From Vampirovibrio sp. (GTDB lineage Bacteria > Cyanobacteriota > Vampirovibrionia > Vampirovibrionales > JAJTHC01): a stretch of 64,000 nt of DNA. The translations under genes and the position numbers were made by a program. The stretch lies in contig JACEUU010000003.1 in the NCBI GenBank assembly GCA_024998755.1, positions 1,417,601 through 1,481,600 on the forward strand, given 5' to 3'. Below, in pieces: positions 1 through 64,000 of the stretch. How positions within the stretch are numbered: position 1 is the first letter of the stretch; each line of letters starts with the position of its first letter. A model generated the notes under the pieces. It ran no database searches. It had not been told where the DNA came from and saw nothing but the letters and a program-made list of their open reading frames with translations.

Positions 1-135
1 CAACCGGGTGAATGGCGAGACGTTAAATTTGCCGAAATGAAAAGTCTGCTGAAAGCAAAACCCCAAAAATTAAAAGCTCCCCAGAAAGAATCTTCTGAAA
101 AAAACTTACCCAAAGCAGTGCCAGATAGAAGCTGA
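1..135 (+). CDS. 3' end of a truncated gene, probably an rRNA pseudouridine synthase (RsuA/RluB family)
   Basis: Frame 1 reads QPGEWRDVKFAEMKSLLK...RS*. The PGEWR motif resembles the C-terminal end of RsuA-family catalytic domains. Confidence 0.45.
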   Translation, partial: QPGEWRDVKFAEMKSLLKAKPQKLKAPQKESSEKNLPKAVPDRS

Positions 136-263
136 CTTCATAGTTGTCAAGGAAGTGCAATTTCTAGGAATGAGGAACGGACTGACGGGCGGTGTAGCCT
201 AACTACATAACCGAAGGAGTACCGCAAATGACAACCAAAGTGCCTTGATTGGCGACTATGAAG
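136..263. repeat. Palindromic intergenic element (~128 bp)
   Basis: CTTCATAGTTGTCAA (136-150) pairs with TTGGCGACTATGAAG (249-263), with two G.U wobbles. Internal hairpin TGTAG-CCTAA-CTACA. Confidence 0.6.
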
Positions 264-300
264 ACAGCTTCTTAAAATACGTTAAAGGTTATTTTTACTG

Positions 301-861
301 TTGACTAACATCATTCAGACTGTTTACAGCCAGACTCAACCTACTACTGAAAGTGGGACTGATGTGTTGTTGAAACTGCTATTAAAAGCAGTGGGGCTAA
401 AGGTAACGGCTTCTAGGTTGGCGGTTTTGGCGTATTTTTATCAACAGTTTACCATCGGTAATTCAAAGCCAATTTCCCATTCAGAATTGGTAGACCGTTT
501 ACCTGCATTAGGGTTTGATAAGGTTACAATTTACAGAAATTTGAATGATTTAGCCCAAGCGAATTTGCTGCTAAAACATAGTTTGGGCGATACGCTTTGG
601 CGATATTCTTATCATCCTGTTTTTTGCGATAGCTTATTACAACTACCGCACAAAAACCAGCATCAATCTAGCACAATACACCATTTACACGCTCATCCGC
701 ATTTTGTTTGCACACAGTGTAACCAATTAGCCTGCTTATCGCTTCAAAATCAAGAAATACCCGCCGCTTGGGCGTTACAAATTGGTAAAATTGAAGAAAT
801 AACGGTTCGGGGTATCTGCCAGCGTTGTTATCAATCAACAGAAGAGGACTCTTTTGCCTAA
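301..861 (+). CDS. Fur-family metal-dependent transcriptional regulator
   Basis: T.SRLAVL and .TIYRNL winged-helix motifs, HPHFVCTQC and RGICQRC Zn-binding motifs, His-rich linker. Confidence 0.85.
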   Translation: MTNIIQTVYSQTQPTTESGTDVLLKLLLKAVGLKVTASRLAVLAYFYQQFTIGNSKPISHSELVDRLPALGFDKVTIYRNLNDLAQANLLLKHSLGDTLWRYSYHPVFCDSLLQLPHKNQHQSSTIHHLHAHPHFVCTQCNQLACLSLQNQEIPAAWALQIGKIEEITVRGICQRCYQSTEEDSFA

Positions 862-1595
862 TGAATAGCCATTTAACCCCCCGTGTATTAGTTGTTGATG
901 ATGAAAAAGATTTGGTTCGGTTGGTGAAATACAACCTTGAACAAGAAGGCTATGCCGTTTTTTGTGCCTTTAACGGGGCTGAAGCCCTTGATTTGGCTTG
1001 GACAAAACAACCCGATGTGATTGTGTTAGATTTAATGTTGCCAGATGCTTCGGGATTTCGGTTGTGCCAAGAAATTAAGGCGATTCTTAACCCAGATAGA
1101 CCGAACAATCCGGTTCGTATCCTCATGTTAACCGCCCGTTCGGCTGAAGCAGACCGTATTGAAGGGTTTGAATCAGGTACGGATGATTATGTGGTGAAAC
1201 CGTTTTCCCCTCGGGAATTGGTGCTTCGGGTTAAAGCGTTGTTAGATAGAAATAAACTGGAAACCGCCCCCGCACAAAATAGTAGCAGTGCGTTGGAAAT
1301 TGGGGCTATACGGGTCGATGCAAAAGCCCATCGGGCTTGGGTGGCAGATGAAGAATTAAAATTAACTCCCATTGAATTTAAAATTTTATGGGTACTTGCC
1401 CAGCACCTCAATGCTGTTAGAACACGGGAACAATTGTTGAAACAGGTGTGGGAAAACGGGGGCGATGAAATTTTAGACCGCACGGTAGATGCCCATGTGA
1501 AACGGTTGCGTTCCAAACTGGGTATTGCCAGAGACCAGTTAGAAACCGTTCGGGGCATTGGATACAGGCTTTACAGTGGCGGAGGTATTCAGTAA
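861..1595 (+). CDS. OmpR/PhoB-family response regulator (PhoB/SphR-like)
   Basis: Receiver domain (VVDDE, LDLMLP, KPFS) and winged helix (RTVDAHVKRLRSKL, ETVRGIGY). ATG at 861 overlaps the upstream TAA. Confidence 0.9.
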   Translation: MNSHLTPRVLVVDDEKDLVRLVKYNLEQEGYAVFCAFNGAEALDLAWTKQPDVIVLDLMLPDASGFRLCQEIKAILNPDRPNNPVRILMLTARSAEADRIEGFESGTDDYVVKPFSPRELVLRVKALLDRNKLETAPAQNSSSALEIGAIRVDAKAHRAWVADEELKLTPIEFKILWVLAQHLNAVRTREQLLKQVWENGGDEILDRTVDAHVKRLRSKLGIARDQLETVRGIGYRLYSGGGIQ

Positions 1596-2702
1596 ATGAC
1601 TATTATTGCTGCCGACGCATTCTTACTACCTTCCATAGATAGCCCGTGGTTACAGGCCATTGAAGCCTTAGGGCACGGTATTCTTATTGCAGATGCCCAC
1701 TTACAGGTGCGGTGGGTCAATACCAAATTGGCGGAACAATTAAGCATTAGTAAAGCAGAAGTAGAAAAAAAACTGCCTCTTTCAGCCTTGTTTAATGATA
1801 TTGAAGTAAAAGATCTTTCTGCAGACTTGACGACATCAGCTAATAGTTGTTTAGCCACTAAAACGACGCAACGGTTAATTGTCAATTTAGCCCCTGCGGA
1901 TAAGCCACGCAGTTATTTTGATGTGCTTTTGCTTTGTTTTCAACCCTCAGAAGATATCGCTCCTGTTTTGTTGATGGTACTTGAAGACCGCACCAAAATT
2001 ATCTTAACGGAAAAAATGCGACGGGATTTTGTTGCGAATGTAAGCCATGAATTACGCACCCCGCTTTCGGTGCTGAAGGGCTACACGGAAACGTTGCTTT
2101 CAGGGGCGTTGAAGGATTATGACTTAGCCGTTGATTTTATTACCACCATTGAACAACACGCCAATAGGCTAACCCGTTTAGTAGAAGATTTGTTGGATTT
2201 ATCCAAATTTGAAGCGGATAATTTTATTTTACCGCTAGAAGTTATTTCTTTAGAACCTTTATTGTTACGGGTTCAGGGGTTGGCTCAGGCGAAGGCTAGC
2301 TTAAAAAACATTACCGTTGTTACGCAACCTTTACCCAAAAAGTTGCCTAAAATAATGGGACACGTTTCATCTTTGGAACAGGTGTTTTTGAACTTGGTGG
2401 ATAACGCCATTAAATATTCCCCTGCAGATACAACTATTTCGATTTCTTTTCAGCCCTCTGATGCCCATGTGGTTGTGGCGATTGCGGATGAAGGCATTGG
2501 GATTGAGGCGAAATTTGTGCCTCGGTTGTTTGAGCGGTTTTTTAGGGTAGATAAAACACGCTCAAAACATTTAGGGGGTACGGGGCTTGGGCTTTCTATT
2601 GTAAAGCATACGGTACAGGCTCATCATGGGGATATTTGGGTGGAATCTACCCCCGGTGTGGGTAGTACGTTTATGGTAAAGCTCCATAGAGTGTTGGCAT
2701 AA
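1596..2702 (+). CDS. Sensor histidine kinase, PhoR/SphS-like (PAS + HisKA + HATPase)
   Basis: DFVANVSHELRTPL H-box, NLVDNAIKY N-box, DEGIGI, FERFFRVDKTRS, GGTGLGLSIVKH. Confidence 0.92.
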   Translation: MTIIAADAFLLPSIDSPWLQAIEALGHGILIADAHLQVRWVNTKLAEQLSISKAEVEKKLPLSALFNDIEVKDLSADLTTSANSCLATKTTQRLIVNLAPADKPRSYFDVLLLCFQPSEDIAPVLLMVLEDRTKIILTEKMRRDFVANVSHELRTPLSVLKGYTETLLSGALKDYDLAVDFITTIEQHANRLTRLVEDLLDLSKFEADNFILPLEVISLEPLLLRVQGLAQAKASLKNITVVTQPLPKKLPKIMGHVSSLEQVFLNLVDNAIKYSPADTTISISFQPSDAHVVVAIADEGIGIEAKFVPRLFERFFRVDKTRSKHLGGTGLGLSIVKHTVQAHHGDIWVESTPGVGSTFMVKLHRVLA

Positions 2703-2828
2703 TCTATCGCAAAACGCCAAAAAAGAGAACCCCAAAACTTGATTGCCAACCTAAAATTCAAGTGCCACTTGAAAAAAAGACACAAAATCAAGTTAACCCA
2801 TTTTCTTAAAACAAAAAAAACCCTGTAA

Positions 2829-3113
2829 TACCGATTAAACGATTAAATAGCGTGTGCTAAAATCGATTGTCGTTTACGTCTTTAGCTGGTGGGTGTTAAG
2901 GGGGTTCTTGTTCGAGAACCCCCTTAACAATCCCCCACGAATTCAGGGGCAAGCCGCTAAAGACCCCCAAAAGACACCCCCCTATACCACTACGGGTATT
3001 GACGGGGGGATGCTCTTTTTGCCCCTACGGTGGACGGAACGCATCGGCGACTGCAGAGCAAACGCGATGGTCGTTCCTACTGGTTGGTACGCTATTTAAT
3101 CGTTTAGTAGGTA
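2829..3113 (+). mobile_element. MITE-like structured repeat, family 1 (copy A)
   Basis: TIRs TACCGATTAAACGATTAAATAGCGT / ACGCTATTTAATCGTTTAGTAGGTA. The interior (CGATTGTCGTT...GGACGGAACGCATCG...CGATGGTCGTTCCTACTGG) recurs throughout the window. Confidence 0.9.
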
Positions 3114-3169
3114 TAAAGCCTTTATTTAAAGGAATCTACAAGGTTTTTTTGTGTTTTTTACAAGGTAAA

Positions 3170-3257
3170 ATCTTGATTTATAACCCAAAATTCAAGATGA
3201 CTTGATTTTAAGGAATTCTTTCAAGAAGCACTTGAATTTTGGGTTATAAATCAAGAT
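3170..3257. repeat. 88-bp palindrome with perfect 27-bp arms
   Basis: ATCTTGATTTATAACCCAAAATTCAAG (3170-3196) is the exact reverse complement of 3231-3257. Confidence 0.9.
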
Positions 3258-3486
3258 GCAACGATTTTGTTACAATTAATTGTTTCAAATTAGGTGATTT
3301 TATTACCTAACACCCCCATCGAAAAAAATCCATACTGCCTTACATACCCCCATTTCCCACTAGAAGAGAAAACAGCCATCATTCAAGTTGCAAAAAAATC
3401 TTCAAACAAACAGCCATAAGCTTCCCTCAACGCTCTTCTTTTTCTATTCGCCCAACCACCCTATCTAATGAAAGGTGCATACCCCC

Positions 3487-5283
3487 ATGAATGCCATCAT
3501 CCCAGATGAAACCCACAAACAAAAACCCGACGCCAATACCCTACAACTACACAACCTAACCCTAGAAGACCAAACCAGCTTCGCACAAAGCATTGAAACC
3601 CTATTTAATAGCTGGAAACAACAACGCCAAGCCCAAGAATTATTATGGAAACGCTGCTGGAATGCCTACTTAGCTAACACCGCCCAAGAAGAAGCCGGTA
3701 CACTAACCCAAAAAAGCTACTACAATCCCACCGAAGACAACCAAACCGCCGGCATGAACCGCCCGTTGATTTATCAATCCATCGAAGCATTACACGCCAA
3801 CCTCATGAGCAACCTATTCCCACCCAGCGGGAATTTTTTCAATGTGATTGGCGAAACGGAGGCGGACCATCAACAAGCCAAACCCCTTGAAGATATTATG
3901 AAAACCAAGCTTGAAACCGCCCGCTTCCAAGAAGCCTTTAGCTTGTATTTAAAGCAAATGCTCGTATGCGGTACCAGCATACTTTCAGTGCCATGGAAAA
4001 AAGAAACCCAACTACAAGAAACATGGCAACCCATCAAAAACTTTGGTATGACCATTGGCTACGAACCCACAATGACCGAAGAAATTACCTACGACGCACC
4101 AGAATTCCAAGTGCTAGACCTGTTTAACACCTACCTAGACCCCCAAGCCAAAAACCCGCAACAAGCCACGCTGATTCATCAACTTGAAAAAACACTAGAA
4201 GAACTAGAAGGCCAAGGCTGGTATAGCAACCTAGAAACCGTCGCCGAACAATTGCAACAACAACATCAAGCCCAAAACAAAGGAATGAACAAAGGCAATA
4301 AACAAGCCCCAACCGTTTCTCTACAAGCCGAAAAACTAACCCTACTAGAATGTTGGGGAGATTTCCAATTCAACGGCAAAACCTACCACAACCATGTAGC
4401 CACACTAATAAAAGAAACCAGCACCCTCATACGGTTAGAACCCATTGGATACAGAAACGGGCAAAAACCATTCGCTATTGGTATTCTAACCCCCATTCCC
4501 CACCAACTATACGGGCTAGGTGCTGTAGAAAAAAGCCTTGGGCTACAAAATGCCGTAAACTTGCTAACCAACCAAAAGCTAGATGCCCTCAATCTAACCA
4601 TCCATCCGCCATTTACCTACCTTATTCAAGACGATATTTTCGACCTCACACACCTTTCCACCAAGCCTGGGGCATTAATACCCGTCAAAGACCACAACAC
4701 CATACGCCCCCTACCCATGCCCACAGGAAATTTAGCCCTTGCTTACGAAGAAATCCAAGACCTCAAGCAAGAAATTTTGGAAACAACAGGCTCACTTAGG
4801 CTAATGACCAACACCAACCAAGCCAGTACAGGAGGCAACCAAACCGCCACAGAAATTAATGCTTACCTACAAAGCGGTGAACGAAAGTACAACCAAGTAC
4901 TAAGCCACCTTGAACAAACTTCAGTTGAACCCTTACTCAACAAGGTGTTCAGCCACCTGCAACAATTCTGGAACACCCCCGAAACACTTCGGCTACTACA
5001 ACCCGATGGGTCGGTAATATTCAAGCCCGTTCAGCCCAAAAACCTAAAACGGCTAAAAGTATCGTTCAAAGTAAGCGGTAGTAGAGGGATGCTACAAAAC
5101 AAAGAGGAGCTAAACCACATGCTATTCTTCATTAAAGTGCTACAAAGCCTACCAGAAATCAGAGATAGTATCAATTTTATGGAGTTAGCCAAAGGCATTT
5201 ACGACAAAATTGGGCTAACCAATATTAAAAACGTGTTTACTAACCCGTTTAAGCAACCGCCTACAACGCCGCCTATGGGATAG
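3487..5283 (+). CDS. Phage portal (head-tail connector) protein, P22/podovirus-like
   Basis: About 600 aa with W...W..Y near the N-terminus, P..PHQLYGLG, N..TNQKLDAL, PGALIP and TATEI motifs typical of P22-like portals. GAAAGG RBS before ATG 3487. Confidence 0.75.
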   Translation: MNAIIPDETHKQKPDANTLQLHNLTLEDQTSFAQSIETLFNSWKQQRQAQELLWKRCWNAYLANTAQEEAGTLTQKSYYNPTEDNQTAGMNRPLIYQSIEALHANLMSNLFPPSGNFFNVIGETEADHQQAKPLEDIMKTKLETARFQEAFSLYLKQMLVCGTSILSVPWKKETQLQETWQPIKNFGMTIGYEPTMTEEITYDAPEFQVLDLFNTYLDPQAKNPQQATLIHQLEKTLEELEGQGWYSNLETVAEQLQQQHQAQNKGMNKGNKQAPTVSLQAEKLTLLECWGDFQFNGKTYHNHVATLIKETSTLIRLEPIGYRNGQKPFAIGILTPIPHQLYGLGAVEKSLGLQNAVNLLTNQKLDALNLTIHPPFTYLIQDDIFDLTHLSTKPGALIPVKDHNTIRPLPMPTGNLALAYEEIQDLKQEILETTGSLRLMTNTNQASTGGNQTATEINAYLQSGERKYNQVLSHLEQTSVEPLLNKVFSHLQQFWNTPETLRLLQPDGSVIFKPVQPKNLKRLKVSFKVSGSRGMLQNKEELNHMLFFIKVLQSLPEIRDSINFMELAKGIYDKIGLTNIKNVFTNPFKQPPTTPPMG

Positions 5284-5375
5284 GGGAAGAACTGCGGTCG
5301 ATTGTCGTTACTATCTTTAGCTGGTTGGTTTTGTCGGGGGGGCTGCCAAACAGCAGTCCCCTTATGTGTTGGTAG

Positions 5376-6473
<1,098 letters not shown>

Positions 6474-6621
6474 CACAGATGCTGACAAACCAGCCAACGA
6501 AAATTAGGAACGACAATCGATGAGAGAATACGTTTTTTAATCGTTTAATTGGTATAAAGCCATTAATATTTCTAGGGGACAAGATTTATCCCGCCCGCCC
6601 CTCAATCCCGAATGTGCATAG

Positions 6622-6660
6622 CAAAAGGGTCAATTCTTTCATTTAGAATTGACCCTTTTG
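6622..6660. terminator. Bidirectional intrinsic terminator-like hairpin
   Basis: CAAAAGGGTCAATTCT-TTCATTT-AGAATTGACCCTTTTG, between convergent units. Confidence 0.7.
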
Positions 6661-6682
6661 TAATTTGAATCTATAGCTACAA

Positions 6683-7159
6683 CTAGCTGTTACCAACTAA
6701 GGCAGATGTCTCATTGAACATCATCGCAGCTTCAACGGCGGGCGATTGAAACACCCGTTCCAACTGTTCGCGGCTGGCAACGCTAGCTTGCTTCATACCG
6801 AAGCCTTCTTTACGCAGTTTAGCGGTGGCTACAGCCAATCCGTCTAAATCGCCTTTAAAATATTGTTGTACCAATTTTTTAAGGGCGGTATAGCTGGCGT
6901 TATCTCTGGAAGTTAACGAAGCGTAAAAGTACTTCTTACCTTCTTTAGACCGAGAGGCTAGGGTTTTATCAACCAATCTATCCATGACGGTTTTAACGGT
7001 GGTATAGGCCCACATCCGTTTTTCGGTTTTAATCCGGTCTTGAACATCGCCAACAAACACTTTGGTATTGCCTTCTTGTTCTAAATCCCATAGGGCGTTT
7101 AGAATGAGGTTTTCTAAGTCGCCTTGTTTTAGATCCATTGATCGCATTGCCATCATCAT
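6683..7159 (-). CDS. BlaI/MecI/CopY-family transcriptional repressor
   Basis: GDLE..IL..LW, AYTTVKTVMDRL.DK and KKYFY motifs. AGGAG RBS precedes ATGATGATG at 7159. Confidence 0.85.
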   Translation of the reverse strand: MMMAMRSMDLKQGDLENLILNALWDLEQEGNTKVFVGDVQDRIKTEKRMWAYTTVKTVMDRLVDKTLASRSKEGKKYFYASLTSRDNASYTALKKLVQQYFKGDLDGLAVATAKLRKEGFGMKQASVASREQLERVFQSPAVEAAMMFNETSALVGNS

Positions 7160-7440
7160 AAAAAAGTTTCTCCTAAAAGAATCAGCACATTGGTTTATTT
7201 GAAACAGCGTAAAAAGTATAAAATAAGCAATTACTAATAGTAAAGTATTTTGTTGAAAAACTAGAAAATCAATAACATACGAAGAGATTATTTCTACTAC
7301 TAGGTTTGTAAATGTTAGTATAAGAAAAAGCTTTTTAAAAGGCAAGTAGTATTTTTGCAAAACCGCTATTACGTCAATAAATCAGTTAAATGGTGTATTT
7401 ATTCTCATTAAACCATTAACTATCGTGTTGTATGGGGGCA

Positions 7441-7725
7441 TACCCATTAAACGATTAAATAGCGTAAAAAAATTGACCTACCAGTAGGAACAACCATCGC
7501 GTTTTCCCTGCAGTCGCCGATGCGTTCCGTCCTTTCGAAGGGGCAAAAAGAACATCCCCCCGTCATATGCCCGTAGTGGCATAGGGGGTGGCTTTTTGGG
7601 TGTTGGGTAGGGGTTTACCCCTCAGTTTGTGGGGGGGTTCGTGGTGGGGCAACCCAACCGCAGTCCCCCCACAAACCAACCAGCTAAAGCAAAAAACGAC
7701 AATCTATGAGAGAATACGAAATCTA
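7441..7725 (-). mobile_element. Family-1 repeat (copy C)
   Basis: TACCCATTAAACGATTAAATAGCGT TIR followed by the reverse complement of the family-1 interior. Confidence 0.88.
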
Positions 7726-9336
7726 ATAAACGCCTTGGAACTTCTTACTACTAAAGCGTTGCGTTACAGACCGGAAATCCCCTTTCGTGCTAGGCGAAGC
7801 TATCAAGGTAGGTGCTGGTCGGCGTTGGGTTAAAGCGGGCTCGTTTTTTTGCTCACTCTGTTTAATAGCTTGTACTAATGTAGCTTGCAAAGCAGACCCT
7901 GAACGAACGGTTCCCGTACTAATAGCACTACCCCTAAATGGCGACTGCACAACGGGTGAAACCGTCATCGCTTCTTGAATTTTCGGTTTGTTAACGAGCA
8001 CTTCTGCTGTGGGCACAAGGTCTCCGTAAACAACCGTTGGCTGGGCTTTCATAGGTTTTTCTGCGGGCGAAAACTGAGCGATTGCTTCCTGCAAACTGGG
8101 TTTATTAACCTTAGGTGGGGTGGCAACTAATTGTTCTTTCAACGAAGCCGTAAATAATGAATGAACGACCTTATCAGTTGCAGAAGTTACGGCTTTGTTA
8201 GTAGGCATTATGTCTTGGTGGGTTTGTGGTGCTACGCCTAAGGGAATTTCCTTTGTTCTAACAGATAACCAGCTTAATAGATTATTAGCATAGCCTTTTT
8301 GTTTTGCCCACAGCCCTAAGCCTACCGCTAAAGCTGAACCCACTGCCACGCTAGCCAAAGGAAATAAAGGAAAAGGGTCGTTTTCCAGTGGCATATCGGG
8401 GGTGTTTTCAGGTAAAAATCGCTGAGCCAACCACTCGCCATCAAACACGGGCACTTTAGGTAGTTGCTCGGTTTCTGGTTCAGTAGGCGTAATATCCGCT
8501 AGCATAATACTTCTAACTGGCCCAGTTAAATTTACTATGTTTGTTGCAGTTTCGCCACCATTAAGCCAAGCTGGTTCGTTGGTGGCTATTTCGGTGGCTG
8601 GCAAGGCAACTGCTTCGCCTTTCACAGCGTTTTCAGTAGCAGTATTAGCGGTTGATGTATTGCTGGTTACGGTACTAGCTATAGCTACAGGCATCACAAT
8701 ATCTGGCTTACTAGCTGATTTCTCATGATTATTAGCCAAAAACATTGACTTATTTGCCGTTAGTAGCGTTGTTTTTTTAACTGCTTTCAATGGGTAATAA
8801 TGAGGTCTCTTGGCGATTGATGCCTTTTTCGAAAAGCTGGGTTTCTTCGTGGTCGGTTTTGTGGCTGCTTCTGCGTAAAACGAGGTATCTTCATTGCTGG
8901 CATTTTCGGCGACTGGTTCAGAGATGAATGGACTAGATGCACCGCCAATAACTTGTACTTTCTGGTTAAGTTCAACGCCGTTGGGTATGGTAATACTTAC
9001 TTGGTTATTGCTTAGTTGGGTGGCTCTGCCAATGTATTTACCTTGGGCATCCATTACCACGGGTAGCCCTTCTTGCTTCATTTTATTTGAGATGGTGGTG
9101 TTTTTAAGAATCAACTTGTAGATGCCTTGTTGGCGTTGTTCTTCCACTTGAATGGGTTGTTGGGTGTTTAGCCTAATGCGAACAGACCCTTGTTCGTCGT
9201 TTTCTAACTGAAAACCGTTTAGCTGGGCTACGGCTTCCACTTTAGGCATCCATACCAGCGAAGTTGCTAATAATAATAGGGCAAAACACCAGATGGATGT
9301 GGTAGATTTACGAAGCAGGAAGGGTGAAATAAGCAT
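7723..9336 (-). CDS. Secreted or membrane-anchored protein with an N-terminal AMIN-like domain
   Basis: Signal peptide, a beta-rich LNGFQLE..VRIRLNT..YKLILKNT segment, a low-complexity stalk and an internal TM helix (VAVGSALAVGLGLW). Confidence 0.6.
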   Translation of the reverse strand: MLISPFLLRKSTTSIWCFALLLLATSLVWMPKVEAVAQLNGFQLENDEQGSVRIRLNTQQPIQVEEQRQQGIYKLILKNTTISNKMKQEGLPVVMDAQGKYIGRATQLSNNQVSITIPNGVELNQKVQVIGGASSPFISEPVAENASNEDTSFYAEAATKPTTKKPSFSKKASIAKRPHYYPLKAVKKTTLLTANKSMFLANNHEKSASKPDIVMPVAIASTVTSNTSTANTATENAVKGEAVALPATEIATNEPAWLNGGETATNIVNLTGPVRSIMLADITPTEPETEQLPKVPVFDGEWLAQRFLPENTPDMPLENDPFPLFPLASVAVGSALAVGLGLWAKQKGYANNLLSWLSVRTKEIPLGVAPQTHQDIMPTNKAVTSATDKVVHSLFTASLKEQLVATPPKVNKPSLQEAIAQFSPAEKPMKAQPTVVYGDLVPTAEVLVNKPKIQEAMTVSPVVQSPFRGSAISTGTVRSGSALQATLVQAIKQSEQKNEPALTQRRPAPTLIASPSTKGDFRSVTQRFSSKKFQGVY

Positions 9337-9451
9337 GGTGTCTCAAACCTTTCGGTGGGTATGCACAATAGTGGAATAGGCTTATTGTCTCATTGCAACC
9401 CCGCACTTGCCCATCCTACCAACAGAGGAAATCTGCTTATCCTTCATTCCA

Positions 9452-9690
9452 CAAATAAATAGCGTATCAACCAACCAGTAGGAACGACCATCGCGTTTGC
9501 TCTGCAGTCGCCGATGCGTTCCGTCCACCGGAGGGGCAAAAAGAGCATCCCCCCGTCAATACCCGTAGTGGTATAGGGGGGTGTCTTTTGGGGCTTGCCC
9601 CTGAATTCGTGGGGGATTGTTAAGGGGGTTCTGCTAAAGACGGAAACGACAATCGATGAGAGAATACGCTATTTAATCTACAAACGGGTC
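9452..9690 (-). mobile_element. Family-1 repeat (copy D), partial TIRs
   Basis: TAAATAGCGT...AGTAGGAACGACCATCGCG...AACGACAATCGATGAGAGAATACGCTATTTAATC. Confidence 0.85.
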
Positions 9691-9870
9691 TAACGCTAAA
9701 CCATCGATTGTTTTTTTCAATAAGTAACTAGGCAATTACTTTTCTTTATGCGATAGTAAGCTTAAAGTTTATTTTGTTGTTACTGTTTTATTAATGATTG
9801 TTCGTTGTCAGGGCTACCTATCCTGTTTAACAAGCTGCTCATTAAGGTTTTAAAAAAAGGTTTGATTGAA

Positions 9871-10662
9871 ATGATGATGATGACTACTACGCAGCCAGAA
9901 AACCAGACTCCACCAGCTCTCTTGCTTGAAGGCAAACGGGTCGTTATTACCGGTGGTTCTCGTGGTATTGGCAAAGCTTTGTGTGAAGTTTTTGCTAGAG
10001 AAGGGGCGGATGTTGCATTTAATTACAATAGTAATGATGTAGAAGCTCAAGACACGGTTAAACGCATAGAAGCTTATGGCAGAAAAGCGAAAGCCTTTAA
10101 AATTTCTGTGGTGGATAGAGACGGCTTGAAGGAAATGACCAAAACCTTGGTGGCTGAATGGGGCGGTATTGATATTTTAGTTAACAATGCGGCTATTAAC
10201 AAGGGTGATAATTTTGTAACGACGACTGAAAAATCTTGGTTGGATGTGATTAACACCAACGTAAATGGCTTATATTATGTTAGCAAACCGATTACGAAGG
10301 TTATGATGAAGCAACGCTCGGGTAGTATTTTGAATATTACGTCTATTGCGGCTATTCGTACGATGCCTACGTCGGTTCATTATGCTACATCTAAGGCAGC
10401 GGTTATTGGGTTTACGAAGTGTTTATCTCGGGAATTAGCGAGTTTTGGCATTACGGTAAATGGTATTGCTGCGGGTATTTATAATACAGAGTTAGGTCAT
10501 TCGTTGCCAGATGCGATGATTGAAGTTTACAAAAACTGGGTAGCCAAGGGGCGTATGGGCGACCCGAAAGATTTGGCTGAAGTAGCTGCCTTCCTTTGTT
10601 CTGATCGTAATGCTTATATGCAGGGTGAAATTATTACGGTTGATGGTGGTTGTGTAACCTAG
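9871..10662 (+). CDS. SDR-family oxidoreductase (FabG-like 3-oxoacyl-ACP reductase)
   Basis: TGGSRGIG, DILVNNAA, Y..SK catalytic motif, G..ITVDGG. Starts with four ATG codons. Confidence 0.9.
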   Translation: MMMMTTTQPENQTPPALLLEGKRVVITGGSRGIGKALCEVFAREGADVAFNYNSNDVEAQDTVKRIEAYGRKAKAFKISVVDRDGLKEMTKTLVAEWGGIDILVNNAAINKGDNFVTTTEKSWLDVINTNVNGLYYVSKPITKVMMKQRSGSILNITSIAAIRTMPTSVHYATSKAAVIGFTKCLSRELASFGITVNGIAAGIYNTELGHSLPDAMIEVYKNWVAKGRMGDPKDLAEVAAFLCSDRNAYMQGEIITVDGGCVT

Positions 10663-10695
10663 CTTATTACCATCACTATTCATTCATTTTTCTTT

Positions 10696-10727
10696 GGGAG
10701 GGCTTCATTAAAAGCCCTCCCTTTTTT
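10696..10727 (+). terminator. Rho-independent terminator
   Basis: GGGAGGGCTT-CATTA-AAAGCCCTCCC followed by a T-run, downstream of the SDR gene. Confidence 0.8.
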
Positions 10728-10835
10728 ACCCTTAAACTTTAGCAATTAAACTTTAATTTATATGGTAATTTAAAAACAATTACGCTTCAAAACAATAATG
10801 CGGAACACTTGGTAGCACTCGGCTTAGGGCTTCAT

Positions 10836-11035
10836 GGGGGGTGGTATTTGACCACCCCCCAAACCCCCCGCAAATTTAAGGGGGCTCCACGCCCCCTTAA
10901 AAATCCCCTCTCAAGGGCTGATTTGTTGGCTTCCACGTTAGAAAGAGGCTTGAGCGGAAGCTAGAGGCTCCCTAAATGCTCTGCTTCGCTACGCTCGCAC
11001 CAGCCTCTTCCCAACTAGGTATGATTTGAAGCTAA
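10836..11035 (+). repeat. Structured repeat, family 2 (copy 1)
   Basis: The 61-bp core 10946-11006 is identical to 35076-35136 and is preceded by G/C-run hairpins. Confidence 0.8.
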
Positions 11036-11100
11036 AACTATCAGCTTAAACTCAATAATAATAGGCTTTCCGCAGTTTGGTTGGGAAGCGTAAAAAACAA

Positions 11101-11370
11101 TATAGCGTAACAACTAACCAATAGGAACGACCATCGCCTTTGCTCTGCAGCGGCGATGCGTTCCGTCCACCGGAGGGGCAAAAAGAGCATCCCCCCGTCA
11201 ATGCCCTTCTGGTGGCATAGGCGGGTGTCTTTTTGGGGGTTCTTAGGGGTTTACCCCTAAGTTTGCGGGGGGTGTTCGTGGTGGGGCAACCCAACCGCAG
11301 TCCCCTGACAAACCAAACAGCGAAAGACGCAAACGACAATCGATGAGAGAACACACCATTCAATCTTCAA
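11101..11370 (-). mobile_element. Family-1 repeat (copy E), containing an empty IS110 target (CT core 11305-11306)
   Basis: Reverse-complement family-1 interior containing GCAGTCCCCTGACAAACC. Confidence 0.88.
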
Positions 11371-11377
11371 ATTCATC

Positions 11378-12718
11378 TTAGGCGTGAAAATGCTTCGCAC
11401 TACTGAAATGGTCTTTTACCTTATTGGTAAAATAGTGGTCTTCAGTGGGAATTGGGCTATTTTTCTTAACAGCGTCATTTTTTTGAACGGCTACTGCATT
11501 GGCTACTTTTTCTTGATGTCCTGCTTCTTTTAACAACCGTTTTTTTTCTTTTCTGGCGGTTAGCCATTTTGAAAAGACCACGGCGAAAATACCGGCATTG
11601 AGTGTTTTGGCTAAATCCCCGAAAACGTAGGCAATATTTTGCCGATAGTTGGTTGGTATTTCTGGGTATTTGTATTCTAACAAACTGAGCCCTGTAATCC
11701 AGATGGAGAAATATAGCATATTACCGCCAAACAGGGTGGCAAAATCTCTGGAAGCCAGCTCTAGGCGTTTTCTTTTGGCTTCTTCGGGGTCAAGGTGTTG
11801 GTCTTTGGTAACATATTGGTTCCACCGCAGGGCGGGTAATAGCAGAACGGCGGCGAAATAGCCTGAAAATTTCTGGGCTTTAGCCCAACCCGTGCCACCT
11901 GTATTGGCGTGGAAGTTTTCAACCCACTTGCTGGAAAAACTGGCGGTATTGATGGCTTGTCCACTACGTTGTTTCGTTGTTACGGTTGGGCTATTAAAGG
12001 GCACAATACTATTTTTAGTGGTTGTTTGTGTTGTGGTAGTTGGTTGAAGAGGAGGGGCAACGGGGTCATTTTTTGTTGATGTTCCTACAACGGGCTGAGG
12101 CAAATCTGAAGGGGGTGGTGTGGGTAGGTTTATGCCGGCGTTTCTTAACCATTGGGCTGGCTTTGTTCTTAATAATGAATGGCTAATGCGGTCTTGTACA
12201 GGTAAATTGGGGTTTACGGGGTGAACAAACATCTTGTCGGCCCATCTGCCAAACCACATGGCGGTGAATGCACCGTGGGCTAAGGCTGCGGCGTGCCCAA
12301 TGGCGTAGGCTAAAAAATCGCCTTTGTCTTTATTTATCCCTTTTTCCATAAACCATCCCATGTGGTTGAATAATTTATGGGTTAAAAATTGTGTTCCTAG
12401 AAAAATAGCGCCACCTACCAGTAAAGCCATTTCATCTCTGGCGAACAGTCCCCATTTTTCGTCTTTATCATCAATGGCAAGGTGCATAAAGGGTACGGCG
12501 GTGGGGGTAATCCATAGCATACGAGTTTCTAGAGTTTTGTGGTCTATTTCCCCAAATTTTCGCATTAGCGGATGGTTGAGAATACCCGGAAAATTACCGT
12601 TATTGCCTGCGGTAGCCCCTGAACGTTGTTGCATTCTTAGGGGTGCTACCAATGGCGTGGTTAACGGGTTATTTTGTTGTGCATTGTTGAAAATGTACAA
12701 GGGTAATAGCTTTTCCAA
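11378..12718 (-). CDS. Hypothetical multi-pass membrane protein
   Basis: 446-aa ORF with several hydrophobic helices and a Pro/Thr-rich linker. No recognised family. Confidence 0.65.
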   Translation of the reverse strand: MEKLLPLYIFNNAQQNNPLTTPLVAPLRMQQRSGATAGNNGNFPGILNHPLMRKFGEIDHKTLETRMLWITPTAVPFMHLAIDDKDEKWGLFARDEMALLVGGAIFLGTQFLTHKLFNHMGWFMEKGINKDKGDFLAYAIGHAAALAHGAFTAMWFGRWADKMFVHPVNPNLPVQDRISHSLLRTKPAQWLRNAGINLPTPPPSDLPQPVVGTSTKNDPVAPPLQPTTTTQTTTKNSIVPFNSPTVTTKQRSGQAINTASFSSKWVENFHANTGGTGWAKAQKFSGYFAAVLLLPALRWNQYVTKDQHLDPEEAKRKRLELASRDFATLFGGNMLYFSIWITGLSLLEYKYPEIPTNYRQNIAYVFGDLAKTLNAGIFAVVFSKWLTARKEKKRLLKEAGHQEKVANAVAVQKNDAVKKNSPIPTEDHYFTNKVKDHFSSAKHFHA

Positions 12719-13188
12719 TTGGTTAATGGTACAGGGAAGAGTGAAAGCTGTTGCTTAAACACATTAGGTTTAAAGGCTAGCTTAGTTACAGTAAACGCTA
12801 CACGAATGAAGCCTTCTGCAAGAAAAAAGATGTTAGTTTTTATGGGTAAAGTCTTGTTTTTTTAAAAAGACTTTTATACCTAAATGATAATAATTAAGAG
12901 AAGATAACGTTGTACTAACAACAGTAACAGTAGCAACAACAACGTGTTGTGTTAACGTAGCTTGAACCCCGCATCAACCCGAATGAGCCTAGCATTCGCA
13001 TTGAAAAGCTGACGATAATTTTTATTAAATTTGAAATGGGTGTTTTGGGTTTGCACACAGCCACGGAAAATGAAAGCCTTTAACTTTTACAAAACGGTAA
13101 GTAACCCTTTAAATCTAACAGAAATGCCTTCTGATTGCAACTGCCATTATAGCCGTTGCTTACTATCGGATACCCCTTCATCATTTCA

Positions 13189-13460
13189 TACCATTTCAAA
13201 GATTGAATGTCTTTCCTCCAGTAGGAACGACCATCGCGTTTGCTCTGCAGTCGTCGATGCGTTCCGTCCACCGAAGGGGCGAAAAAAGCATCCCTCCGTC
13301 AATGCCCGTAGTGGCATAGGAGGGTGTTTTTTCGGGGGTTTTTAGGGGCTTGCCCCTAAATTTGTGGGGGGTGTCGGGGGGCTGCCAAACCGCAGTCCCC
13401 TAACAAACCAACCAGCTAAAGCTAGGAACGACAATCGATGAGATAACACGTTATTCAAAG
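13189..13460 (-). mobile_element. Family-1 repeat (copy F)
   Basis: TACCATTTCAAAGATTGAATGTC TIR-like end plus the family-1 interior. Confidence 0.87.
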
Positions 13461-13472
13461 GCTTAACCGGTC

Positions 13473-14081
13473 TTAAGTGTTTTTCATACCAGCCATCCAC
13501 GGCTTGGCGGAATCTTTTAGCTTGGCGGTTTTAATGGTTTTAAATGCTTTTTGAATATCGCACCGCAGGGTGGTTATTCTGGCAGATTTGGTCATACCGT
13601 TTAATAGGTCTTGTTCAATTTCGGCTTTGGTTTTACCTGCTTTTGCCACTATATTTTCCGGATGTTCTAGCTGCTCAAGAATTTGACTGGCTACTTCTAA
13701 TTGCTTCAGGGTTAAGCGTTCTGAAAGTTCCGCAGGTATTGTTGCTTTTAGCGCTTTAAAGGCTTTTTCGGCTTCTGTTAATTTACCTTCACTCAGCTGA
13801 ACCACGGCTAAATTAAAGGCTAAAGCGGTATTTTCAGGCATTAATGTTTTAGCGGAAGACAATAATTTATCGGCTTCATCTAGCTTATTGGCTTCAATGG
13901 CGGCTTGGGCTTTTTTGTTTAACTCTTCAACGGCTTTCCCCATGGGGTTAAACGCTTGTTTAGGGTCAGGGGCGGTACAGCCAGTTAAGCTGGTACTTAA
14001 TATAGCAATGCCTACACAGTAGGCTACAACAGCTACAACAAGAGCTAAAGGCATTAATTTCGTGTTTGATGATAATGACAT
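13473..14081 (-). CDS. Predicted lipoprotein with a TPR-like repeat
   Basis: Hydrophobic N-terminus ending in a SLTGC lipobox, then A..LL..A..L.P.N..L.FNLA..L..G...EA TPR pattern. Confidence 0.65.
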   Translation of the reverse strand: MSLSSNTKLMPLALVVAVVAYCVGIAILSTSLTGCTAPDPKQAFNPMGKAVEELNKKAQAAIEANKLDEADKLLSSAKTLMPENTALAFNLAVVQLSEGKLTEAEKAFKALKATIPAELSERLTLKQLEVASQILEQLEHPENIVAKAGKTKAEIEQDLLNGMTKSARITTLRCDIQKAFKTIKTAKLKDSAKPWMAGMKNT

Positions 14082-14114
14082 GGTTTTTTCTTTCCACTGT
14101 GTGATAGTTAATCG

Positions 14115-14762
14115 TTAAACGAAGGAAGGTACTTTGGGGGCGATTGTGGGTAACCAGCGTTGTAACACTTGGGCGTATAGTTGATGTTCTTGTTCTAACA
14201 CTCGTTGGGCTAATGTTTCCGTGGTATCTGTAGGCAGAACAGGTACTTGGGTTTGCCCAAGTACGTCGCCTTCATCCACATTGGCGGTTACCAAGTGGAC
14301 TGTACAGCCGGTGTGGCTTTCTTGGTTGGCTAGCACGGCTTCATGAACGTGGTTGCCGTACATCCCTTTACCCCCATAGGCGGGTAACAAACTGGGGTGA
14401 ATATTCACAATGCTACCTTCGTAGGCCGTCAATACGTCGCCTTTAAAAATCCTCAGAAAACCAGCTAGCACCACAACATCAATAGCGTGTTCTTCCAAGG
14501 CGTTTAATAGCACGGCTTCAAAGTCAACTTCTAGTTGCTTGCACATGGCGGGGCTAACTACTAAGGTTTTTAACCCTTGAGAAAATGCCCATTCAAGCCC
14601 TTTGGCGTTGGCTTTATCACTAACTACTAAGGATATTTCGGTATCGGTTAACAACCCATTTTCTATGGCGTTATAAAGGGCTTTTAAATTGCTGCCCCCA
14701 CCGGAAATTAAAACGGCTAGGGTTTTCTTTTTTGCATGAACGAAGGTTGGCATCATCATCAT
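14115..14762 (-). CDS. purN: Phosphoribosylglycinamide formyltransferase
   Basis: LISGGGSNL, NIHPSLLP.YGG, TGCTVH.V...VD.G and E..LY motifs. Confidence 0.97.
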   Translation of the reverse strand: MMMMPTFVHAKKKTLAVLISGGGSNLKALYNAIENGLLTDTEISLVVSDKANAKGLEWAFSQGLKTLVVSPAMCKQLEVDFEAVLLNALEEHAIDVVVLAGFLRIFKGDVLTAYEGSIVNIHPSLLPAYGGKGMYGNHVHEAVLANQESHTGCTVHLVTANVDEGDVLGQTQVPVLPTDTTETLAQRVLEQEHQLYAQVLQRWLPTIAPKVPSFV

Positions 14763-15913
14763 TACGTTACGATTCCTGTTTCAGTTGAAAGGTCAAATAC
14801 AACAGGGTCTTGGCTTGGAAAATTCACATCCAGTGATGCTAAACGCCCTATTTCAAACACGTTAAAGGCTTGCGGATATTGGTCTTTCAGCCACTGCTGA
14901 ACAGTTTTAGCTTGGGCTGGGTCTACCAATACCACAAAGCCAATGCCACAGTTGAAGGTATTAAGCATGGTTTCCATACTATACCCCCCTAATTGCTGAA
15001 TATATTGAATAACTGGCGACCAATCCCATGCTTGAGGCTTTACAACGGCTTGCAAATGGGGGGGAATCACTCTGGGTAAATTATCTTGAAACCCGCCGCC
15101 TGTAATGTGCACCATGGCTTTTACTGCGTTGGGGAAGGCTTCTAGTAAGGCTAAAACAGGTTGAACATAAATAATGGTGGGTGCTAATAAGGCTTCCGCA
15201 ATTGAAATAGACTCATCGGTTGGTAGCGGTACATTCCAATTGGTTATGGCATTATCTTGCAAAGTTTTACGCACTAGGCTATACCCGTTGGAATGGAAGC
15301 CTGAACTACTTAGGCCTAGCATGATGTCGCCTGCTGCCAACCTCTCTGTTTTGGGTAGAACGTTATTTTTTTCCACCACGCCCACGGCGAATCCGGCTAA
15401 ATCATACTGGTTGGGCTGATAAAAATTGGGCATTTCGGCGGTTTCTCCGCCAACTAAGGCACACCCTGCTTGTTCACAGCCTGTAGCAACACTGTCTAAA
15501 ATGGATTCAAACACATCGGGTCGAATTTTATCAGTCGCCAAATAATCCAAAAATACCAGTGGCTTACCGCCTTGCACAAGAATATCGTTGACGCTCATGG
15601 CGACTAAATCAACGCCAATCGTCCCGTGGATGCCGGCTTGTTGAGCTACTTCTAGCTTGGTGCCAACGCCGTCGGTTGCTACTAATAAAATGGGTTCTTC
15701 GTAGCCTTTGGGTATACTAAAAGCCCCGCAAAAACCGCCGATACCCCCTAGTAGCGGGGTTGATGAGGCTTTTTGGGTGCGTTGGCTGGCTTTTTTGGCG
15801 ATGGGCACAATGGCTTTGGCTTGGTGTAAATCCACCCCAGCTTGCCGATACGCTTCATCGGGAGCGGTTACGGGTTGTTGAAGGGTTACTGACTGGGGTT
15901 GTGTTATTGTCAT
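14762..15913 (-). CDS. purM: Phosphoribosylformylglycinamidine cyclo-ligase (AIR synthetase)
   Basis: Y..AGVD, GGIGGF, TDGVGTKL, GGETAEMP, SSGFHSNGYSL, HITGGG, TFNCGIG. Confidence 0.97.
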   Translation of the reverse strand: MTITQPQSVTLQQPVTAPDEAYRQAGVDLHQAKAIVPIAKKASQRTQKASSTPLLGGIGGFCGAFSIPKGYEEPILLVATDGVGTKLEVAQQAGIHGTIGVDLVAMSVNDILVQGGKPLVFLDYLATDKIRPDVFESILDSVATGCEQAGCALVGGETAEMPNFYQPNQYDLAGFAVGVVEKNNVLPKTERLAAGDIMLGLSSSGFHSNGYSLVRKTLQDNAITNWNVPLPTDESISIAEALLAPTIIYVQPVLALLEAFPNAVKAMVHITGGGFQDNLPRVIPPHLQAVVKPQAWDWSPVIQYIQQLGGYSMETMLNTFNCGIGFVVLVDPAQAKTVQQWLKDQYPQAFNVFEIGRLASLDVNFPSQDPVVFDLSTETGIVT

Positions 15914-15979
15914 TATGTTTTAAACCAACTATCTTTCTTTAGAATAAGGTTAGGCATTTGTCCGTTAGGCTTTAAGTAT

Positions 15980-16039
15980 ATCAAAAAGTGGTTTAATAAA
16001 GAAGTTTGACACTACTTTTTATTAAACCACTTTTTTGAT
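15980..16039. terminator. Long inverted repeat, probable terminator
   Basis: ATCAAAAAGTGGTTTAATAAA ... TTTATTAAACCACTTTTTTGAT, just after the stop of the 16070-16729 gene. Confidence 0.6.
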
Positions 16040-16069
16040 TAATTGTATAGCTTTGAGAAGGTTTCTAGC

Positions 16070-16729
16070 CTACGCTGTAAACGCTGGTATTGCAGAAGTA
16101 GCCATCATAGCAGGTTGCTGAACAGTAGCAGTAGCTACGGGCAAGCCGGTCATAGGGTCAATGGCGGGTGGTACTAAGCTACCATCAATCACGGGTGCTG
16201 AAGCAATTACTTGCGGTTGCATCCCTGCAGCAAGCGTGGCATCGGGTTGAGGTTCTGCTGGGGTAGCTGGCTTTTTCTTTAGCAAATCTTTAATTAAATT
16301 GCCGCCGAAGGGGGCTAACAGGGTTGCACCAACCCCTAAACCGCCACCTAGTAACAATTTAGGTAATTCTTTCCAATACTCCCCTTTTTCACCTTTGGTA
16401 GCAAAGGCTAATACACCAGCTGCTATTACCAAGCTAACTACGGCAACTGCACCGGCAATGGGGTCGAAACCAGATTTAGGTGGGGCAGCATCGGCAGCTG
16501 TAGCATCGGTTGGCAATGCGTTAGGGTCTACTAGCATACCCACTGTAGGGGTGGTTGCTGGCACTAAGGTGGCAGGAGTAAAAGCATCTGTTGGGGTTGT
16601 TGGTAGAGGGGCGTATTGTGCGGTGGCGGGGGCTTGTAAATCTGCACCGGCACGGGCTTCTGACTGTTTTTTAGCAACTGTGGCTTGTGAGGCGGGTGTT
16701 GTAGTAGCGGAAAGAGAGACAGACATCAT
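16070..16729 (-). CDS. Hypothetical Ala/Pro/Thr-rich protein with two TM helices
   Basis: 219-aa ORF with two Gly/Ala-rich hydrophobic segments and low-complexity flanks. Confidence 0.65.
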   Translation of the reverse strand: MMSVSLSATTTPASQATVAKKQSEARAGADLQAPATAQYAPLPTTPTDAFTPATLVPATTPTVGMLVDPNALPTDATAADAAPPKSGFDPIAGAVAVVSLVIAAGVLAFATKGEKGEYWKELPKLLLGGGLGVGATLLAPFGGNLIKDLLKKKPATPAEPQPDATLAAGMQPQVIASAPVIDGSLVPPAIDPMTGLPVATATVQQPAMMATSAIPAFTA

Positions 16730-17410
16730 TGTTAGTATTATCCTTTATTATAGTAACTGTAATTTAAATTAAACACACATATATAGAACAAAAAAGAAGT
16801 GAGACCGGATCATTATATCAATCATTTTTTTTCAGAATGGGTTAGCCTGATAGTTTGGGAGGAACGAGGAAAAGAAAAGAGAATAAGGAGACCTTCAGTG
16901 CGTGATACCGTAGTAACTAATGGTAATAAACCGCATCACGTTTATTTTGTGCTAGTAGAGGAAAGAACTTATTTTTTGAAAAGGGCCTACGTATTCATTT
17001 AATAATTAGCACGAGTAACTTTTTAAAGTACATTCAATTGTATAAAAAACCCCGCAAAAAAACAAATGCTAGTTTTTTTAACTCTTTTTATTGCCCACCC
17101 TGATGCGTTGTTTTGCTTTGAATGGGTAGGGGCTTTTAAAAAGACTTCAAGTTCTTTATTAAGGCGGTTTCAATTGTTGGCGTGAAATTATATTGCTCAA
17201 ACATCGTAAATTTTAGAAGCCAACACCACAGGGTTTCAAGTAACCACCCATACTGTAAAATCCCCAAAGCACCGTAAAAAAAGCGATGTTCGCCCGTATC
17301 ACACAAAAGGTAGAACCCAGTTTAGCCGATATGCTTAAAAAAATGGCTGGGTTTGTGGTCTAATAATAAAATACCCTTCTTTACCCTAATTGAAAATTTT
17401 GCCACACCTT

Positions 17411-17821
17411 ATGAAAAAACCGACAAAAAACACCCACCCCACCACCATAGAAGCCTTGGCTAAAACGATGGTTGCCACCACGGCGGCTACCGAAAAATTT
17501 CAGGCGGTGGTTTACACCTTGCGTAAATCGTTGGGGTTAAATTCTTCGGTGAAAGACAAAGCCGTTGATGCGAACTGGACTAACCAATTGCTGGGCTTGT
17601 TACGGCTGATTGAAGGGGTGGAATCTACCAAAAATTCAGCAGAAATACGGTTGGCTTACCAACAGCGGTTGTTGGGTAGCCCGAATGAATCCCGCAGTGG
17701 CGAACTGTTTGAATTTCGGGAAAATTATAAGTTGTTTCTTCGGCAATCGGCTCGAGATATTCCTCGGGATTTAGAGAAATTTTTTGATGCCTTGCAGGAA
17801 GCCATTGAACAAGCCGTTTAG
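17411..17821 (+). CDS. Hypothetical protein
   Basis: Open frame 17390-17821, most likely starting at ATG 17411. No recognised motif. Confidence 0.55.
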   Translation: MKKPTKNTHPTTIEALAKTMVATTAATEKFQAVVYTLRKSLGLNSSVKDKAVDANWTNQLLGLLRLIEGVESTKNSAEIRLAYQQRLLGSPNESRSGELFEFRENYKLFLRQSARDIPRDLEKFFDALQEAIEQAV

Positions 17822-17832
17822 TGCTTCGCTTA

Positions 17833-17955
17833 TACGAATCAAAAGTTTAAATAGCGTGTTGGCTTTACAGCATGGGCGGGCGACCACAAGGGTTCGCCCC
17901 TACAGGCTCAATGATTTTTTAAAATACTATACGACATTTAATCTTTGAATGGGTA
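17833..17955. mobile_element. MITE with family-1-type TIRs carrying a single REP-like palindrome
   Basis: TACGAATCAAAAGTTTAAATAGCGT ... GGGCGGGCGACCACAAGGGTTCGCCCCTAC ... ACGACATTTAATCTTTGAATGGGTA. Confidence 0.75.
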
Positions 17956-18007
17956 TAAGAAAGAGTCGAAAATCATTTAAACATTATCCAAAAGCATTAC
18001 ATAAAAA

Positions 18008-18045
18008 CAATGCCCTACGTAATCGTAAGAAGACGTAGGGCATTG
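18008..18045. terminator. Terminator-like hairpin downstream of the RRM gene
   Basis: CAATGCCCTACGT-12 nt-ACGTAGGGCATTG. Confidence 0.7.
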
Positions 18046-18184
18046 AATAATAGCAACAATTTTTTAGAAATATAACACTCTATCGTCAGCCTTCAAACCC
18101 AAAGTTTTGAGAAAGTAGTAAGACATTAGAAGTTATCAACATTCCTAGCAAAAGTGACTGATAAGCTTCAAGGTGTTTGAAGGC

Positions 18185-18538
18185 TTAGTAGCGTGCACCG
18201 CCACCGCCGCCATAACCACCGCCACCATCACGACGAGGTGGACGACCGGCACCGCCGCCGCCTGGTCCGCCTGGGGCACGACCTTGCTCGCGGTTAGGGT
18301 CTTGAAACATTACAACCACTTCGCGGCCAGCAACAGCAACACCGTTGAATTGGTCAATAGCAGCTTGTGCTTGCTCAGGGGTACCCATTTCAACAAATGC
18401 AAAACCACGAGGTTTACCATCTTCACGACGACGAGGAATGCGAACATCCACCACTTCGCCTACAGAAGTAAATAGGTCAACCAATTGGTCTTCGGTTACA
18501 GACCAGCTAAGGCTGGCGATAAAGAGCTTTTTGTTCAT
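18185..18538 (-). CDS. RNA-binding protein with a single RRM and Gly-rich tail (cyanobacterial Rbp-like)
   Basis: RNP2 KLFIASL, RNP1 RGFAFVEM, C-terminal GGGY repeats. Confidence 0.93.
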   Translation of the reverse strand: MNKKLFIASLSWSVTEDQLVDLFTSVGEVVDVRIPRRREDGKPRGFAFVEMGTPEQAQAAIDQFNGVAVAGREVVVMFQDPNREQGRAPGGPGGGGAGRPPRRDGGGGYGGGGGARY

Positions 18539-18821
18539 AGAAGTTAGAATCTCATTTCATTAAAAGAACAGTTTTGTTTGAATGTTTACCCGAAACAGTC
18601 GCTCCAAGTTAAAGCACCCAAACACATTCAAAGGAAAAACAGATTAGCTATTTAATAAAAACGTATTTTTATTAAATTAGCCTACCTGTTTAGTTTTAAA
18701 AACAGAAAGACGAATCAAACTATTTTCTTAACTGTAATACATTATGGCACAGGTTACGAAAAAAACCTACTTTTTCTTTTTAAAAGCCGTAAAATTAGGC
18801 TATACAGTCTATAAAATGGTT

Positions 18822-19265
18822 TTATTGATGCTTTTTTTGAGCCTGATGCCGTGCTTGATGATGAGCGGAAATTACTTTTTCCACGGTGCGAAGGGAATGG
18901 TGTAAAATAACATCTTCTTCCCGAATTTTTAAAAATTCTGCTTCTAGGGCATCTAGTTCAGCATCAGAAAGGGCTTGGAGTTCAATAATGGAATCTCTCG
19001 CACCTTTGTGGGCTCGGATAATTTCGTCTAGTTTTAGCCCTGTTACCCGTGCGTCTCTGTTTTGGGTGTTTTGAATTAAAAACACCATTAAAAAGGTAAT
19101 AATGGTGGTACTGGTATTAATCACTAATTGCCAAGTATCTGAAAAATTGAACAATTTGCCTACGCTTGCCCAAGCAACAATAACCAAAACGGCGGTTAAA
19201 AAAGCGAAGGGAGACCCCATGGCTTCTGAAACCTTGTGGGAAAATAGTCTGAAAAATTCACGCAT
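18822..19265 (-). CDS. Low-affinity iron permease family (Fet4-like) membrane protein
   Basis: GSP.AF, WQLVINT.TTIITFLMVFLIQNTQNRD and KLDE.IRA motifs. Confidence 0.88.
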   Translation of the reverse strand: MREFFRLFSHKVSEAMGSPFAFLTAVLVIVAWASVGKLFNFSDTWQLVINTSTTIITFLMVFLIQNTQNRDARVTGLKLDEIIRAHKGARDSIIELQALSDAELDALEAEFLKIREEDVILHHSLRTVEKVISAHHQARHQAQKKHQ

Positions 19266-19503
19266 TGTAAAAGCCTTTTTTAGGTAGATAAACCCTTGAT
19301 ATGGTTGTAATATTACCTAGAGTAGGTTATTTTCACTCTTGATGCAAGTCGTCTTTGTAATAGACACGTTTTAAACCATAGGTATTAAACAGTCCATTTG
19401 GTGGTGTTAATCTAAGCCAAAGTAACGTAATTCCAGCTTCTAGTTCAGGTTTTTCAATTAGAGCGTAATACCAATTTCAAATAGAAATATCGTCAGCGTC
19501 TAA

Positions 19504-19786
19504 TACCCATTAAACGATTAAATAGCGTGTGCTAAAATCGATTGTCATTTACGTCTTTAGCTGGTTGGTTTGTCAGGGGACTGCGGTTTGGCAGCCCCCC
19601 GACACCCCCCTCAAATTCAGGGGCAAGCCCCTAAAAACCCCCGAAAAAACACCCCCTATGCCACTACGGGCACTGACGGGGGATGCTTTTTTCGCCCCTT
19701 CGGTGGACGGAACGCATCGACGACTGCAGAGCAAACACGATGGTCGTTCCTACTGGTTGGTACGCTATTTAATCCTTTAGTAGGTA
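19504..19786 (+). mobile_element. Family-1 repeat (copy G), containing an empty IS110 target on the minus strand (core 19575-19576)
   Basis: TACCCATTAAACGATTAAATAGCGT / ACGCTATTTAATCCTTTAGTAGGTA TIRs, with a TTTGTCAGGGGACTGC hairpin. Confidence 0.9.
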
Positions 19787-19923
19787 TAAGTTGTTACCGT
19801 CAAGCAAAAAATCCTCAATGGTCGTCTGTGTACGCCTGCGGTTTTTTGCTTAACAGTGCCTAGTATCCATCTAACACTATTCCTATTTTAAAATGGTATA
19901 AGCTCTAAAACCATGCAAAATTA

Positions 19924-19957
19924 AAAGCCCCTTTGAAGAAACCTTCAAAGGGGCTTT
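19924..19957. terminator. prs terminator
   Basis: AAAGCCCCTTTGAAG-AAAC-CTTCAAAGGGGCTTT. Confidence 0.75.
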
Positions 19958-19980
19958 GGTTATGAAACTAAGAATCGAAC

Positions 19981-20973
19981 CTAGCTAAACATGGCTGAAA
20001 CGGATTCAGAATCGTGAATTCTAGCAATGGCTTCACCTAGTAGGCTAGCTATGGAAATTTGCTTGATTTTAGAAACAGATTTAGCTTGGTCGCTTAAGGG
20101 AATGGAATCTGTTACAATCACTTCTTTAATAGGCGAAGCGGCTAAGCGTTCCACCGCTGGGCCTGAAAATACGGCGTGGGCAGCTACAACGTAAACTTCT
20201 TTAGCACCACGTTCCATCAACAACTTAGCACCAGAACAGATTGTTCCAGCCGTATCAATCATGTCATCTACCAAAATACAGGTACGCCCTTCAACTTCCC
20301 CAATAATGTGGAAAACTTCCGCTACGTTGTGGGCTGTCCGACGTTTATCAATAATGGCAATTGGGCAATCTAGTTTTTTAGCGTAAACTCTGGCACGTTC
20401 TACACCGCCAGCATCTGGGCTGACAATAACGGGGTTGTACAATGGACGAGAAATCAAGTAGTTGTAAAGTACAGGCGTTGCATATAAATGGTCTGTTAAA
20501 ATATTGAAGAAGCCTTGTAGCTGCCCCGTGTGTAAATCCATCGCTAATACTCGGCTGGCTCCAGCAGTGGTAATTAAATCTGCAACCAACTTGGCGGAAA
20601 TAGATTCACGCCCTGATGTTTTTCTATCTTGACGAGCATACCCAAAGTAAGGAATAACAGCGGTTACAGACTTGGCGGATGCTCGTTTGAGTGCATCAAT
20701 AATCATGAGCATTTCCATTAAATTATCGTTAACAGGGTTGCAGGTAGGTTGAATAACAAACACGTCATCGCCCCGAACACTTTCGTTAATGCGTACATAT
20801 AATTCACCATCGCTAAAGTTTTTAACCACGCATGGGCTAATAGAGGTATTGAGGTAAGCAGCAATTTCTTCGGCTAATTCAGGGTTGGCTCGCCCAGTAA
20901 ATAACTTAACGCTCTCAGATAAATCGCTGAGCCGAGGCAATTGTAATTCAGGAAGTGTCATCTCTATCGCCAC
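19981..20973 (-). CDS. prs: Ribose-phosphate pyrophosphokinase
   Basis: FSDGE..VRI.ESVRG, PYFGYARQDRK, DLH..Q.QGFF, VSPDAGG..RA, VDDMIDTAGT. Confidence 0.97.
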   Translation of the reverse strand: MAIEMTLPELQLPRLSDLSESVKLFTGRANPELAEEIAAYLNTSISPCVVKNFSDGELYVRINESVRGDDVFVIQPTCNPVNDNLMEMLMIIDALKRASAKSVTAVIPYFGYARQDRKTSGRESISAKLVADLITTAGASRVLAMDLHTGQLQGFFNILTDHLYATPVLYNYLISRPLYNPVIVSPDAGGVERARVYAKKLDCPIAIIDKRRTAHNVAEVFHIIGEVEGRTCILVDDMIDTAGTICSGAKLLMERGAKEVYVVAAHAVFSGPAVERLAASPIKEVIVTDSIPLSDQAKSVSKIKQISIASLLGEAIARIHDSESVSAMFS

Positions 20974-21225
20974 CTTCGGAGTCCTCCAACTTATTGTAAT
21001 TTTTATAGGGTTTAGACCAGTATTTCATTTATTGAAAACCTATAGGTATGAAACCATAAAAATAAAAAGAATGCGATAATTCGTAGCTGATTGTTACCTT
21101 TTATTATTTTCTTGTTATTTAAACTTTACAAACAATACTAATAGTATCATTTAAGCAGACAAAATGCTACTATTGTAGCTTATAGAAGTATCATCATAAA
21201 TAACCATGAAAAAGAGTGTTTCACC

Positions 21226-22878
21226 ATGAAAACTTGGTATAAAGATGCCATTATTTACGAACTACACGTTAAAGCATTTTGTGATAAAAACAAAGATGGT
21301 AAAGGAGATTTTAAAGGCTTAACCGAAAAGTTAGATTACCTTGTTGGGCTGGGTATTAACACCTTATGGTTGTTACCTTTTTTTGTTTCTCCGCAAAAAG
21401 ATGATGGGTATGATATTGCAGATTATTATGGTATTCAGCCAGAATACGGCACCCTAAAAGACTTTAAGCTATTTATTAAAGCCTGCAAAAAACGAAACCT
21501 CAAAATTATTATTGAGCTGGTTGTCAACCACGTTTCTGACCAACATTACTGGTTTCAAGATGCGATTAATTTGGGCAAAAAAAGCAAGTATTGGGATTAT
21601 TTTATTTGGAGAGATGATGAGGAATGCTTTAAAGAAACCCGTATTATTTTTACAGATACTGAAAAATCAAACTGGGCATGGCAACCCCAAGTTAAAAAAT
21701 TTTATTGGCATCGGTTTTTTTCAAGCCAGCCGGATTTAAACTACAATAACCCCAAAGTGGTTAAAAATATCAATAAAATTATTAAATACTGGAGCGATTT
21801 GGGCGTCGATGGCTTTCGGTTGGATGCCATTCCCTACCTGTGTGTGAAAGAAGGGACTAATAATGAAAACCTGCCTGAAACACACGAAGTGATTAAAAAT
21901 TGGCGAAAGTATTTAGACGCCCACTTTGAATACAAAATTTTCTTAGCGGAAGCCAACCAATGGCCGGAAGATGTTGCCAAGTATTTTGGTAACGATGATG
22001 AATGCCACATGGCTTACAACTTTCCGTTAATGCCACGGCTGTATATCGCCCTCAAAAAAGAAACCCGAACCCCTATTATTGACATTATGGAAAATTTACC
22101 CGCTATTCCCCCCAATTGCCAGTGGGCGTTGTTTCTTCGCAATCATGATGAGCTAACCCTTGAAATGGTTACCGATGAAGAACGAGATTATATGTATAAG
22201 GAATATGCGAAAGACCCTAAAATGCGTCGTAATGTGGGTATTATTAGAAGGCTAGCCCCGCTGGTAGACAATAGCAAGCGGGTTATTAAGTTACTTAACA
22301 GTATTTTAATGTCGTTCCCCGGTACGCCCATTATTTACTATGGCGATGAAATTGGCATGGGCGATAATATTTATTTGGGCGATAGAAACGGGGTTAGAAC
22401 CCCCATGCAGTGGACTGCGGATAAGAATGCGGGGTTTTCTCAGGTTAGTCCTCATCAGTTATACCTGCCCCCCATTATGGATTCTATTTATGGGTATCAT
22501 GTCATCAATGTTGAGACAGAAAGTTTACAGCCCTTTTCCTTGTTTAATTATATGAAGCGTTTAATTGAAATGCGTAAACGGTACTTGGTTTTTGGTAGGG
22601 GGGCTATTGAATTTATTAAGCCAAAAAATATTAAAATTTTGGCTTATCGGCGGTTTGATGAGGTGCATCAAATTTTGTGCATTGTCAATTTGTCTAAAGT
22701 AGCGGAATTTGTAGAAATTGATTTGGGGGCATTTAACTTTAGCAATATTGTTGAAATTTTCGGACAAAATACGTACGCCCCTACTAACGGTAAAAAATAT
22801 AATTTCACCATGCAGCCGCATTCGTTTTTTTGGTTTGAAATGCAGCCGCTGCTTTATACCGAGTCACAGATTGAATAG
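21226..22878 (+). CDS. treS: Trehalose synthase / maltose alpha-D-glucosyltransferase (GH13)
   Basis: WYKDAIIYE, DDGYDIADY, GFRLDAIPYL, AEANQWPED, FLRNHDELTLEMVTDEER, DRNGVRTPMQW. Confidence 0.92.
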   Translation: MKTWYKDAIIYELHVKAFCDKNKDGKGDFKGLTEKLDYLVGLGINTLWLLPFFVSPQKDDGYDIADYYGIQPEYGTLKDFKLFIKACKKRNLKIIIELVVNHVSDQHYWFQDAINLGKKSKYWDYFIWRDDEECFKETRIIFTDTEKSNWAWQPQVKKFYWHRFFSSQPDLNYNNPKVVKNINKIIKYWSDLGVDGFRLDAIPYLCVKEGTNNENLPETHEVIKNWRKYLDAHFEYKIFLAEANQWPEDVAKYFGNDDECHMAYNFPLMPRLYIALKKETRTPIIDIMENLPAIPPNCQWALFLRNHDELTLEMVTDEERDYMYKEYAKDPKMRRNVGIIRRLAPLVDNSKRVIKLLNSILMSFPGTPIIYYGDEIGMGDNIYLGDRNGVRTPMQWTADKNAGFSQVSPHQLYLPPIMDSIYGYHVINVETESLQPFSLFNYMKRLIEMRKRYLVFGRGAIEFIKPKNIKILAYRRFDEVHQILCIVNLSKVAEFVEIDLGAFNFSNIVEIFGQNTYAPTNGKKYNFTMQPHSFFWFEMQPLLYTESQIE

Positions 22879-23018
22879 CGTAAAATCATGATTCGGGATG
22901 CCACGGGGGGCATCCCCTACGAAGGGAGAATTATCCGATTACTGTAGGGGACATCCCCCCGTGGTGTCCCGTTGGTGATGCAAACCCAAACACGCGATTT
23001 AATCTGTTAATTGGCATT
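22868..23018. mobile_element. MITE-type TIR pair enclosing an inverted REP doublet
   Basis: CAGATTGAATAGCGT ... GGGATGCCACGGGGGGCATCCCCTAC / GTAGGGGACATCCCCCCGTGGTGTCCC ... ACGCGATTTAATCTGTTAATTGG. Confidence 0.7.
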
Positions 23019-23163
23019 AGACGGTATAATTAGGTGTTTTTAAACCCTAATTCACGTCTACCAACGGTGTTTATACTAAAAATATCACCAAACCCACCAT
23101 GGGTTGCGTGATATTTTTCTCATCTCTCTTCACCACACACAATAATAGGAGACCTTACACACC

Positions 23164-23907
23164 ATGGGTTTATTTTATTTGTTTAAACGAAAAAAGAAGG
23201 CATCGCCTCCTCCGCCACCGCCTGCTCCACCGCCCCCACCTACAGAATTTCAGTATACTGATGGGTTAGGCACGCAATACAGAACCAGTGTTAGCGGTGG
23301 TGTTCAGCGTAGTTCGGTTCAGCTAAGCCAAGCAGACCAAGCTAACGTGAATGCTGCCAAAGACGGGTCTGGCGTGCTGATCAATGACCTAGGGCAAAGC
23401 GGTTTCCAGCTTCAGCAACAACGAGATAATCGGCAGAATCAGCTATTTCAGGTTAGCTATAATGGCTTGCTTGATTTTTATAATCAACAAGCCAGTAAAA
23501 CGAGAGCTGCTAATGCTAAACGCTTGGGTTCTGCTAGTACCAATACCTTTTTGGGGCAACAGCTACTGGGGCTTCAGCAACAAACGGGTAGAAGTATAAA
23601 CGACGCCCAATTAAACGCCTATAACCAAGCATGGAGCGACCAATTACAACAGCAAAGTTCGTTGCAAGATAGATTGGGTTCGTTAACTAATGTGCTTGAT
23701 TTTTATCAACGTACGGTTCAGCCTTACGCCCAGCTGGGTGGTACGGCTAATGCAGATGCCCAACAATTGTTATTAGCCCAGAGAAAAGCAATTGATGCAG
23801 CGAATAGTAATAACTTTAGGCAGGCAAATAGTGGTAATTCATCTGTTCAAAATTTACAGAAATCGTTAACGGATGCTTTGAAGCTGGCTTCTGCATTTTT
23901 GGTTTAA
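23164..23907 (+). CDS. Gln/Asn-rich hypothetical protein with a poly-Pro N-terminus, possibly a phage ejection (DNA-transfer)-like protein
   Basis: AGGAG RBS, 247 aa, poly-Pro tract, Gln-rich helices, QPYAQLG motif. The family assignment is tentative. Confidence 0.5.
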   Translation: MGLFYLFKRKKKASPPPPPPAPPPPPTEFQYTDGLGTQYRTSVSGGVQRSSVQLSQADQANVNAAKDGSGVLINDLGQSGFQLQQQRDNRQNQLFQVSYNGLLDFYNQQASKTRAANAKRLGSASTNTFLGQQLLGLQQQTGRSINDAQLNAYNQAWSDQLQQQSSLQDRLGSLTNVLDFYQRTVQPYAQLGGTANADAQQLLLAQRKAIDAANSNNFRQANSGNSSVQNLQKSLTDALKLASAFLV

Positions 23908-23929
23908 AAGGCTGTTCTTTCATTGCTAA

Positions 23930-24089
23930 TACCGATTAACCGATTAAATGTCGTGTTTTCTCATCGATTGTCGTTTCAGTCTTTCGCTGGTTGGTTTATC
24001 AGGGGGTTGCGGTTTGGCACCCCCCGACATCCCCCACAAATTCAAGGGGTTCCTACTGGTTGGTACGCTATTTAATCTTTGAAATGGTA
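23930..24089 (+). mobile_element. Internally deleted family-1 repeat (copy H)
   Basis: Both TIRs are intact. The interior jumps from CAAATTCAAGGGG directly to TTCCTACTGGTTGG. Confidence 0.88.
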
Positions 24090-24249
24090 TAAGATCTTAA
24101 TATTTTTTTGCTTTGTGTAGGGTTGACAATAACTAATAATGGCGTTACAGTATATCCTACACCAAGGGGCTAACGGTTTCTTCCTGCGGTGTATTAGGAC
24201 TCTGTTGTTACCCCTGTTTATCCCGAAAATGGATTTTAGGATTTTTTAT

Positions 24250-24546
24250 ATGATGCGTATTTCCGCCTTACAACCTACTTATACTGAACAAACTTTGCTA
24301 GCGGCTAGCCGTTACCAAGCGGTTTCTGCGGTGGCTTGTCGTCGTTCTGGGCAAGATGGCACGCAAACGCGTGGCAATTTAATGAATGGTACGCAAGCTA
24401 ATCCTCAAGTGCTTTCTTCCTTTATGCGTGAAGCAATTGAAGATGAAACGTCTGTTCGATACCAAGCACCGCTTCCTACCAACGGATGCAATAAAAAAAC
24501 GCTAGGTACTGAAGAAGCGGGTTGCCGTAAATCTTTTTTAGCCTAG
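24250..24546 (+). CDS. Hypothetical protein
   Basis: ORF 24139-24546, with the likely start at ATGATG 24250 (MMRISALQP...). Confidence 0.5.
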   Translation: MMRISALQPTYTEQTLLAASRYQAVSAVACRRSGQDGTQTRGNLMNGTQANPQVLSSFMREAIEDETSVRYQAPLPTNGCNKKTLGTEEAGCRKSFLA

Positions 24547-24554
24547 GTTTGGGC

Positions 24555-25214
24555 TTAAGAAGTGGGTGCTGGCATTACTTTGCTTAATGCGGCTTCATTT
24601 AGTTTTATGCCCACCATTTGCCACTGATTAGCATCGTCATTTTCGGCAGTGTTTTTTGGTTTTTTAGCCAGTTGAAACCTAATTTCAGCGTCTTTTAATT
24701 CTTTGGCGTTGATTCTAAAGGTAAACTCTGCCCGTTGTTTATCATCGCTTAGTTTGCTATTTCTAATACTGGCAATGCCTAGCACGGTTCTGGTGTTAAT
24801 TAATAAGTGAAGGCTGGGCACAACCCAAAATGGCATTTTTTTGGTGTCTAGGCTCATAAAGTTACATTTAGCCAAGTTGGTTTCAAAGTCTTTCTTGGTG
24901 TTGGCTAATTGAGAATCGAGTAATTGGTTTATCATGGCGTCATCTATTGCCCCAGAAGCCATTGTATTGTTTTGGGTGTTTAGGTCTGATTTGAGTTGGT
25001 CGTTGAGACTATTTTTAATGACGGCGTCTAGGCTGACTGCTTGGTTGAATTGTTCAACATCGCAGTGGTTTAGGGCTTCGGCAACAGAAATTAGCTTGTA
25101 TTCTGGTGAAAGCTTCACGGCGGTATTCCAGCTGGTAATGCCAAAATAAATGCCTATTAATAGGGCTACATATAAGCCGCTTGCCAGCAAAAACCGAATA
25201 ATTAGGTTAATCAT
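24555..25214 (-). CDS. Membrane-anchored hypothetical protein (DUF2939-like), paralog 1
   Basis: N-terminal TM helix, then SPEY.L..VAEA...D...F..AVSLDAV. Collinear similarity to 25513-26178. Confidence 0.6.
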   Translation of the reverse strand: MINLIIRFLLASGLYVALLIGIYFGITSWNTAVKLSPEYKLISVAEALNHCDVEQFNQAVSLDAVIKNSLNDQLKSDLNTQNNTMASGAIDDAMINQLLDSQLANTKKDFETNLAKCNFMSLDTKKMPFWVVPSLHLLINTRTVLGIASIRNSKLSDDKQRAEFTFRINAKELKDAEIRFQLAKKPKNTAENDDANQWQMVGIKLNEAALSKVMPAPTS

Positions 25215-25367
25215 AAATTTTTTCCTAGTTTAATTTTAATAAAAAGATACTTACTTGTTTAGCTTACCGTAGCTCTTGAAAAGCGGTTCTGGCAAGGTGT
25301 GCTAGCCACACCGAATGGGGGTACAGTAGTTACGCAAAAAACCCGCTTTTCTTAGAGATACCACAGA

Positions 25368-25498
25368 AGGGGGTTTGGGGGAGCGTTGCCCCCCACAAGG
25401 GGGTTCGGGGGAATAAATCCCCCGGCGAGGGGAGTGTTGAGGGGGTCTCGGTACCCCCTTAACGAATCAACCAGCGAAAGCTAAGAACGACAATCGAC
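25368..25498 (-). repeat. Divergent family-1-related repeat (copy I)
   Basis: Ends in AACCAGCGAAAGCTAAGAACGACAATCG (family-1 head, reverse complement), but the interior has different G/C-run hairpins. Confidence 0.7.
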
Positions 25499-25512
25499 CT
25501 TAGTTTTTGAAT

Positions 25513-26178
25513 TTAGTTTTTTGTAATCGTTTTTTCTGGCTTAGCATTAATTTCATTCATAATGGCTGCTAAATCTTCGCTTAGCTGAACGTGGGTTATT
25601 TGCCACGGATGGGCGGAATTGGGTTGCTTTTTTAGTTGAATGGTGGCTTCTAATACCTTGGGCTTACCTGTGGCTGAACGCACTAAAAATGTGGCGGATT
25701 GCCCATCTTCTGCCAGCTTTGGGTTTTCAATGGATACAATACCAAACACGGTTTTAAACACCACTAAGCTTTGCAAGCTAGGCATTAACCAAAAGGGACT
25801 GCTATTGGCTTGATTCATTTTAGCGGAACACTGAGTAATATCCTGTTCCACTGTGGTAATGGCTGCTTGTATTTTCTTGCGAATAAACGGGGCTACCAAT
25901 CTTGAATTGACGAAATGACGGGTTAACGCTGTATGATTTTTTAGTTCGGCTTTTACTTGTTGTTCGCCCATGCCGTATAGTACGGCATTTAAGTCAATGG
26001 CTTGTTTGAATCCGGTCATATTGCACTGCTGAAAGGCTTCAACTACTGCTATTAGTTGGTATTCAGGCAAGGGCTTAATTTGCGTATTCCACCAATAAGT
26101 GGTACTCACCCAGCCCACCAACGTAAGCCCTAATAGGGTGAAGGTGGTTATCAATCCATTTTTTAACAGGCTCATCAT
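25513..26178 (-). CDS. Membrane-anchored hypothetical protein (DUF2939-like), paralog 2
   Basis: PEYQLIAVVEAF, PFWLMPSL, KLAEDGQSATF and PWQIT segments align with paralog 1. Confidence 0.6.
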   Translation of the reverse strand: MMSLLKNGLITTFTLLGLTLVGWVSTTYWWNTQIKPLPEYQLIAVVEAFQQCNMTGFKQAIDLNAVLYGMGEQQVKAELKNHTALTRHFVNSRLVAPFIRKKIQAAITTVEQDITQCSAKMNQANSSPFWLMPSLQSLVVFKTVFGIVSIENPKLAEDGQSATFLVRSATGKPKVLEATIQLKKQPNSAHPWQITHVQLSEDLAAIMNEINAKPEKTITKN

Positions 26179-26188
26179 CGGTTTGTTA

Positions 26189-27616
26189 CTATCCTTCGTT
26201 TCTTAATAGACTTAAAACATCGCCCGCCGTGTAAAGAGACCCTGTTACCACGCCTAATGCGGAGGATTGATAAACTTCAGCGGTTAGGGGGTCTGTTTTA
26301 GGATGGTTGTTGACCCATTGTTGCACTACCCGCAACCCTACTTCAGGGGTACTGGCTGCCCATATGGGACGGGTTTTTAACGCCGGCAAGGCATTTCTCA
26401 ATTGCTGACGTAGCTTATAAGGGCAGTGGTATAAATCGGCGTTTTTTTCTGCTTGGCTGGCTTGTGTTACTACTACGCCCATGGTTTCACGCCCATGGCG
26501 TTTTAGTAGTTGAACAATAAGGTCAATCGGTCTGTTTTTACGCAAGCTTAGTAGCCAAAACAGGGGGCGTTTTTCACCGAATGTATCGTGCAAGCTGGGG
26601 GTTAGGGCATTGAGCCCATCTTCGTTATGAGACCCATCTACCAGTAGCTGATGCGGCTTGAAATACTGAAACCGGCCTGCCCATTGGGCGTTTTTTAGCC
26701 CTCGGTAGAAGGCTTCAATGTTCGTTACCAACCCTTGGCGTTGTAGGATATTAGCCGTTGCTAAAACGGTTGCCAAGTTATGCTTTTGATAGTTGCCCAA
26801 CAAGCCTAATTCAATCAGTTCGGTGGAAACCATATTTTTGAAGCTTTGCGTGCCGGCTTCGGTTAGTGGGCAAGTGCGTTGCAACAGGGCGGAAGTGGTT
26901 TCAATCACTGCACCGGTTCGTAGTGCGGTGGCTTGTTGTTGTAGAGTTTCAAAAGCGTCATCCGGTATATTTGGGCCTATAATCACAGGTACATCGGTTC
27001 GGAAAATGCCTGCTTTTTCTTTGGCGATACTTTCAAGCGTGTTGCCCAAGTGTTCGGTATGGTCAAACCCAATGCTGGTAATAACGGTGGCTACGGGTGA
27101 ATCCACCACGTTGGTGGCGTCTAAGCGTCCGCCTAAGCCTGTTTCCAGAACAACCACGTCCACATCAGCTTGCACAAATACTTTGAAGGCTAGTAGGACT
27201 AAAAATTCAAAATACGTTGGCCACTCTTCGCTATTTTCTTCAAATTCCCCCAAGTGTTGGGTTAGGCGTTTCCATAATTGGGTAACCGCTAGGTTGAAAT
27301 CAAACGGGGAAAGCGGTTGGGCGTTAATTAAAATTCGTTCTGAAACATCGCACAGATGCGGGCTAACAGTCGTGCCCACTTTCAACCCTTGAGCCATTAG
27401 CCCATAGGTTAGCATGGTACAAACAGACCCCTTGCCGTTCGTGCCTGCCACATGAATAACGGGGCGTTGGTTTTGCGGATGCCCCAATAGCTCGCACAAA
27501 CTTAGCATTCGTTGCGTGCCAAGCTTGATGGTAGACATGGTTAGCTGGTTTAGCAAAGCCTTGGCGGTAGATTGGTTAAACTGGGAAGGGACGGTAGACA
27601 AAACCGAAAGTCCCAC
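26189..27616 (-). CDS. folC: Folylpolyglutamate synthase / dihydrofolate synthase
   Basis: IHVAGTNGKGS, SPHL....ERI, TYFE, ETGLGGRLDATN, IGFDH...LG.T..IA.EKAGI, W.GRF, D.SHN. Confidence 0.95.
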   Translation of the reverse strand: MGLSVLSTVPSQFNQSTAKALLNQLTMSTIKLGTQRMLSLCELLGHPQNQRPVIHVAGTNGKGSVCTMLTYGLMAQGLKVGTTVSPHLCDVSERILINAQPLSPFDFNLAVTQLWKRLTQHLGEFEENSEEWPTYFEFLVLLAFKVFVQADVDVVVLETGLGGRLDATNVVDSPVATVITSIGFDHTEHLGNTLESIAKEKAGIFRTDVPVIIGPNIPDDAFETLQQQATALRTGAVIETTSALLQRTCPLTEAGTQSFKNMVSTELIELGLLGNYQKHNLATVLATANILQRQGLVTNIEAFYRGLKNAQWAGRFQYFKPHQLLVDGSHNEDGLNALTPSLHDTFGEKRPLFWLLSLRKNRPIDLIVQLLKRHGRETMGVVVTQASQAEKNADLYHCPYKLRQQLRNALPALKTRPIWAASTPEVGLRVVQQWVNNHPKTDPLTAEVYQSSALGVVTGSLYTAGDVLSLLRNEG

Positions 27617-27701
27617 TTTCTTTAAAACAAAAACTAGCGAATAACAGATACTTTTATTGTAAGGCTTTTTACAGGTAGAGACAACGCTTTTTTCCTTCGC
27701 A

Positions 27702-27984
27702 TACCAATTGAAAGTTTAAATGTCGTATTCTCTCATCGATTGTCGTTTGCGTCTTTCGCTGGTGGGTGTTAAGGGGGTTCTTGTTCGAGAACCCCCTTAA
27801 CAATCCCCCACGAATTCAGGGGCAAGCCCCTAAAAACCCCCGAAAAAACACCCCCTATGCCACTACGGGCACTGACGGGGGATGCTTTTTTCGCCCCTGC
27901 GGTGGACGGAACGCATCGACGACTGCAGAGCAAACGCGATGGTCGTTCCTACTGGAGGAAAGACATTCAATCTTTGAGGTGGTA
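27702..27984 (+). mobile_element. Family-1 repeat (copy J)
   Basis: TACCAATTGAAAGTTTAAATGTCGT ... AGACATTCAATCTTTGAGGTGGTA TIRs plus the family-1 interior. Confidence 0.9.
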
Positions 27985-28061
27985 TGACTACCTTCAGGTT
28001 GATGGTTATGTAACCGATACTAATAACATCTACTTAAAAAATGACGAGGTAACTCCACCCT

Positions 28062-28286
28062 ATGGGATTTTTTACGGTAACAGTCGCATTGTTTTCGTTG
28101 CTCATGTTTATCGGGTTTATTGTTAATCTCTTCAAAAGTTCTGATGATTTATTTGATACCCGCAAAGAAACCATTTTCGATAAGCTACTCAACTGCTTCA
28201 TTCCGCCTTATGATATGGTAAAGCTACTGTTTGTTATCGGCGTAGGGATGATTGGTTTCATTCTAACCTCGTTTATCCGCTTTTAA
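28062..28286 (+). CDS. Small hypothetical membrane protein
   Basis: 74 aa with two hydrophobic helices, followed by a terminator-like hairpin (GGGAGGGTTTGAAACCCTCCC). Confidence 0.45.
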   Translation: MGFFTVTVALFSLLMFIGFIVNLFKSSDDLFDTRKETIFDKLLNCFIPPYDMVKLLFVIGVGMIGFILTSFIRF

Positions 28287-28352
28287 CAAAAAGGGAGGGT
28301 TTGAAACCCTCCCCTAAACACAAAGAAAATAATGACAACGCATTACAAACCG

Positions 28353-29060
28353 TTACGCTTGCCCTCGTTGAGCCATGGCTTCTTGAGCCTTCAGCATGGC
28401 TAACCGGTCTCGAGCCATTTGCGTGATGGCATTGCCTTCACCTGATGCGGAAAGGTGGCTAACCAGCAAACCGCCCGCTAATACTGCCCCTGCTACTATA
28501 CCTGCTTTAGCAAGCCCTGTGGTTTTGGTGATGTTCATTTTTTCAGCAATCTTGCCTACGTTAGCGTTATCGAACTGATTCATCTGTACCTTAGCGTAAT
28601 CATTCGCTTCATTCAAAACTTTATTAACCCCTTTATAAGGGTTTTCATCCCATTTATGACTGTTTTTGACAAACCCTTCTGTGAAGTTTTTATCAACGGC
28701 TTTTAAATCAATTTCGCTACCAGCGGTAATGCCTAAAGTCGTTTTATGGGCATCCGTTAAATTTTGATTCAGATACTGTCTTTTTGCATCTACATAACTG
28801 CTATGCCCTTGTTTTGCCCATTGGCGTTCCATTGCATAGGTTGTACCGCCTGCTATTGCTGCTCCTGTTGTCCAAAGGGCGGCACCTCGCCAAAAGTTAC
28901 CATTTTGGGGTTGGTCGCCAAATTGCCTAGCACGGGCTTCTTCGCCTGGGTTTAAGCCTGTATAACCACCATACCCCATCCCCGCTTGCCGAGGACTTCT
29001 CGCATTCATGTATCCAGAAGCATCTGGTAACGACCCTAAACTGTTAATTTGATTACTCAT
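28353..29060 (-). CDS. Hypothetical protein with two Gly/Ala-rich hydrophobic helices
   Basis: 235-aa ORF with a GGGGA-type RBS upstream. No recognised family. Confidence 0.65.
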   Translation of the reverse strand: MSNQINSLGSLPDASGYMNARSPRQAGMGYGGYTGLNPGEEARARQFGDQPQNGNFWRGAALWTTGAAIAGGTTYAMERQWAKQGHSSYVDAKRQYLNQNLTDAHKTTLGITAGSEIDLKAVDKNFTEGFVKNSHKWDENPYKGVNKVLNEANDYAKVQMNQFDNANVGKIAEKMNITKTTGLAKAGIVAGAVLAGGLLVSHLSASGEGNAITQMARDRLAMLKAQEAMAQRGQA

Positions 29061-29452
29061 GCCGATGTTCCCCCGTTGGTTTTTTGTTCAAGTTTTTCGT
29101 TGCGTCTGTCTGTTTGATAAATGGGTTCTTTTATCGACGCAGATACCTTTTTCAAATAGGAATAGCGTTAGATGGATACTAGGCAACGTTAAATAAAAAA
29201 CCTCAGGCGTACACAGACGTACGTTGAGGATTTTTTATTTGACGGTAACAACGTAGACGCTGACGACATTTCTATTTGAAAAAGGTATAACACACCTATA
29301 TCTAGTAGCATAAAACCCACCCGTCCCCCATCTTGTGCTAAATTCTGAAAAATTACTTTAAGCCAGTGATAATTTTGTTTTTCTATGTTAAGATGTTGAA
29401 CTCATTAACCAAGTAAAAACAGGGGAATAACCTACCCAAAGACGGTTTCTAC

Positions 29453-30499
29453 ATGGGGAAAAATAGGGATATCACTAACCATATGATCCATTTTTTTGAT
29501 AACTTTCAACAGCAGAATAACGATTTTAAAGAACTTTATACCACTATCAATCAAGAAAGTTCTTTGACGGTTGATTTTTTTGTTTTATGTACCTTATCCG
29601 CTGCAATCGCTTCATTAGGGTTATTAATTAACAGTGTTGCTATTATTATTGGAGCCATGATTTTAGCCCCTTTAATGTCTCCTATTTTGGGTATTTCTTT
29701 TTCAGGGCTTTTTTCAAGACGCTCTTTATTGGTTCGTTCTTTTTTTACGTTAATGATTGGCATTATTATTGCGTGTAGTGTTTCTGCCTTAGTAGCTTTG
29801 GTTTTTAAAGGTGTGGGTGTAACGCCTGAAATTTTAGCAAGAACAAAACCCACCATTATGGATTTAATGGTGGCTTTAGCAGCGGGCTTTTTGGGGGGCT
29901 ATGTAAAAATAAGAAAGTCTCTTTCTGCTTCTGTTTCAGGCGTGGCTATTGCTATTTCTTTGATGCCTCCGTTATGCGTAACAGGTATAGGCTTAACATT
30001 AGGCTTGCCTAATATTTTTATTGGTTCAGCTTTGTTGTTTGTTGTTAATTTAGTGGCTATTGTATTCTCTGGTTTCTTAGCCTTTAGCTTAGTTGATATC
30101 CAGTATTTTAAAAAGAATGGTAAAACCTTACTTTCTCCCATTGTGGTGGGTTTGCTATTGGTAATACCCTTAGTTTTTAATTTTCAAGCGATGATTAAGG
30201 AAAGTAGACTAAAACGTGAAGTAGCCCTATTTTTTAAGAATGACACGTTAACCTTTCGCGATACCACCATTTCTAAAATCACTGTGGATGTTTTTGCCAA
30301 GCCTACGTTGGTTACTGTTACTGTAGACACGACCACTTCAACCATTAGTGAAAAGCAGGTCCATTTAGTAAAAGAATATTTAAGTAAAAAAGTGGGTTCA
30401 TCTATCAACCTTATTGTTAATTTAAACCCTGTTATACAGGTAGTAGACTTGGATGATAATCCGATATTATTTACTATACCTTCGTTTATGACCGAATAA
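29453..30499 (+). CDS. DUF389 / TIGR00341-family membrane protein
   Basis: IA.LGLL.NS.A.IIGAM..APLM.PI, E..ART.P...DL.VALA.G and GVAIA.SLMPPL motifs. Confidence 0.88.
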   Translation: MGKNRDITNHMIHFFDNFQQQNNDFKELYTTINQESSLTVDFFVLCTLSAAIASLGLLINSVAIIIGAMILAPLMSPILGISFSGLFSRRSLLVRSFFTLMIGIIIACSVSALVALVFKGVGVTPEILARTKPTIMDLMVALAAGFLGGYVKIRKSLSASVSGVAIAISLMPPLCVTGIGLTLGLPNIFIGSALLFVVNLVAIVFSGFLAFSLVDIQYFKKNGKTLLSPIVVGLLLVIPLVFNFQAMIKESRLKREVALFFKNDTLTFRDTTISKITVDVFAKPTLVTVTVDTTTSTISEKQVHLVKEYLSKKVGSSINLIVNLNPVIQVVDLDDNPILFTIPSFMTE

Positions 30500-30521
30500 T
30501 GAAAGAGGAAACGCTCTATAT

Positions 30522-31787
30522 ATGTCCACTTCCCACGCCCAAATTTCGATGCCCGCCCTGTTGTTTTTAATGGGTGGCGTGTTATTGTTAATCGCTCTGG
30601 GTAGCCAAAGCTTCAAAAAACGAGGGCTTTCCCCCGTCGTTGGCGAAATGCTAGTAGGTATGGCGATTGGTCCTTTCGGTTTCGGGTGGCTTCAGCCCAA
30701 CATCGTGCTTCATGTACTGGCGGAACTTGGCTTAGTATTTCTACTACTTGAAACAGGGTTAGAAACGCAATTAGCAAGCCTATGGGCTGCGGGTAAATCT
30801 TCATTAAAAGTAGCCATTATTGGGGTTGTTTTACCCTTTGTTTTAGGTACAGGCATTGGGCTAGCGTTTCAGTTGCCCCTATTAACCGCCGTTTTGGTGG
30901 GGGCAACCCTTTCCGCTACCAGTATTGGCATTACCGCCAAAGCCCTGCAGGAATTAGACTTGCAGAATCGCCCAGAAACGGCGATTATTCTGGGTGCAGC
31001 GGTGATAGATGACGTGCTGGGCTTGCTGATTTTAGCCCTACTTCAAGGCTTGTTTTCATCGGCAGAAAGCGGTGCGGAAATCGTTTTTTCACTGGCTAAT
31101 TTAACGCCTTTATTGGGTATTATAACCCTTCTTGCTATCGGCTATTTTGGTAGAAACTGGCTATTAACCGCTGTTTTACCGCAGATTGTTCGGATAGGGC
31201 AGTGGTTCACCAAAAAATTAGTCGTCCCCAAAGATGGGTCTGCCAAAGAGGTGTTCATTTTAATTGGCGGTATGTTGTGCTTGTTGGCGGGGTTAAATCA
31301 AACCATTGGGCTTTCTACGGCGTTGGGGGGCTTTATGGTGGGGCTAGCCCTGCAAGAATGGAGTAAAAACGAACCTCGGTTACAGCCTGTGGTGCAGGAA
31401 GTGGGCGTGGTGGGTAGTTTAATCATTCCCTTTGCCTTTGTGAATTTGGGTATGCAACTCAACTGGAAGCAGCTTGTTCCGGTTGATGCTAGCGTGTTTA
31501 GCCCTACCTTGTTGTGGGTGGCGTTGGGCATTACGGTTGTTGCCTTTATTAGTAAGTATTTGGCGGGGTTTGCCGTGCCGAAAGCCAACGAAATTAATCG
31601 GTCGTTAATTGGGCTGGGTATGATTCCCCGAGGGGAAGTGGGATTAATTTTTGTTCAAGTCGGGTTAAGTGTTGGTGCGTTGACTGATTTTTGGGCGAAT
31701 GTGTTGGTGTTGGCGGTTTGTATTTCTACGCTAATTCCGCCGATTTTGCTTAAGTTGGCGGTTAAAGCGGAAAAGAAGCAATCATGA
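30522..31787 (+). CDS. Cation:proton antiporter (CPA2, NapA/Kef-like)
   Basis: P.VVGE.L.G..IGP, LAELG..FLL..GLE, ATSIGI, GAAV.DD and GMIPRGEVGL motifs. Confidence 0.92.
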   Translation: MSTSHAQISMPALLFLMGGVLLLIALGSQSFKKRGLSPVVGEMLVGMAIGPFGFGWLQPNIVLHVLAELGLVFLLLETGLETQLASLWAAGKSSLKVAIIGVVLPFVLGTGIGLAFQLPLLTAVLVGATLSATSIGITAKALQELDLQNRPETAIILGAAVIDDVLGLLILALLQGLFSSAESGAEIVFSLANLTPLLGIITLLAIGYFGRNWLLTAVLPQIVRIGQWFTKKLVVPKDGSAKEVFILIGGMLCLLAGLNQTIGLSTALGGFMVGLALQEWSKNEPRLQPVVQEVGVVGSLIIPFAFVNLGMQLNWKQLVPVDASVFSPTLLWVALGITVVAFISKYLAGFAVPKANEINRSLIGLGMIPRGEVGLIFVQVGLSVGALTDFWANVLVLAVCISTLIPPILLKLAVKAEKKQS

Positions 31788-32059
31788 ATAGTATTTTCTC
31801 AAGTCGATTGTCGTTCCTAGCTTTAGCTGGTGGGCGTCAAGGGGGTTCTTGTTCGAGAACCCCCTTAACAATCCCCCACGAACTTAGGGGTAAACCCCTA
31901 AGAACCCCCAAAAAGCCACCCCTCTATGCCACAAGGGCATTGACGAGGGGATGTTCTTTTTGCCCCTTCGGTGGACGGAACGCATCGACGACTGCAGAGC
32001 AAACGCGATGGTCGTTCCTACCAGTTGGTCAATTTTTACGTTATTAAAGGTTTAATGGG
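31786..32059 (+). mobile_element. Family-1 repeat (copy K)
   Basis: Family-1 interior with degenerate TIRs, starting at the antiporter stop codon. Confidence 0.85.
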
Positions 32060-32070
32060 ACTCAGTCATC

Positions 32071-32466
32071 ATGAAAAATAAACCCCTACACCCTGTTGCG
32101 GATTTGGAACAGATTTTAACCCATCTGCGGGCGTTTTATTTCCCGAAAGACCCGGCATCGGCGGATTTATACACTAGGCTCAATGAAGCCAGAACGTGGT
32201 TTAACGCTAACGTGCAAGGGTTTACGATGATTTTGGAAGATGTTTGGAATGAAACAGCCGAAGACCAAACCACGATAGACTACCAATTGCGAAGCCTTAC
32301 CACCAAAGATGAAAGCCCTCCGTTAGCTAGCGATGTTTATGCCAATAGACGGGATGCCAACGGTGTTTGGCATTTAGAGGCTTATCAGCACTCTGTTTTA
32401 TTTCTGGATGCTGAGCTTTCAATGGTGCGGTCTTTCCTACTGGCAAATGCCCCAAAGTGTAACTAA
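32071..32466 (+). CDS. Hypothetical protein
   Basis: 131-aa ORF. No recognised motif. Confidence 0.6.
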   Translation: MKNKPLHPVADLEQILTHLRAFYFPKDPASADLYTRLNEARTWFNANVQGFTMILEDVWNETAEDQTTIDYQLRSLTTKDESPPLASDVYANRRDANGVWHLEAYQHSVLFLDAELSMVRSFLLANAPKCN

Positions 32467-32530
32467 TTTTAGTTGTGTTTTTTTGAAAACTATGCCATAC
32501 TAAGTTTAGTTACAGAAAAAAAGAGGTTTT

Positions 32531-32779
32531 ATGTCCAAACAAGCCAAATTATTGGAAAAACTCAAAAATAATTCAGCCCTAAAATGGGACGAACTGGCAA
32601 CGCTGTTGAAGTCTCTTGGGTTTGAACTAATCCACGGGGCAGGGTCTCGACGGAAATTTTGGCATCAATCTTCTAATACATTAATTAACTTACATCAACC
32701 ACACCCACAACCCGAACTCAAAAGGTATCAGAAAACATTGGTGCTTGAAGCCCTACAAAACGGAGGTTTTCTATCATGA
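32531..32779 (+). CDS. hicA: HicA-family toxin (mRNA interferase)
   Basis: W.EL..LL..LGF...GAGSR..F and LHQPHP motifs. GAGG RBS. Confidence 0.88.
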   Translation: MSKQAKLLEKLKNNSALKWDELATLLKSLGFELIHGAGSRRKFWHQSSNTLINLHQPHPQPELKRYQKTLVLEALQNGGFLS

Positions 32780-33132
32780 AGTCAGATTTTTTAACCCACA
32801 AAGGGTATTCTGGGTCAGTTTCTTATTCTGCCGATGACAACTGCTTATTTGGCAAAATAGAATTTATTAAAGATTTAGTTACTTATGAAGGCGAAACCGT
32901 TGCCCAAGTGAAAGTGGCATTTGTTGAAGCGGTGGAAGATTATTTAGCCACCTGCGAAACCTTGGGTAAAGAGCCTGAACAACCGTTTAAAGGGGTTTTT
33001 CAAGTTCGTACCAGCCCAGAGGTGCATCGGCAATTAGCTTTTTTCGCCAAGCATTCTGAAAAAAACTTGAATGAATTAGCCAATGAAGCGTTTCAGCAAT
33101 ATTTAAATCAACAGAAGCTAAAGCAACCCTAG
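32776..33132 (+). CDS. hicB: HicB-family antitoxin
   Basis: KGY.GSV.YS..D..LFGKI, F.EAVEDYL, FKG.F.VR..PE.HR.LA. ATGA overlap with hicA. Confidence 0.9.
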   Translation: MKSDFLTHKGYSGSVSYSADDNCLFGKIEFIKDLVTYEGETVAQVKVAFVEAVEDYLATCETLGKEPEQPFKGVFQVRTSPEVHRQLAFFAKHSEKNLNELANEAFQQYLNQQKLKQP

Positions 33133-33264
33133 CCCCCCTGTTTATTACGGATTTCTTATGTTTTCCAGTCCGAAGGTTTCCTTCAATGCTATAATTAAAA
33201 CCGTACACTATTGATACCTTGTTCTATCATTTGTTTCCTGTTGTTTTAGAAAAGTGAGACCTTT

Positions 33265-34860
33265 ATGCCTGCTGTAACCCCTCAAATCCTCGTTTCAGAT
33301 AAATGCCCTACCAATGTGGATGTTACCACCGTTCTCGTTCCCGTTTGGGGAGCAGAAGCCCCAGCAGATAAAAAATCTGAAGACGCTCCCAAGCCCGCCC
33401 TACCAGAATCCAAAGCCCTAAGCTGCATGGCAGAAGGCATGGGTTTACCCATTTATGCAATCGCCGCAGAAGAAAAATTCACCGGCACGCTAGCTAAAAC
33501 CCTCGTCTTTCGTATGCCCGAAAGCACAGACCACAAAATTAAACGGGTTGTACTACTAGGCTTAGGCGAAGCCAAAAAACTAACCCTTGGTAAGCTAACC
33601 ATGGCTATTGCCAGCGGGCTAAAAGCCATTCAAGGCTGGGATGAAGACCTTCAAAAAGTCGGCATTTCCCTACCAAAACCTTACGAACTTTTCGGTGGGT
33701 CTTTACATACGGCTGAACCGCTTAAAACCAGCATCACCACAGAAGAAATTACGCTAGCCGTAACCCGTGGCGTGTTTGCCGTAACCTACAAAGCGTTAGA
33801 AGCCAAAAAGCCCGCCAAGCCCTTTGCTAAATTGGTTTACCTAACCCCTGAAGTAGCCACGGTTGAACAAACCTTACCATTAGCGATTGCCTTGAATGAA
33901 GGGCGTTCGCTAACCAAAGATTTAGTGAATATGCCCGCCAACACCAAAACGACGCAATCGTTGGTGGATGCGGCAAAATCTATTGCTGATGAGTTCGCTT
34001 CGGTTGATATTACGGTGGTGGATGACGTAGCTTGGATTGAAAAAGAAATGCCCTGTTTCTACCAAGTTGCTCGTGGTAGCGTTGCAACCGACCCGCCAAA
34101 ATGGATTCACTTGGTTTACAAGGGTGCGAACCCGACTCGGAAAATTGCCTTGGTTGGTAAATCGGTCATTTTTGATACGGGCGGATACCAAGTTAAACCG
34201 GGGGATTCCATGGTTACCATGAAGGGTGATATGGCAGGTGGTGCAAGCGTTTTAGGTACTCTAAGAACGATTGCGAAAGTAGCCCCTGCTCATTTGGAAT
34301 TGCACGTTTTCCTAGCAGCTACCCCCAACAAAATTGATAGCGATGCGATGGTGCCAGACTCTATCGTGAACACCACTTGCGGAAAAACCGTGGAAATTCG
34401 TCATACAGATGCGGAAGGGCGTTTGACTTTAATTGACGCCGTAACCTTAGCTTGCAAGCAAGAACCTGAAGCGATTGTAACCGTTGCCACCTTAACGGGT
34501 GCAGCCATGATGGCGGTGGGTAGAACGATTGCCTTAATGAGCAATTGCCCTGTTTGGGGCGATTTAGTTCACGCTGGGGCGGTTGTTGCGGGTGAACCCG
34601 TTCAAGCGTTGACGGTTACCCCTGAAGATTTTGAAAACATACAATCTAAAGCCGAAGGGGCGGATTTACGCAACACCAACAAAGGCAGAACCCGTGGGGC
34701 TCAAACTGCGGCGGCGTTTGTGATGGAAGGTGCGGATGAGGGTGTTCCGTTGGTTCACTTGGATATTGCGGGTGCGGATATGACGGATGACGAAAAAGCA
34801 ACTGCTTATTCTGTTGGTTCGCTCGTCCATTTCTTATTGGCTTTACCCGCCCAGAAATAG
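33265..34860 (+). CDS. pepA: Leucyl aminopeptidase (M17 family)
   Basis: VGK...FDTGG..VKP...M..MK.DM.GGA and (H)TDAEGRL.L.DA metal-binding motifs, ATLTGA, HLDIAG. Confidence 0.92.
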   Translation: MPAVTPQILVSDKCPTNVDVTTVLVPVWGAEAPADKKSEDAPKPALPESKALSCMAEGMGLPIYAIAAEEKFTGTLAKTLVFRMPESTDHKIKRVVLLGLGEAKKLTLGKLTMAIASGLKAIQGWDEDLQKVGISLPKPYELFGGSLHTAEPLKTSITTEEITLAVTRGVFAVTYKALEAKKPAKPFAKLVYLTPEVATVEQTLPLAIALNEGRSLTKDLVNMPANTKTTQSLVDAAKSIADEFASVDITVVDDVAWIEKEMPCFYQVARGSVATDPPKWIHLVYKGANPTRKIALVGKSVIFDTGGYQVKPGDSMVTMKGDMAGGASVLGTLRTIAKVAPAHLELHVFLAATPNKIDSDAMVPDSIVNTTCGKTVEIRHTDAEGRLTLIDAVTLACKQEPEAIVTVATLTGAAMMAVGRTIALMSNCPVWGDLVHAGAVVAGEPVQALTVTPEDFENIQSKAEGADLRNTNKGRTRGAQTAAAFVMEGADEGVPLVHLDIAGADMTDDEKATAYSVGSLVHFLLALPAQK

Positions 34861-34954
34861 GGTTTATCCAACTGAAAAATTTGAGAGAGAGAAGCGGTTT
34901 CGTAACCACTTCTCTCTTTTCTTTTATCGATGATTGCTTCGGGCTAAGGTGGAT

Positions 34955-35165
34955 GCGTCAGGGGGACTGGCGTCAGCCCCCCTAACAACCCCCACCGCTT
35001 AAGGGGCAGTTCGCCACCCCCTTAAGAAACCCCAGGGGAACAACTGGTTAATTGGCTTACATGTACGTTGAAAATAGGCTTGAGCGGAAGCTAGAGGCTC
35101 CCTAAATGCTCTGCTTCGCTACGCTCGCACCAGCCTATCTCCAACTGCATATGGTTCGAAGCTAA
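34955..35165 (+). repeat. Structured repeat, family 2 (copy 2)
   Basis: The 61-bp core 35076-35136 is identical to 10946-11006. Confidence 0.8.
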
Positions 35166-35179
35166 ACATTTTAGAACTT

Positions 35180-35460
35180 TTCAAAGATTAAATGACTTAC
35201 CAACCAGTAGGAACGACCATCGCGTTTGCTCTGCAGCCGCCGATGCGTTCCGTCCACCGAAGGGGCAAAAAGAACATCCCGCCGTCAATGCCCTTCTGGT
35301 GGCATAGGCGGGTGGCTTTTTGGGGGTCTTTAGGGGCTTGCCCCTGAATTCGTGGGGGATTGTTAAGGGGGTGCACGAACAGGCACCCCCTTAACGCCCA
35401 CCAGCTAAAGACGCAAACGACAATCGATGATAGAACAAGTTGTTCAATCTTTGAATTGGC
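35180..35460 (-). mobile_element. Family-1 repeat (copy L)
   Basis: TTCAAAGATTAAATGAC ... GTTGTTCAATCTTTGAATTGG TIR remnants plus the family-1 interior. Confidence 0.87.
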
Positions 35461-35475
35461 GTTAGTATAGGATTA

Positions 35476-36675
35476 TTACCCAGCGACAGCTGCGGTCTTC
35501 ATATCAAACCGAACGCCAGCAGTTTTCATCCGCTCTAACACTTCGGTCAATTTCGCTTCAGGCACAGTTAACGCCACACGGAAGAACCCTTCCCCTTGCG
35601 ACCCATACCCCGTACCAGGAGGCACCACCACACCACATTTTTCTAACAAGAAGGTTACAAATTCCACGCTGGTAAACCCAGTAGGCACAGGCAACCACAA
35701 ATAGAAGGTGGCTTCAGGCATCGCCAAGTTCCAGCCTAATTCCCGCAACCCATTTACAAATAAGGTTCTACGGCTACCATAAATTTCATTTAAGCCAGCA
35801 GTCAGCTGGGCAGATTGGTTTAAGCCTGCAGCCCCAGCCCGTTGAATGGCTTTAAACACGCCACTATCGGTATTGTTTTTTACGGTCGCTAGCGGACGAA
35901 TTAAATCCGCATTCCCTGCGGCAAACCCAATTCTCCACCCTGTCATGTTGTACATTTTAGACAGAGAGAAAAACTCGACGCAAACATCTTTTGCTCCTTC
36001 AACGGCTAAGAAACTTGGGGCTTGGTAGCCATCGTAAGTCATCTCGCTATAAGCGTTATCATGGCAAAGTACAATATCATATTGTTTGCAGAAGGCAATC
36101 GCTTTTTTAATGAAGGCTTCCGTGCAAACCGCCCCTGTGGGGTTGTTGGGGTAGTTGAGGAAAAGCAATTTCGTGCGTTTAGCAATATCTTCAGGAATGG
36201 CGTCTAAATCTGGCAAGAAGCCGTTTTCAGCCAACAACGGAAGGGTATAGGGTTCGCCACCAACTAATAGGGTGTAATTGTTGTATACAGGGTAGCCGGG
36301 GGAAGGGCAAAGCACGACATCGCCTGCTTCAACGTAGGCTAAAATCATGTGGGCTAAGCCTTCTTTAGAGCCAATTAAGCTGAGAATTTCGCCTTTTTTG
36401 GCTTCTACGCTAACACCGAAGCGGGTTTGCATCCAGTTTTCGGCGGCGGTCATTAATTCAATATTGCCTTGGTTGGATGGGTAGTTGTGGGTATCGGGGT
36501 CTTGAACGCCGGCAATAAGGGCATCTACAATGGGCTGAGGGGTCGGTAGGTCAGGGTCGCCAATGCCAAGGCTAATAATATCCACGCCTTTGGCTCGGGC
36601 TTCAGATACTTTACGATCAATTTCGGTAAATAAATAGGGGGGTAATAAGCCTAATTTTTTGGATGGTGTTGGCAT
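35476..36675 (-). CDS. dapL: LL-diaminopimelate aminotransferase
   Basis: LPPYLF, LGIGDPD.PTP, GSKEG, LNYPNNPTGA, HDNAYSE, SLSK.YNMTGWRIG, DSGVF.AIQ, GEG.FR.AL. Confidence 0.9.
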   Translation of the reverse strand: MPTPSKKLGLLPPYLFTEIDRKVSEARAKGVDIISLGIGDPDLPTPQPIVDALIAGVQDPDTHNYPSNQGNIELMTAAENWMQTRFGVSVEAKKGEILSLIGSKEGLAHMILAYVEAGDVVLCPSPGYPVYNNYTLLVGGEPYTLPLLAENGFLPDLDAIPEDIAKRTKLLFLNYPNNPTGAVCTEAFIKKAIAFCKQYDIVLCHDNAYSEMTYDGYQAPSFLAVEGAKDVCVEFFSLSKMYNMTGWRIGFAAGNADLIRPLATVKNNTDSGVFKAIQRAGAAGLNQSAQLTAGLNEIYGSRRTLFVNGLRELGWNLAMPEATFYLWLPVPTGFTSVEFVTFLLEKCGVVVPPGTGYGSQGEGFFRVALTVPEAKLTEVLERMKTAGVRFDMKTAAVAG

Positions 36676-36870
36676 GGTGAATCAAAATCCTTACTAATTA
36701 ATACAACAGTGAAAGGGGTAACGACAAATAATACTATCTGTCATTAAACCAAAAACGCATCTTAAAAAAAACCCCTTGGGCTCTAAATTTATTACTTCAG
36801 CGTTTAAATAGCGATTTCTCTCATCGATTGTCGTTTTCGTCTTTCGCTGGTTGGTTTGTCAGTATCTGTG

Positions 36871-37794
<924 letters not shown>

Positions 37795-37820
37795 GGTAGG
37801 ATTTCCTTTGGTAGAAAAAT

Positions 37821-37965
37821 AGGGATTTGGATTTAGCCTTATGGTACGAACGTTAGAGTTCGGGCATCTGTTCAAATGGCATCCCTTGTAAAACGGTGCT
37901 AGTGATCTTGCTGACAATCGGTTGTTTGGAGCCGAGGGGAATGGACGATCGACTAGCACCGTTTT
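37821..37965 (-). ncRNA. Predicted IS110 bridge RNA, copy 2
   Basis: Reverse complement of 5379-5523, with identical guide segments. Confidence 0.82.
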
Positions 37966-38077
37966 ATTCTACCAACACATAAGGGGGTTGCCAAACCGCA
38001 CCCCCCTGACAAACTAACCAGCAAAAAACGGTAGCGACAATCGATAAGAGACACGCTATTCAATCTATGAATGGGAA

Positions 38078-40189
38078 TTAAAACAACTCTGTTGGGTGTT
38101 GCGGATGAGCCACTGGCTGCTGCTGTTGCTGAAAAGTTTCACCCTCTTTCACCACAGATTTTATGGGTTGCGTTAACATCAACGCAGGGTACGCCTTGGC
38201 TTGCTGATTTCTTTTATATAACTTCGCTTGCTGAAGCCCTGTACTTTCTGAAATAAACGACCCCTTCAACGGTGCTAATATTGAAGCCCGATGCACGGGT
38301 GTAATGCCCTCAATTTCGATAGATTCTCCGACTCTGTCATTCAATTGTTTCAGCATCGTTGCCTTTGAAAACGATTGCGGTATGCTGTTTTCGCTTAAAT
38401 CTGCCCGTTGCCCGTGGTTGGGTTGCCCGTGTTGGGTTGAAGCGGCAACTTGTCCGTTATCGTCTAACCATTGCGGGGTGATGATAATGACCAATTCTGT
38501 TTTGCTACTATTGGGGTTTTGTCCTTTAAATAACGCCCCTAAAATAGGTAAATCTGCCAAGCCGGGTATTTTATTGAATGCACTTTGGCTAAGGGTTTGC
38601 GTCAGCCCGCCTAACACGAAGCTTTCGCCGGCTTTTAGCACCACGTTTTGAGCCACCAATTCCCTGCGGGAAATAAGCCGAATATTACTAGCCCCTCCGC
38701 TGGAAGGTTGCGGAAACGAAATAACGGGGTTCACCCGCAAACTAACTTCACCTGTTGCCCCTAGCTTGGGTAGTACGTTTAGCACAATACCGGCATTTAC
38801 CACGGTGGCTACTCTGGCGATTGTTGCCCCTGTTTGGTTGGTTACGGTTCTAAAGCCTTGTATAACTTCATCTACAATATTGATAATTGATTCTTGGTTG
38901 TGTGAAGCAATAATGCTAGGGTTGGAAAGCACTTTAAGCTTGCGTTGTTGGTCTAACAGCGTTAATCTAGCGGTTAGTTGACTTGAAGGCTGTATGGGCG
39001 ACCGGTTATAGGCGGCGTAAGGCCCTGCAGAATCAAACCCCAACCCTACTTTTCCATTAATGACGCTAGAGATATTGGGGTTTAGCAGTTTTTCTGTCCC
39101 TTCAGAAACTTCTAACACGGAAACATCTAGCTTAATTTGTTGGCTTTTACGGTCTAGCGTTTCTAGTGCAATGCTGACTTGGTCTAACTGTTGGGGTGTG
39201 CCCATTACCGTTAGCGTGTTTAGCCTAGAATCTGGCAGTAAAATAGGACCATTGCCGGTAATGGTTATTTGTCCTTCGGCTTGGGTTTGGGTTCTAACCG
39301 TGAATATTTTGTTGGTGGAACTGCCGCTAGTACCGCTTGAAAGGGGTGTTAAGGCAGAACCGCCAGTGCCTTCGGTCATAGTTTCTGTTTTGATGGGTAT
39401 CACACTGCCGCTGGTTGCTGTGCCACTGCTTCCACCACCACCACTTCCAGCATTACTAACAGGGGTGGCAGATGAATTATCGTTAAACACGGAACTGGCT
39501 AAAAAGCTGGCAACTTCTACACTATTGGCGTAGCTTAAGTGCCATGTTTTGCTTTGCCTTGGTTTGTCAATTTCGGCAATAAGGCTTTCTGCTAGTAGTA
39601 GTTCGGTTAAATCGCCTTTTAAAATCAGGCTATTGCTGTTAGTATCGGCTATTACACTGCTGGTAGAAGTTTGATTATTACCAGTACTAGCAGCAGCTGA
39701 AGTTGTTGAAGACGATGTTGACGAACTACTGCCTCTTTGCAAGGTTTGGTTTACTAATTGAGCCACCATACCGGCTTGGGTGTAGCGTAAGTGAATAATG
39801 CGGGCTTGTTGTTGTTCTAGGGCTTGGGCAATGGCACTATCTCGTTTACTTACCATGAGTGTGCCGTTGTGTAGGCTGTAGTGTAGTTGCCCTACTCGTT
39901 TTAGGGCTAGTAGTACTTGTTCTAGGGGTACATCGGTAAATTCAATTGAAATTCGGTCGGTAATGGTGGCATCTACCACCACGTTGAACTGGCTTTCCAA
40001 TGCGAGTGCTTTGAGTGCTTGCACCATGGGCACATTTTGAAAGGAGATGCTGACCATGCGTTTGCCTTGGGGCAATTGTAAACCTAGGGCTTGTTGGGTT
40101 GTGGCAACATTGCCGATAGGGTCTGCTTGGGCAAAGAGGGTTTTATGAGCAGTCCCAAAAAGAAGGAGAGTTAACAACCCCATAGTCAT
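38078..40189 (-). CDS. Secretin (GspD/PilQ family) #2
   Basis: Signal peptide from ATG 40189, N-domains (ISISFQNVP, HLRY..A, .NSLI), secretin domain (LSNPSI, KIPGLADLPILG.LF, ELVIIITP). Confidence 0.9.
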   Translation of the reverse strand: MTMGLLTLLLFGTAHKTLFAQADPIGNVATTQQALGLQLPQGKRMVSISFQNVPMVQALKALALESQFNVVVDATITDRISIEFTDVPLEQVLLALKRVGQLHYSLHNGTLMVSKRDSAIAQALEQQQARIIHLRYTQAGMVAQLVNQTLQRGSSSSTSSSTTSAAASTGNNQTSTSSVIADTNSNSLILKGDLTELLLAESLIAEIDKPRQSKTWHLSYANSVEVASFLASSVFNDNSSATPVSNAGSGGGGSSGTATSGSVIPIKTETMTEGTGGSALTPLSSGTSGSSTNKIFTVRTQTQAEGQITITGNGPILLPDSRLNTLTVMGTPQQLDQVSIALETLDRKSQQIKLDVSVLEVSEGTEKLLNPNISSVINGKVGLGFDSAGPYAAYNRSPIQPSSQLTARLTLLDQQRKLKVLSNPSIIASHNQESIINIVDEVIQGFRTVTNQTGATIARVATVVNAGIVLNVLPKLGATGEVSLRVNPVISFPQPSSGGASNIRLISRRELVAQNVVLKAGESFVLGGLTQTLSQSAFNKIPGLADLPILGALFKGQNPNSSKTELVIIITPQWLDDNGQVAASTQHGQPNHGQRADLSENSIPQSFSKATMLKQLNDRVGESIEIEGITPVHRASILAPLKGSFISESTGLQQAKLYKRNQQAKAYPALMLTQPIKSVVKEGETFQQQQQPVAHPQHPTELF

Positions 40190-40204
40190 TGTAACCTTGG
40201 AAGC

Positions 40205-40268
40205 GGATGCGATAAATCGCACCCCTACAGTCGATTTTCTTTGTAGGGGCTGGTCTCTGTGCCAGCCC
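40205..40268. repeat. Inverted REP doublet (GTAGGG family)
   Basis: GGATGCGATAAATCGCACCCCTAC ... GTAGGGGCTGGTCTCTGTGCCAGCCC. The first unit is identical to 49109-49132. Confidence 0.8.
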
Positions 40269-40299
40269 GTTTTTTTAGCAAATAACTGTTTCTTCATCC

Positions 40300-42303
40300 T
40301 TACCATGCCCCTTCTTCTTGTGGTTGTTCCACGGCGGGTACGGCGTAGGAATCGCCTTTATCAATTCGCCGAACGGGGGTGGGTTCTAGTTGGTTTAAAA
40401 TATGAGGGGTTAGCATAATCAGCAATTCACTGCGGTTTGCACTGGTGGATGTACTTCTGAACATAGCCCCCACAATGGGTAAATCCCCCAAGCCCGGTAG
40501 TTTGCTTTGGCTTTGGGTCGTTCGGTTATCTAATAACCCACCAATAATGAGGGTTTGCCCATCTTTTACTTGGACTTGTTGGGCTACTAAATCTCTGCTA
40601 CGCACCAACTGGATGGTGCTAGTACCGCTCACAATTTTATCGTATACAGAAGTTACGGAAGGGCGTACCCGCATGGTAACCGTGCCGTTTGCCCCAATTT
40701 TTGGCAGAATATCTAAAATAATACCCGCTTGCCCAATTAAGGGGGCTGTTTGCCCGAAAAACTGACTATTGCCCGTGCTGAAGCTTTCGCCTCGGAGAAT
40801 ATCATCAACAATGCTGATGACGGTTTCAGAATCATGCGTGGCAACAATTGAAGGGTTTGCTAGGTTTTTGGCTTTCCCTGTTTGATATAGGGCATTGAGT
40901 TGCACGGAAAGGATATCGCCTAACCCACCGGATTGGTTATACAGGGCTTGAGAAAGCCCTCCGGGAGACAAACTACCCAGTGTAAAGCCCCATTTTCCGC
41001 CGTCGTTATATTGAAATAATGCCCCTAATGTTTTTAGACTCGAAGCACTGACTTCCACTAAGGTGGCTTGAATGGAAACTTGTGCAGGACGAGAATCTAG
41101 CAGGCTTAATAGGGTTTCAACGGATTGAAATTGTTGGGGGGAAGCAAACACCGTTAGCGTATTTAAGCGGGTATCTGGTATGGCTACAGACCCCATACTG
41201 GGTATGGCAAACGTACCTGAAGTCATGGTTTGGCTTCGCACAGTAATACTGCTAGGTAATGAACCCACTGAAGAGCCGGTGGCGTTTAAGCCACTACTAC
41301 CACCAATACTGTTAGTGTTGGTAGATGATGAACCCGAAGTGCCATTACTACTGCTGCTTGATGCTGTTGTAGATGAAGTACCCCCGCCGCTCCCACCACT
41401 TGAACTACTACCCGTTTGCCCGACGGAATTGCTACCGCTACCTTCTGTAATTTGTTCTTGGGCAATGTTAATGGTTGGTCCGCCTGTGGCTGAAGCACCG
41501 CTACCCCCACCGGCATCCCCATCGTTAAAAATAGAGGCGTTTAGTTGCTGAGCCACTTGCACGCTGTTGGCGTAGGAAAGTTGATAGACTCTGCGTTCAC
41601 GTTGTTTGTCTAATTGCGGAATTAAATCAGCAATTAGTTTCACTTGCTCTGCTGACCCCATCACTAGCAGTTGATTATTTTTCATATCCGCCTGCAGGGT
41701 GGGGGCTTGGTTACCGCTGGTATTGTTATTGGTAGAGGTAGAGGAACCACTGCCACTGCTACCACTACTACTGGCAGAAGAACGATTACTACTGTTAAAA
41801 ATACCTTGTTGTAGCAAGGTTACAATACGGCTGGCGTTTGCGTATTTTAGTTGAAATACACTGGCTTGTGAGCGTTGCAACCCTAAAATTTGCGTGGAAG
41901 AAAGCGGGGCTACTAACAAAATGTTACTACCTTGTTTTGAAAAACCTAAGCCCGAAATTTGGCAGATGGTTTCAATGGCTTCTTGGGGGGTAACGTTGTG
42001 TAAGCTAACGCTAACTTGCCCTGTTACGGCTTGGTTTAGCACAAGGTTTAAGTGCCCCCGTTGGGCTATTTGCCTTAGCACTTCGGGCAAACTGGCGTTA
42101 TCTACTTCAATAGAAAGTTTTCTGCTAGTTTGCTGGGTTACAAAGGCAGGTTGGCTAGCTGCTTGGGCTTCAAGCTGTATTAATAGCCCACTGCTAATTA
42201 ATCCACTGGTAAAAATGCCTAGCATCAATAGGGGAAGCACGTTAAACAGCGTAACGGATGGCTTCTTTTTCGGTTGTTTTCGGTTGAAAAATAGGGGAGG
42301 CAT
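40300..42303 (-). CDS. Secretin (GspD/PilQ family) #1
   Basis: SIEVDNASL, LKYANA, DTRLNTLTV, LANPSIVA, KLPGLGDLPIVGAMFR, RSELLIMLTP. Ser/Gly-rich loops. Confidence 0.9.
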   Translation of the reverse strand: MPPLFFNRKQPKKKPSVTLFNVLPLLMLGIFTSGLISSGLLIQLEAQAASQPAFVTQQTSRKLSIEVDNASLPEVLRQIAQRGHLNLVLNQAVTGQVSVSLHNVTPQEAIETICQISGLGFSKQGSNILLVAPLSSTQILGLQRSQASVFQLKYANASRIVTLLQQGIFNSSNRSSASSSGSSGSGSSTSTNNNTSGNQAPTLQADMKNNQLLVMGSAEQVKLIADLIPQLDKQRERRVYQLSYANSVQVAQQLNASIFNDGDAGGGSGASATGGPTINIAQEQITEGSGSNSVGQTGSSSSGGSGGGTSSTTASSSSSNGTSGSSSTNTNSIGGSSGLNATGSSVGSLPSSITVRSQTMTSGTFAIPSMGSVAIPDTRLNTLTVFASPQQFQSVETLLSLLDSRPAQVSIQATLVEVSASSLKTLGALFQYNDGGKWGFTLGSLSPGGLSQALYNQSGGLGDILSVQLNALYQTGKAKNLANPSIVATHDSETVISIVDDILRGESFSTGNSQFFGQTAPLIGQAGIILDILPKIGANGTVTMRVRPSVTSVYDKIVSGTSTIQLVRSRDLVAQQVQVKDGQTLIIGGLLDNRTTQSQSKLPGLGDLPIVGAMFRSTSTSANRSELLIMLTPHILNQLEPTPVRRIDKGDSYAVPAVEQPQEEGAW

Positions 42304-42325
42304 TGAAGGCGTGGCTTTTCTCTAT

Positions 42326-42416
42326 GTAGGGGTGCGATTTACTAGACCTGAAGGTCTATGCAAGGCAACGCATCCGTTTAGGGATTGTGGGCGGATGTCA
42401 TAAATGACACCCCTAC
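42326..42416. repeat. Inverted REP doublet with a 27-nt hairpin insertion
   Basis: GTAGGGGTGCGATTTA[CTAGACCTGAAGGTCTATGCAAGGCAA]CGCATCC...GGATGTCATAAATGACACCCCTAC. Otherwise similar to the reverse complement of 49067-49132. Confidence 0.75.
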
Positions 42417-42448
42417 CATTTTTATTATTAAAATAACTGTAAATAGGA

Positions 42449-43711
42449 TTATGGCTGGTTTAATTGCCGAAGTAATTTAATCAGTTCTTCATCGCTTAGT
42501 TTATTCGTTTTTTCTGAATCAGTGGTTGTTTGTGTTTGTGATTTCATGCCTGATGAAACAGGGGCATTGGGTTGCGAGGTGCCTGTTACGGTGAATTTAG
42601 GCACGGGGCGTCCAGCAGGCTTTAACTCATCGCCTGAAGTTTCTAAGCCTAGCACTTGTTTTACACCATCTACTGAAGCTTCTAGCTTATTGCTACCCCC
42701 CAGTTTTTTCAGCGTAACGGATTGCCCTTCTAGCGTAAAGGGTTTATTCAAGGGCTTAGCAAGGGTTTGTACACCACTGCCATTAGGTACTTCAATTAAA
42801 GCAACGGTTCTACCATCGGTTTTGCTTTGCACCCAACCCACAAACCGAATGGTAGGGGGAAGGGGTTCTTCTTCAATGTTAATAGCGCCGCCCACTTGGG
42901 TCAATACGTTAGCAGAAGCCACCCCACTGGCTGTAGGAAACGGACTAACGCTTCTGCCACCACGTGGAGGAGGCGTGTAATACCCTTGCGGATTTCTAGC
43001 CCCACCCGCATCCGTTGGTTCTTTAGGGGAAAAATGCTTTACCAGTTCAATTGAAGGCTTTAGCGGGTCTGCCCGTTTATAGCCTTTTGAAGAAGTGGTG
43101 GGTTTTTCTGATTGAACGGAAGCGAGCAAACTAAGGGCTTCAGTTTGACGAAAATCAGCGTCTTTTTCTTCTATGGGGTGCACGCCTTCAATGACCGTGG
43201 CGGGCTGGCTTACGGCTTGGGCTTCTTTTGTGGTGGCTAGTAATGCGGTTGCGGTTGTTGAATCTACAAAGAAAGACTCGTCTGTATCATGCCAAATTTT
43301 TTGACCTACTTGGTAAGTGCCTATCGCCAAGAAAACCAAGGCGGTGGCGGTTATTAAAAAGGCAGCCACGGGTAACACCTTGGGGAAGAAGGCTTTAGTT
43401 AGGGTGTTTTTATCTTTTGTTACCCCTAAAAAGGGTTGCCACTGGGGTAGTGTTTGGGTGTTATGCCAATCCGTTTGGTCTTGTGGTGTTAGTGTGGTGG
43501 GTGCTGAATAGGCTAATTCAGGGCGAAGTGCGGTGGTGGTAAATGGTCCGCCAAACTTCGAGACGGTTTCAAAGGCTTTTTCTACGGGCTTTTCCCCAAA
43601 CGGAGACAGGCTTGAATGCGGGTTTGTTTTTGCCGGAAAGCTAGTGCCATTGTTTCGTGGCGAAGGGGTTGGTTTATGGGTGTTTTGAGAGGGTGGGTGT
43701 AGCACAAGCAT
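42449..43711 (-). CDS. Bitopic membrane protein upstream of the secretins (possibly PilP/GspC-like)
   Basis: Single TM helix, Pro-rich linker, C-terminal beta domain (IRFVGWVQ...ALIEVP). Its position before the secretins supports the guess. Confidence 0.5.
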   Translation of the reverse strand: MLVLHPPSQNTHKPTPSPRNNGTSFPAKTNPHSSLSPFGEKPVEKAFETVSKFGGPFTTTALRPELAYSAPTTLTPQDQTDWHNTQTLPQWQPFLGVTKDKNTLTKAFFPKVLPVAAFLITATALVFLAIGTYQVGQKIWHDTDESFFVDSTTATALLATTKEAQAVSQPATVIEGVHPIEEKDADFRQTEALSLLASVQSEKPTTSSKGYKRADPLKPSIELVKHFSPKEPTDAGGARNPQGYYTPPPRGGRSVSPFPTASGVASANVLTQVGGAINIEEEPLPPTIRFVGWVQSKTDGRTVALIEVPNGSGVQTLAKPLNKPFTLEGQSVTLKKLGGSNKLEASVDGVKQVLGLETSGDELKPAGRPVPKFTVTGTSQPNAPVSSGMKSQTQTTTDSEKTNKLSDEELIKLLRQLNQP

Positions 43712-43865
43712 CTCTTTCTGTTTGTTTTTTTGATAAGGACGTAGCGAATTCTCTCTGTTTATTTTTATAGTTTGACTTTAATTGCTTGAATTAGGTAAGG
43801 TGCTTGGGGGTAGAATCCATCAGTAGATGGAGAAAAATCGGGGCAAGGGGTTGGTAATCCAATCA

Positions 43866-44144
43866 AACAATAAATAGCGTAAAAAACGACCAACCAGTAG
43901 GAACGACCATCGCGTTTGCTCTGCAGTCGTCGATGCGTTCCGTCCACCGGAGGGTCAAAAAGAGCATCCCCCCGTCAATGCCCTTTTGGTGGCATAGGGG
44001 GGTGTCTTTTTGGGGGGATTTTAGGGGGCACCCCCTGAATTTTCGGGGGGTGTCGGGGGGGGTGCCAAACCGCAACCCCCTGACAAACCAACCAGCTAAA
44101 CCAAGGAACGACAATCGATGAGAGAACACACGATTCAAACGGTA
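43866..44144 (-). mobile_element. Family-1 repeat (copy N), containing an empty IS110 target (CT core 44080-44081)
   Basis: Reverse-complement family-1 interior containing GCAACCCCCTGACAAACC. Confidence 0.88.
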
Positions 44145-44299
44145 TATGTTTTTTACAAAAATGAACTCAACTGCAAGGTGGAACGAATCAATCAACCCCG
44201 TGTAAATTTTTCACAAGTATGTTATGATGTAACTAAATTGTAACAATCAAATAATCACACGCTTTATGCTTGCGTGTTAGTTGGAGAATACCCGTTGTG

Positions 44300-45118
44300 A
44301 TGATGATGATGATGACATCTGATAACATTGAAGCTCAAAGCTTCCCAGAATTAGGCAACACCCCCAATAGGGCTGAACGTATTTTAATTGTTGATGATGA
44401 GGCGAGCATTCGTCGGATTTTGGAAACTCGGTTTAAAATGTTGGGCTACGAAGCCATGGCGGCGGGCGACGGTGAAGAAGCCCTCGTGTTGTATGCCAAG
44501 TTTGAGCCAGATTTAGTGGTGTTGGATATTATGATGCCCAAACTGGATGGCTATGGGGTTACCAAAGAAATTCGCAAACGCAATGATACGCCGATTATTT
44601 TGCTCACAGCCTTGGGCGATGTTTCTGAACGTATTACGGGGCTTGAATTGGGGGCAGATGACTATGTTATTAAGCCCTTTAGCCCGAAGGAATTGGAAGC
44701 ACGGGTAAAATCTATTTTACGGCGTGTGGGGCAGAATAAACAGCAAAGTGGTGGTAATACTTTGAAGGAATCAAACGCCAATGTGCTGACGTTTGGCTTG
44801 GTGAAAATTGATTTTAATAAACGCCAAGTGTTTCGTAAGAATGAACGTATTCGGTTGACGGGTATGGAATTTTGCTTGCTAGAATTGTTAGCTTCTAACC
44901 AAGGTAAGCCGTTTTCACGGGGAGAAATTCTTCAGCACGTTTGGAGCTACCCTTCTGACCAACGCATTGATACCCGTGTGGTGGATGTGCATATTTCCCG
45001 CTTGCGTGAAAAGTTGGAATCAGACAAAGCCAACCCAGAGCTGATTTTAACCGCTAGGGGTATTGGGTATATGTTTGCCAAACTGGAAGGCTTGGATGAC
45101 CAAAATCGGAATAAGTAA
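44300..45118 (+). CDS. rpaB: OmpR-family response regulator, RpaB/Ycf27-like
   Basis: VDDEASIRRILETR, MPKLDGYGV, LTALGDV..RITGLELGADDY, LTGMEF.LLELL, DTRVVDVHISRLR.KLE.D..NPELILTARG.GY. These match cyanobacterial RpaB. Confidence 0.8.
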   Translation: MMMMMTSDNIEAQSFPELGNTPNRAERILIVDDEASIRRILETRFKMLGYEAMAAGDGEEALVLYAKFEPDLVVLDIMMPKLDGYGVTKEIRKRNDTPIILLTALGDVSERITGLELGADDYVIKPFSPKELEARVKSILRRVGQNKQQSGGNTLKESNANVLTFGLVKIDFNKRQVFRKNERIRLTGMEFCLLELLASNQGKPFSRGEILQHVWSYPSDQRIDTRVVDVHISRLREKLESDKANPELILTARGIGYMFAKLEGLDDQNRNK

Positions 45119-45123
45119 GAAGC

Positions 45124-46283
45124 TGAAGTTACGGAAAAAGGGCAAGGTAAAATAGAAGGGACATTATTCCACCTCTCATAGGATACCCCACCCCCATGAC
45201 TACCTTTGCCGACATCCAAATTCAACAAGCCACACCGACTCACAAATTCCTAGAGGAAATGAACCAAACCCTACCATGGCAACTATTTGAAACCATCCTC
45301 AAAACACACATCCACCACAAACCCAACGGCAGACCACCCTACAAACGCCTACTACTGCTCAAAATGAACCTCCTCAAAATATGGTTCAATCTCTCCTATG
45401 AACAAACCGAATTTCAATGCCACGACAGACTCTCCTTCCGAAAGTTTCTCGGCTTCTCCTTAGAATCCCCCATCCCTGAAGCCACGACACTCGAAAACTT
45501 CCAACACGAACTGCAAAACACCCCAGCCCAAGAAGCCCTTTTCTTAGCCTTAGACACCTTCTTCCAAGAGAACAACCTCATTCTTAAAGAAGGCAACTTG
45601 GTAGATGCCACCTTTATTAAAGCCAATAGCAAACAGAGAAAAAAGCCTGAAGACCAGAGCGACCCTGATGCCACTTATGGCTACAAAGGCTTTGGTTACA
45701 GTGCCACGGTTAATGTAGATGCTAAAAGCAAGTTGATTCGCAAGGTGGTTGTTACTGGTGCCAATGTGCATGACAGTCAGAGTTTACTGCCTGTACTGGT
45801 GGGCTATGAGCAGACTGTTGGTGCGGATAGTGGGTATGTGGGTAAGGAGAAGGATTTGAAGGCGTTGGGGATACAGCCGAGGATTATTAAGCGTCGTGTT
45901 CGGGGTAAGCAGCATGAACCAACGCCTGAGTTGACGGCTTCGCAGAAGCGGTTTAATGGGTTGGTTTCTAAGATTAGGGCAAGAGTGGAGCATGTGTTTG
46001 CGGGTTGGAAGACGGTGTTTAAGAAGGTTCGTGTGTCTTGTCGTGGGTTAGTGCGTGTTTCTGCGGAGATTTTGGGCTTGGCATTTGGGTATAATTGTCG
46101 TCGGTATGGTTTTTTGGTGAGGAGGGGGGTAGGTTTTAGTGGATTCTTGTATGGTTTTTAGGTAATTATGATCCGAAAAGAGTGGAAACAAGGGGTATTG
46201 TTCTGTTTTTTGAGCATTTTTGGTTGAATTTTATTAAAAAACACTCACTACTCCCACCTGCACACCCTTATTCCGTAACTTCA
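45124..46283 (+). mobile_element. IS5-family insertion sequence
   Basis: TIRs TGAAGTTACGGAAAAAGGG / CCCTTATTCCGTAACTTCA (one mismatch) enclosing a transposase. Confidence 0.9.
45196..46161 (+). CDS. IS5-family DDE transposase
   Basis: GRPPY, DRLSFR.FLG, VDATFI, ANVHD, ADSGY and R.RVEHVF motifs. Confidence 0.92.
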   Translation: MTTFADIQIQQATPTHKFLEEMNQTLPWQLFETILKTHIHHKPNGRPPYKRLLLLKMNLLKIWFNLSYEQTEFQCHDRLSFRKFLGFSLESPIPEATTLENFQHELQNTPAQEALFLALDTFFQENNLILKEGNLVDATFIKANSKQRKKPEDQSDPDATYGYKGFGYSATVNVDAKSKLIRKVVVTGANVHDSQSLLPVLVGYEQTVGADSGYVGKEKDLKALGIQPRIIKRRVRGKQHEPTPELTASQKRFNGLVSKIRARVEHVFAGWKTVFKKVRVSCRGLVRVSAEILGLAFGYNCRRYGFLVRRGVGFSGFLYGF

Positions 46284-46294
46284 AACATCTTTAA

Positions 46295-46426
46295 TACCAA
46301 GTAAACGATTAAATAGCGTGTTTAGCTTTACATCATGGGCGGACGACCACAAGGGTTCGCCCCTACGGTAGTCTGTTAATTTTTCCTTCGTAGGGGAGAC
46401 CCTTGTGGTCTCCCGAATCAGGATTA
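46295..46426. mobile_element. MITE left TIR plus REP doublet, interrupted by IS630-A
   Basis: TACCAAGTAAACGATTAAATAGCGT, then GGGCGGACGACCACAAGGGTTCGCCCCTAC / GTAGGGGAGACCCTTGTGGTCTCCC. Confidence 0.75.
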
Positions 46427-46428
46427 TA

Positions 46429-47006
46429 TAGCTGTTCCAATAATTATTGAGCTATAATAAGGAGGATAACGTTCACGAAAAAGGAGGATTCATCTATGGC
46501 ATATAGCGTCGATTTAAGACAACGAGTCGTTGATTGCATCAATCAAGAAAAAGAAACACAACAAGCCACCGTCATCCGATTCAAAGTCAGTCTCGCCACC
46601 GTCAAACGATGGGTCAAACGAACCTGTCTCATCCCCAAAAAACCAGGGGCAACCACCGCAACAAGCATCGACAGAAACCAACTACTCGCCATACAAAAAG
46701 CCAACCCCAGTGCCTATTTGGACGAATTGGCTCTCTTGCTCGGTTCTAAAAAATCCACCATTTCCTACAACCTCATTAAACTCGGCATTAGCCGTAAAAA
46801 AAAGCACGCTCTACCGAGAACGAAGTGAAGCCAAACGCACAGTTTATAAGCAGGAGATAGAACCGCTAACGCCCGCCAGTCTTGTGTTTGTGGATGAATG
46901 TGGGGTTGACCGTAGAAGCGTTGAACGCTTGTATGGTCGTTCCCCTAAAGGTGAACGGGTGCAGGAGGAAATTAGTGGTCAACGCACCGAACGTACCTCT
47001 ATTATA
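46429..47006 (+). mobile_element. IS630-family element A, 3'-truncated copy
   Basis: TA + TAGCTGTTCCAATAATTATTGAGC end, orfA 46496-46828 (MAYSVDLR..., HTH), A8 slippery run 46796-46803, start of the DDE ORF (FVDECG). Cut at TA 47005-47006. Confidence 0.9.
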
Positions 47007-47162
47007 TAGCTGTTCCAAAAGTTATTGAGCCATTTTAAAGGCTTGGGCAATGGCTTCATCTAAAGATAAGGTATCGGTTAGTAACCGACGAATTCTCGCC
47101 TTCAACGCCGACCAAAATCGCTCAATCGGATTCAAATCAGGACTGTCATACCAATTCCAAGT

Positions 47163-47753
47163 TTAAATAGCGTGTTGAATATAGGGGAAATAGGCGAACG
47201 ATTTCACCCACGCTGTATTAGCCTCTACCCAGCGTAAAGCCTTCACTAAATGAGCTTCCACTGCATCCAACGTCTCAAAATAAGCATTGCCAAAAAACCG
47301 AGTCCGAATACCCTTCCACAACTGCTCCACAGGGTTCAACTGCGGACTATACGGCGGTAAACAAACCAACCGAATGTTAGCAGGAACAACCAGCCCCCCA
47401 CTTCTATGCCAACCTGCACCATCCAAAACAAGCACAATCTCATCTGCAGGGTAACGCTCACTTAATTCACGTAAGAATACGTTCATCCAATCCGTATCCG
47501 CATACGGAAGAATCAACGAAACACTCTCTCCCGTCTTGGGTTCCATGGTACTATACGCATAGAGGTATTGCCGTATATGTTGAGCTTCCACTACTGAACG
47601 TTCACCCTTGGGTAACCATACTTTACGAACTTGGCAAATTTTGCCAAACCTCGCCTCATCCTGAAAAAATAGCCGAACTGGCTTTTTTACTGTTTTTGTA
47701 ACAGAGTTAACGAAGTCAGGAAGTTTTTTTGAAGAGGGTTTGAGCCTCATCAT
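47163..47753 (-). CDS. IS630-B transposase, DDE part (probably joined to orfA by -1 frameshift)
   Basis: FFQDEARFG, LVLDGAGWH, LPPYSPQLNPVEQLW. A7C slippery site at 47723-47730. Confidence 0.9.
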   Translation of the reverse strand: MMRLKPSSKKLPDFVNSVTKTVKKPVRLFFQDEARFGKICQVRKVWLPKGERSVVEAQHIRQYLYAYSTMEPKTGESVSLILPYADTDWMNVFLRELSERYPADEIVLVLDGAGWHRSGGLVVPANIRLVCLPPYSPQLNPVEQLWKGIRTRFFGNAYFETLDAVEAHLVKALRWVEANTAWVKSFAYFPYIQHAI

Positions 47754-48165
47754 TATGGTTGGGATGCACTGGGCGAGGTACTTTTGCCTTCCAATCGTGG
47801 CGATTGAGCAGGTTGTAAACAGTTTGAAAGATGACGGGTCTGCCCACCAGTGCGTTGAGTGCCTGGTGTAAATCGTAGATACCGACCTTACCTTTGTGGC
47901 GTTGTAGTAGGTCTATTTCGGCTTGTTTACTGGGTAGTAGGCTATTGCGTACAATCCCTTTTTTAGGATAGAGACTGTAAAGTCCGTGTTGTTGAACTTG
48001 GGCTTGAATGCGTTGGACGTGTCGAAAGCCGAAACCCGTATGTTGGGCTATTTCGGCTTGTGTTTTACCGTCGATTATTTTGAGTTTAATGCAGAGGAAT
48101 CGGCGATAGGTTTTCTTGTCGGTGAAGGTTTTTTCAAAGGCGAGTAAGTCTTCTTGGGTGATCAT
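47716..48165 (-). CDS. IS630-B transposase, N-terminal HTH part (orfA)
   Basis: HTH segment G.TQAEIAQHTG, winged-helix segment VYNLL.RH.W, PRP.HP, ending at the slippery site. Confidence 0.85.
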   Translation of the reverse strand: MITQEDLLAFEKTFTDKKTYRRFLCIKLKIIDGKTQAEIAQHTGFGFRHVQRIQAQVQQHGLYSLYPKKGIVRNSLLPSKQAEIDLLQRHKGKVGIYDLHQALNALVGRPVIFQTVYNLLNRHDWKAKVPRPVHPNHNDEAQTLFKKTS

Positions 48166-49035
48166 GATCAGACTCTTTCAAATAAACAATAATACCCCTC
48201 TATTATACGCTATTTAAACTTGGAATTGGTAGAAGGCGGTAAAAACAACAACCGACAACCCGCAGATTCAATCAGCTGTTGAATCTCCCAAGATTTATGA
48301 AAACTCGCATTATCCCCAATGACCGTCATCCCCGCCGTTAAACTCGGTAACAACTCATGTTCAACCCACGTCAAAATAACCTCGGTATTACAATAGCCCT
48401 TAAAACACCACGGGGCTAATGGCTTTCCACCCTGTAACCCTGCTATAATAGAGGTACGTTCGGTGCGTTGACCACTAATTTCCTCCTGCACCCGTTCACC
48501 TTTAGGGGAACGACCATACAAGCGTTCAACGCTTCTACGGCCAACCCCACATTCATCCACAAACACAAGACTGGCGGGCGTTAGCGGTTCTATCTCCTGC
48601 TTATAAACTCTGCGTTTGGCTTCACTTCGTTCTCGGTAGAGCGTGCTTTTTTTTACGGCTAATGCCGAGTTTAATGAGGTTGTAGGAGATGGTGGATTTT
48701 TTAGAACCGAGCAAGAGAGCCAATTCGTCCAAATAGGCACTGGGGTTGGCTTTTTGTATGGCGAGTAGTTGGTTTCTGTCGATGCTTGTTGCGGTGGTTG
48801 CCCCTGGTTTTTTGGGGATGAGACAGGTTCGTTTGACCCATCGTTTGACGGTGGCGAGACTGACTTTGAATCGGATGACGGTGGCTTGTTGTGTTTCTTT
48901 TTCTTGATTGATGCAATCAACCGACTCGTTGTCTTAAATCGACGCTATATGCCATAGATGAATCCTCCTTTTTCGTGAACGTTATCCTCCTTATTATAGC
49001 TCAATAATTATTGGAACAGCTATAACAGGGCTTTA

Positions 49036-49170
49036 TACCCATTCAAAGATTAAATGGCGTTTTTTTGTAGGGGCGTGATTCATCACGTCCGCTCCACAAT
49101 CCCGAAACGGATGCGATAAATCGCACCCCTACATAGAGAAAGCTATACGCTATTCAATCTTTTAATTGGT
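49036..49170. mobile_element. MITE with family-1-type TIRs carrying an inverted REP doublet
   Basis: TACCCATTCAAAGATTAAATGGCGT ... REP doublet 49067-49132 ... ACGCTATTCAATCTTTAATTGGTA. Confidence 0.82.
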
Positions 49171-49277
49171 ATAAGAACAAGATATTTAATCTTTAAATGG
49201 GGTGTGTGGGGTGTCCAAATGACACCCCACATGAAGCCCTAGCCCTTACCAATAAACCTATGAAGTATATTCATTAA

Positions 49278-50222
49278 CTATTTTTGCGCAGCTAAATACC
49301 GTTTAGCTGCGCCCCACAACGCTTCCCATTCATCAAAGGAAAGGGCTGTTAGGGGTTTGGTAGCGTGTTGTTCAATGTACCAAAATCGGGCTTGGAATTT
49401 ATTGGTGGCTCTGGTTAATGCTACTTCAGGGTCCAAATCGAAAAATTGAGCTAAACTGGCACACGCAAAGAAGATATCGCCCAGTTCGTCTTCCATCCGG
49501 TCTACAATGGGAGATTTTGCAATGGCTTCTACTTTGAACTCATCAAATTCGCTCATCACACATTCCCATAATGACTCCAAATTAGGCCACTTGAATCCTA
49601 GCTTTACAGCTTTCCTACTAATTTTAGCAGCTCTGGAAAGGGCGGGTTGCCCTAACGAAACGGAATTAAGCACGCTTTCAATGGTGGGTAGTGTAGGATT
49701 ATTCTTGGCTTTTTCTGCTTGTTTAATAGCTTGCCATTGGGCGGAAACTTGTTCTGGTGTTTCAATGTGGTTTTGGGCTTGAGCTTCAGGGCGAAACACG
49801 TGCGGATGCCTATGTACTAGCTTTTCCGCCAACGTGTCGCAAATATCAGCAAAGCTAAACAAGCCGTTATCTTGGGCTATTTGGGCGTGTAAAAGTACTT
49901 GTAGTAGTACATCGCCCAGTTCTTCTTTCAGATGGGTAACATTTGCCACGGGCTCATTGGTCATGGTTTCTACAGCTTCGTAGGCTTCTTCTAACAAATG
50001 CGGACGCAGGCTAGCGTGCGTCTGTTTTAAATCCCACGGGCAACCCCCTTGTGGGTTGCGTAGTTGGGCTACTACGGCTAATACTTGTTCTACGGCAGGT
50101 AATTGTGTAGCCACTTTTGTCTGCTGTTCAGCAAATACACCGTGTAGAGGGGTTTCGATTTGGCTGGCTAATGCAGGATTAATGGGACTAATGATGGTTT
50201 CATGTAAAGCATTTGTTGGCAT
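49278..50222 (-). CDS. mazG: Nucleoside triphosphate pyrophosphohydrolase
   Basis: LR....GCPWD..QT..SL, EEAYE, EELGDVLLQV, KL..RHPHVF, W..IK..EK, E.GD.FF, KF..RF. Confidence 0.94.
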   Translation of the reverse strand: MPTNALHETIISPINPALASQIETPLHGVFAEQQTKVATQLPAVEQVLAVVAQLRNPQGGCPWDLKQTHASLRPHLLEEAYEAVETMTNEPVANVTHLKEELGDVLLQVLLHAQIAQDNGLFSFADICDTLAEKLVHRHPHVFRPEAQAQNHIETPEQVSAQWQAIKQAEKAKNNPTLPTIESVLNSVSLGQPALSRAAKISRKAVKLGFKWPNLESLWECVMSEFDEFKVEAIAKSPIVDRMEDELGDIFFACASLAQFFDLDPEVALTRATNKFQARFWYIEQHATKPLTALSFDEWEALWGAAKRYLAAQK

Positions 50223-50296
50223 AGTAGACAGGCTCGTTTTTTTATTAGAGAGGTATAATTCTTCTCATTATATCAAAAACAGACCGTCTATTTTGA

Positions 50297-50686
50297 TTAA
50301 TCGGTCAGGAACGGATGGATAACAAGTGGAGCGATAGGTAACTCATTGGCTTCCAACATCACCTTAATTTCTTGCACTAGCGTTTTTAATTGAATGCCTG
50401 CTAACTGAGTGGGCTTACCATACAGTATCCACACACCGTCTAGTTTTTGAAAACCTTGGGTCAATTTCTTTTTAAACCCGTAGGTGTTTCCGTTTTGCCA
50501 ATGCACAAACGCGGCACTAAGCTGAATGAATCCTTGAAAAAATAATTTTTCAGCCGTTAAAGCTAACCCCTGCCAGCATTGGGTTTCTAATACTTCATGA
50601 GCCTCAAAATAGCTCCTCGTATTAAACAGGCTAACGGCAGAATTCAACCCTAACTTTAGAGTGTCTGGTAAGGGTTTATCTAACAA
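50297..50686 (-). CDS. DUF309-domain protein
   Basis: LFN...YFEAHEVLE..W, FQG.IQL.AA..H...GN..G motif. Confidence 0.85.
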   Translation of the reverse strand: MLDKPLPDTLKLGLNSAVSLFNTRSYFEAHEVLETQCWQGLALTAEKLFFQGFIQLSAAFVHWQNGNTYGFKKKLTQGFQKLDGVWILYGKPTQLAGIQLKTLVQEIKVMLEANELPIAPLVIHPFLTD

Positions 50687-50704
50687 AATTCTATTGGCAG
50701 GTGT

Positions 50705-51178
50705 TCAGCTTTTGGTTATTTTGGCTTCTTCTTGGCTTAAATCAGCCTCTTCAGCTTGGGCATCAGCCAAGTTGAAAACCTCTTTCAAAATGCCATAAGC
50801 CACAGGCGATTGTTTCGCTTTCAACGCATCAATAAACTGCAACGCTGCTACCCGTTGGGCTTCAGGTGGCATTAACTGAAGTAATTCCATTGCCTTTGCC
50901 AGTACAGGTTCTTTATCATACCAGCGGTTTTGAGGCCGATTAGGGTTTTCTAACCGAGCCGTAACTTGAGCCAAAACCTCAGGGGATACTTGAGCTTCAA
51001 CACCCTTAATAAGCTTTGTGGCATAAGTTTTTGCTTCTTCTTTAGCCAATGCCATGAGGTTAATAACTTCCAACAAAATAGGGTCTGTATCATACCAACG
51101 ACGAACCTTCTGATTAGTAGATTGGTTATTATCACCACTGTTATTTACGATACCTGATACAGTAAAAGTCATCATCAT
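50705..51178 (-). CDS. Hypothetical protein with a duplicated RWYD..P.L motif
   Basis: RRWYDTDPILLEVINLM and NRWYDKEPVLAKAMELL internal repeat. Confidence 0.65.
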   Translation of the reverse strand: MMMTFTVSGIVNNSGDNNQSTNQKVRRWYDTDPILLEVINLMALAKEEAKTYATKLIKGVEAQVSPEVLAQVTARLENPNRPQNRWYDKEPVLAKAMELLQLMPPEAQRVAALQFIDALKAKQSPVAYGILKEVFNLADAQAEEADLSQEEAKITKS

Positions 51179-51224
51179 GAATACTGTTCCTTTGTCATTG
51201 GCGTTTTAGAAGGGGGAAAAAAAA

Positions 51225-52532
51225 CTACAATACTTCTTGTAATTCTTGATGCTCAATACTCGTTAGTGGCAACCGATTAATGTTAGCCCCTAGCTGTTGC
51301 AATTTAAGATGAAATGCGTCATACCCACGGTCTAAATGGCTTAGGTTATACACGGAAGAATGCCCTTCCGCCATTAAGCTAGCAATTACCATAGCGGCTC
51401 CTGCCCGTAAATCATGGGCTTTCACTTCCGCACCTGAAAGTTGAGCCACACCTGTTACTACGGCAATTTCATTCTGAACTTGAATGTTAGCCCCCATTCG
51501 GTTGAGTTCGCCCACATGCTTAAACCTATTTTCATAAATATTTTCGGTTACCATTGAAACGCCTTCGGCTACGGCTAGCAATGGCATAAGGGGGGCTTGT
51601 AAATCTGTGGGAAAACCAGGATAGTAAGTAGTTAGGTAACTACTGGCTTTCAGCCTGTTTTTAGGCAATCTGCCTACGCTATAAGTGGTAGCATCCAACC
51701 GTTCAAATTGTGTGCCAATTTGTTCCAACTTACCCATTACTGTAACTAAATGATTCGCTTGCATTTTTTCAATAATAATACGACCACCAGTGCCTGTAAC
51801 AGCAGACATAAAGGTGGCTGCTTCAATACGGTCAGGCATCACAGTAAATTCTGCCCCGTGTAAATCCGCTTTTTTTACACCGTGGATAACTACTTGGCTA
51901 GTGCCTCCGCCTTCAATATTCGCCCCCATGGTGTTAAGGAAGGCAATTAAATCTTGAATTTCAGGTTCTTGTGCAGCGTTGGAAAGTACGGTTGTACCTT
52001 CTGCTAAAACGGCTGCTAGAATGATGTTTTCTGTGGCTCCCATGCTAGGCATATCTAGGGCAATGTTCGCCCCTTTAAGCTTAGACCCCTTAGCGGTAAC
52101 CGTACCGTGAGAAATTTTAATTTCTGCCCCAAGCAATTCTAAGCCTTTAATGTGTTGGTCAATGCCACGTTTACCAATGGTGCAACCACCAGGTAGGGGT
52201 ACTCTAGCTTCGCCGTAACGCCCTAATAATGACCCTAATACATTGAAGCTAGCCCGCATTTTTGAAACGAGTTGATAGGGGGCTTCACAAGTGGAGATAG
52301 TCCCTGCTTGAACTTCTAGCGTACCATCGCCGAAAGAAACCGTTCTGCCAAGGGCTTGGAGGACGTTACCCATAACAGAAACATCGGTTAAATTAGGCAC
52401 GTTATGCAGTTTGCACGCTGCTTCAGTTAGCAGGGTGGCGGACATCAACTTGAGAACAGAATTTTTTGCCCCTGAAATAACAACATTACCATGTAGTTGA
52501 CGTTGACCTTGAATGATGTATTTATCTGTCAC
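51225..52532 (-). CDS. murA: UDP-N-acetylglucosamine 1-carboxyvinyltransferase
   Basis: SGAKNS, MRAS, LPGGC.IG.R.ID.H, S.GATENI, PDRIEA, YPGFPTDLQ, DLRAGA, DRGY. Confidence 0.97.
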   Translation of the reverse strand: MTDKYIIQGQRQLHGNVVISGAKNSVLKLMSATLLTEAACKLHNVPNLTDVSVMGNVLQALGRTVSFGDGTLEVQAGTISTCEAPYQLVSKMRASFNVLGSLLGRYGEARVPLPGGCTIGKRGIDQHIKGLELLGAEIKISHGTVTAKGSKLKGANIALDMPSMGATENIILAAVLAEGTTVLSNAAQEPEIQDLIAFLNTMGANIEGGGTSQVVIHGVKKADLHGAEFTVMPDRIEAATFMSAVTGTGGRIIIEKMQANHLVTVMGKLEQIGTQFERLDATTYSVGRLPKNRLKASSYLTTYYPGFPTDLQAPLMPLLAVAEGVSMVTENIYENRFKHVGELNRMGANIQVQNEIAVVTGVAQLSGAEVKAHDLRAGAAMVIASLMAEGHSSVYNLSHLDRGYDAFHLKLQQLGANINRLPLTSIEHQELQEVL

Positions 52533-52696
52533 TGAAAAAAGACCTTTATGAATGCGAATGTTTAGTATGGTATCAAATGAGCATTATTGTAGCATTAAGA
52601 TATTATAATGGAAAGGTATTTTTACATCTAATTGATTGTGATAAACTAAAGTTATACTTTAGTGTTGAATTTTTTAAAGAACTCCCCTCTTTCACC

Positions 52697-53665
52697 ATGC
52701 CAATCACTCTGCTTTCGGGCGATGATACCTATCGGGTGCAACGCCACCTTAACCAAATTCGTACCCAAGCGTTGCAATCGCCCCTAGGGGAATTGGGCTT
52801 ACAACGTCTTGAAAACCCCACCCCGCAAGCCCTGTTAGAAGCAGTCGGTACAAGGTCTTTAGCATTTGGATGCCTCCCTTTGCTGGAAATTAATCAGTTC
52901 TGTTGGTTCAGCCGAGCCACCAAAGACGCTCACGAAGACAATCAGCTGAAAAATCTGCTGGAATCGCTTCAAGAAGCCGCTGTCGATAAAGATATTTGGT
53001 TCATCACCCCCAAAGCGGATGGGAAACTGAAATTCACCAAGCAATTGAAAGCCATTCTAACGCCCCCAAATATGGAAATTGCCTACGCTATTCCGCCGTT
53101 TTGGGATGTACAAACTGCCGTTGCATTGTTACTAACGGAATGCCAGCAGGAAGGCATTAAGCTGGATAGACCCGTGGCTCAACGATTGGTGGAAGCCAAT
53201 GGGTTCGCCTTGCAACCGCTGATGACGGAATGCCGTAAATTGTGGGTTTATACGGGGAATAAACCTGTTACCCTCAAAGATTTAGCCGTAATGGGGCATT
53301 TGGGCGAAGGTACGTTTGAGCTTATTCGGCAGTGGTTGAACCGCCAGCAGACGCCCCAGTTTTGGCAGGCATTGCATGAAGCGTTGCTGACGCAACACCC
53401 GTTGCAGTTGATGGCGTTGTTGCATCATCAGGTAGATTATGTGCAGGGGCTGAAGATTGGGTTGCAGGTGGGGCAAAGCGTGGATGAAATTGCGAACCGG
53501 CTTGGGAAGAAGTCGTTTTTTATTCAGAAAGAATTGGAGCGGTTTTCGGGTGTTTCGGTAGAGCGGTTAGCACACTTGAAACGTCAATTGTTGCAGGTGG
53601 ATTTTGATGTGAAGACTGGCGGGCTAGAACCCCATTTGGCGTTGGATGTCTTGATGGCGTGTTGA
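52697..53665 (+). CDS. holA: DNA polymerase III delta subunit
   Basis: LLSGDD.Y, P.FW, L..E..KL..Y, F.L and LLQVD..VKTG patterns typical of HolA. Upstream of dnaE. Confidence 0.8.
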   Translation: MPITLLSGDDTYRVQRHLNQIRTQALQSPLGELGLQRLENPTPQALLEAVGTRSLAFGCLPLLEINQFCWFSRATKDAHEDNQLKNLLESLQEAAVDKDIWFITPKADGKLKFTKQLKAILTPPNMEIAYAIPPFWDVQTAVALLLTECQQEGIKLDRPVAQRLVEANGFALQPLMTECRKLWVYTGNKPVTLKDLAVMGHLGEGTFELIRQWLNRQQTPQFWQALHEALLTQHPLQLMALLHHQVDYVQGLKIGLQVGQSVDEIANRLGKKSFFIQKELERFSGVSVERLAHLKRQLLQVDFDVKTGGLEPHLALDVLMAC

Positions 53666-53680
53666 TAGGTTTTTAGAAAA

Positions 53681-53713
53681 CCCTCACCCTAGCCCTCTCC
53701 CAAAAGGAGAGGG
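53681..53713. repeat. CCCTCACCC...CTCTCCC/GGAGAGGG palindromic REP-like unit
   Basis: CCCTCACCCTAGCCCTCTCCCAAAAGGAGAGGG, immediately after the holA stop. Confidence 0.65.
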
Positions 53714-53846
53714 AACAAGATACTTTCTTTTCTTCTCCGATATTGAGGGCTTTCGGTGTGCATAGCTATATTAGGGAGGCTAATTGGGGTTGGTTGTGGT
53801 AGGATGGAGGGTAGTTTTAAATCTATAAAGTGGGAGTGCTTTTGCC

Positions 53847-55019
53847 ATGTTGATTGAATTTAGCGTTGAAAATTACAAATGTTTTGCCACCCAACAAACG
53901 CTGAACATGAGACCCGACCCCGATATTCATAGCCTAGATGAAAACCTCATTCGTACAGGCTTGACGCAAGAAAACGGCGAAGAACTGGTGCTTCTGCCAA
54001 CTGTCGCCATCTACGGAGCGAATGCGTCGGGCAAAAGTAATCTGTTGGAGAGTTTAAATTTAATAGCACCTCAATATCGAGAGGATCGACATAAAGTAAA
54101 TATTCCTAATACAACTTTTTTTAACAATACAAATGGAATACAATTTAAAATTACGGAATGTGTAAAAAAACTTGACCTGACGATTAATTCAGAAGTGTTT
54201 CATTGTGAAGCGAGTAATTTTTATATTTTCAGACAAGCCTATAATGGTTTGCACTTTCGCCAAGTTGAACCAACGGAGTATAAAAATTTACAAGGTGTAT
54301 TACTTGGCGTTTTTCGTAGTGATTTTCCTGTCATAGATTCTCATTATTTTAGAAAATACTATTTGCTTAACGAAATCATCAAACAAAGTGAACCCAATGC
54401 GGATGGGGAATTTGATTTAACAACGGTTCAACATATTCCACTAATAGATACCTTAAAAGATGAAGCCAAACGGCAAAAATTACTGACTCTTGTCCGCAAA
54501 GCAGATTTTAACATTGAAGATATTAAACTGATTCGTCTACAAACAGGGCGTGAAAAATATTCGCTTCAATTTAAGTTTAAAGGGCAAGACGAGATTTTGT
54601 ATTTCGATGCCCAATCTGAAGGGACGAAGCGGTTTTTGCTGATGATGCCCACCATCGTTCATGTGCTGGAAACAGGGGCTATTCTGCTAGCCGATGAACT
54701 CGAACAACATCTGCATCCTGATTTATGCAAGGCGATAGTTGAACTCTTCAATAGCCGAGAAACCAACCCTCACGGAAGCCAGTTGATTTTCACCACGCAT
54801 AATTTAGAGTTGATGGATTTAAACCGTATGCGTCCTGACCAAATTTATTTCATTAATAAAGATGAAGAAACAGGGGCTTCGGAATTGTACCGAGCATCCG
54901 ACTATGACATGGATTGGAATAATGATGATAAATGGAGTAATCCCGCCATTACCATTCAACTACTTTATGAAATGGGAAGATTCTCTGCTCATCCAAAATT
55001 GTGGGGAGGGTTGGCTTAA
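53847..55019 (+). CDS. AAA_21 / RloA-like ABC-type ATPase
   Basis: MLIEFSVENY start, Walker A GANASGKS, signature SEGTKR, Walker B LADELEQHLHP, H-loop FTTHN, QIYF..K. Confidence 0.88.
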   Translation: MLIEFSVENYKCFATQQTLNMRPDPDIHSLDENLIRTGLTQENGEELVLLPTVAIYGANASGKSNLLESLNLIAPQYREDRHKVNIPNTTFFNNTNGIQFKITECVKKLDLTINSEVFHCEASNFYIFRQAYNGLHFRQVEPTEYKNLQGVLLGVFRSDFPVIDSHYFRKYYLLNEIIKQSEPNADGEFDLTTVQHIPLIDTLKDEAKRQKLLTLVRKADFNIEDIKLIRLQTGREKYSLQFKFKGQDEILYFDAQSEGTKRFLLMMPTIVHVLETGAILLADELEQHLHPDLCKAIVELFNSRETNPHGSQLIFTTHNLELMDLNRMRPDQIYFINKDEETGASELYRASDYDMDWNNDDKWSNPAITIQLLYEMGRFSAHPKLWGGLA

Positions 55020-55696
55020 TGGTGAAACAACAGAAAACCCCTGTAAAACAATCCTTTGTGATGTTGTGCGAAGGAAAAGAAACGGAAATTAATTATATTA
55101 ATCGGGTATTGTTCAATGGTTACGGTGGGAAACAGCCCGTATTTAACCGTAGTTCAACTGGGGAAAAAGCCTTAGGAAAATTGTTCGATTTTCGAGGACC
55201 TGATACTGTAAAGCGTGGGCAAGGCGGAAGAACAAGAGCTCTCATTGAAAAAGCCTTGTTGGAAGCAGAAGCTGATACTCAAACGTTAGTTTGGTGCTTC
55301 GTTGATGGAGACACTCTCATAAAAGATAAAATTATGACTCCTGAACGGATTGCCCGAATTAAGCGATGGTCTAATTTGAAAGTTTGTATTACAACGCCTT
55401 GTATTGAATACTGGTTTCTTCTTCATGTACATTATACAACTAGGCATTTTATAGATTGTGATGCAGTGGCGTTAAATAAAGTAAAAGGCTTTGAAAAGTA
55501 CCAGAAAAATGCCCCTGAAGAGATTGATTTACTGTATGAAGAACAAGCGTGGAAAAAAGCAGTAAAACACGCCAATCAACTACAAAACCATTATAAAGTA
55601 GAAGTAGTAACAGACCCTTCTTTTAATTCTACAAACCCCTTTACTGCTTTTCATTATTTTATTGAATTTTTAACAGAACAAAGTGCCCTCTCATAA
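55019..55696 (+). CDS. RloB-like protein
   Basis: CEGKETE..Y, WC.VDGD, TPC.EYWFLLH, A...A..L and NP.T motifs. TAATG overlap with the ATPase. Confidence 0.85.
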   Translation: MVKQQKTPVKQSFVMLCEGKETEINYINRVLFNGYGGKQPVFNRSSTGEKALGKLFDFRGPDTVKRGQGGRTRALIEKALLEAEADTQTLVWCFVDGDTLIKDKIMTPERIARIKRWSNLKVCITTPCIEYWFLLHVHYTTRHFIDCDAVALNKVKGFEKYQKNAPEEIDLLYEEQAWKKAVKHANQLQNHYKVEVVTDPSFNSTNPFTAFHYFIEFLTEQSALS

Positions 55697-58600
55697 TGAC
55701 CCAACCTGAAACCCCAACCCCGAATACGACCATCCCGTTTGTGCCGCTGCATGTGCATAGCCAGTTCAGCTTGCTGGAAGCCGCCAGCAAAAATAAGGAT
55801 TTAATCGCCTGTGCCAAAGCCAACGGCTTCCCCGCCATGGCACTAACCGATAGCGGCAACCTATACGGAGCAGTCGACTTCTACAATCAATGCAAATACG
55901 CCGGCATCAAAGCCATCATCGGCTGCGAAATCGCCGTGATTGATGGGGCCATCACCGAAAAAACCCGTACGCCTACCCAAAGCCTTGTGCTATTGTGTAA
56001 AAATTTAACAGGCTACCAAAACCTCGTCAAACTCGTTTCCATGGCCCACTTGGAAGGCTTTTACTACCGCCCCCGCATCAACTGGGAACTGCTCAAACAA
56101 CACGCCGAAGGCTTGATTGTACTAACCGATTGCCTCCACGGGCCGATTGGTTACAACGTGCTTCGGGGTAATATGCAAGCCGCCAGAGACCGTATTGACT
56201 GGCTGAAATCCGTTTTTGTCGATGACCTTTATATTGAGTTGCAAGACCATGGTACTGGTCCTGAGATGCAAGTAACCGCAGAAGCCGTCAAAATAGCAAC
56301 CCAACTTGGGCTAGCATGCGTCATCACCAACGACAGCCGATTCACCTACGCTGGGCAAGAAACCGCAGTGGATATTTTGTTGTGTATGCAAGCGGGCACA
56401 ACGGTGAAAGACCCCAATCGTCGGAAAACTTACGGAGCCAATTATTTCGTTAAAACCGCCGAACAACACTTGGAAAACTTTAATCACCTAGACCCTAAAA
56501 TCGTTCGCCAAGCCATTGATAATACCCTCATCGTGGCTGAAAAATGCCAGTTTAACTGGCCAATGGGCAAAAGTATTCTACCTGAATACCCCTTGCCTGA
56601 AGGCAAAACAGAAGCTCAATACTTAGAAGATATTGTTTTCGATTATGCCAAAAAACGCTACGGAGACCCCTTGCCTCAAGTGGTGATAGACCGTGCCAAT
56701 TTTGAACTGAACGTTATCAACGAAATGGGCTTTCCCGCTTACTTCTTGATTGTGTGGGATTTTATTGATTACGCCCGAAAGCAAGGCATCCCAGTCGGGC
56801 CGGGTCGGGGGTCAGCAGCGGGTAGTTTAGTTGCCTATGTGTTGGGCATCACGAACCTAGACCCCATCGAACACAACCTCCTGTTTGAACGATTCCTCAA
56901 CCCTGAGCGGGTGAGCATGCCCGATATCGATATTGACTTTTGTATTGAACGCCGTGGCGAAGTGATTGATTATGTAACCCAACGCTATGGGCGTGAGCGG
57001 GTTTGTCAAATTGCCACGTTCGGTACGCTAGCAGCCAAAGCGGCGATTAAAGCCGTGGCTCGGGTAACGGAAATACCGTTTGAAGAAAGTAACCGTATTT
57101 CTAAGCTCATTCCATCCACCCCCGGTACGAAATTGAAAGATGCCCTAGCTGAAGGTATGGAGCTAAAAGCGGAATATGATGCCAACGCGAATGTGAAGGA
57201 ATGGGTGGATTTAGCCTTGCAATTGGAAGGCATTACTTGTAACGTGGGTACGCACGCAGCGGGCGTGGTTATTTCAAAAGACGCCTTGACGGACGTTATT
57301 GCCGTGCAGCAATCCAAAGATGGTCAGCTCATTTCCCAATTTACCATGTTGGATTTAGACAAGCTAGGCTTGTTGAAAATGGACTTTTTGGGTCTGAGAA
57401 ACTTGACGATTATCCACAATACATTAGGACATATTGCTAAAAGAAACGGCATCGTGCCAGATTTAGATACGCTTACGTTGGATGATGACCCCCCTGTTTA
57501 CGAGCTTTTACAGGCGGGCGATACCGACGGCGTTTTCCAGTTGGAATCTTCAGGCATGAAGCAATTGGTGAAAGATTTAAAGCCTAGCACCTTTGAAGAC
57601 ATCAACGCCTTGGTGGCACTCTATCGCCCCGGCCCACTCAATTCGGGGATGGTAAAAACTTTTGTCGACCGGAAACACGGTAGGCAAGCCGTCAGCTTTC
57701 CGCATCCTTCGTTGGAACCCATTTTGAAAGACACTTACGGCACGATTGTTTACCAAGAACAAATTATGCAAATCGCTCAAGTGCTTTCGGGGTTTAGTTT
57801 GGGGCAGGCGGATTTACTCCGCCGAGCGATGGGTAAAAAAGACGCTAACGTTATGGCTAAAGAACGCGAAGGCTTTGTAGCAGGGGCAACCAAAAACGGT
57901 GTGGATGAAAAATTATCGAACGATTTGTTTGATATTATGAGCGAATTTGCGGCGTATTGCTTTAACCGAAGCCATTCGGCGGCGTATGCGTTTGTTGCCT
58001 TCCAAACGGCGTATCTCAAAGCTCATCATCCAGTCGAATATTTATCTGCCTTGCTTTCATCCGTCAGCGATAGTTTGGATAAAATCCAGCATTACATAGC
58101 CACAGGTAAACGGATGGGTATTGAGGTTTTACCGCCGGATGTTAGCCAATCAATTGTTGATTTCAGCCCTGTAGGCGAGGCAATTCGGTTTGGGTTGGCT
58201 TCGGTCAAAGGCGTTGGCGTTGGGGCGGTGGAATCTATTATTAAGGCTCGGGAAGCAGATGCTTTTACCAGTTTGGAAGATTTTTTCAAGCGGGTAGATA
58301 ATAAAGTACTGAACCGAAAAACGTTGGAAGCCTTGATTGGGGCGGGGGCGTTTAGCTCATTCGGGTATAGCCGTAAGCATTTGCAGGAAAATTTGGAAAC
58401 GCTCATTCAATACGCCAACCAGTGTGCTAGCCAAGCGGAAACAGGGCAAAGTAGCTTGTTTGATTTGCTGGGGGCGGATGATGCGGGGGCGGGGTCTGGA
58501 TTGTTGTTGCAGGGCAACCCGACGGAAGAATTTTTGCCAGATGGCATTCAAAAGCTGGAAAAAGAGCTGATTGGCTTTTATTTAACCTCCCACCCGTTGG

Positions 58601-59148
58601 ATGATTTGGTGGAAACCTTGCCGATGGTTACCACCCATGCCTTGTCGGAATTGAAAGCATTGAAAGATGGGGCGGAAGTTCGGGTGGGGGGCTTGGTGGC
58701 TTCATCAGGGCAACGGATGAGCAAGAAAAACAAACCGTTGATTATTGGCAGTTTGGAAGATTTTACGGGAGCGAATGATTTCTTGGTTTTTGGCGATGCC
58801 GTGCAGAAATATCGGGAGTTGTTGGTGGCAGGCACTAAAATTGTGATGAACGCCAAAGTTAGCTTTCGGGGGGATGAGGAAGAAAGCTTTACGCTGATTG
58901 TGAATGAGGTTTCATCGATAGCCAATGTAGAGCCGTTGGTTTTGCGATTTGAGGTGCCGCCTAATTTTCAGGAAGTGGCTTTTATTGGGAAGGTGTTGGC
59001 GGGTAATAAGGGCGATTTACCCGTGATTTTACAGTTTGCTAATGGCGTTCGTCTGAAAACATCTCCCGCTTATTGGATTGATGCTTCCCGAATTGAGCAA
59101 GTCAAAACCGCCCTCAAATACACCCTCAAAGAAACGTGTTTGGTTTAA
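55696..59148 (+). CDS. dnaE: DNA polymerase III alpha subunit, contiguous and intein-free
   Basis: PHP domain (LHVHS.FSLL), GPGRGSAAGS, PDIDIDF, HAAGV, LKMDFLGL, YQEQIMQ, AAYCFNRSHSAAY, OB fold. Confidence 0.98.
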   Translation: MTQPETPTPNTTIPFVPLHVHSQFSLLEAASKNKDLIACAKANGFPAMALTDSGNLYGAVDFYNQCKYAGIKAIIGCEIAVIDGAITEKTRTPTQSLVLLCKNLTGYQNLVKLVSMAHLEGFYYRPRINWELLKQHAEGLIVLTDCLHGPIGYNVLRGNMQAARDRIDWLKSVFVDDLYIELQDHGTGPEMQVTAEAVKIATQLGLACVITNDSRFTYAGQETAVDILLCMQAGTTVKDPNRRKTYGANYFVKTAEQHLENFNHLDPKIVRQAIDNTLIVAEKCQFNWPMGKSILPEYPLPEGKTEAQYLEDIVFDYAKKRYGDPLPQVVIDRANFELNVINEMGFPAYFLIVWDFIDYARKQGIPVGPGRGSAAGSLVAYVLGITNLDPIEHNLLFERFLNPERVSMPDIDIDFCIERRGEVIDYVTQRYGRERVCQIATFGTLAAKAAIKAVARVTEIPFEESNRISKLIPSTPGTKLKDALAEGMELKAEYDANANVKEWVDLALQLEGITCNVGTHAAGVVISKDALTDVIAVQQSKDGQLISQFTMLDLDKLGLLKMDFLGLRNLTIIHNTLGHIAKRNGIVPDLDTLTLDDDPPVYELLQAGDTDGVFQLESSGMKQLVKDLKPSTFEDINALVALYRPGPLNSGMVKTFVDRKHGRQAVSFPHPSLEPILKDTYGTIVYQEQIMQIAQVLSGFSLGQADLLRRAMGKKDANVMAKEREGFVAGATKNGVDEKLSNDLFDIMSEFAAYCFNRSHSAAYAFVAFQTAYLKAHHPVEYLSALLSSVSDSLDKIQHYIATGKRMGIEVLPPDVSQSIVDFSPVGEAIRFGLASVKGVGVGAVESIIKAREADAFTSLEDFFKRVDNKVLNRKTLEALIGAGAFSSFGYSRKHLQENLETLIQYANQCASQAETGQSSLFDLLGADDAGAGSGLLLQGNPTEEFLPDGIQKLEKELIGFYLTSHPLDDLVETLPMVTTHALSELKALKDGAEVRVGGLVASSGQRMSKKNKPLIIGSLEDFTGANDFLVFGDAVQKYRELLVAGTKIVMNAKVSFRGDEEESFTLIVNEVSSIANVEPLVLRFEVPPNFQEVAFIGKVLAGNKGDLPVILQFANGVRLKTSPAYWIDASRIEQVKTALKYTLKETCLV

Positions 59149-59212
59149 AATAGAGACGACAATCTTTTTTTAACACCACTCATTAACTAAATTGACTAGA
59201 GGACTTTTAATC

Positions 59213-60442
59213 ATGCCTGCTTTATCCCCTTTCTTTATGTTACCCCTCTCCTTTGAAAAATCTGCTGAATACCAAGGTGTGGTGGAAAGAGCCGAGGCAG
59301 GCAGTATTGAAGCACAAATCATGCTAGGCGATATTTACGGCGAAGGCATCGGCGTTAAGAAAGATGAAGAGAAATCGTTCTATTGGTATCAGAAAGCCGC
59401 AGAACAAGGCAATGCGGAAGCTCAATACAATTTAGCCATTTGTTACTACGAAGGCGAAGGGACTGAAAAAAACCCTAAAGAAGGCTTGGAATACTTTGCC
59501 AAAGCAGCTGAACAGGGGATGACAGAAGCACAATTTAGTCTAGGAGAACTGTATTATCATGGTGAAGGCGTTAAAAAAGATGTCAAAAAAGGGATTCATT
59601 GGCTAACTAAATCTGCTGAACAAGGCGATGCTAAAGCCTGTTTTAGCTTAGGGCAAAGTTATTTTTCAGGCGAAGGGGTTGAAAGAAATGTTGATTATGC
59701 CTTGAAATTACTCACGTACGCCGCAGAAGAAGGATTAACTGAAGCCCAATTAGTGCTAGCTTTTCTTTATTATGACCCAGAAGCAGGTATTGGCGTCGAT
59801 TATGAAAAAGCGTTTCGGTGGTTTTCTCGGCTAGCCAAGAAAAAGCTTCCCGAAGCCCAAGAAAAACTAGCCGATATGCACTACTTAGGGCAAGGCGTAC
59901 CGCAGGATTTTAAAAAAACTGCTTATTGGTTAAGGCTGGCTTCCAAGCAAGGCGTAGTAGATGCAACCTACAAATTAGGGGTGCTTTATGCTGAAGGCAA
60001 AGGCGTAAAGCAGAATATGAAAAAAGCCATTACCTATTATAAAGAAGCAGCGGAAGCTGGGCATGATGATGCCCAGTTCAACTTTGGTAATAAATACTAC
60101 CTAGGTAACGGTGTTGAGCAGGATTATACGAAAGCCCGTCATTGGTTTGAAAAAGCGGGGGAGCAAGGACATTACAGTGCCTTAAATAACTTAGGTATTA
60201 TTTACTTGCAGGGGCAATGCGTTGAAGAAAATTATCAAGAAGCCTATATATTACTTCAATTGGCAACGAACTTAGGGGCAAGCCTTGAAGGGACTGCTTC
60301 CTTCATTAAGGAGTTGTCTTCAGTACTACCGAAAACGGTATTATCACAAGCAAAACGAGAAATTAAAGCACGGCAAAAAAAGCTAGAAAAGCATCAGCAA
60401 GAAAACTTGGCTTCTTTTGGTTCTGAAGGGTTTAATTTTTAA
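59213..60442 (+). CDS. Sel1-like repeat protein
   Basis: About nine repeats of AQ..LG..Y..G.GV..D...A..W...AAEQG. Confidence 0.93.
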   Translation: MPALSPFFMLPLSFEKSAEYQGVVERAEAGSIEAQIMLGDIYGEGIGVKKDEEKSFYWYQKAAEQGNAEAQYNLAICYYEGEGTEKNPKEGLEYFAKAAEQGMTEAQFSLGELYYHGEGVKKDVKKGIHWLTKSAEQGDAKACFSLGQSYFSGEGVERNVDYALKLLTYAAEEGLTEAQLVLAFLYYDPEAGIGVDYEKAFRWFSRLAKKKLPEAQEKLADMHYLGQGVPQDFKKTAYWLRLASKQGVVDATYKLGVLYAEGKGVKQNMKKAITYYKEAAEAGHDDAQFNFGNKYYLGNGVEQDYTKARHWFEKAGEQGHYSALNNLGIIYLQGQCVEENYQEAYILLQLATNLGASLEGTASFIKELSSVLPKTVLSQAKREIKARQKKLEKHQQENLASFGSEGFNF

Positions 60443-61607
60443 CCGAAGAACCCTGCTTCTTTTTCGCAACCGCTGGGGCTTTTATACCAACAATTCCAAT
60501 GGTAGCGGTTTCTTTTGTCGCTTTTTTAGAGGGCTTGGCTTTTGGCTTTTTAGCCAACGGCGTTTGCACAAACCATAGCCTACGCAACCCGTGTTCGTAA
60601 GTGGTAGACTCATCCACCGCCCAATCATATCGATGAAAACTACTATTACAAGAATCATCTGCTAGTGCTTCCGCCAAACAACCGTGTTGCCGTAATTGGG
60701 CTTCAACATAAGCTGAAGAAGGGCGAGACCCTTTGGCGTTAAAGGCTTGGTCGTACCCTTCTTCTTCGGTATAAAGCACTAAATTAGGGTCTGAACTATT
60801 GCAAACTTCGGTTTCTAACACCATGTAAGCCGTTGCCTTGCAGCAGCGTTCAATAAAGGCATCTAACTTACTTAAATGGTAAAGTACACCCACGTTCAAA
60901 ATCAAATCAAACTGCCCTTCAAAGGGGAATTCATTATCTAAATCTGCCCGAACAAATGTTCCTGAAGGGTCTCGTTTTAGCACTTCTTCACTGTATGCTT
61001 CTCTAGCATCTGAATACACAACGGTTGCCCCTAAATGGGCAAATAGGCTACCAACGTGCCCATAACCACAACCTAAATCTAAAATGCGTTTGCCTGCAAA
61101 GAAATCTGCCCCAAAGTGCTGAATAATCCGACGCACCCGTTTAATTGTCCAATCCGTATAGTGTCCTGAAAAACAGTCTGCTTTAGGTGGATTTTTAGGG
61201 TCATATTCTTCAGCTTGAATTTGATTTTCCAGTTGAACTGGCTGGTTGTTAACTTCTGATTCAGTGCCATTAATGGTGGCGGTTAAATTATGAATAAAAT
61301 CTACAAAGTGTGCTTCATATTGGCTTGATAGGGTTTCAGTCAACTGATTTGATTGCTGAATGACTTGTTGTTGTAATATTTTATTTTCTTGGACGATGTG
61401 TTGTTGTAAATTAACTTGCTGGTAAGCAAGGCTATCCAACGTGGTTTTTAAGGTAGAAATAGGTTGCAACAAACTATTGTTAAGTAGCGTCTGTTTTTCC
61501 GTTAGTTGTTTTAGCTGTTTATTAAACTGCCATCCCCATAGGGCTAAAATGGTAAAACTGAATAGCTGAACAGAACAATCGGATGGTGTCATGGGTAAAT
61601 TCTCCAA
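60432..61607 (-). CDS. Class I SAM-dependent methyltransferase with an N-terminal coiled coil
   Basis: RILDLGCGYG, F.RADLD, FDLILNVGVLYHL, LVLET motifs. Confidence 0.8.
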   Translation of the reverse strand: MENLPMTPSDCSVQLFSFTILALWGWQFNKQLKQLTEKQTLLNNSLLQPISTLKTTLDSLAYQQVNLQQHIVQENKILQQQVIQQSNQLTETLSSQYEAHFVDFIHNLTATINGTESEVNNQPVQLENQIQAEEYDPKNPPKADCFSGHYTDWTIKRVRRIIQHFGADFFAGKRILDLGCGYGHVGSLFAHLGATVVYSDAREAYSEEVLKRDPSGTFVRADLDNEFPFEGQFDLILNVGVLYHLSKLDAFIERCCKATAYMVLETEVCNSSDPNLVLYTEEEGYDQAFNAKGSRPSSAYVEAQLRQHGCLAEALADDSCNSSFHRYDWAVDESTTYEHGLRRLWFVQTPLAKKPKAKPSKKATKETATIGIVGIKAPAVAKKKQGSSVKN

Positions 61608-61790
61608 AAGATGGGGCGTAGCAGTAGCAGGGTGCTTTTACAGGGTTGTTTTTTATAGTTTATTAAACTTTTAGCCTACTATTCTATTTTTGATGCTACT
61701 TCTAGGTTATACAAGGGAGTATAGGGGTGTTATTTCGGCCGTTTTCCTTTTATACTGAATTGATTATTGCCCATTAGAAAGCCTTAACCC

Positions 61791-62522
61791 ATGCCAACCC
61801 AGCCCTCTACTGAAAAACAGAAAAAGCTTTCAAAAACAGAGCAAGCCAAACGCATTAGCACCACGCTACCGAAGTTTTTAGATGCCGTTGAACCGCTGTA
61901 TATCAACCATCCGCTTGATGATATTTGCGAAGGTAACGCCTTCCGAGTGCTGGTGGGATGCATTATCAGCCTTCGTACGAAAGATGAAGTTACCATCCCT
62001 GCTTGCGAACGCCTCTTCCCAAAGTATGATACACCGGCGGATTTCCTGAAACTTTCGGTTGAACAAGTGGAACAATTGATTTATCCTGCGGGGTTCTACA
62101 AAACCAAAGCTCGGACGATTTTAGAAGCCTGCCAAGTGTTAATTGACCAATACGATAGTCAAGTGCCTGATACCATTGAAGAGCTGATGAAGCTAAAAGG
62201 CGTCGGGCGGAAAACGGCGAATTTGGTGGTGGGTTTGGGGCATCGGTTGCCCGCTATTTGTGTGGATATTCATGTGCATCGGATTTGTAACCGCTTGGGC
62301 GTGTTGCAGACTGCTACGCCTGATGAGACTGAATTTGCATTGAGAGACCACTTGCTCCCAGCGTATTGGGCTAAAATTAACAAGTTGATGGTACTTTACG
62401 GAAGAGATATTTGCCGACCGATTGGTGCTTGGTGCGATGTTTGTACAGTAACGCAATTTTGCCAAAAAGTTGATGTTAAAAGCCGAAAACCCCTAAAAAT
62501 TAAATCCCAGCCTGCACCATAG
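61791..62522 (+). CDS. nth: Endonuclease III
   Basis: IIS.RTKD, GFYKTKA, L.GVGRKTANLV, VD.HVHRI and C....P.C..C..(4Fe-4S)-like GRDICRPIGAWCDVC. Confidence 0.93.
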   Translation: MPTQPSTEKQKKLSKTEQAKRISTTLPKFLDAVEPLYINHPLDDICEGNAFRVLVGCIISLRTKDEVTIPACERLFPKYDTPADFLKLSVEQVEQLIYPAGFYKTKARTILEACQVLIDQYDSQVPDTIEELMKLKGVGRKTANLVVGLGHRLPAICVDIHVHRICNRLGVLQTATPDETEFALRDHLLPAYWAKINKLMVLYGRDICRPIGAWCDVCTVTQFCQKVDVKSRKPLKIKSQPAP

Positions 62523-63291
62523 CCGTTAAATAAGCGGGTAAATCCCCACCCTGCTTCACCAGTTCGATAATTTTGCTACCCGTAATCACGCCATCTGCAC
62601 CTAAATCTATCATCGTTTTGGCTTGTTCCGGCGTGGAAATGCCAAAGCCCACATACAGCGGTAAATTACTCACTTCCCGTAACATTTGTAACGTAGCAGG
62701 CAAATTGGCATCGTAAGTGGCATGGCTACCCGTAATACCTAAACGGGAAACCACATAGAAAAACGCCCCAGCCACTGTGGCTAACTGCTTCACCCGTTCA
62801 GGTTTGGTTAACGGGGAAACAATAAACACCAAATCCATGCCAACAGCATCCGCAAAGGGTTTTACTTCAGCAGCCATTTCAGGCGGTAAATCTGCAATTA
62901 AAACGGCATCTGCCCCAGCTTGCTTGGCTTGAACAAAAAAACTGTCCAATCCTTGAGCTAAAACCGTGTTGTAATAAACCAACAAGCCAATCGGTACATC
63001 GGCATCTAAACTTCTAGCATAGGAAATCAGTTCAAACCCTTGCGATATTTTAAACCCTGTCGCCAACGTTTCCGTAACCGCTTGCTGAATGGTTGACCCA
63101 TCCGCCACGGGGTCTGAAAATGGCAACCCTAATTCCAATGCGGCAGGTTTACAGTCAACCAGTTGTTTTAAAATCGCTTTGCAACTGTCTACATCTTTCC
63201 AGCCCAACAACGTAAAGGGGATAAATCCTTTTTGGTTACTGGCTTTCAGGCGGTCAAACGCTTGGGCATATCTGGAAGGTGTGTTAAGCAT
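62500..63291 (-). CDS. trpA: Tryptophan synthase alpha subunit
   Basis: FIPF, ELGLPFSDPVADG..IQ, YYN, IADLP.E, YVVSRLGITG, VGFGIS, ADGVI.GS. Confidence 0.96.
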   Translation of the reverse strand: MLNTPSRYAQAFDRLKASNQKGFIPFTLLGWKDVDSCKAILKQLVDCKPAALELGLPFSDPVADGSTIQQAVTETLATGFKISQGFELISYARSLDADVPIGLLVYYNTVLAQGLDSFFVQAKQAGADAVLIADLPPEMAAEVKPFADAVGMDLVFIVSPLTKPERVKQLATVAGAFFYVVSRLGITGSHATYDANLPATLQMLREVSNLPLYVGFGISTPEQAKTMIDLGADGVITGSKIIELVKQGGDLPAYLTAMVQAGI

Positions 63292-63955
63292 CGTCGGCAG
63301 TTTTTTCTACGGGTGTTTTAACTCTAAATTGTTTGGTGTGGCTCCACAAGTACCAAAACCCAAGTACTACCAGCACGATGGCTATAGCAGCATCAAATTT
63401 GTGCCAAATATGCTTGAAGGCTTCTAGGTTTTCGCCAAATTTAATGCCGACCCATACCAAGGCGTAGCTCCACACGAGCGAACCCACAAAGGTTAGTGCT
63501 AAAAACGGCAGTAAAGGGGCTTTAAATACACCCGCTGGAAAGGAAATAAAAGTCCGCACTACAGGTAGCATTCTGCAAAGAAAGAATGTCCAATCGCCGA
63601 ATTTTTCTGTCCAGCGTTCAGCTTTTTCAACGTCGTGTTCAGAAAGCAGTAGCCATTTGCCGTACTTCTGCAACCACGGACGCCCACCCCAATACCCTAA
63701 CCAATAGGAAGGAATAGACCCTAGCACGCAACCTAAAGCACCAGCCAAGGCGGCTAAGTGAATGTTCATTTGCCCTTGCTGAACAAGGTAGCCCGCATAG
63801 GGTAAAATCATTTCGCTAGGCAACGGCACATTGGCAGATTCTATCGCCATTAGTAGGGCAACGCCCCAATAGCCAAGGGCATCTATACACCCATGAACAA
63901 ACACCATCAGTGTGCCTAAAATCCATTCAACGCCGTGGACTAACCAATCTAACAT
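63284..63955 (-). CDS. DedA-family membrane protein
   Basis: M.IESA..PLPSE.I.P.AG, G...G....YW.G, F.CR.LP.VRTFIS.PAG motifs. Confidence 0.93.
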   Translation of the reverse strand: MLDWLVHGVEWILGTLMVFVHGCIDALGYWGVALLMAIESANVPLPSEMILPYAGYLVQQGQMNIHLAALAGALGCVLGSIPSYWLGYWGGRPWLQKYGKWLLLSEHDVEKAERWTEKFGDWTFFLCRMLPVVRTFISFPAGVFKAPLLPFLALTFVGSLVWSYALVWVGIKFGENLEAFKHIWHKFDAAIAIVLVVLGFWYLWSHTKQFRVKTPVEKTADDA

Positions 63956-64000
63956 TCAAATAGTTTACCCTTCTGCTAGATAGTTCTTACAATGCACACG

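Follow-up and report, generated by a model that had tools for sequence, protein, structure and literature searches.

We examined the repeats and insertion sequences of a 64,000-nucleotide stretch of DNA, hereafter the window, in which a preliminary description had placed a ∼280-bp repeat at 14 positions. All 14 were recovered by an iterated nhmmer profile as one ∼285-bp family, here named M285, and 10 of them are full or near-full copies. The copy at 2829 to 3113 (plus strand) has the TACC...GGTA termini of the family and a TAA/TAA duplication, and it folds at −126 kcal/mol (z = −7.2). Further full copies were found at 7440 to 7728 (minus; decayed left TIR), 27702 to 27985 (plus), and 43859 to 44146 (minus), and a near-full copy with an internal deletion was found at 9446 to 9686 (minus). 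Some copies abut genes. One end of the full copy at 11094 to 11373 (minus) adjoins the stop codon of a minus-strand ORF (11378 to 12718), and the full copy at 13188 to 13468 (minus) is flanked by a TTA (13473 to 13475) that is the TAA stop of the ORF at 13473 to 14081; the counterpart of this ORF in G001, a genome of the same genus, has no M285 at the gene's 3′ end. The copy at 31785 to 32056 (plus) starts at the stop codon of the ORF at 30522 to 31787, and the full copy at 35176 to 35459 (minus) lies 14 to 17 nt past the stop of the ORF at 35476 to 36675. The tenth copy, at 19504 to 19786, is nested within an M144 element (19469 to 19898; plus) with a TAA duplication.

The other listed positions are short or partial. 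In two cases, an IS110-type element interrupts a short head-to-head form: one at 5292 to 6554 (arms at 5292 to 5364 and 6482 to 6554; IS110-type element at 5365 to 6481) and one at 36796 to 38075 (arms at 36796 to 36862 and 37980 to 38075; second IS110-type copy at 36864 to 37979). A 160-bp short form at 23930 to 24089 (plus) consists of the M285 left arm with a TIR pair and taa/taa flanks, and an M285 fragment lies at 25417 to 25513 (minus). The window also contains a 123-bp MITE of M158 type at 17833 to 17955 (plus; tta/taa flanks) and a 136-bp M161-related MITE at 49036 to 49171 (plus; tta/taa flanks), both with the TIR of the insertion sequence IS630-B described below, as well as a 160-bp TIR-bounded MITE at 22857 to 23016 (plus; tta/tta flanks).

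Across the 2.49-Mb genome, the profile gave 174 M285 hits, which merged into 168 loci spread over all three contigs, 48 of them near-full. The window is the densest of 37 64-kb bins: it has 17 loci, whereas 4.3 would be expected (Poisson P of ∼3e−6). Thus, the earlier projection from this density, hundreds of copies per genome, was about threefold too high, as the window density implies ∼550 loci. M285 has the features of a MITE: small size, no coding capacity, TIRs with a duplication, dispersed copies, ends shared with an IS, and filled and empty sites. Copies are distinguished by indels of 1 to 2 nt, a Pfam search of the ORFs inside them gave no match, and only 3.6% of the loci lie within long ORFs.

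IS630-B (47149 to 48231; minus strand) is 1,083 bp long and has TIRs that are perfect over 25 of 25 nt and ∼90% identical over 39 nt. Its orfA (48165 to 47716) encodes HTH_33, HTH_28, and HTH_23 domains, and its orfB (47753 to 47163) encodes a DDE_3 domain (PF13358; E = 6.7e−25), with the catalytic residues read as D169, D248, and E280. A predicted A7 recoding site lies at 47724 to 47730. The element scores 191.9 bits against the NCBIfam model of the IS630 family, NF033545 (cutoff, 100). Because of its TNA duplication (see below) we considered an IS5/PIF-Harbinger assignment, and we rejected it because the transposase is of the DDE_3/IS630 type. IS630-B has the short TIRs and the size (∼1 to 1.4 kb) of the IS630 family and lacks the TA target with 2-bp duplication that is also a family criterion (PMC2170065). 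The genome contains about 19 to 20 full copies that are 98 to 100% identical. Relatives at 74 to 96% DNA identity retain the motif CTCTTCAAAAAAACT, as do metagenome relatives, and every one of them likewise has TNA flanks. In the window, IS630-B sits at a TAA target within IS630-A (47006 to 49024; minus), a distinct IS630-family element with ends TATAGCTGTTCC; the flanks of IS630-B here are TCA and GAA, with no clean duplication.

The TIR TACCAATTCCAAGTTTAAATAGCGT is perfect at both ends of IS630-B (47149 to 47173, plus; 48207 to 48231, minus). A genome-wide search for TIR pairs, proposed earlier as a check, bore out the sharing of this TIR. When as many as 3 mismatches are allowed, the degenerate pattern TACCnATTnAAnGnTTnAATAGCGT occurs at 19 sites in the window (0.01 expected) and at 276 sites in the genome, against none in a reversed-sequence control. 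These sites form 101 convergent pairs, which comprise distinct size classes and 19 copies of IS630-B; longer pairs contain host genes or nested IS elements, and IS630-B is the only case genome-wide of a transposase gene between such TIRs. At their ends, the M285, M161, and M144 consensus sequences agree with IS630-B at ∼22 to 25 of 25 to 28 nt, and they match it nowhere else. By BLAST, similarity of the M285 consensus to IS630-B is restricted to the terminal 25 to 28 nt (88 to 92% identity), so the earlier impression of an interior unrelated to the IS630-B body was correct. A deletion-derivative (type I) origin of M285 from IS630-B was likewise rejected because nothing is similar past the terminal 28 nt. 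In total, this one TIR is carried by at least five MITE families (285, 161, 144, ∼158, and ∼124/183 bp) whose interiors are unrelated. Beyond this genome, G001 has IS630-B at 96% identity and at least 23 M285 hits, and the sister genus has IS relatives at 74 to 76% and many TIR-bearing sites; outside this family, a sample of 400 genomes from the phylum contained no instance of the TIR with at most 1 mismatch.

Flanking triplets were identical, and nearly all TNA, in 23 of 25 M161, 15 of 17 M144, and 10 of 19 IS630-B copies; the other 9 IS630-B copies had unequal flanks. TA...TA termini are retained in only 18 of 48 M285 copies. Nine of these 18 have TNA on both sides, and in 7 of the 9 the two triplets are identical, against a chance expectation of 36%. 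Paralogous and orthologous empty sites have a single TNA, with an overlap of exactly 3 nt between the flanks. For instance, the nested M285 at 19504 to 19786 is a precise insertion into M144; other M144 copies lack the insert, and excising it together with one TAA restores exactly 144 bp. Likewise, some orthologous sites in G001 have no M285, including the orthologues of C1:894231 and of window position 13188. Read from these flanks and empty sites, the apparent duplication of IS630-B and its MITEs is 3 bp (TNA), unlike the TA typical of IS630; the same footprint may instead reflect a 1-bp duplication, with the outer A and T being part of the element. The TNA footprint is specific to the IS630-B lineage, since IS630-A of the same genome duplicates TA.

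The families differ in age. The M161 family (161 bp) was coamplified with IS630-B (99.4% and 98.6% pairwise identity, respectively), M144 is at 89%, and M285 is at ∼73% (median, 0.73; maximum, 0.88). Many M285 TIRs have decayed, and some M285 insertions are common to a sister species. Among the MITE families having this TIR, at least five in number, M285 is the oldest and shows the most decay. Because no M285 pair exceeds 88% while IS630-B and M161 stand at ∼99%, there is no sign that the present IS630-B mobilizes M285. Mobilization by IS630-B, as first proposed, is supported in part: M285 is noncoding and TIR bounded, its ends and duplication match those of IS630-B, and no other transposase partner was found, but the present, near-identical IS630-B copies (98.6%) are not visibly its mover. 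We consider it probable, from the sequence comparisons, that M285 is a nonautonomous MITE amplified long ago by an element ancestral or closely related to the present IS630-B.

The sequences show the shared TIR, the shared TNA footprint, the empty sites, the age order, and the stop-codon excess described below; we infer binding and catalysis in trans, a 3-nt stagger, and the manner in which the two ORFs fuse. Fusion of orfA (HTH) and orfB (DDE; D169-D248-E280) at the conserved A7 tract would yield the transposase, which would bind the shared TIR, excise the element, and reinsert it at a T-N-A triplet; TNA would be duplicated through an insertion stagger of 3 nt. In this genus, M285 would have been amplified early, and most copies would afterward have lost intact ends and remained in place. 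Copies at stop codons probably survived preferentially because the duplication regenerates a TAA or TGA target. M285 has not moved in the recent IS630-B burst, which appears to have mobilized M161.

M285 may have been moved by another member of the lineage that this genome no longer contains: an IS variant resembling the one in the sister genus (TIR TACCAATTAAACGATTAAAT(A/C)GCGT) would make IS630-B a mere cousin unable to use M285 ends. The motif TACCnATTAAACGATTAAATAGCGT, present in a subset of M285 copies, fits the sister-genus variant (L014) better than the IS630-B of this genome, and the copies at 2829, 7441, and 19504 have ...AAACGATTAAATAGCGT, a stretch that agrees base for base with the right end of the IS relative in genome G015; the left end of that relative differs by one base (ATCGCGT). 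The lack of recent M285 copies while IS630-B and M161 were active also agrees with a lost mover. However, the M285 consensus TIR (CCAATTCAAAGATTGAATAGCGT) is about equally far from both IS variants, M161, with about as many TIR positions differing from IS630-B, was nonetheless amplified recently, and G001 has M285 together with a 96% identical IS630-B, which leads us to judge a lost mover unlikely. Far less credible is a reading in which the repeats have no capacity for transposition and are REP-like palindromic units spread by recombination, with a coincidental resemblance to IS ends. Their strongly intergenic placement and richness in hairpins would suit such units, whereas the discrete TACC...GGTA termini with duplicated TNA flanks, the 25-nt match to IS ends with none in the control, and the precise nested insertion with empty paralogues contradict them.

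The duplicated triplet is a gene stop codon in 12 of 48 full M285 copies (25%, against 2.8% expected; P = 7e−9), and in 33 of the 48 a stop codon precedes the copy by no more than 150 nt. MITEs of this lineage could hit and regenerate a stop codon because TAA and TGA are both T-N-A. The young MITE families show no stop-codon excess, and the age series from M161 through M144 to M285 suggests that selection, not target choice, builds the pattern. Within M285, the core (∼150 to 255) has a pairwise identity of 0.84 to 0.93, against 0.63 to 0.68 in the TIRs. A core better conserved than the ends is not predicted for a purely selfish, decaying element, and it raises the possibility of use by the host. 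M285 would then have arrived as a MITE and now be kept mainly for a functional, structured core, acting as a 3′-end RNA element (terminator or stabilizer) or as a site of protein binding or DNA structure; this would explain why copies persist at gene ends. Core identity exceeds that of orthologous genes in the two species (73 to 88% at the DNA level), and in the sense strand ATG(C/T)TCTTTTT follows a conserved GC hairpin. The stop-codon placement and the rarity of copies in long ORFs point the same way, as do compensatory changes in two hairpins. Against this, the covarying positions mostly represent a few subfamilies and could be created by templated repair within palindromes, and purifying selection alone can yield the stop-codon excess. 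Orientation relative to the upstream gene was not significantly biased (12 sense and 5 antisense at ≤5 nt; 18 and 15 overall), the consensus scan revealed no terminator that is consistent among the copies, and M285 had no match in Rfam. We therefore regard host use as the main reason for the persistence of M285 as conceivable but doubtful. We extend similarly tentative credence to the broader proposal of an undescribed, widespread IS630-family clade with a 3-nt T-N-A stagger and A7 recoding, in which M285 has been domesticated and its structured core of ∼105 nt selected as a 3′-end element. If true, old families accumulate exactly on stop codons, and M285 is no fossil.

Because MITEs with borrowed IS630-type ends are already familiar, the basic finding is in itself ordinary. 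The repeat unit of pneumococcus (RUP) is a small noncoding, TIR-bounded repeat of ∼107 bp whose ends resemble those of an IS630-family element of the same genome, and trans mobilization has been proposed for it; it is intergenic with TA flanks, and the elements insert into one another. RUP and IS630-Spn1 of Streptococcus pneumoniae reportedly go back to Oggioni and Claverys in 1999. M285 resembles RUP in its small size, lack of coding capacity, TIRs, intergenic location, IS630-type ends, and nesting, and it differs in its TNA (3-bp) duplication, in the several unrelated MITE families per TIR, and in being far older than its partner. Plant Stowaway MITEs form many families with unrelated interiors, which have nothing in common with one Tc1/mariner transposase lineage except the TIR and the target-site duplication, TA. 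The IS630-B MITEs are similar in their apparent cross-mobilization by end recognition alone, whereas Stowaway is eukaryotic and duplicates TA. Duplications of 3 bp (TNA, TAA, or TTA) are made by Tourist MITEs/PIF-Harbinger and by IS5-family groups such as IS1031. The transposases of all these are of the IS5/PIF type, whereas that of IS630-B matches DDE_3 and NF033545 and not DDE_Tnp_1. RUP is discussed elsewhere (PMC10969869, PMC3049150), and the PHIS superfamily is treated in PMC4482050.

ISY100 (ISTcSa) of Synechocystis PCC 6803, a biochemically studied IS630-family element, moves by cut-and-paste chemistry almost only into TA targets, with a 2-bp duplication, and has a single-ORF transposase (PMC2170065). 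Both ISY100 and IS630-B have an HTH N terminus and a DDE domain, short TIRs, and a compact length of ∼1 kb; unlike ISY100, IS630-B has the TNA duplication and a predicted frame change at the A7 tract. In a Roseiflexus IS630 element, the transposase is made from two overlapping frames by transcriptional realignment at a slippery run (PMC5009743, PMC6211511). That site is T5C5 with an upstream hairpin, whereas the predicted site of IS630-B is A7, with orfB in the +1 frame. Nezha, a MITE reported from Anabaena/Nostoc (Zhou et al. 2008, cited in PMC10969869), has TIRs, direct repeats, and a stable fold, and an IS partner was proposed for it from end similarity. Nezha and M285 are both MITEs of the cyanobacterial phylum and belong to different families.

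A transposase that fits the IS630 model and leaves a 3-bp TNA departs from the TA held to be diagnostic for IS630/Tc1/mariner. IS630-A provides a TA control within the same genome, and if biochemistry confirms the difference, the two elements would be a natural pair for learning what sets the target stagger. TNA targeting would also be a simple reason for small mobile elements to gather exactly on stop codons. M285 is in turn a target, as the IS110-type element lands exclusively in this family, which thereby influences the siting of other mobile DNA in the genome.

The ~285-bp repeat family (M285) was recovered from the source genome (2.49 Mb, three contigs, 43% G+C) by a direct-repeat search and, separately, by an iterated nhmmer profile. 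The window corresponds to C1:1417601-1481600. The profile returned 174 matches genome-wide, which merge into 168 loci; 48 matches were near full length and 18 lay within the window, and all 14 positions listed in the preliminary description proved to be members. M285 copies begin with TACC and end with GGTA. The loci were spread evenly over the contigs and were over-dispersed among genome bins (variance-to-mean ratio, 2.5), the window being the densest of 37 bins (17 loci versus 4.3 expected). A stop-free frame of at least 150 aa spanned the midpoint of 3.6% of M285 loci versus 83% of the genome. M285 as a peptide gene was rejected, as there were no Pfam matches and indels between copies break the frame. 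An Rfam search returned no match at the gathering score (the sole relaxed match, E = 0.76, is meaningless), and a promoter and terminator scan of M285 copies found no consistent signal.

The ends of IS630-B, a 1,083-bp IS630-family element at window 47149-48231, form a perfect inverted pair of the 25-nt sequence TACCAATTCCAAGTTTAAATAGCGT at positions 47149 and 48231. A degenerate pattern of this terminal inverted repeat (TIR) was found at 19 sites in the window versus 0.01 expected, and with up to 3 mismatches at 276 sites in the genome versus 0 in a reversed-sequence control. The preliminary description had proposed a genome-wide TIR-pair search; this yielded 101 convergent pairs, an M285-sized class among them. 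The pairs sorted into discrete size classes of 161 bp (25 to 28 pairs; M161), 144 bp (17 pairs; M144), about 285 bp (9 to 12 pairs by a strict pair test), about 158 bp (9 pairs), and 124/183 bp (4 pairs), along with several singletons and IS630-B itself (19 pairs). The interiors of these miniature element (MITE) classes resemble neither each other nor the IS630-B body. Six longer TIR pairs (1.3 to 2.8 kb) were considered as another autonomous partner and rejected: because what lies between them is single-copy host genes, or nested IS110 or IS630-A elements, and no other transposase, IS630-B is the only resident candidate. The TIR and IS relatives are present in this genus and in a sister genus belonging to its family, and the TIR pattern (≤1 mismatch) was found in 0 of 400 genomes sampled from the remainder of the phylum.

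IS630-B lies on the minus strand. HTH_33, HTH_28, and HTH_23 domains were identified in its orfA and a DDE_3 domain in its orfB. Against NCBIfam NF033545 (IS630 family; cutoff, 100), the conceptual fused protein scored 191.9 bits, and its catalytic residues were read as D169, D248, and E280. The frame of orfB is +1 relative to that of orfA, and the overlap contains CTC TTC AAA AAA ACT, with an A7 tract at 47724-47730 (putative recoding stretch, CTCTTCAAAAAAACT). This motif is kept in a 96% identical copy in the sister species, in 74 to 76% identical relatives in the sister genus, in metagenome relatives, and in one contig labeled Dolichospermum. Because the majority of database homologues are DDE-only proteins of ~196 aa, the orfA/orfB split is conserved rather than an artifact of assembly. 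Recoding is already known among IS630-family elements (PMC5009743, PMC6211511), and we infer such a mechanism at the A7 site of IS630-B. The genome contains about 19 to 20 full IS630-B copies (98 to 100% identity), 12 of them on contig C2 (0.70 Mb). The Dolichospermum-labeled contig (L188; 1,423 bp, from a MAG) bears an IS relative with 75% amino acid identity, the same TIR type, the A7 site, and TTA/TTA flanks; it may be misbinned or the result of horizontal transfer, and no sampled cyanobacterial genome has the TIR.

Joining the flanks as if TA had been duplicated predicted empty paralogous sites 5 nt longer than those observed. The inspected sites have a single T-N-A (TNA) triplet when empty and one triplet on each side when filled. 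Identical flanking triplets, nearly all of them TNA, were found in 23/25 M161, 15/17 M144, and 10/19 IS630-B copies. In an orthologous empty-site comparison covering ~55% of a same-genus sister species, G001 (contigs C1 to C140), M161, IS630-B, a 181-bp element, and one M285 copy each had flanks that overlapped by exactly 3 nt. A TA duplication with CC...GG ends was rejected because it predicts an extra TA in empty sites, and these keep none. TNA also flanks metagenome relatives with 90% and 75% amino acid identity to IS630-B, and a relative at 46%, whose genomic surroundings are unrelated, has TTA/TTA flanks and an A7 site; the more distant L205 and L206, whose element ends are not definable, lie outside this comparison. 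On this evidence the IS630-B lineage duplicates TNA and not TA, which is unusual for IS630. We call the footprint 3 bp by the usual convention; a 1-bp duplication, with the outer A and T being part of the element, would look the same in sequence. ISY100, a studied member of the IS630 family, duplicates TA (PMC2170065), in contrast to IS630-B. No paper linking IS630 with TNA duplication was found in the one literature library searched. IS630-A, a second IS630-family element of about 19 copies (934 bp including flanking TAs), is bounded by TA and sits in the GCG-TA-CC site of an M285 end, a classical TA duplication.

The flanks of IS630-B were unequal in 9/19 copies, and some copies have half-flanks in common. 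In the window they are TCA (47146-47148) and GAA (48232-48234), and the same target is TAA in 19 other IS630-A copies. Carry-over of donor flanks would account for unequal middle bases but is unlikely, because ~90% of M161 and M144 copies have matching flanks. Since shared half-flanks occur, recombination between the 1-kb IS copies fits better, and the unequal and half-shared flanks suggest such recombination. The window copy belongs to a nest of mobile elements (46295-49171) comprising a MITE left end at 46295, a truncated IS630-A (46428-47005), the full minus-strand IS630-A interrupted by IS630-B (47006-49024), and a 136-bp MITE (49036-49171).

Empty sites for M285, which the preliminary description had proposed to look for, are present both as a nested insertion and as G001 orthologues without M285. 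The copy at window 19504-19786 is nested in an M144 element (19469-19898); without it and one TAA, the M144 element is exactly 144 bp long, and the remaining M144 copies of both species have no interruption at this point. The G001 orthologues of C1:894231 and of the 3' end of the ORF at 13473-14081 have no M285, with junctions blurred by divergence. Further M285 insertions are common to this genome and a sister species: L030 aligns with C1:572710-572950 at 91% identity and is oriented the same way. At two orthologous intergenic sites (window 2829-3113 versus G001:C25 and C3:102520-102807 versus L035), the two species carry M285 in opposite orientations, a difference that could stem from independent insertions at one position or from inversion by way of the TIRs.

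The median pairwise identity was 0.994 for M161, 0.986 for IS630-B, 0.889 for M144, and 0.726 for M285 (maximum, 0.88, with gaps scored as mismatches). None of the M285 copies is recent, and only 18/48 keep TA...TA termini. The M161 burst is recent and specific to this lineage, because G001 has only 71 to 74% identical relatives. M285 is a genuine non-autonomous element with IS630-B-type ends that was probably moved in trans in the past. Its proposed mobilization by IS630-B agrees with the shared end type, but M285 is the oldest family, and IS630-B now has M161 as its partner. The basic class is already known; the TNA-duplicating IS lineage is the unusual part.

One flanking triplet was the exact stop codon of an ORF of at least 120 aa in 12/48 full M285 copies, although such stop codons make up only 2.8% of permissible TNA sites (P = 7e-9), and in 4/17 M144 copies (P = 0.001). 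The young families had no such excess (M161, 1/25; IS630-B, 0/19). Of the 48 M285 copies, 33 followed a stop codon at a distance of no more than 150 nt, with no significant bias in orientation. The simplest reading of the excess is survivorship: because TAA and TGA are TNA, duplication would regenerate the stop and make the insertion harmless, and such insertions would be what is left of old families.

Among the 48 copies, column-wise pairwise identity was 0.63 to 0.68 in the TIRs and 0.84 to 0.93 at positions about 150 to 255. Long invariant runs in this core are common to copies of both species, whose orthologous genes are just 73 to 88% identical. Folding of the M285 element was far better than that of shuffles (z = −7.2), and two hairpins show compensatory changes. 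It is possible that the host uses the core, that gene conversion favors the center of the repeat, or that copies with good TIRs were lost by excision.

Because all 13 copies of a 1,117-bp IS110-type element (window 5365-6481 and 36864-37979, with 11 further copies elsewhere) share one insertion point in the M285 left-arm hairpin (...CCCCT / IS / CTGACAAACC...), this element has M285 as its only landing site in the genome. The same arrangement occurs in G001 (L021). Convergent MITE TIRs surround single-copy host genes at C2:271373-273517 (small channel-like and lipoyl-domain-like ORFs) and C2:581179-582462 (a dethiobiotin-synthetase-like ORF), potential composite-transposon configurations. A ~2.7-kb unit with an inverted M161 copy at either end, and mirror-image flanks around these copies, is present at least 3 times (C1:116027-118715, C1:141176-143864, and C2:286671-289370); it may represent a composite element, or else an IS that carries M161 and was duplicated. 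A further repeat with a nearly identical ~61-bp core (GGCTTGAGCGGAAGCTAGAGGCTCCCTAAATGCTCTGCTTCGCTACGCTCGCACCAGCC) occurs at window 10790-11095 and 34917-35166; elsewhere (C2:481078-481425) it forms part of a 348-bp element that shares the TIRs, and it is abundant in G001 too.
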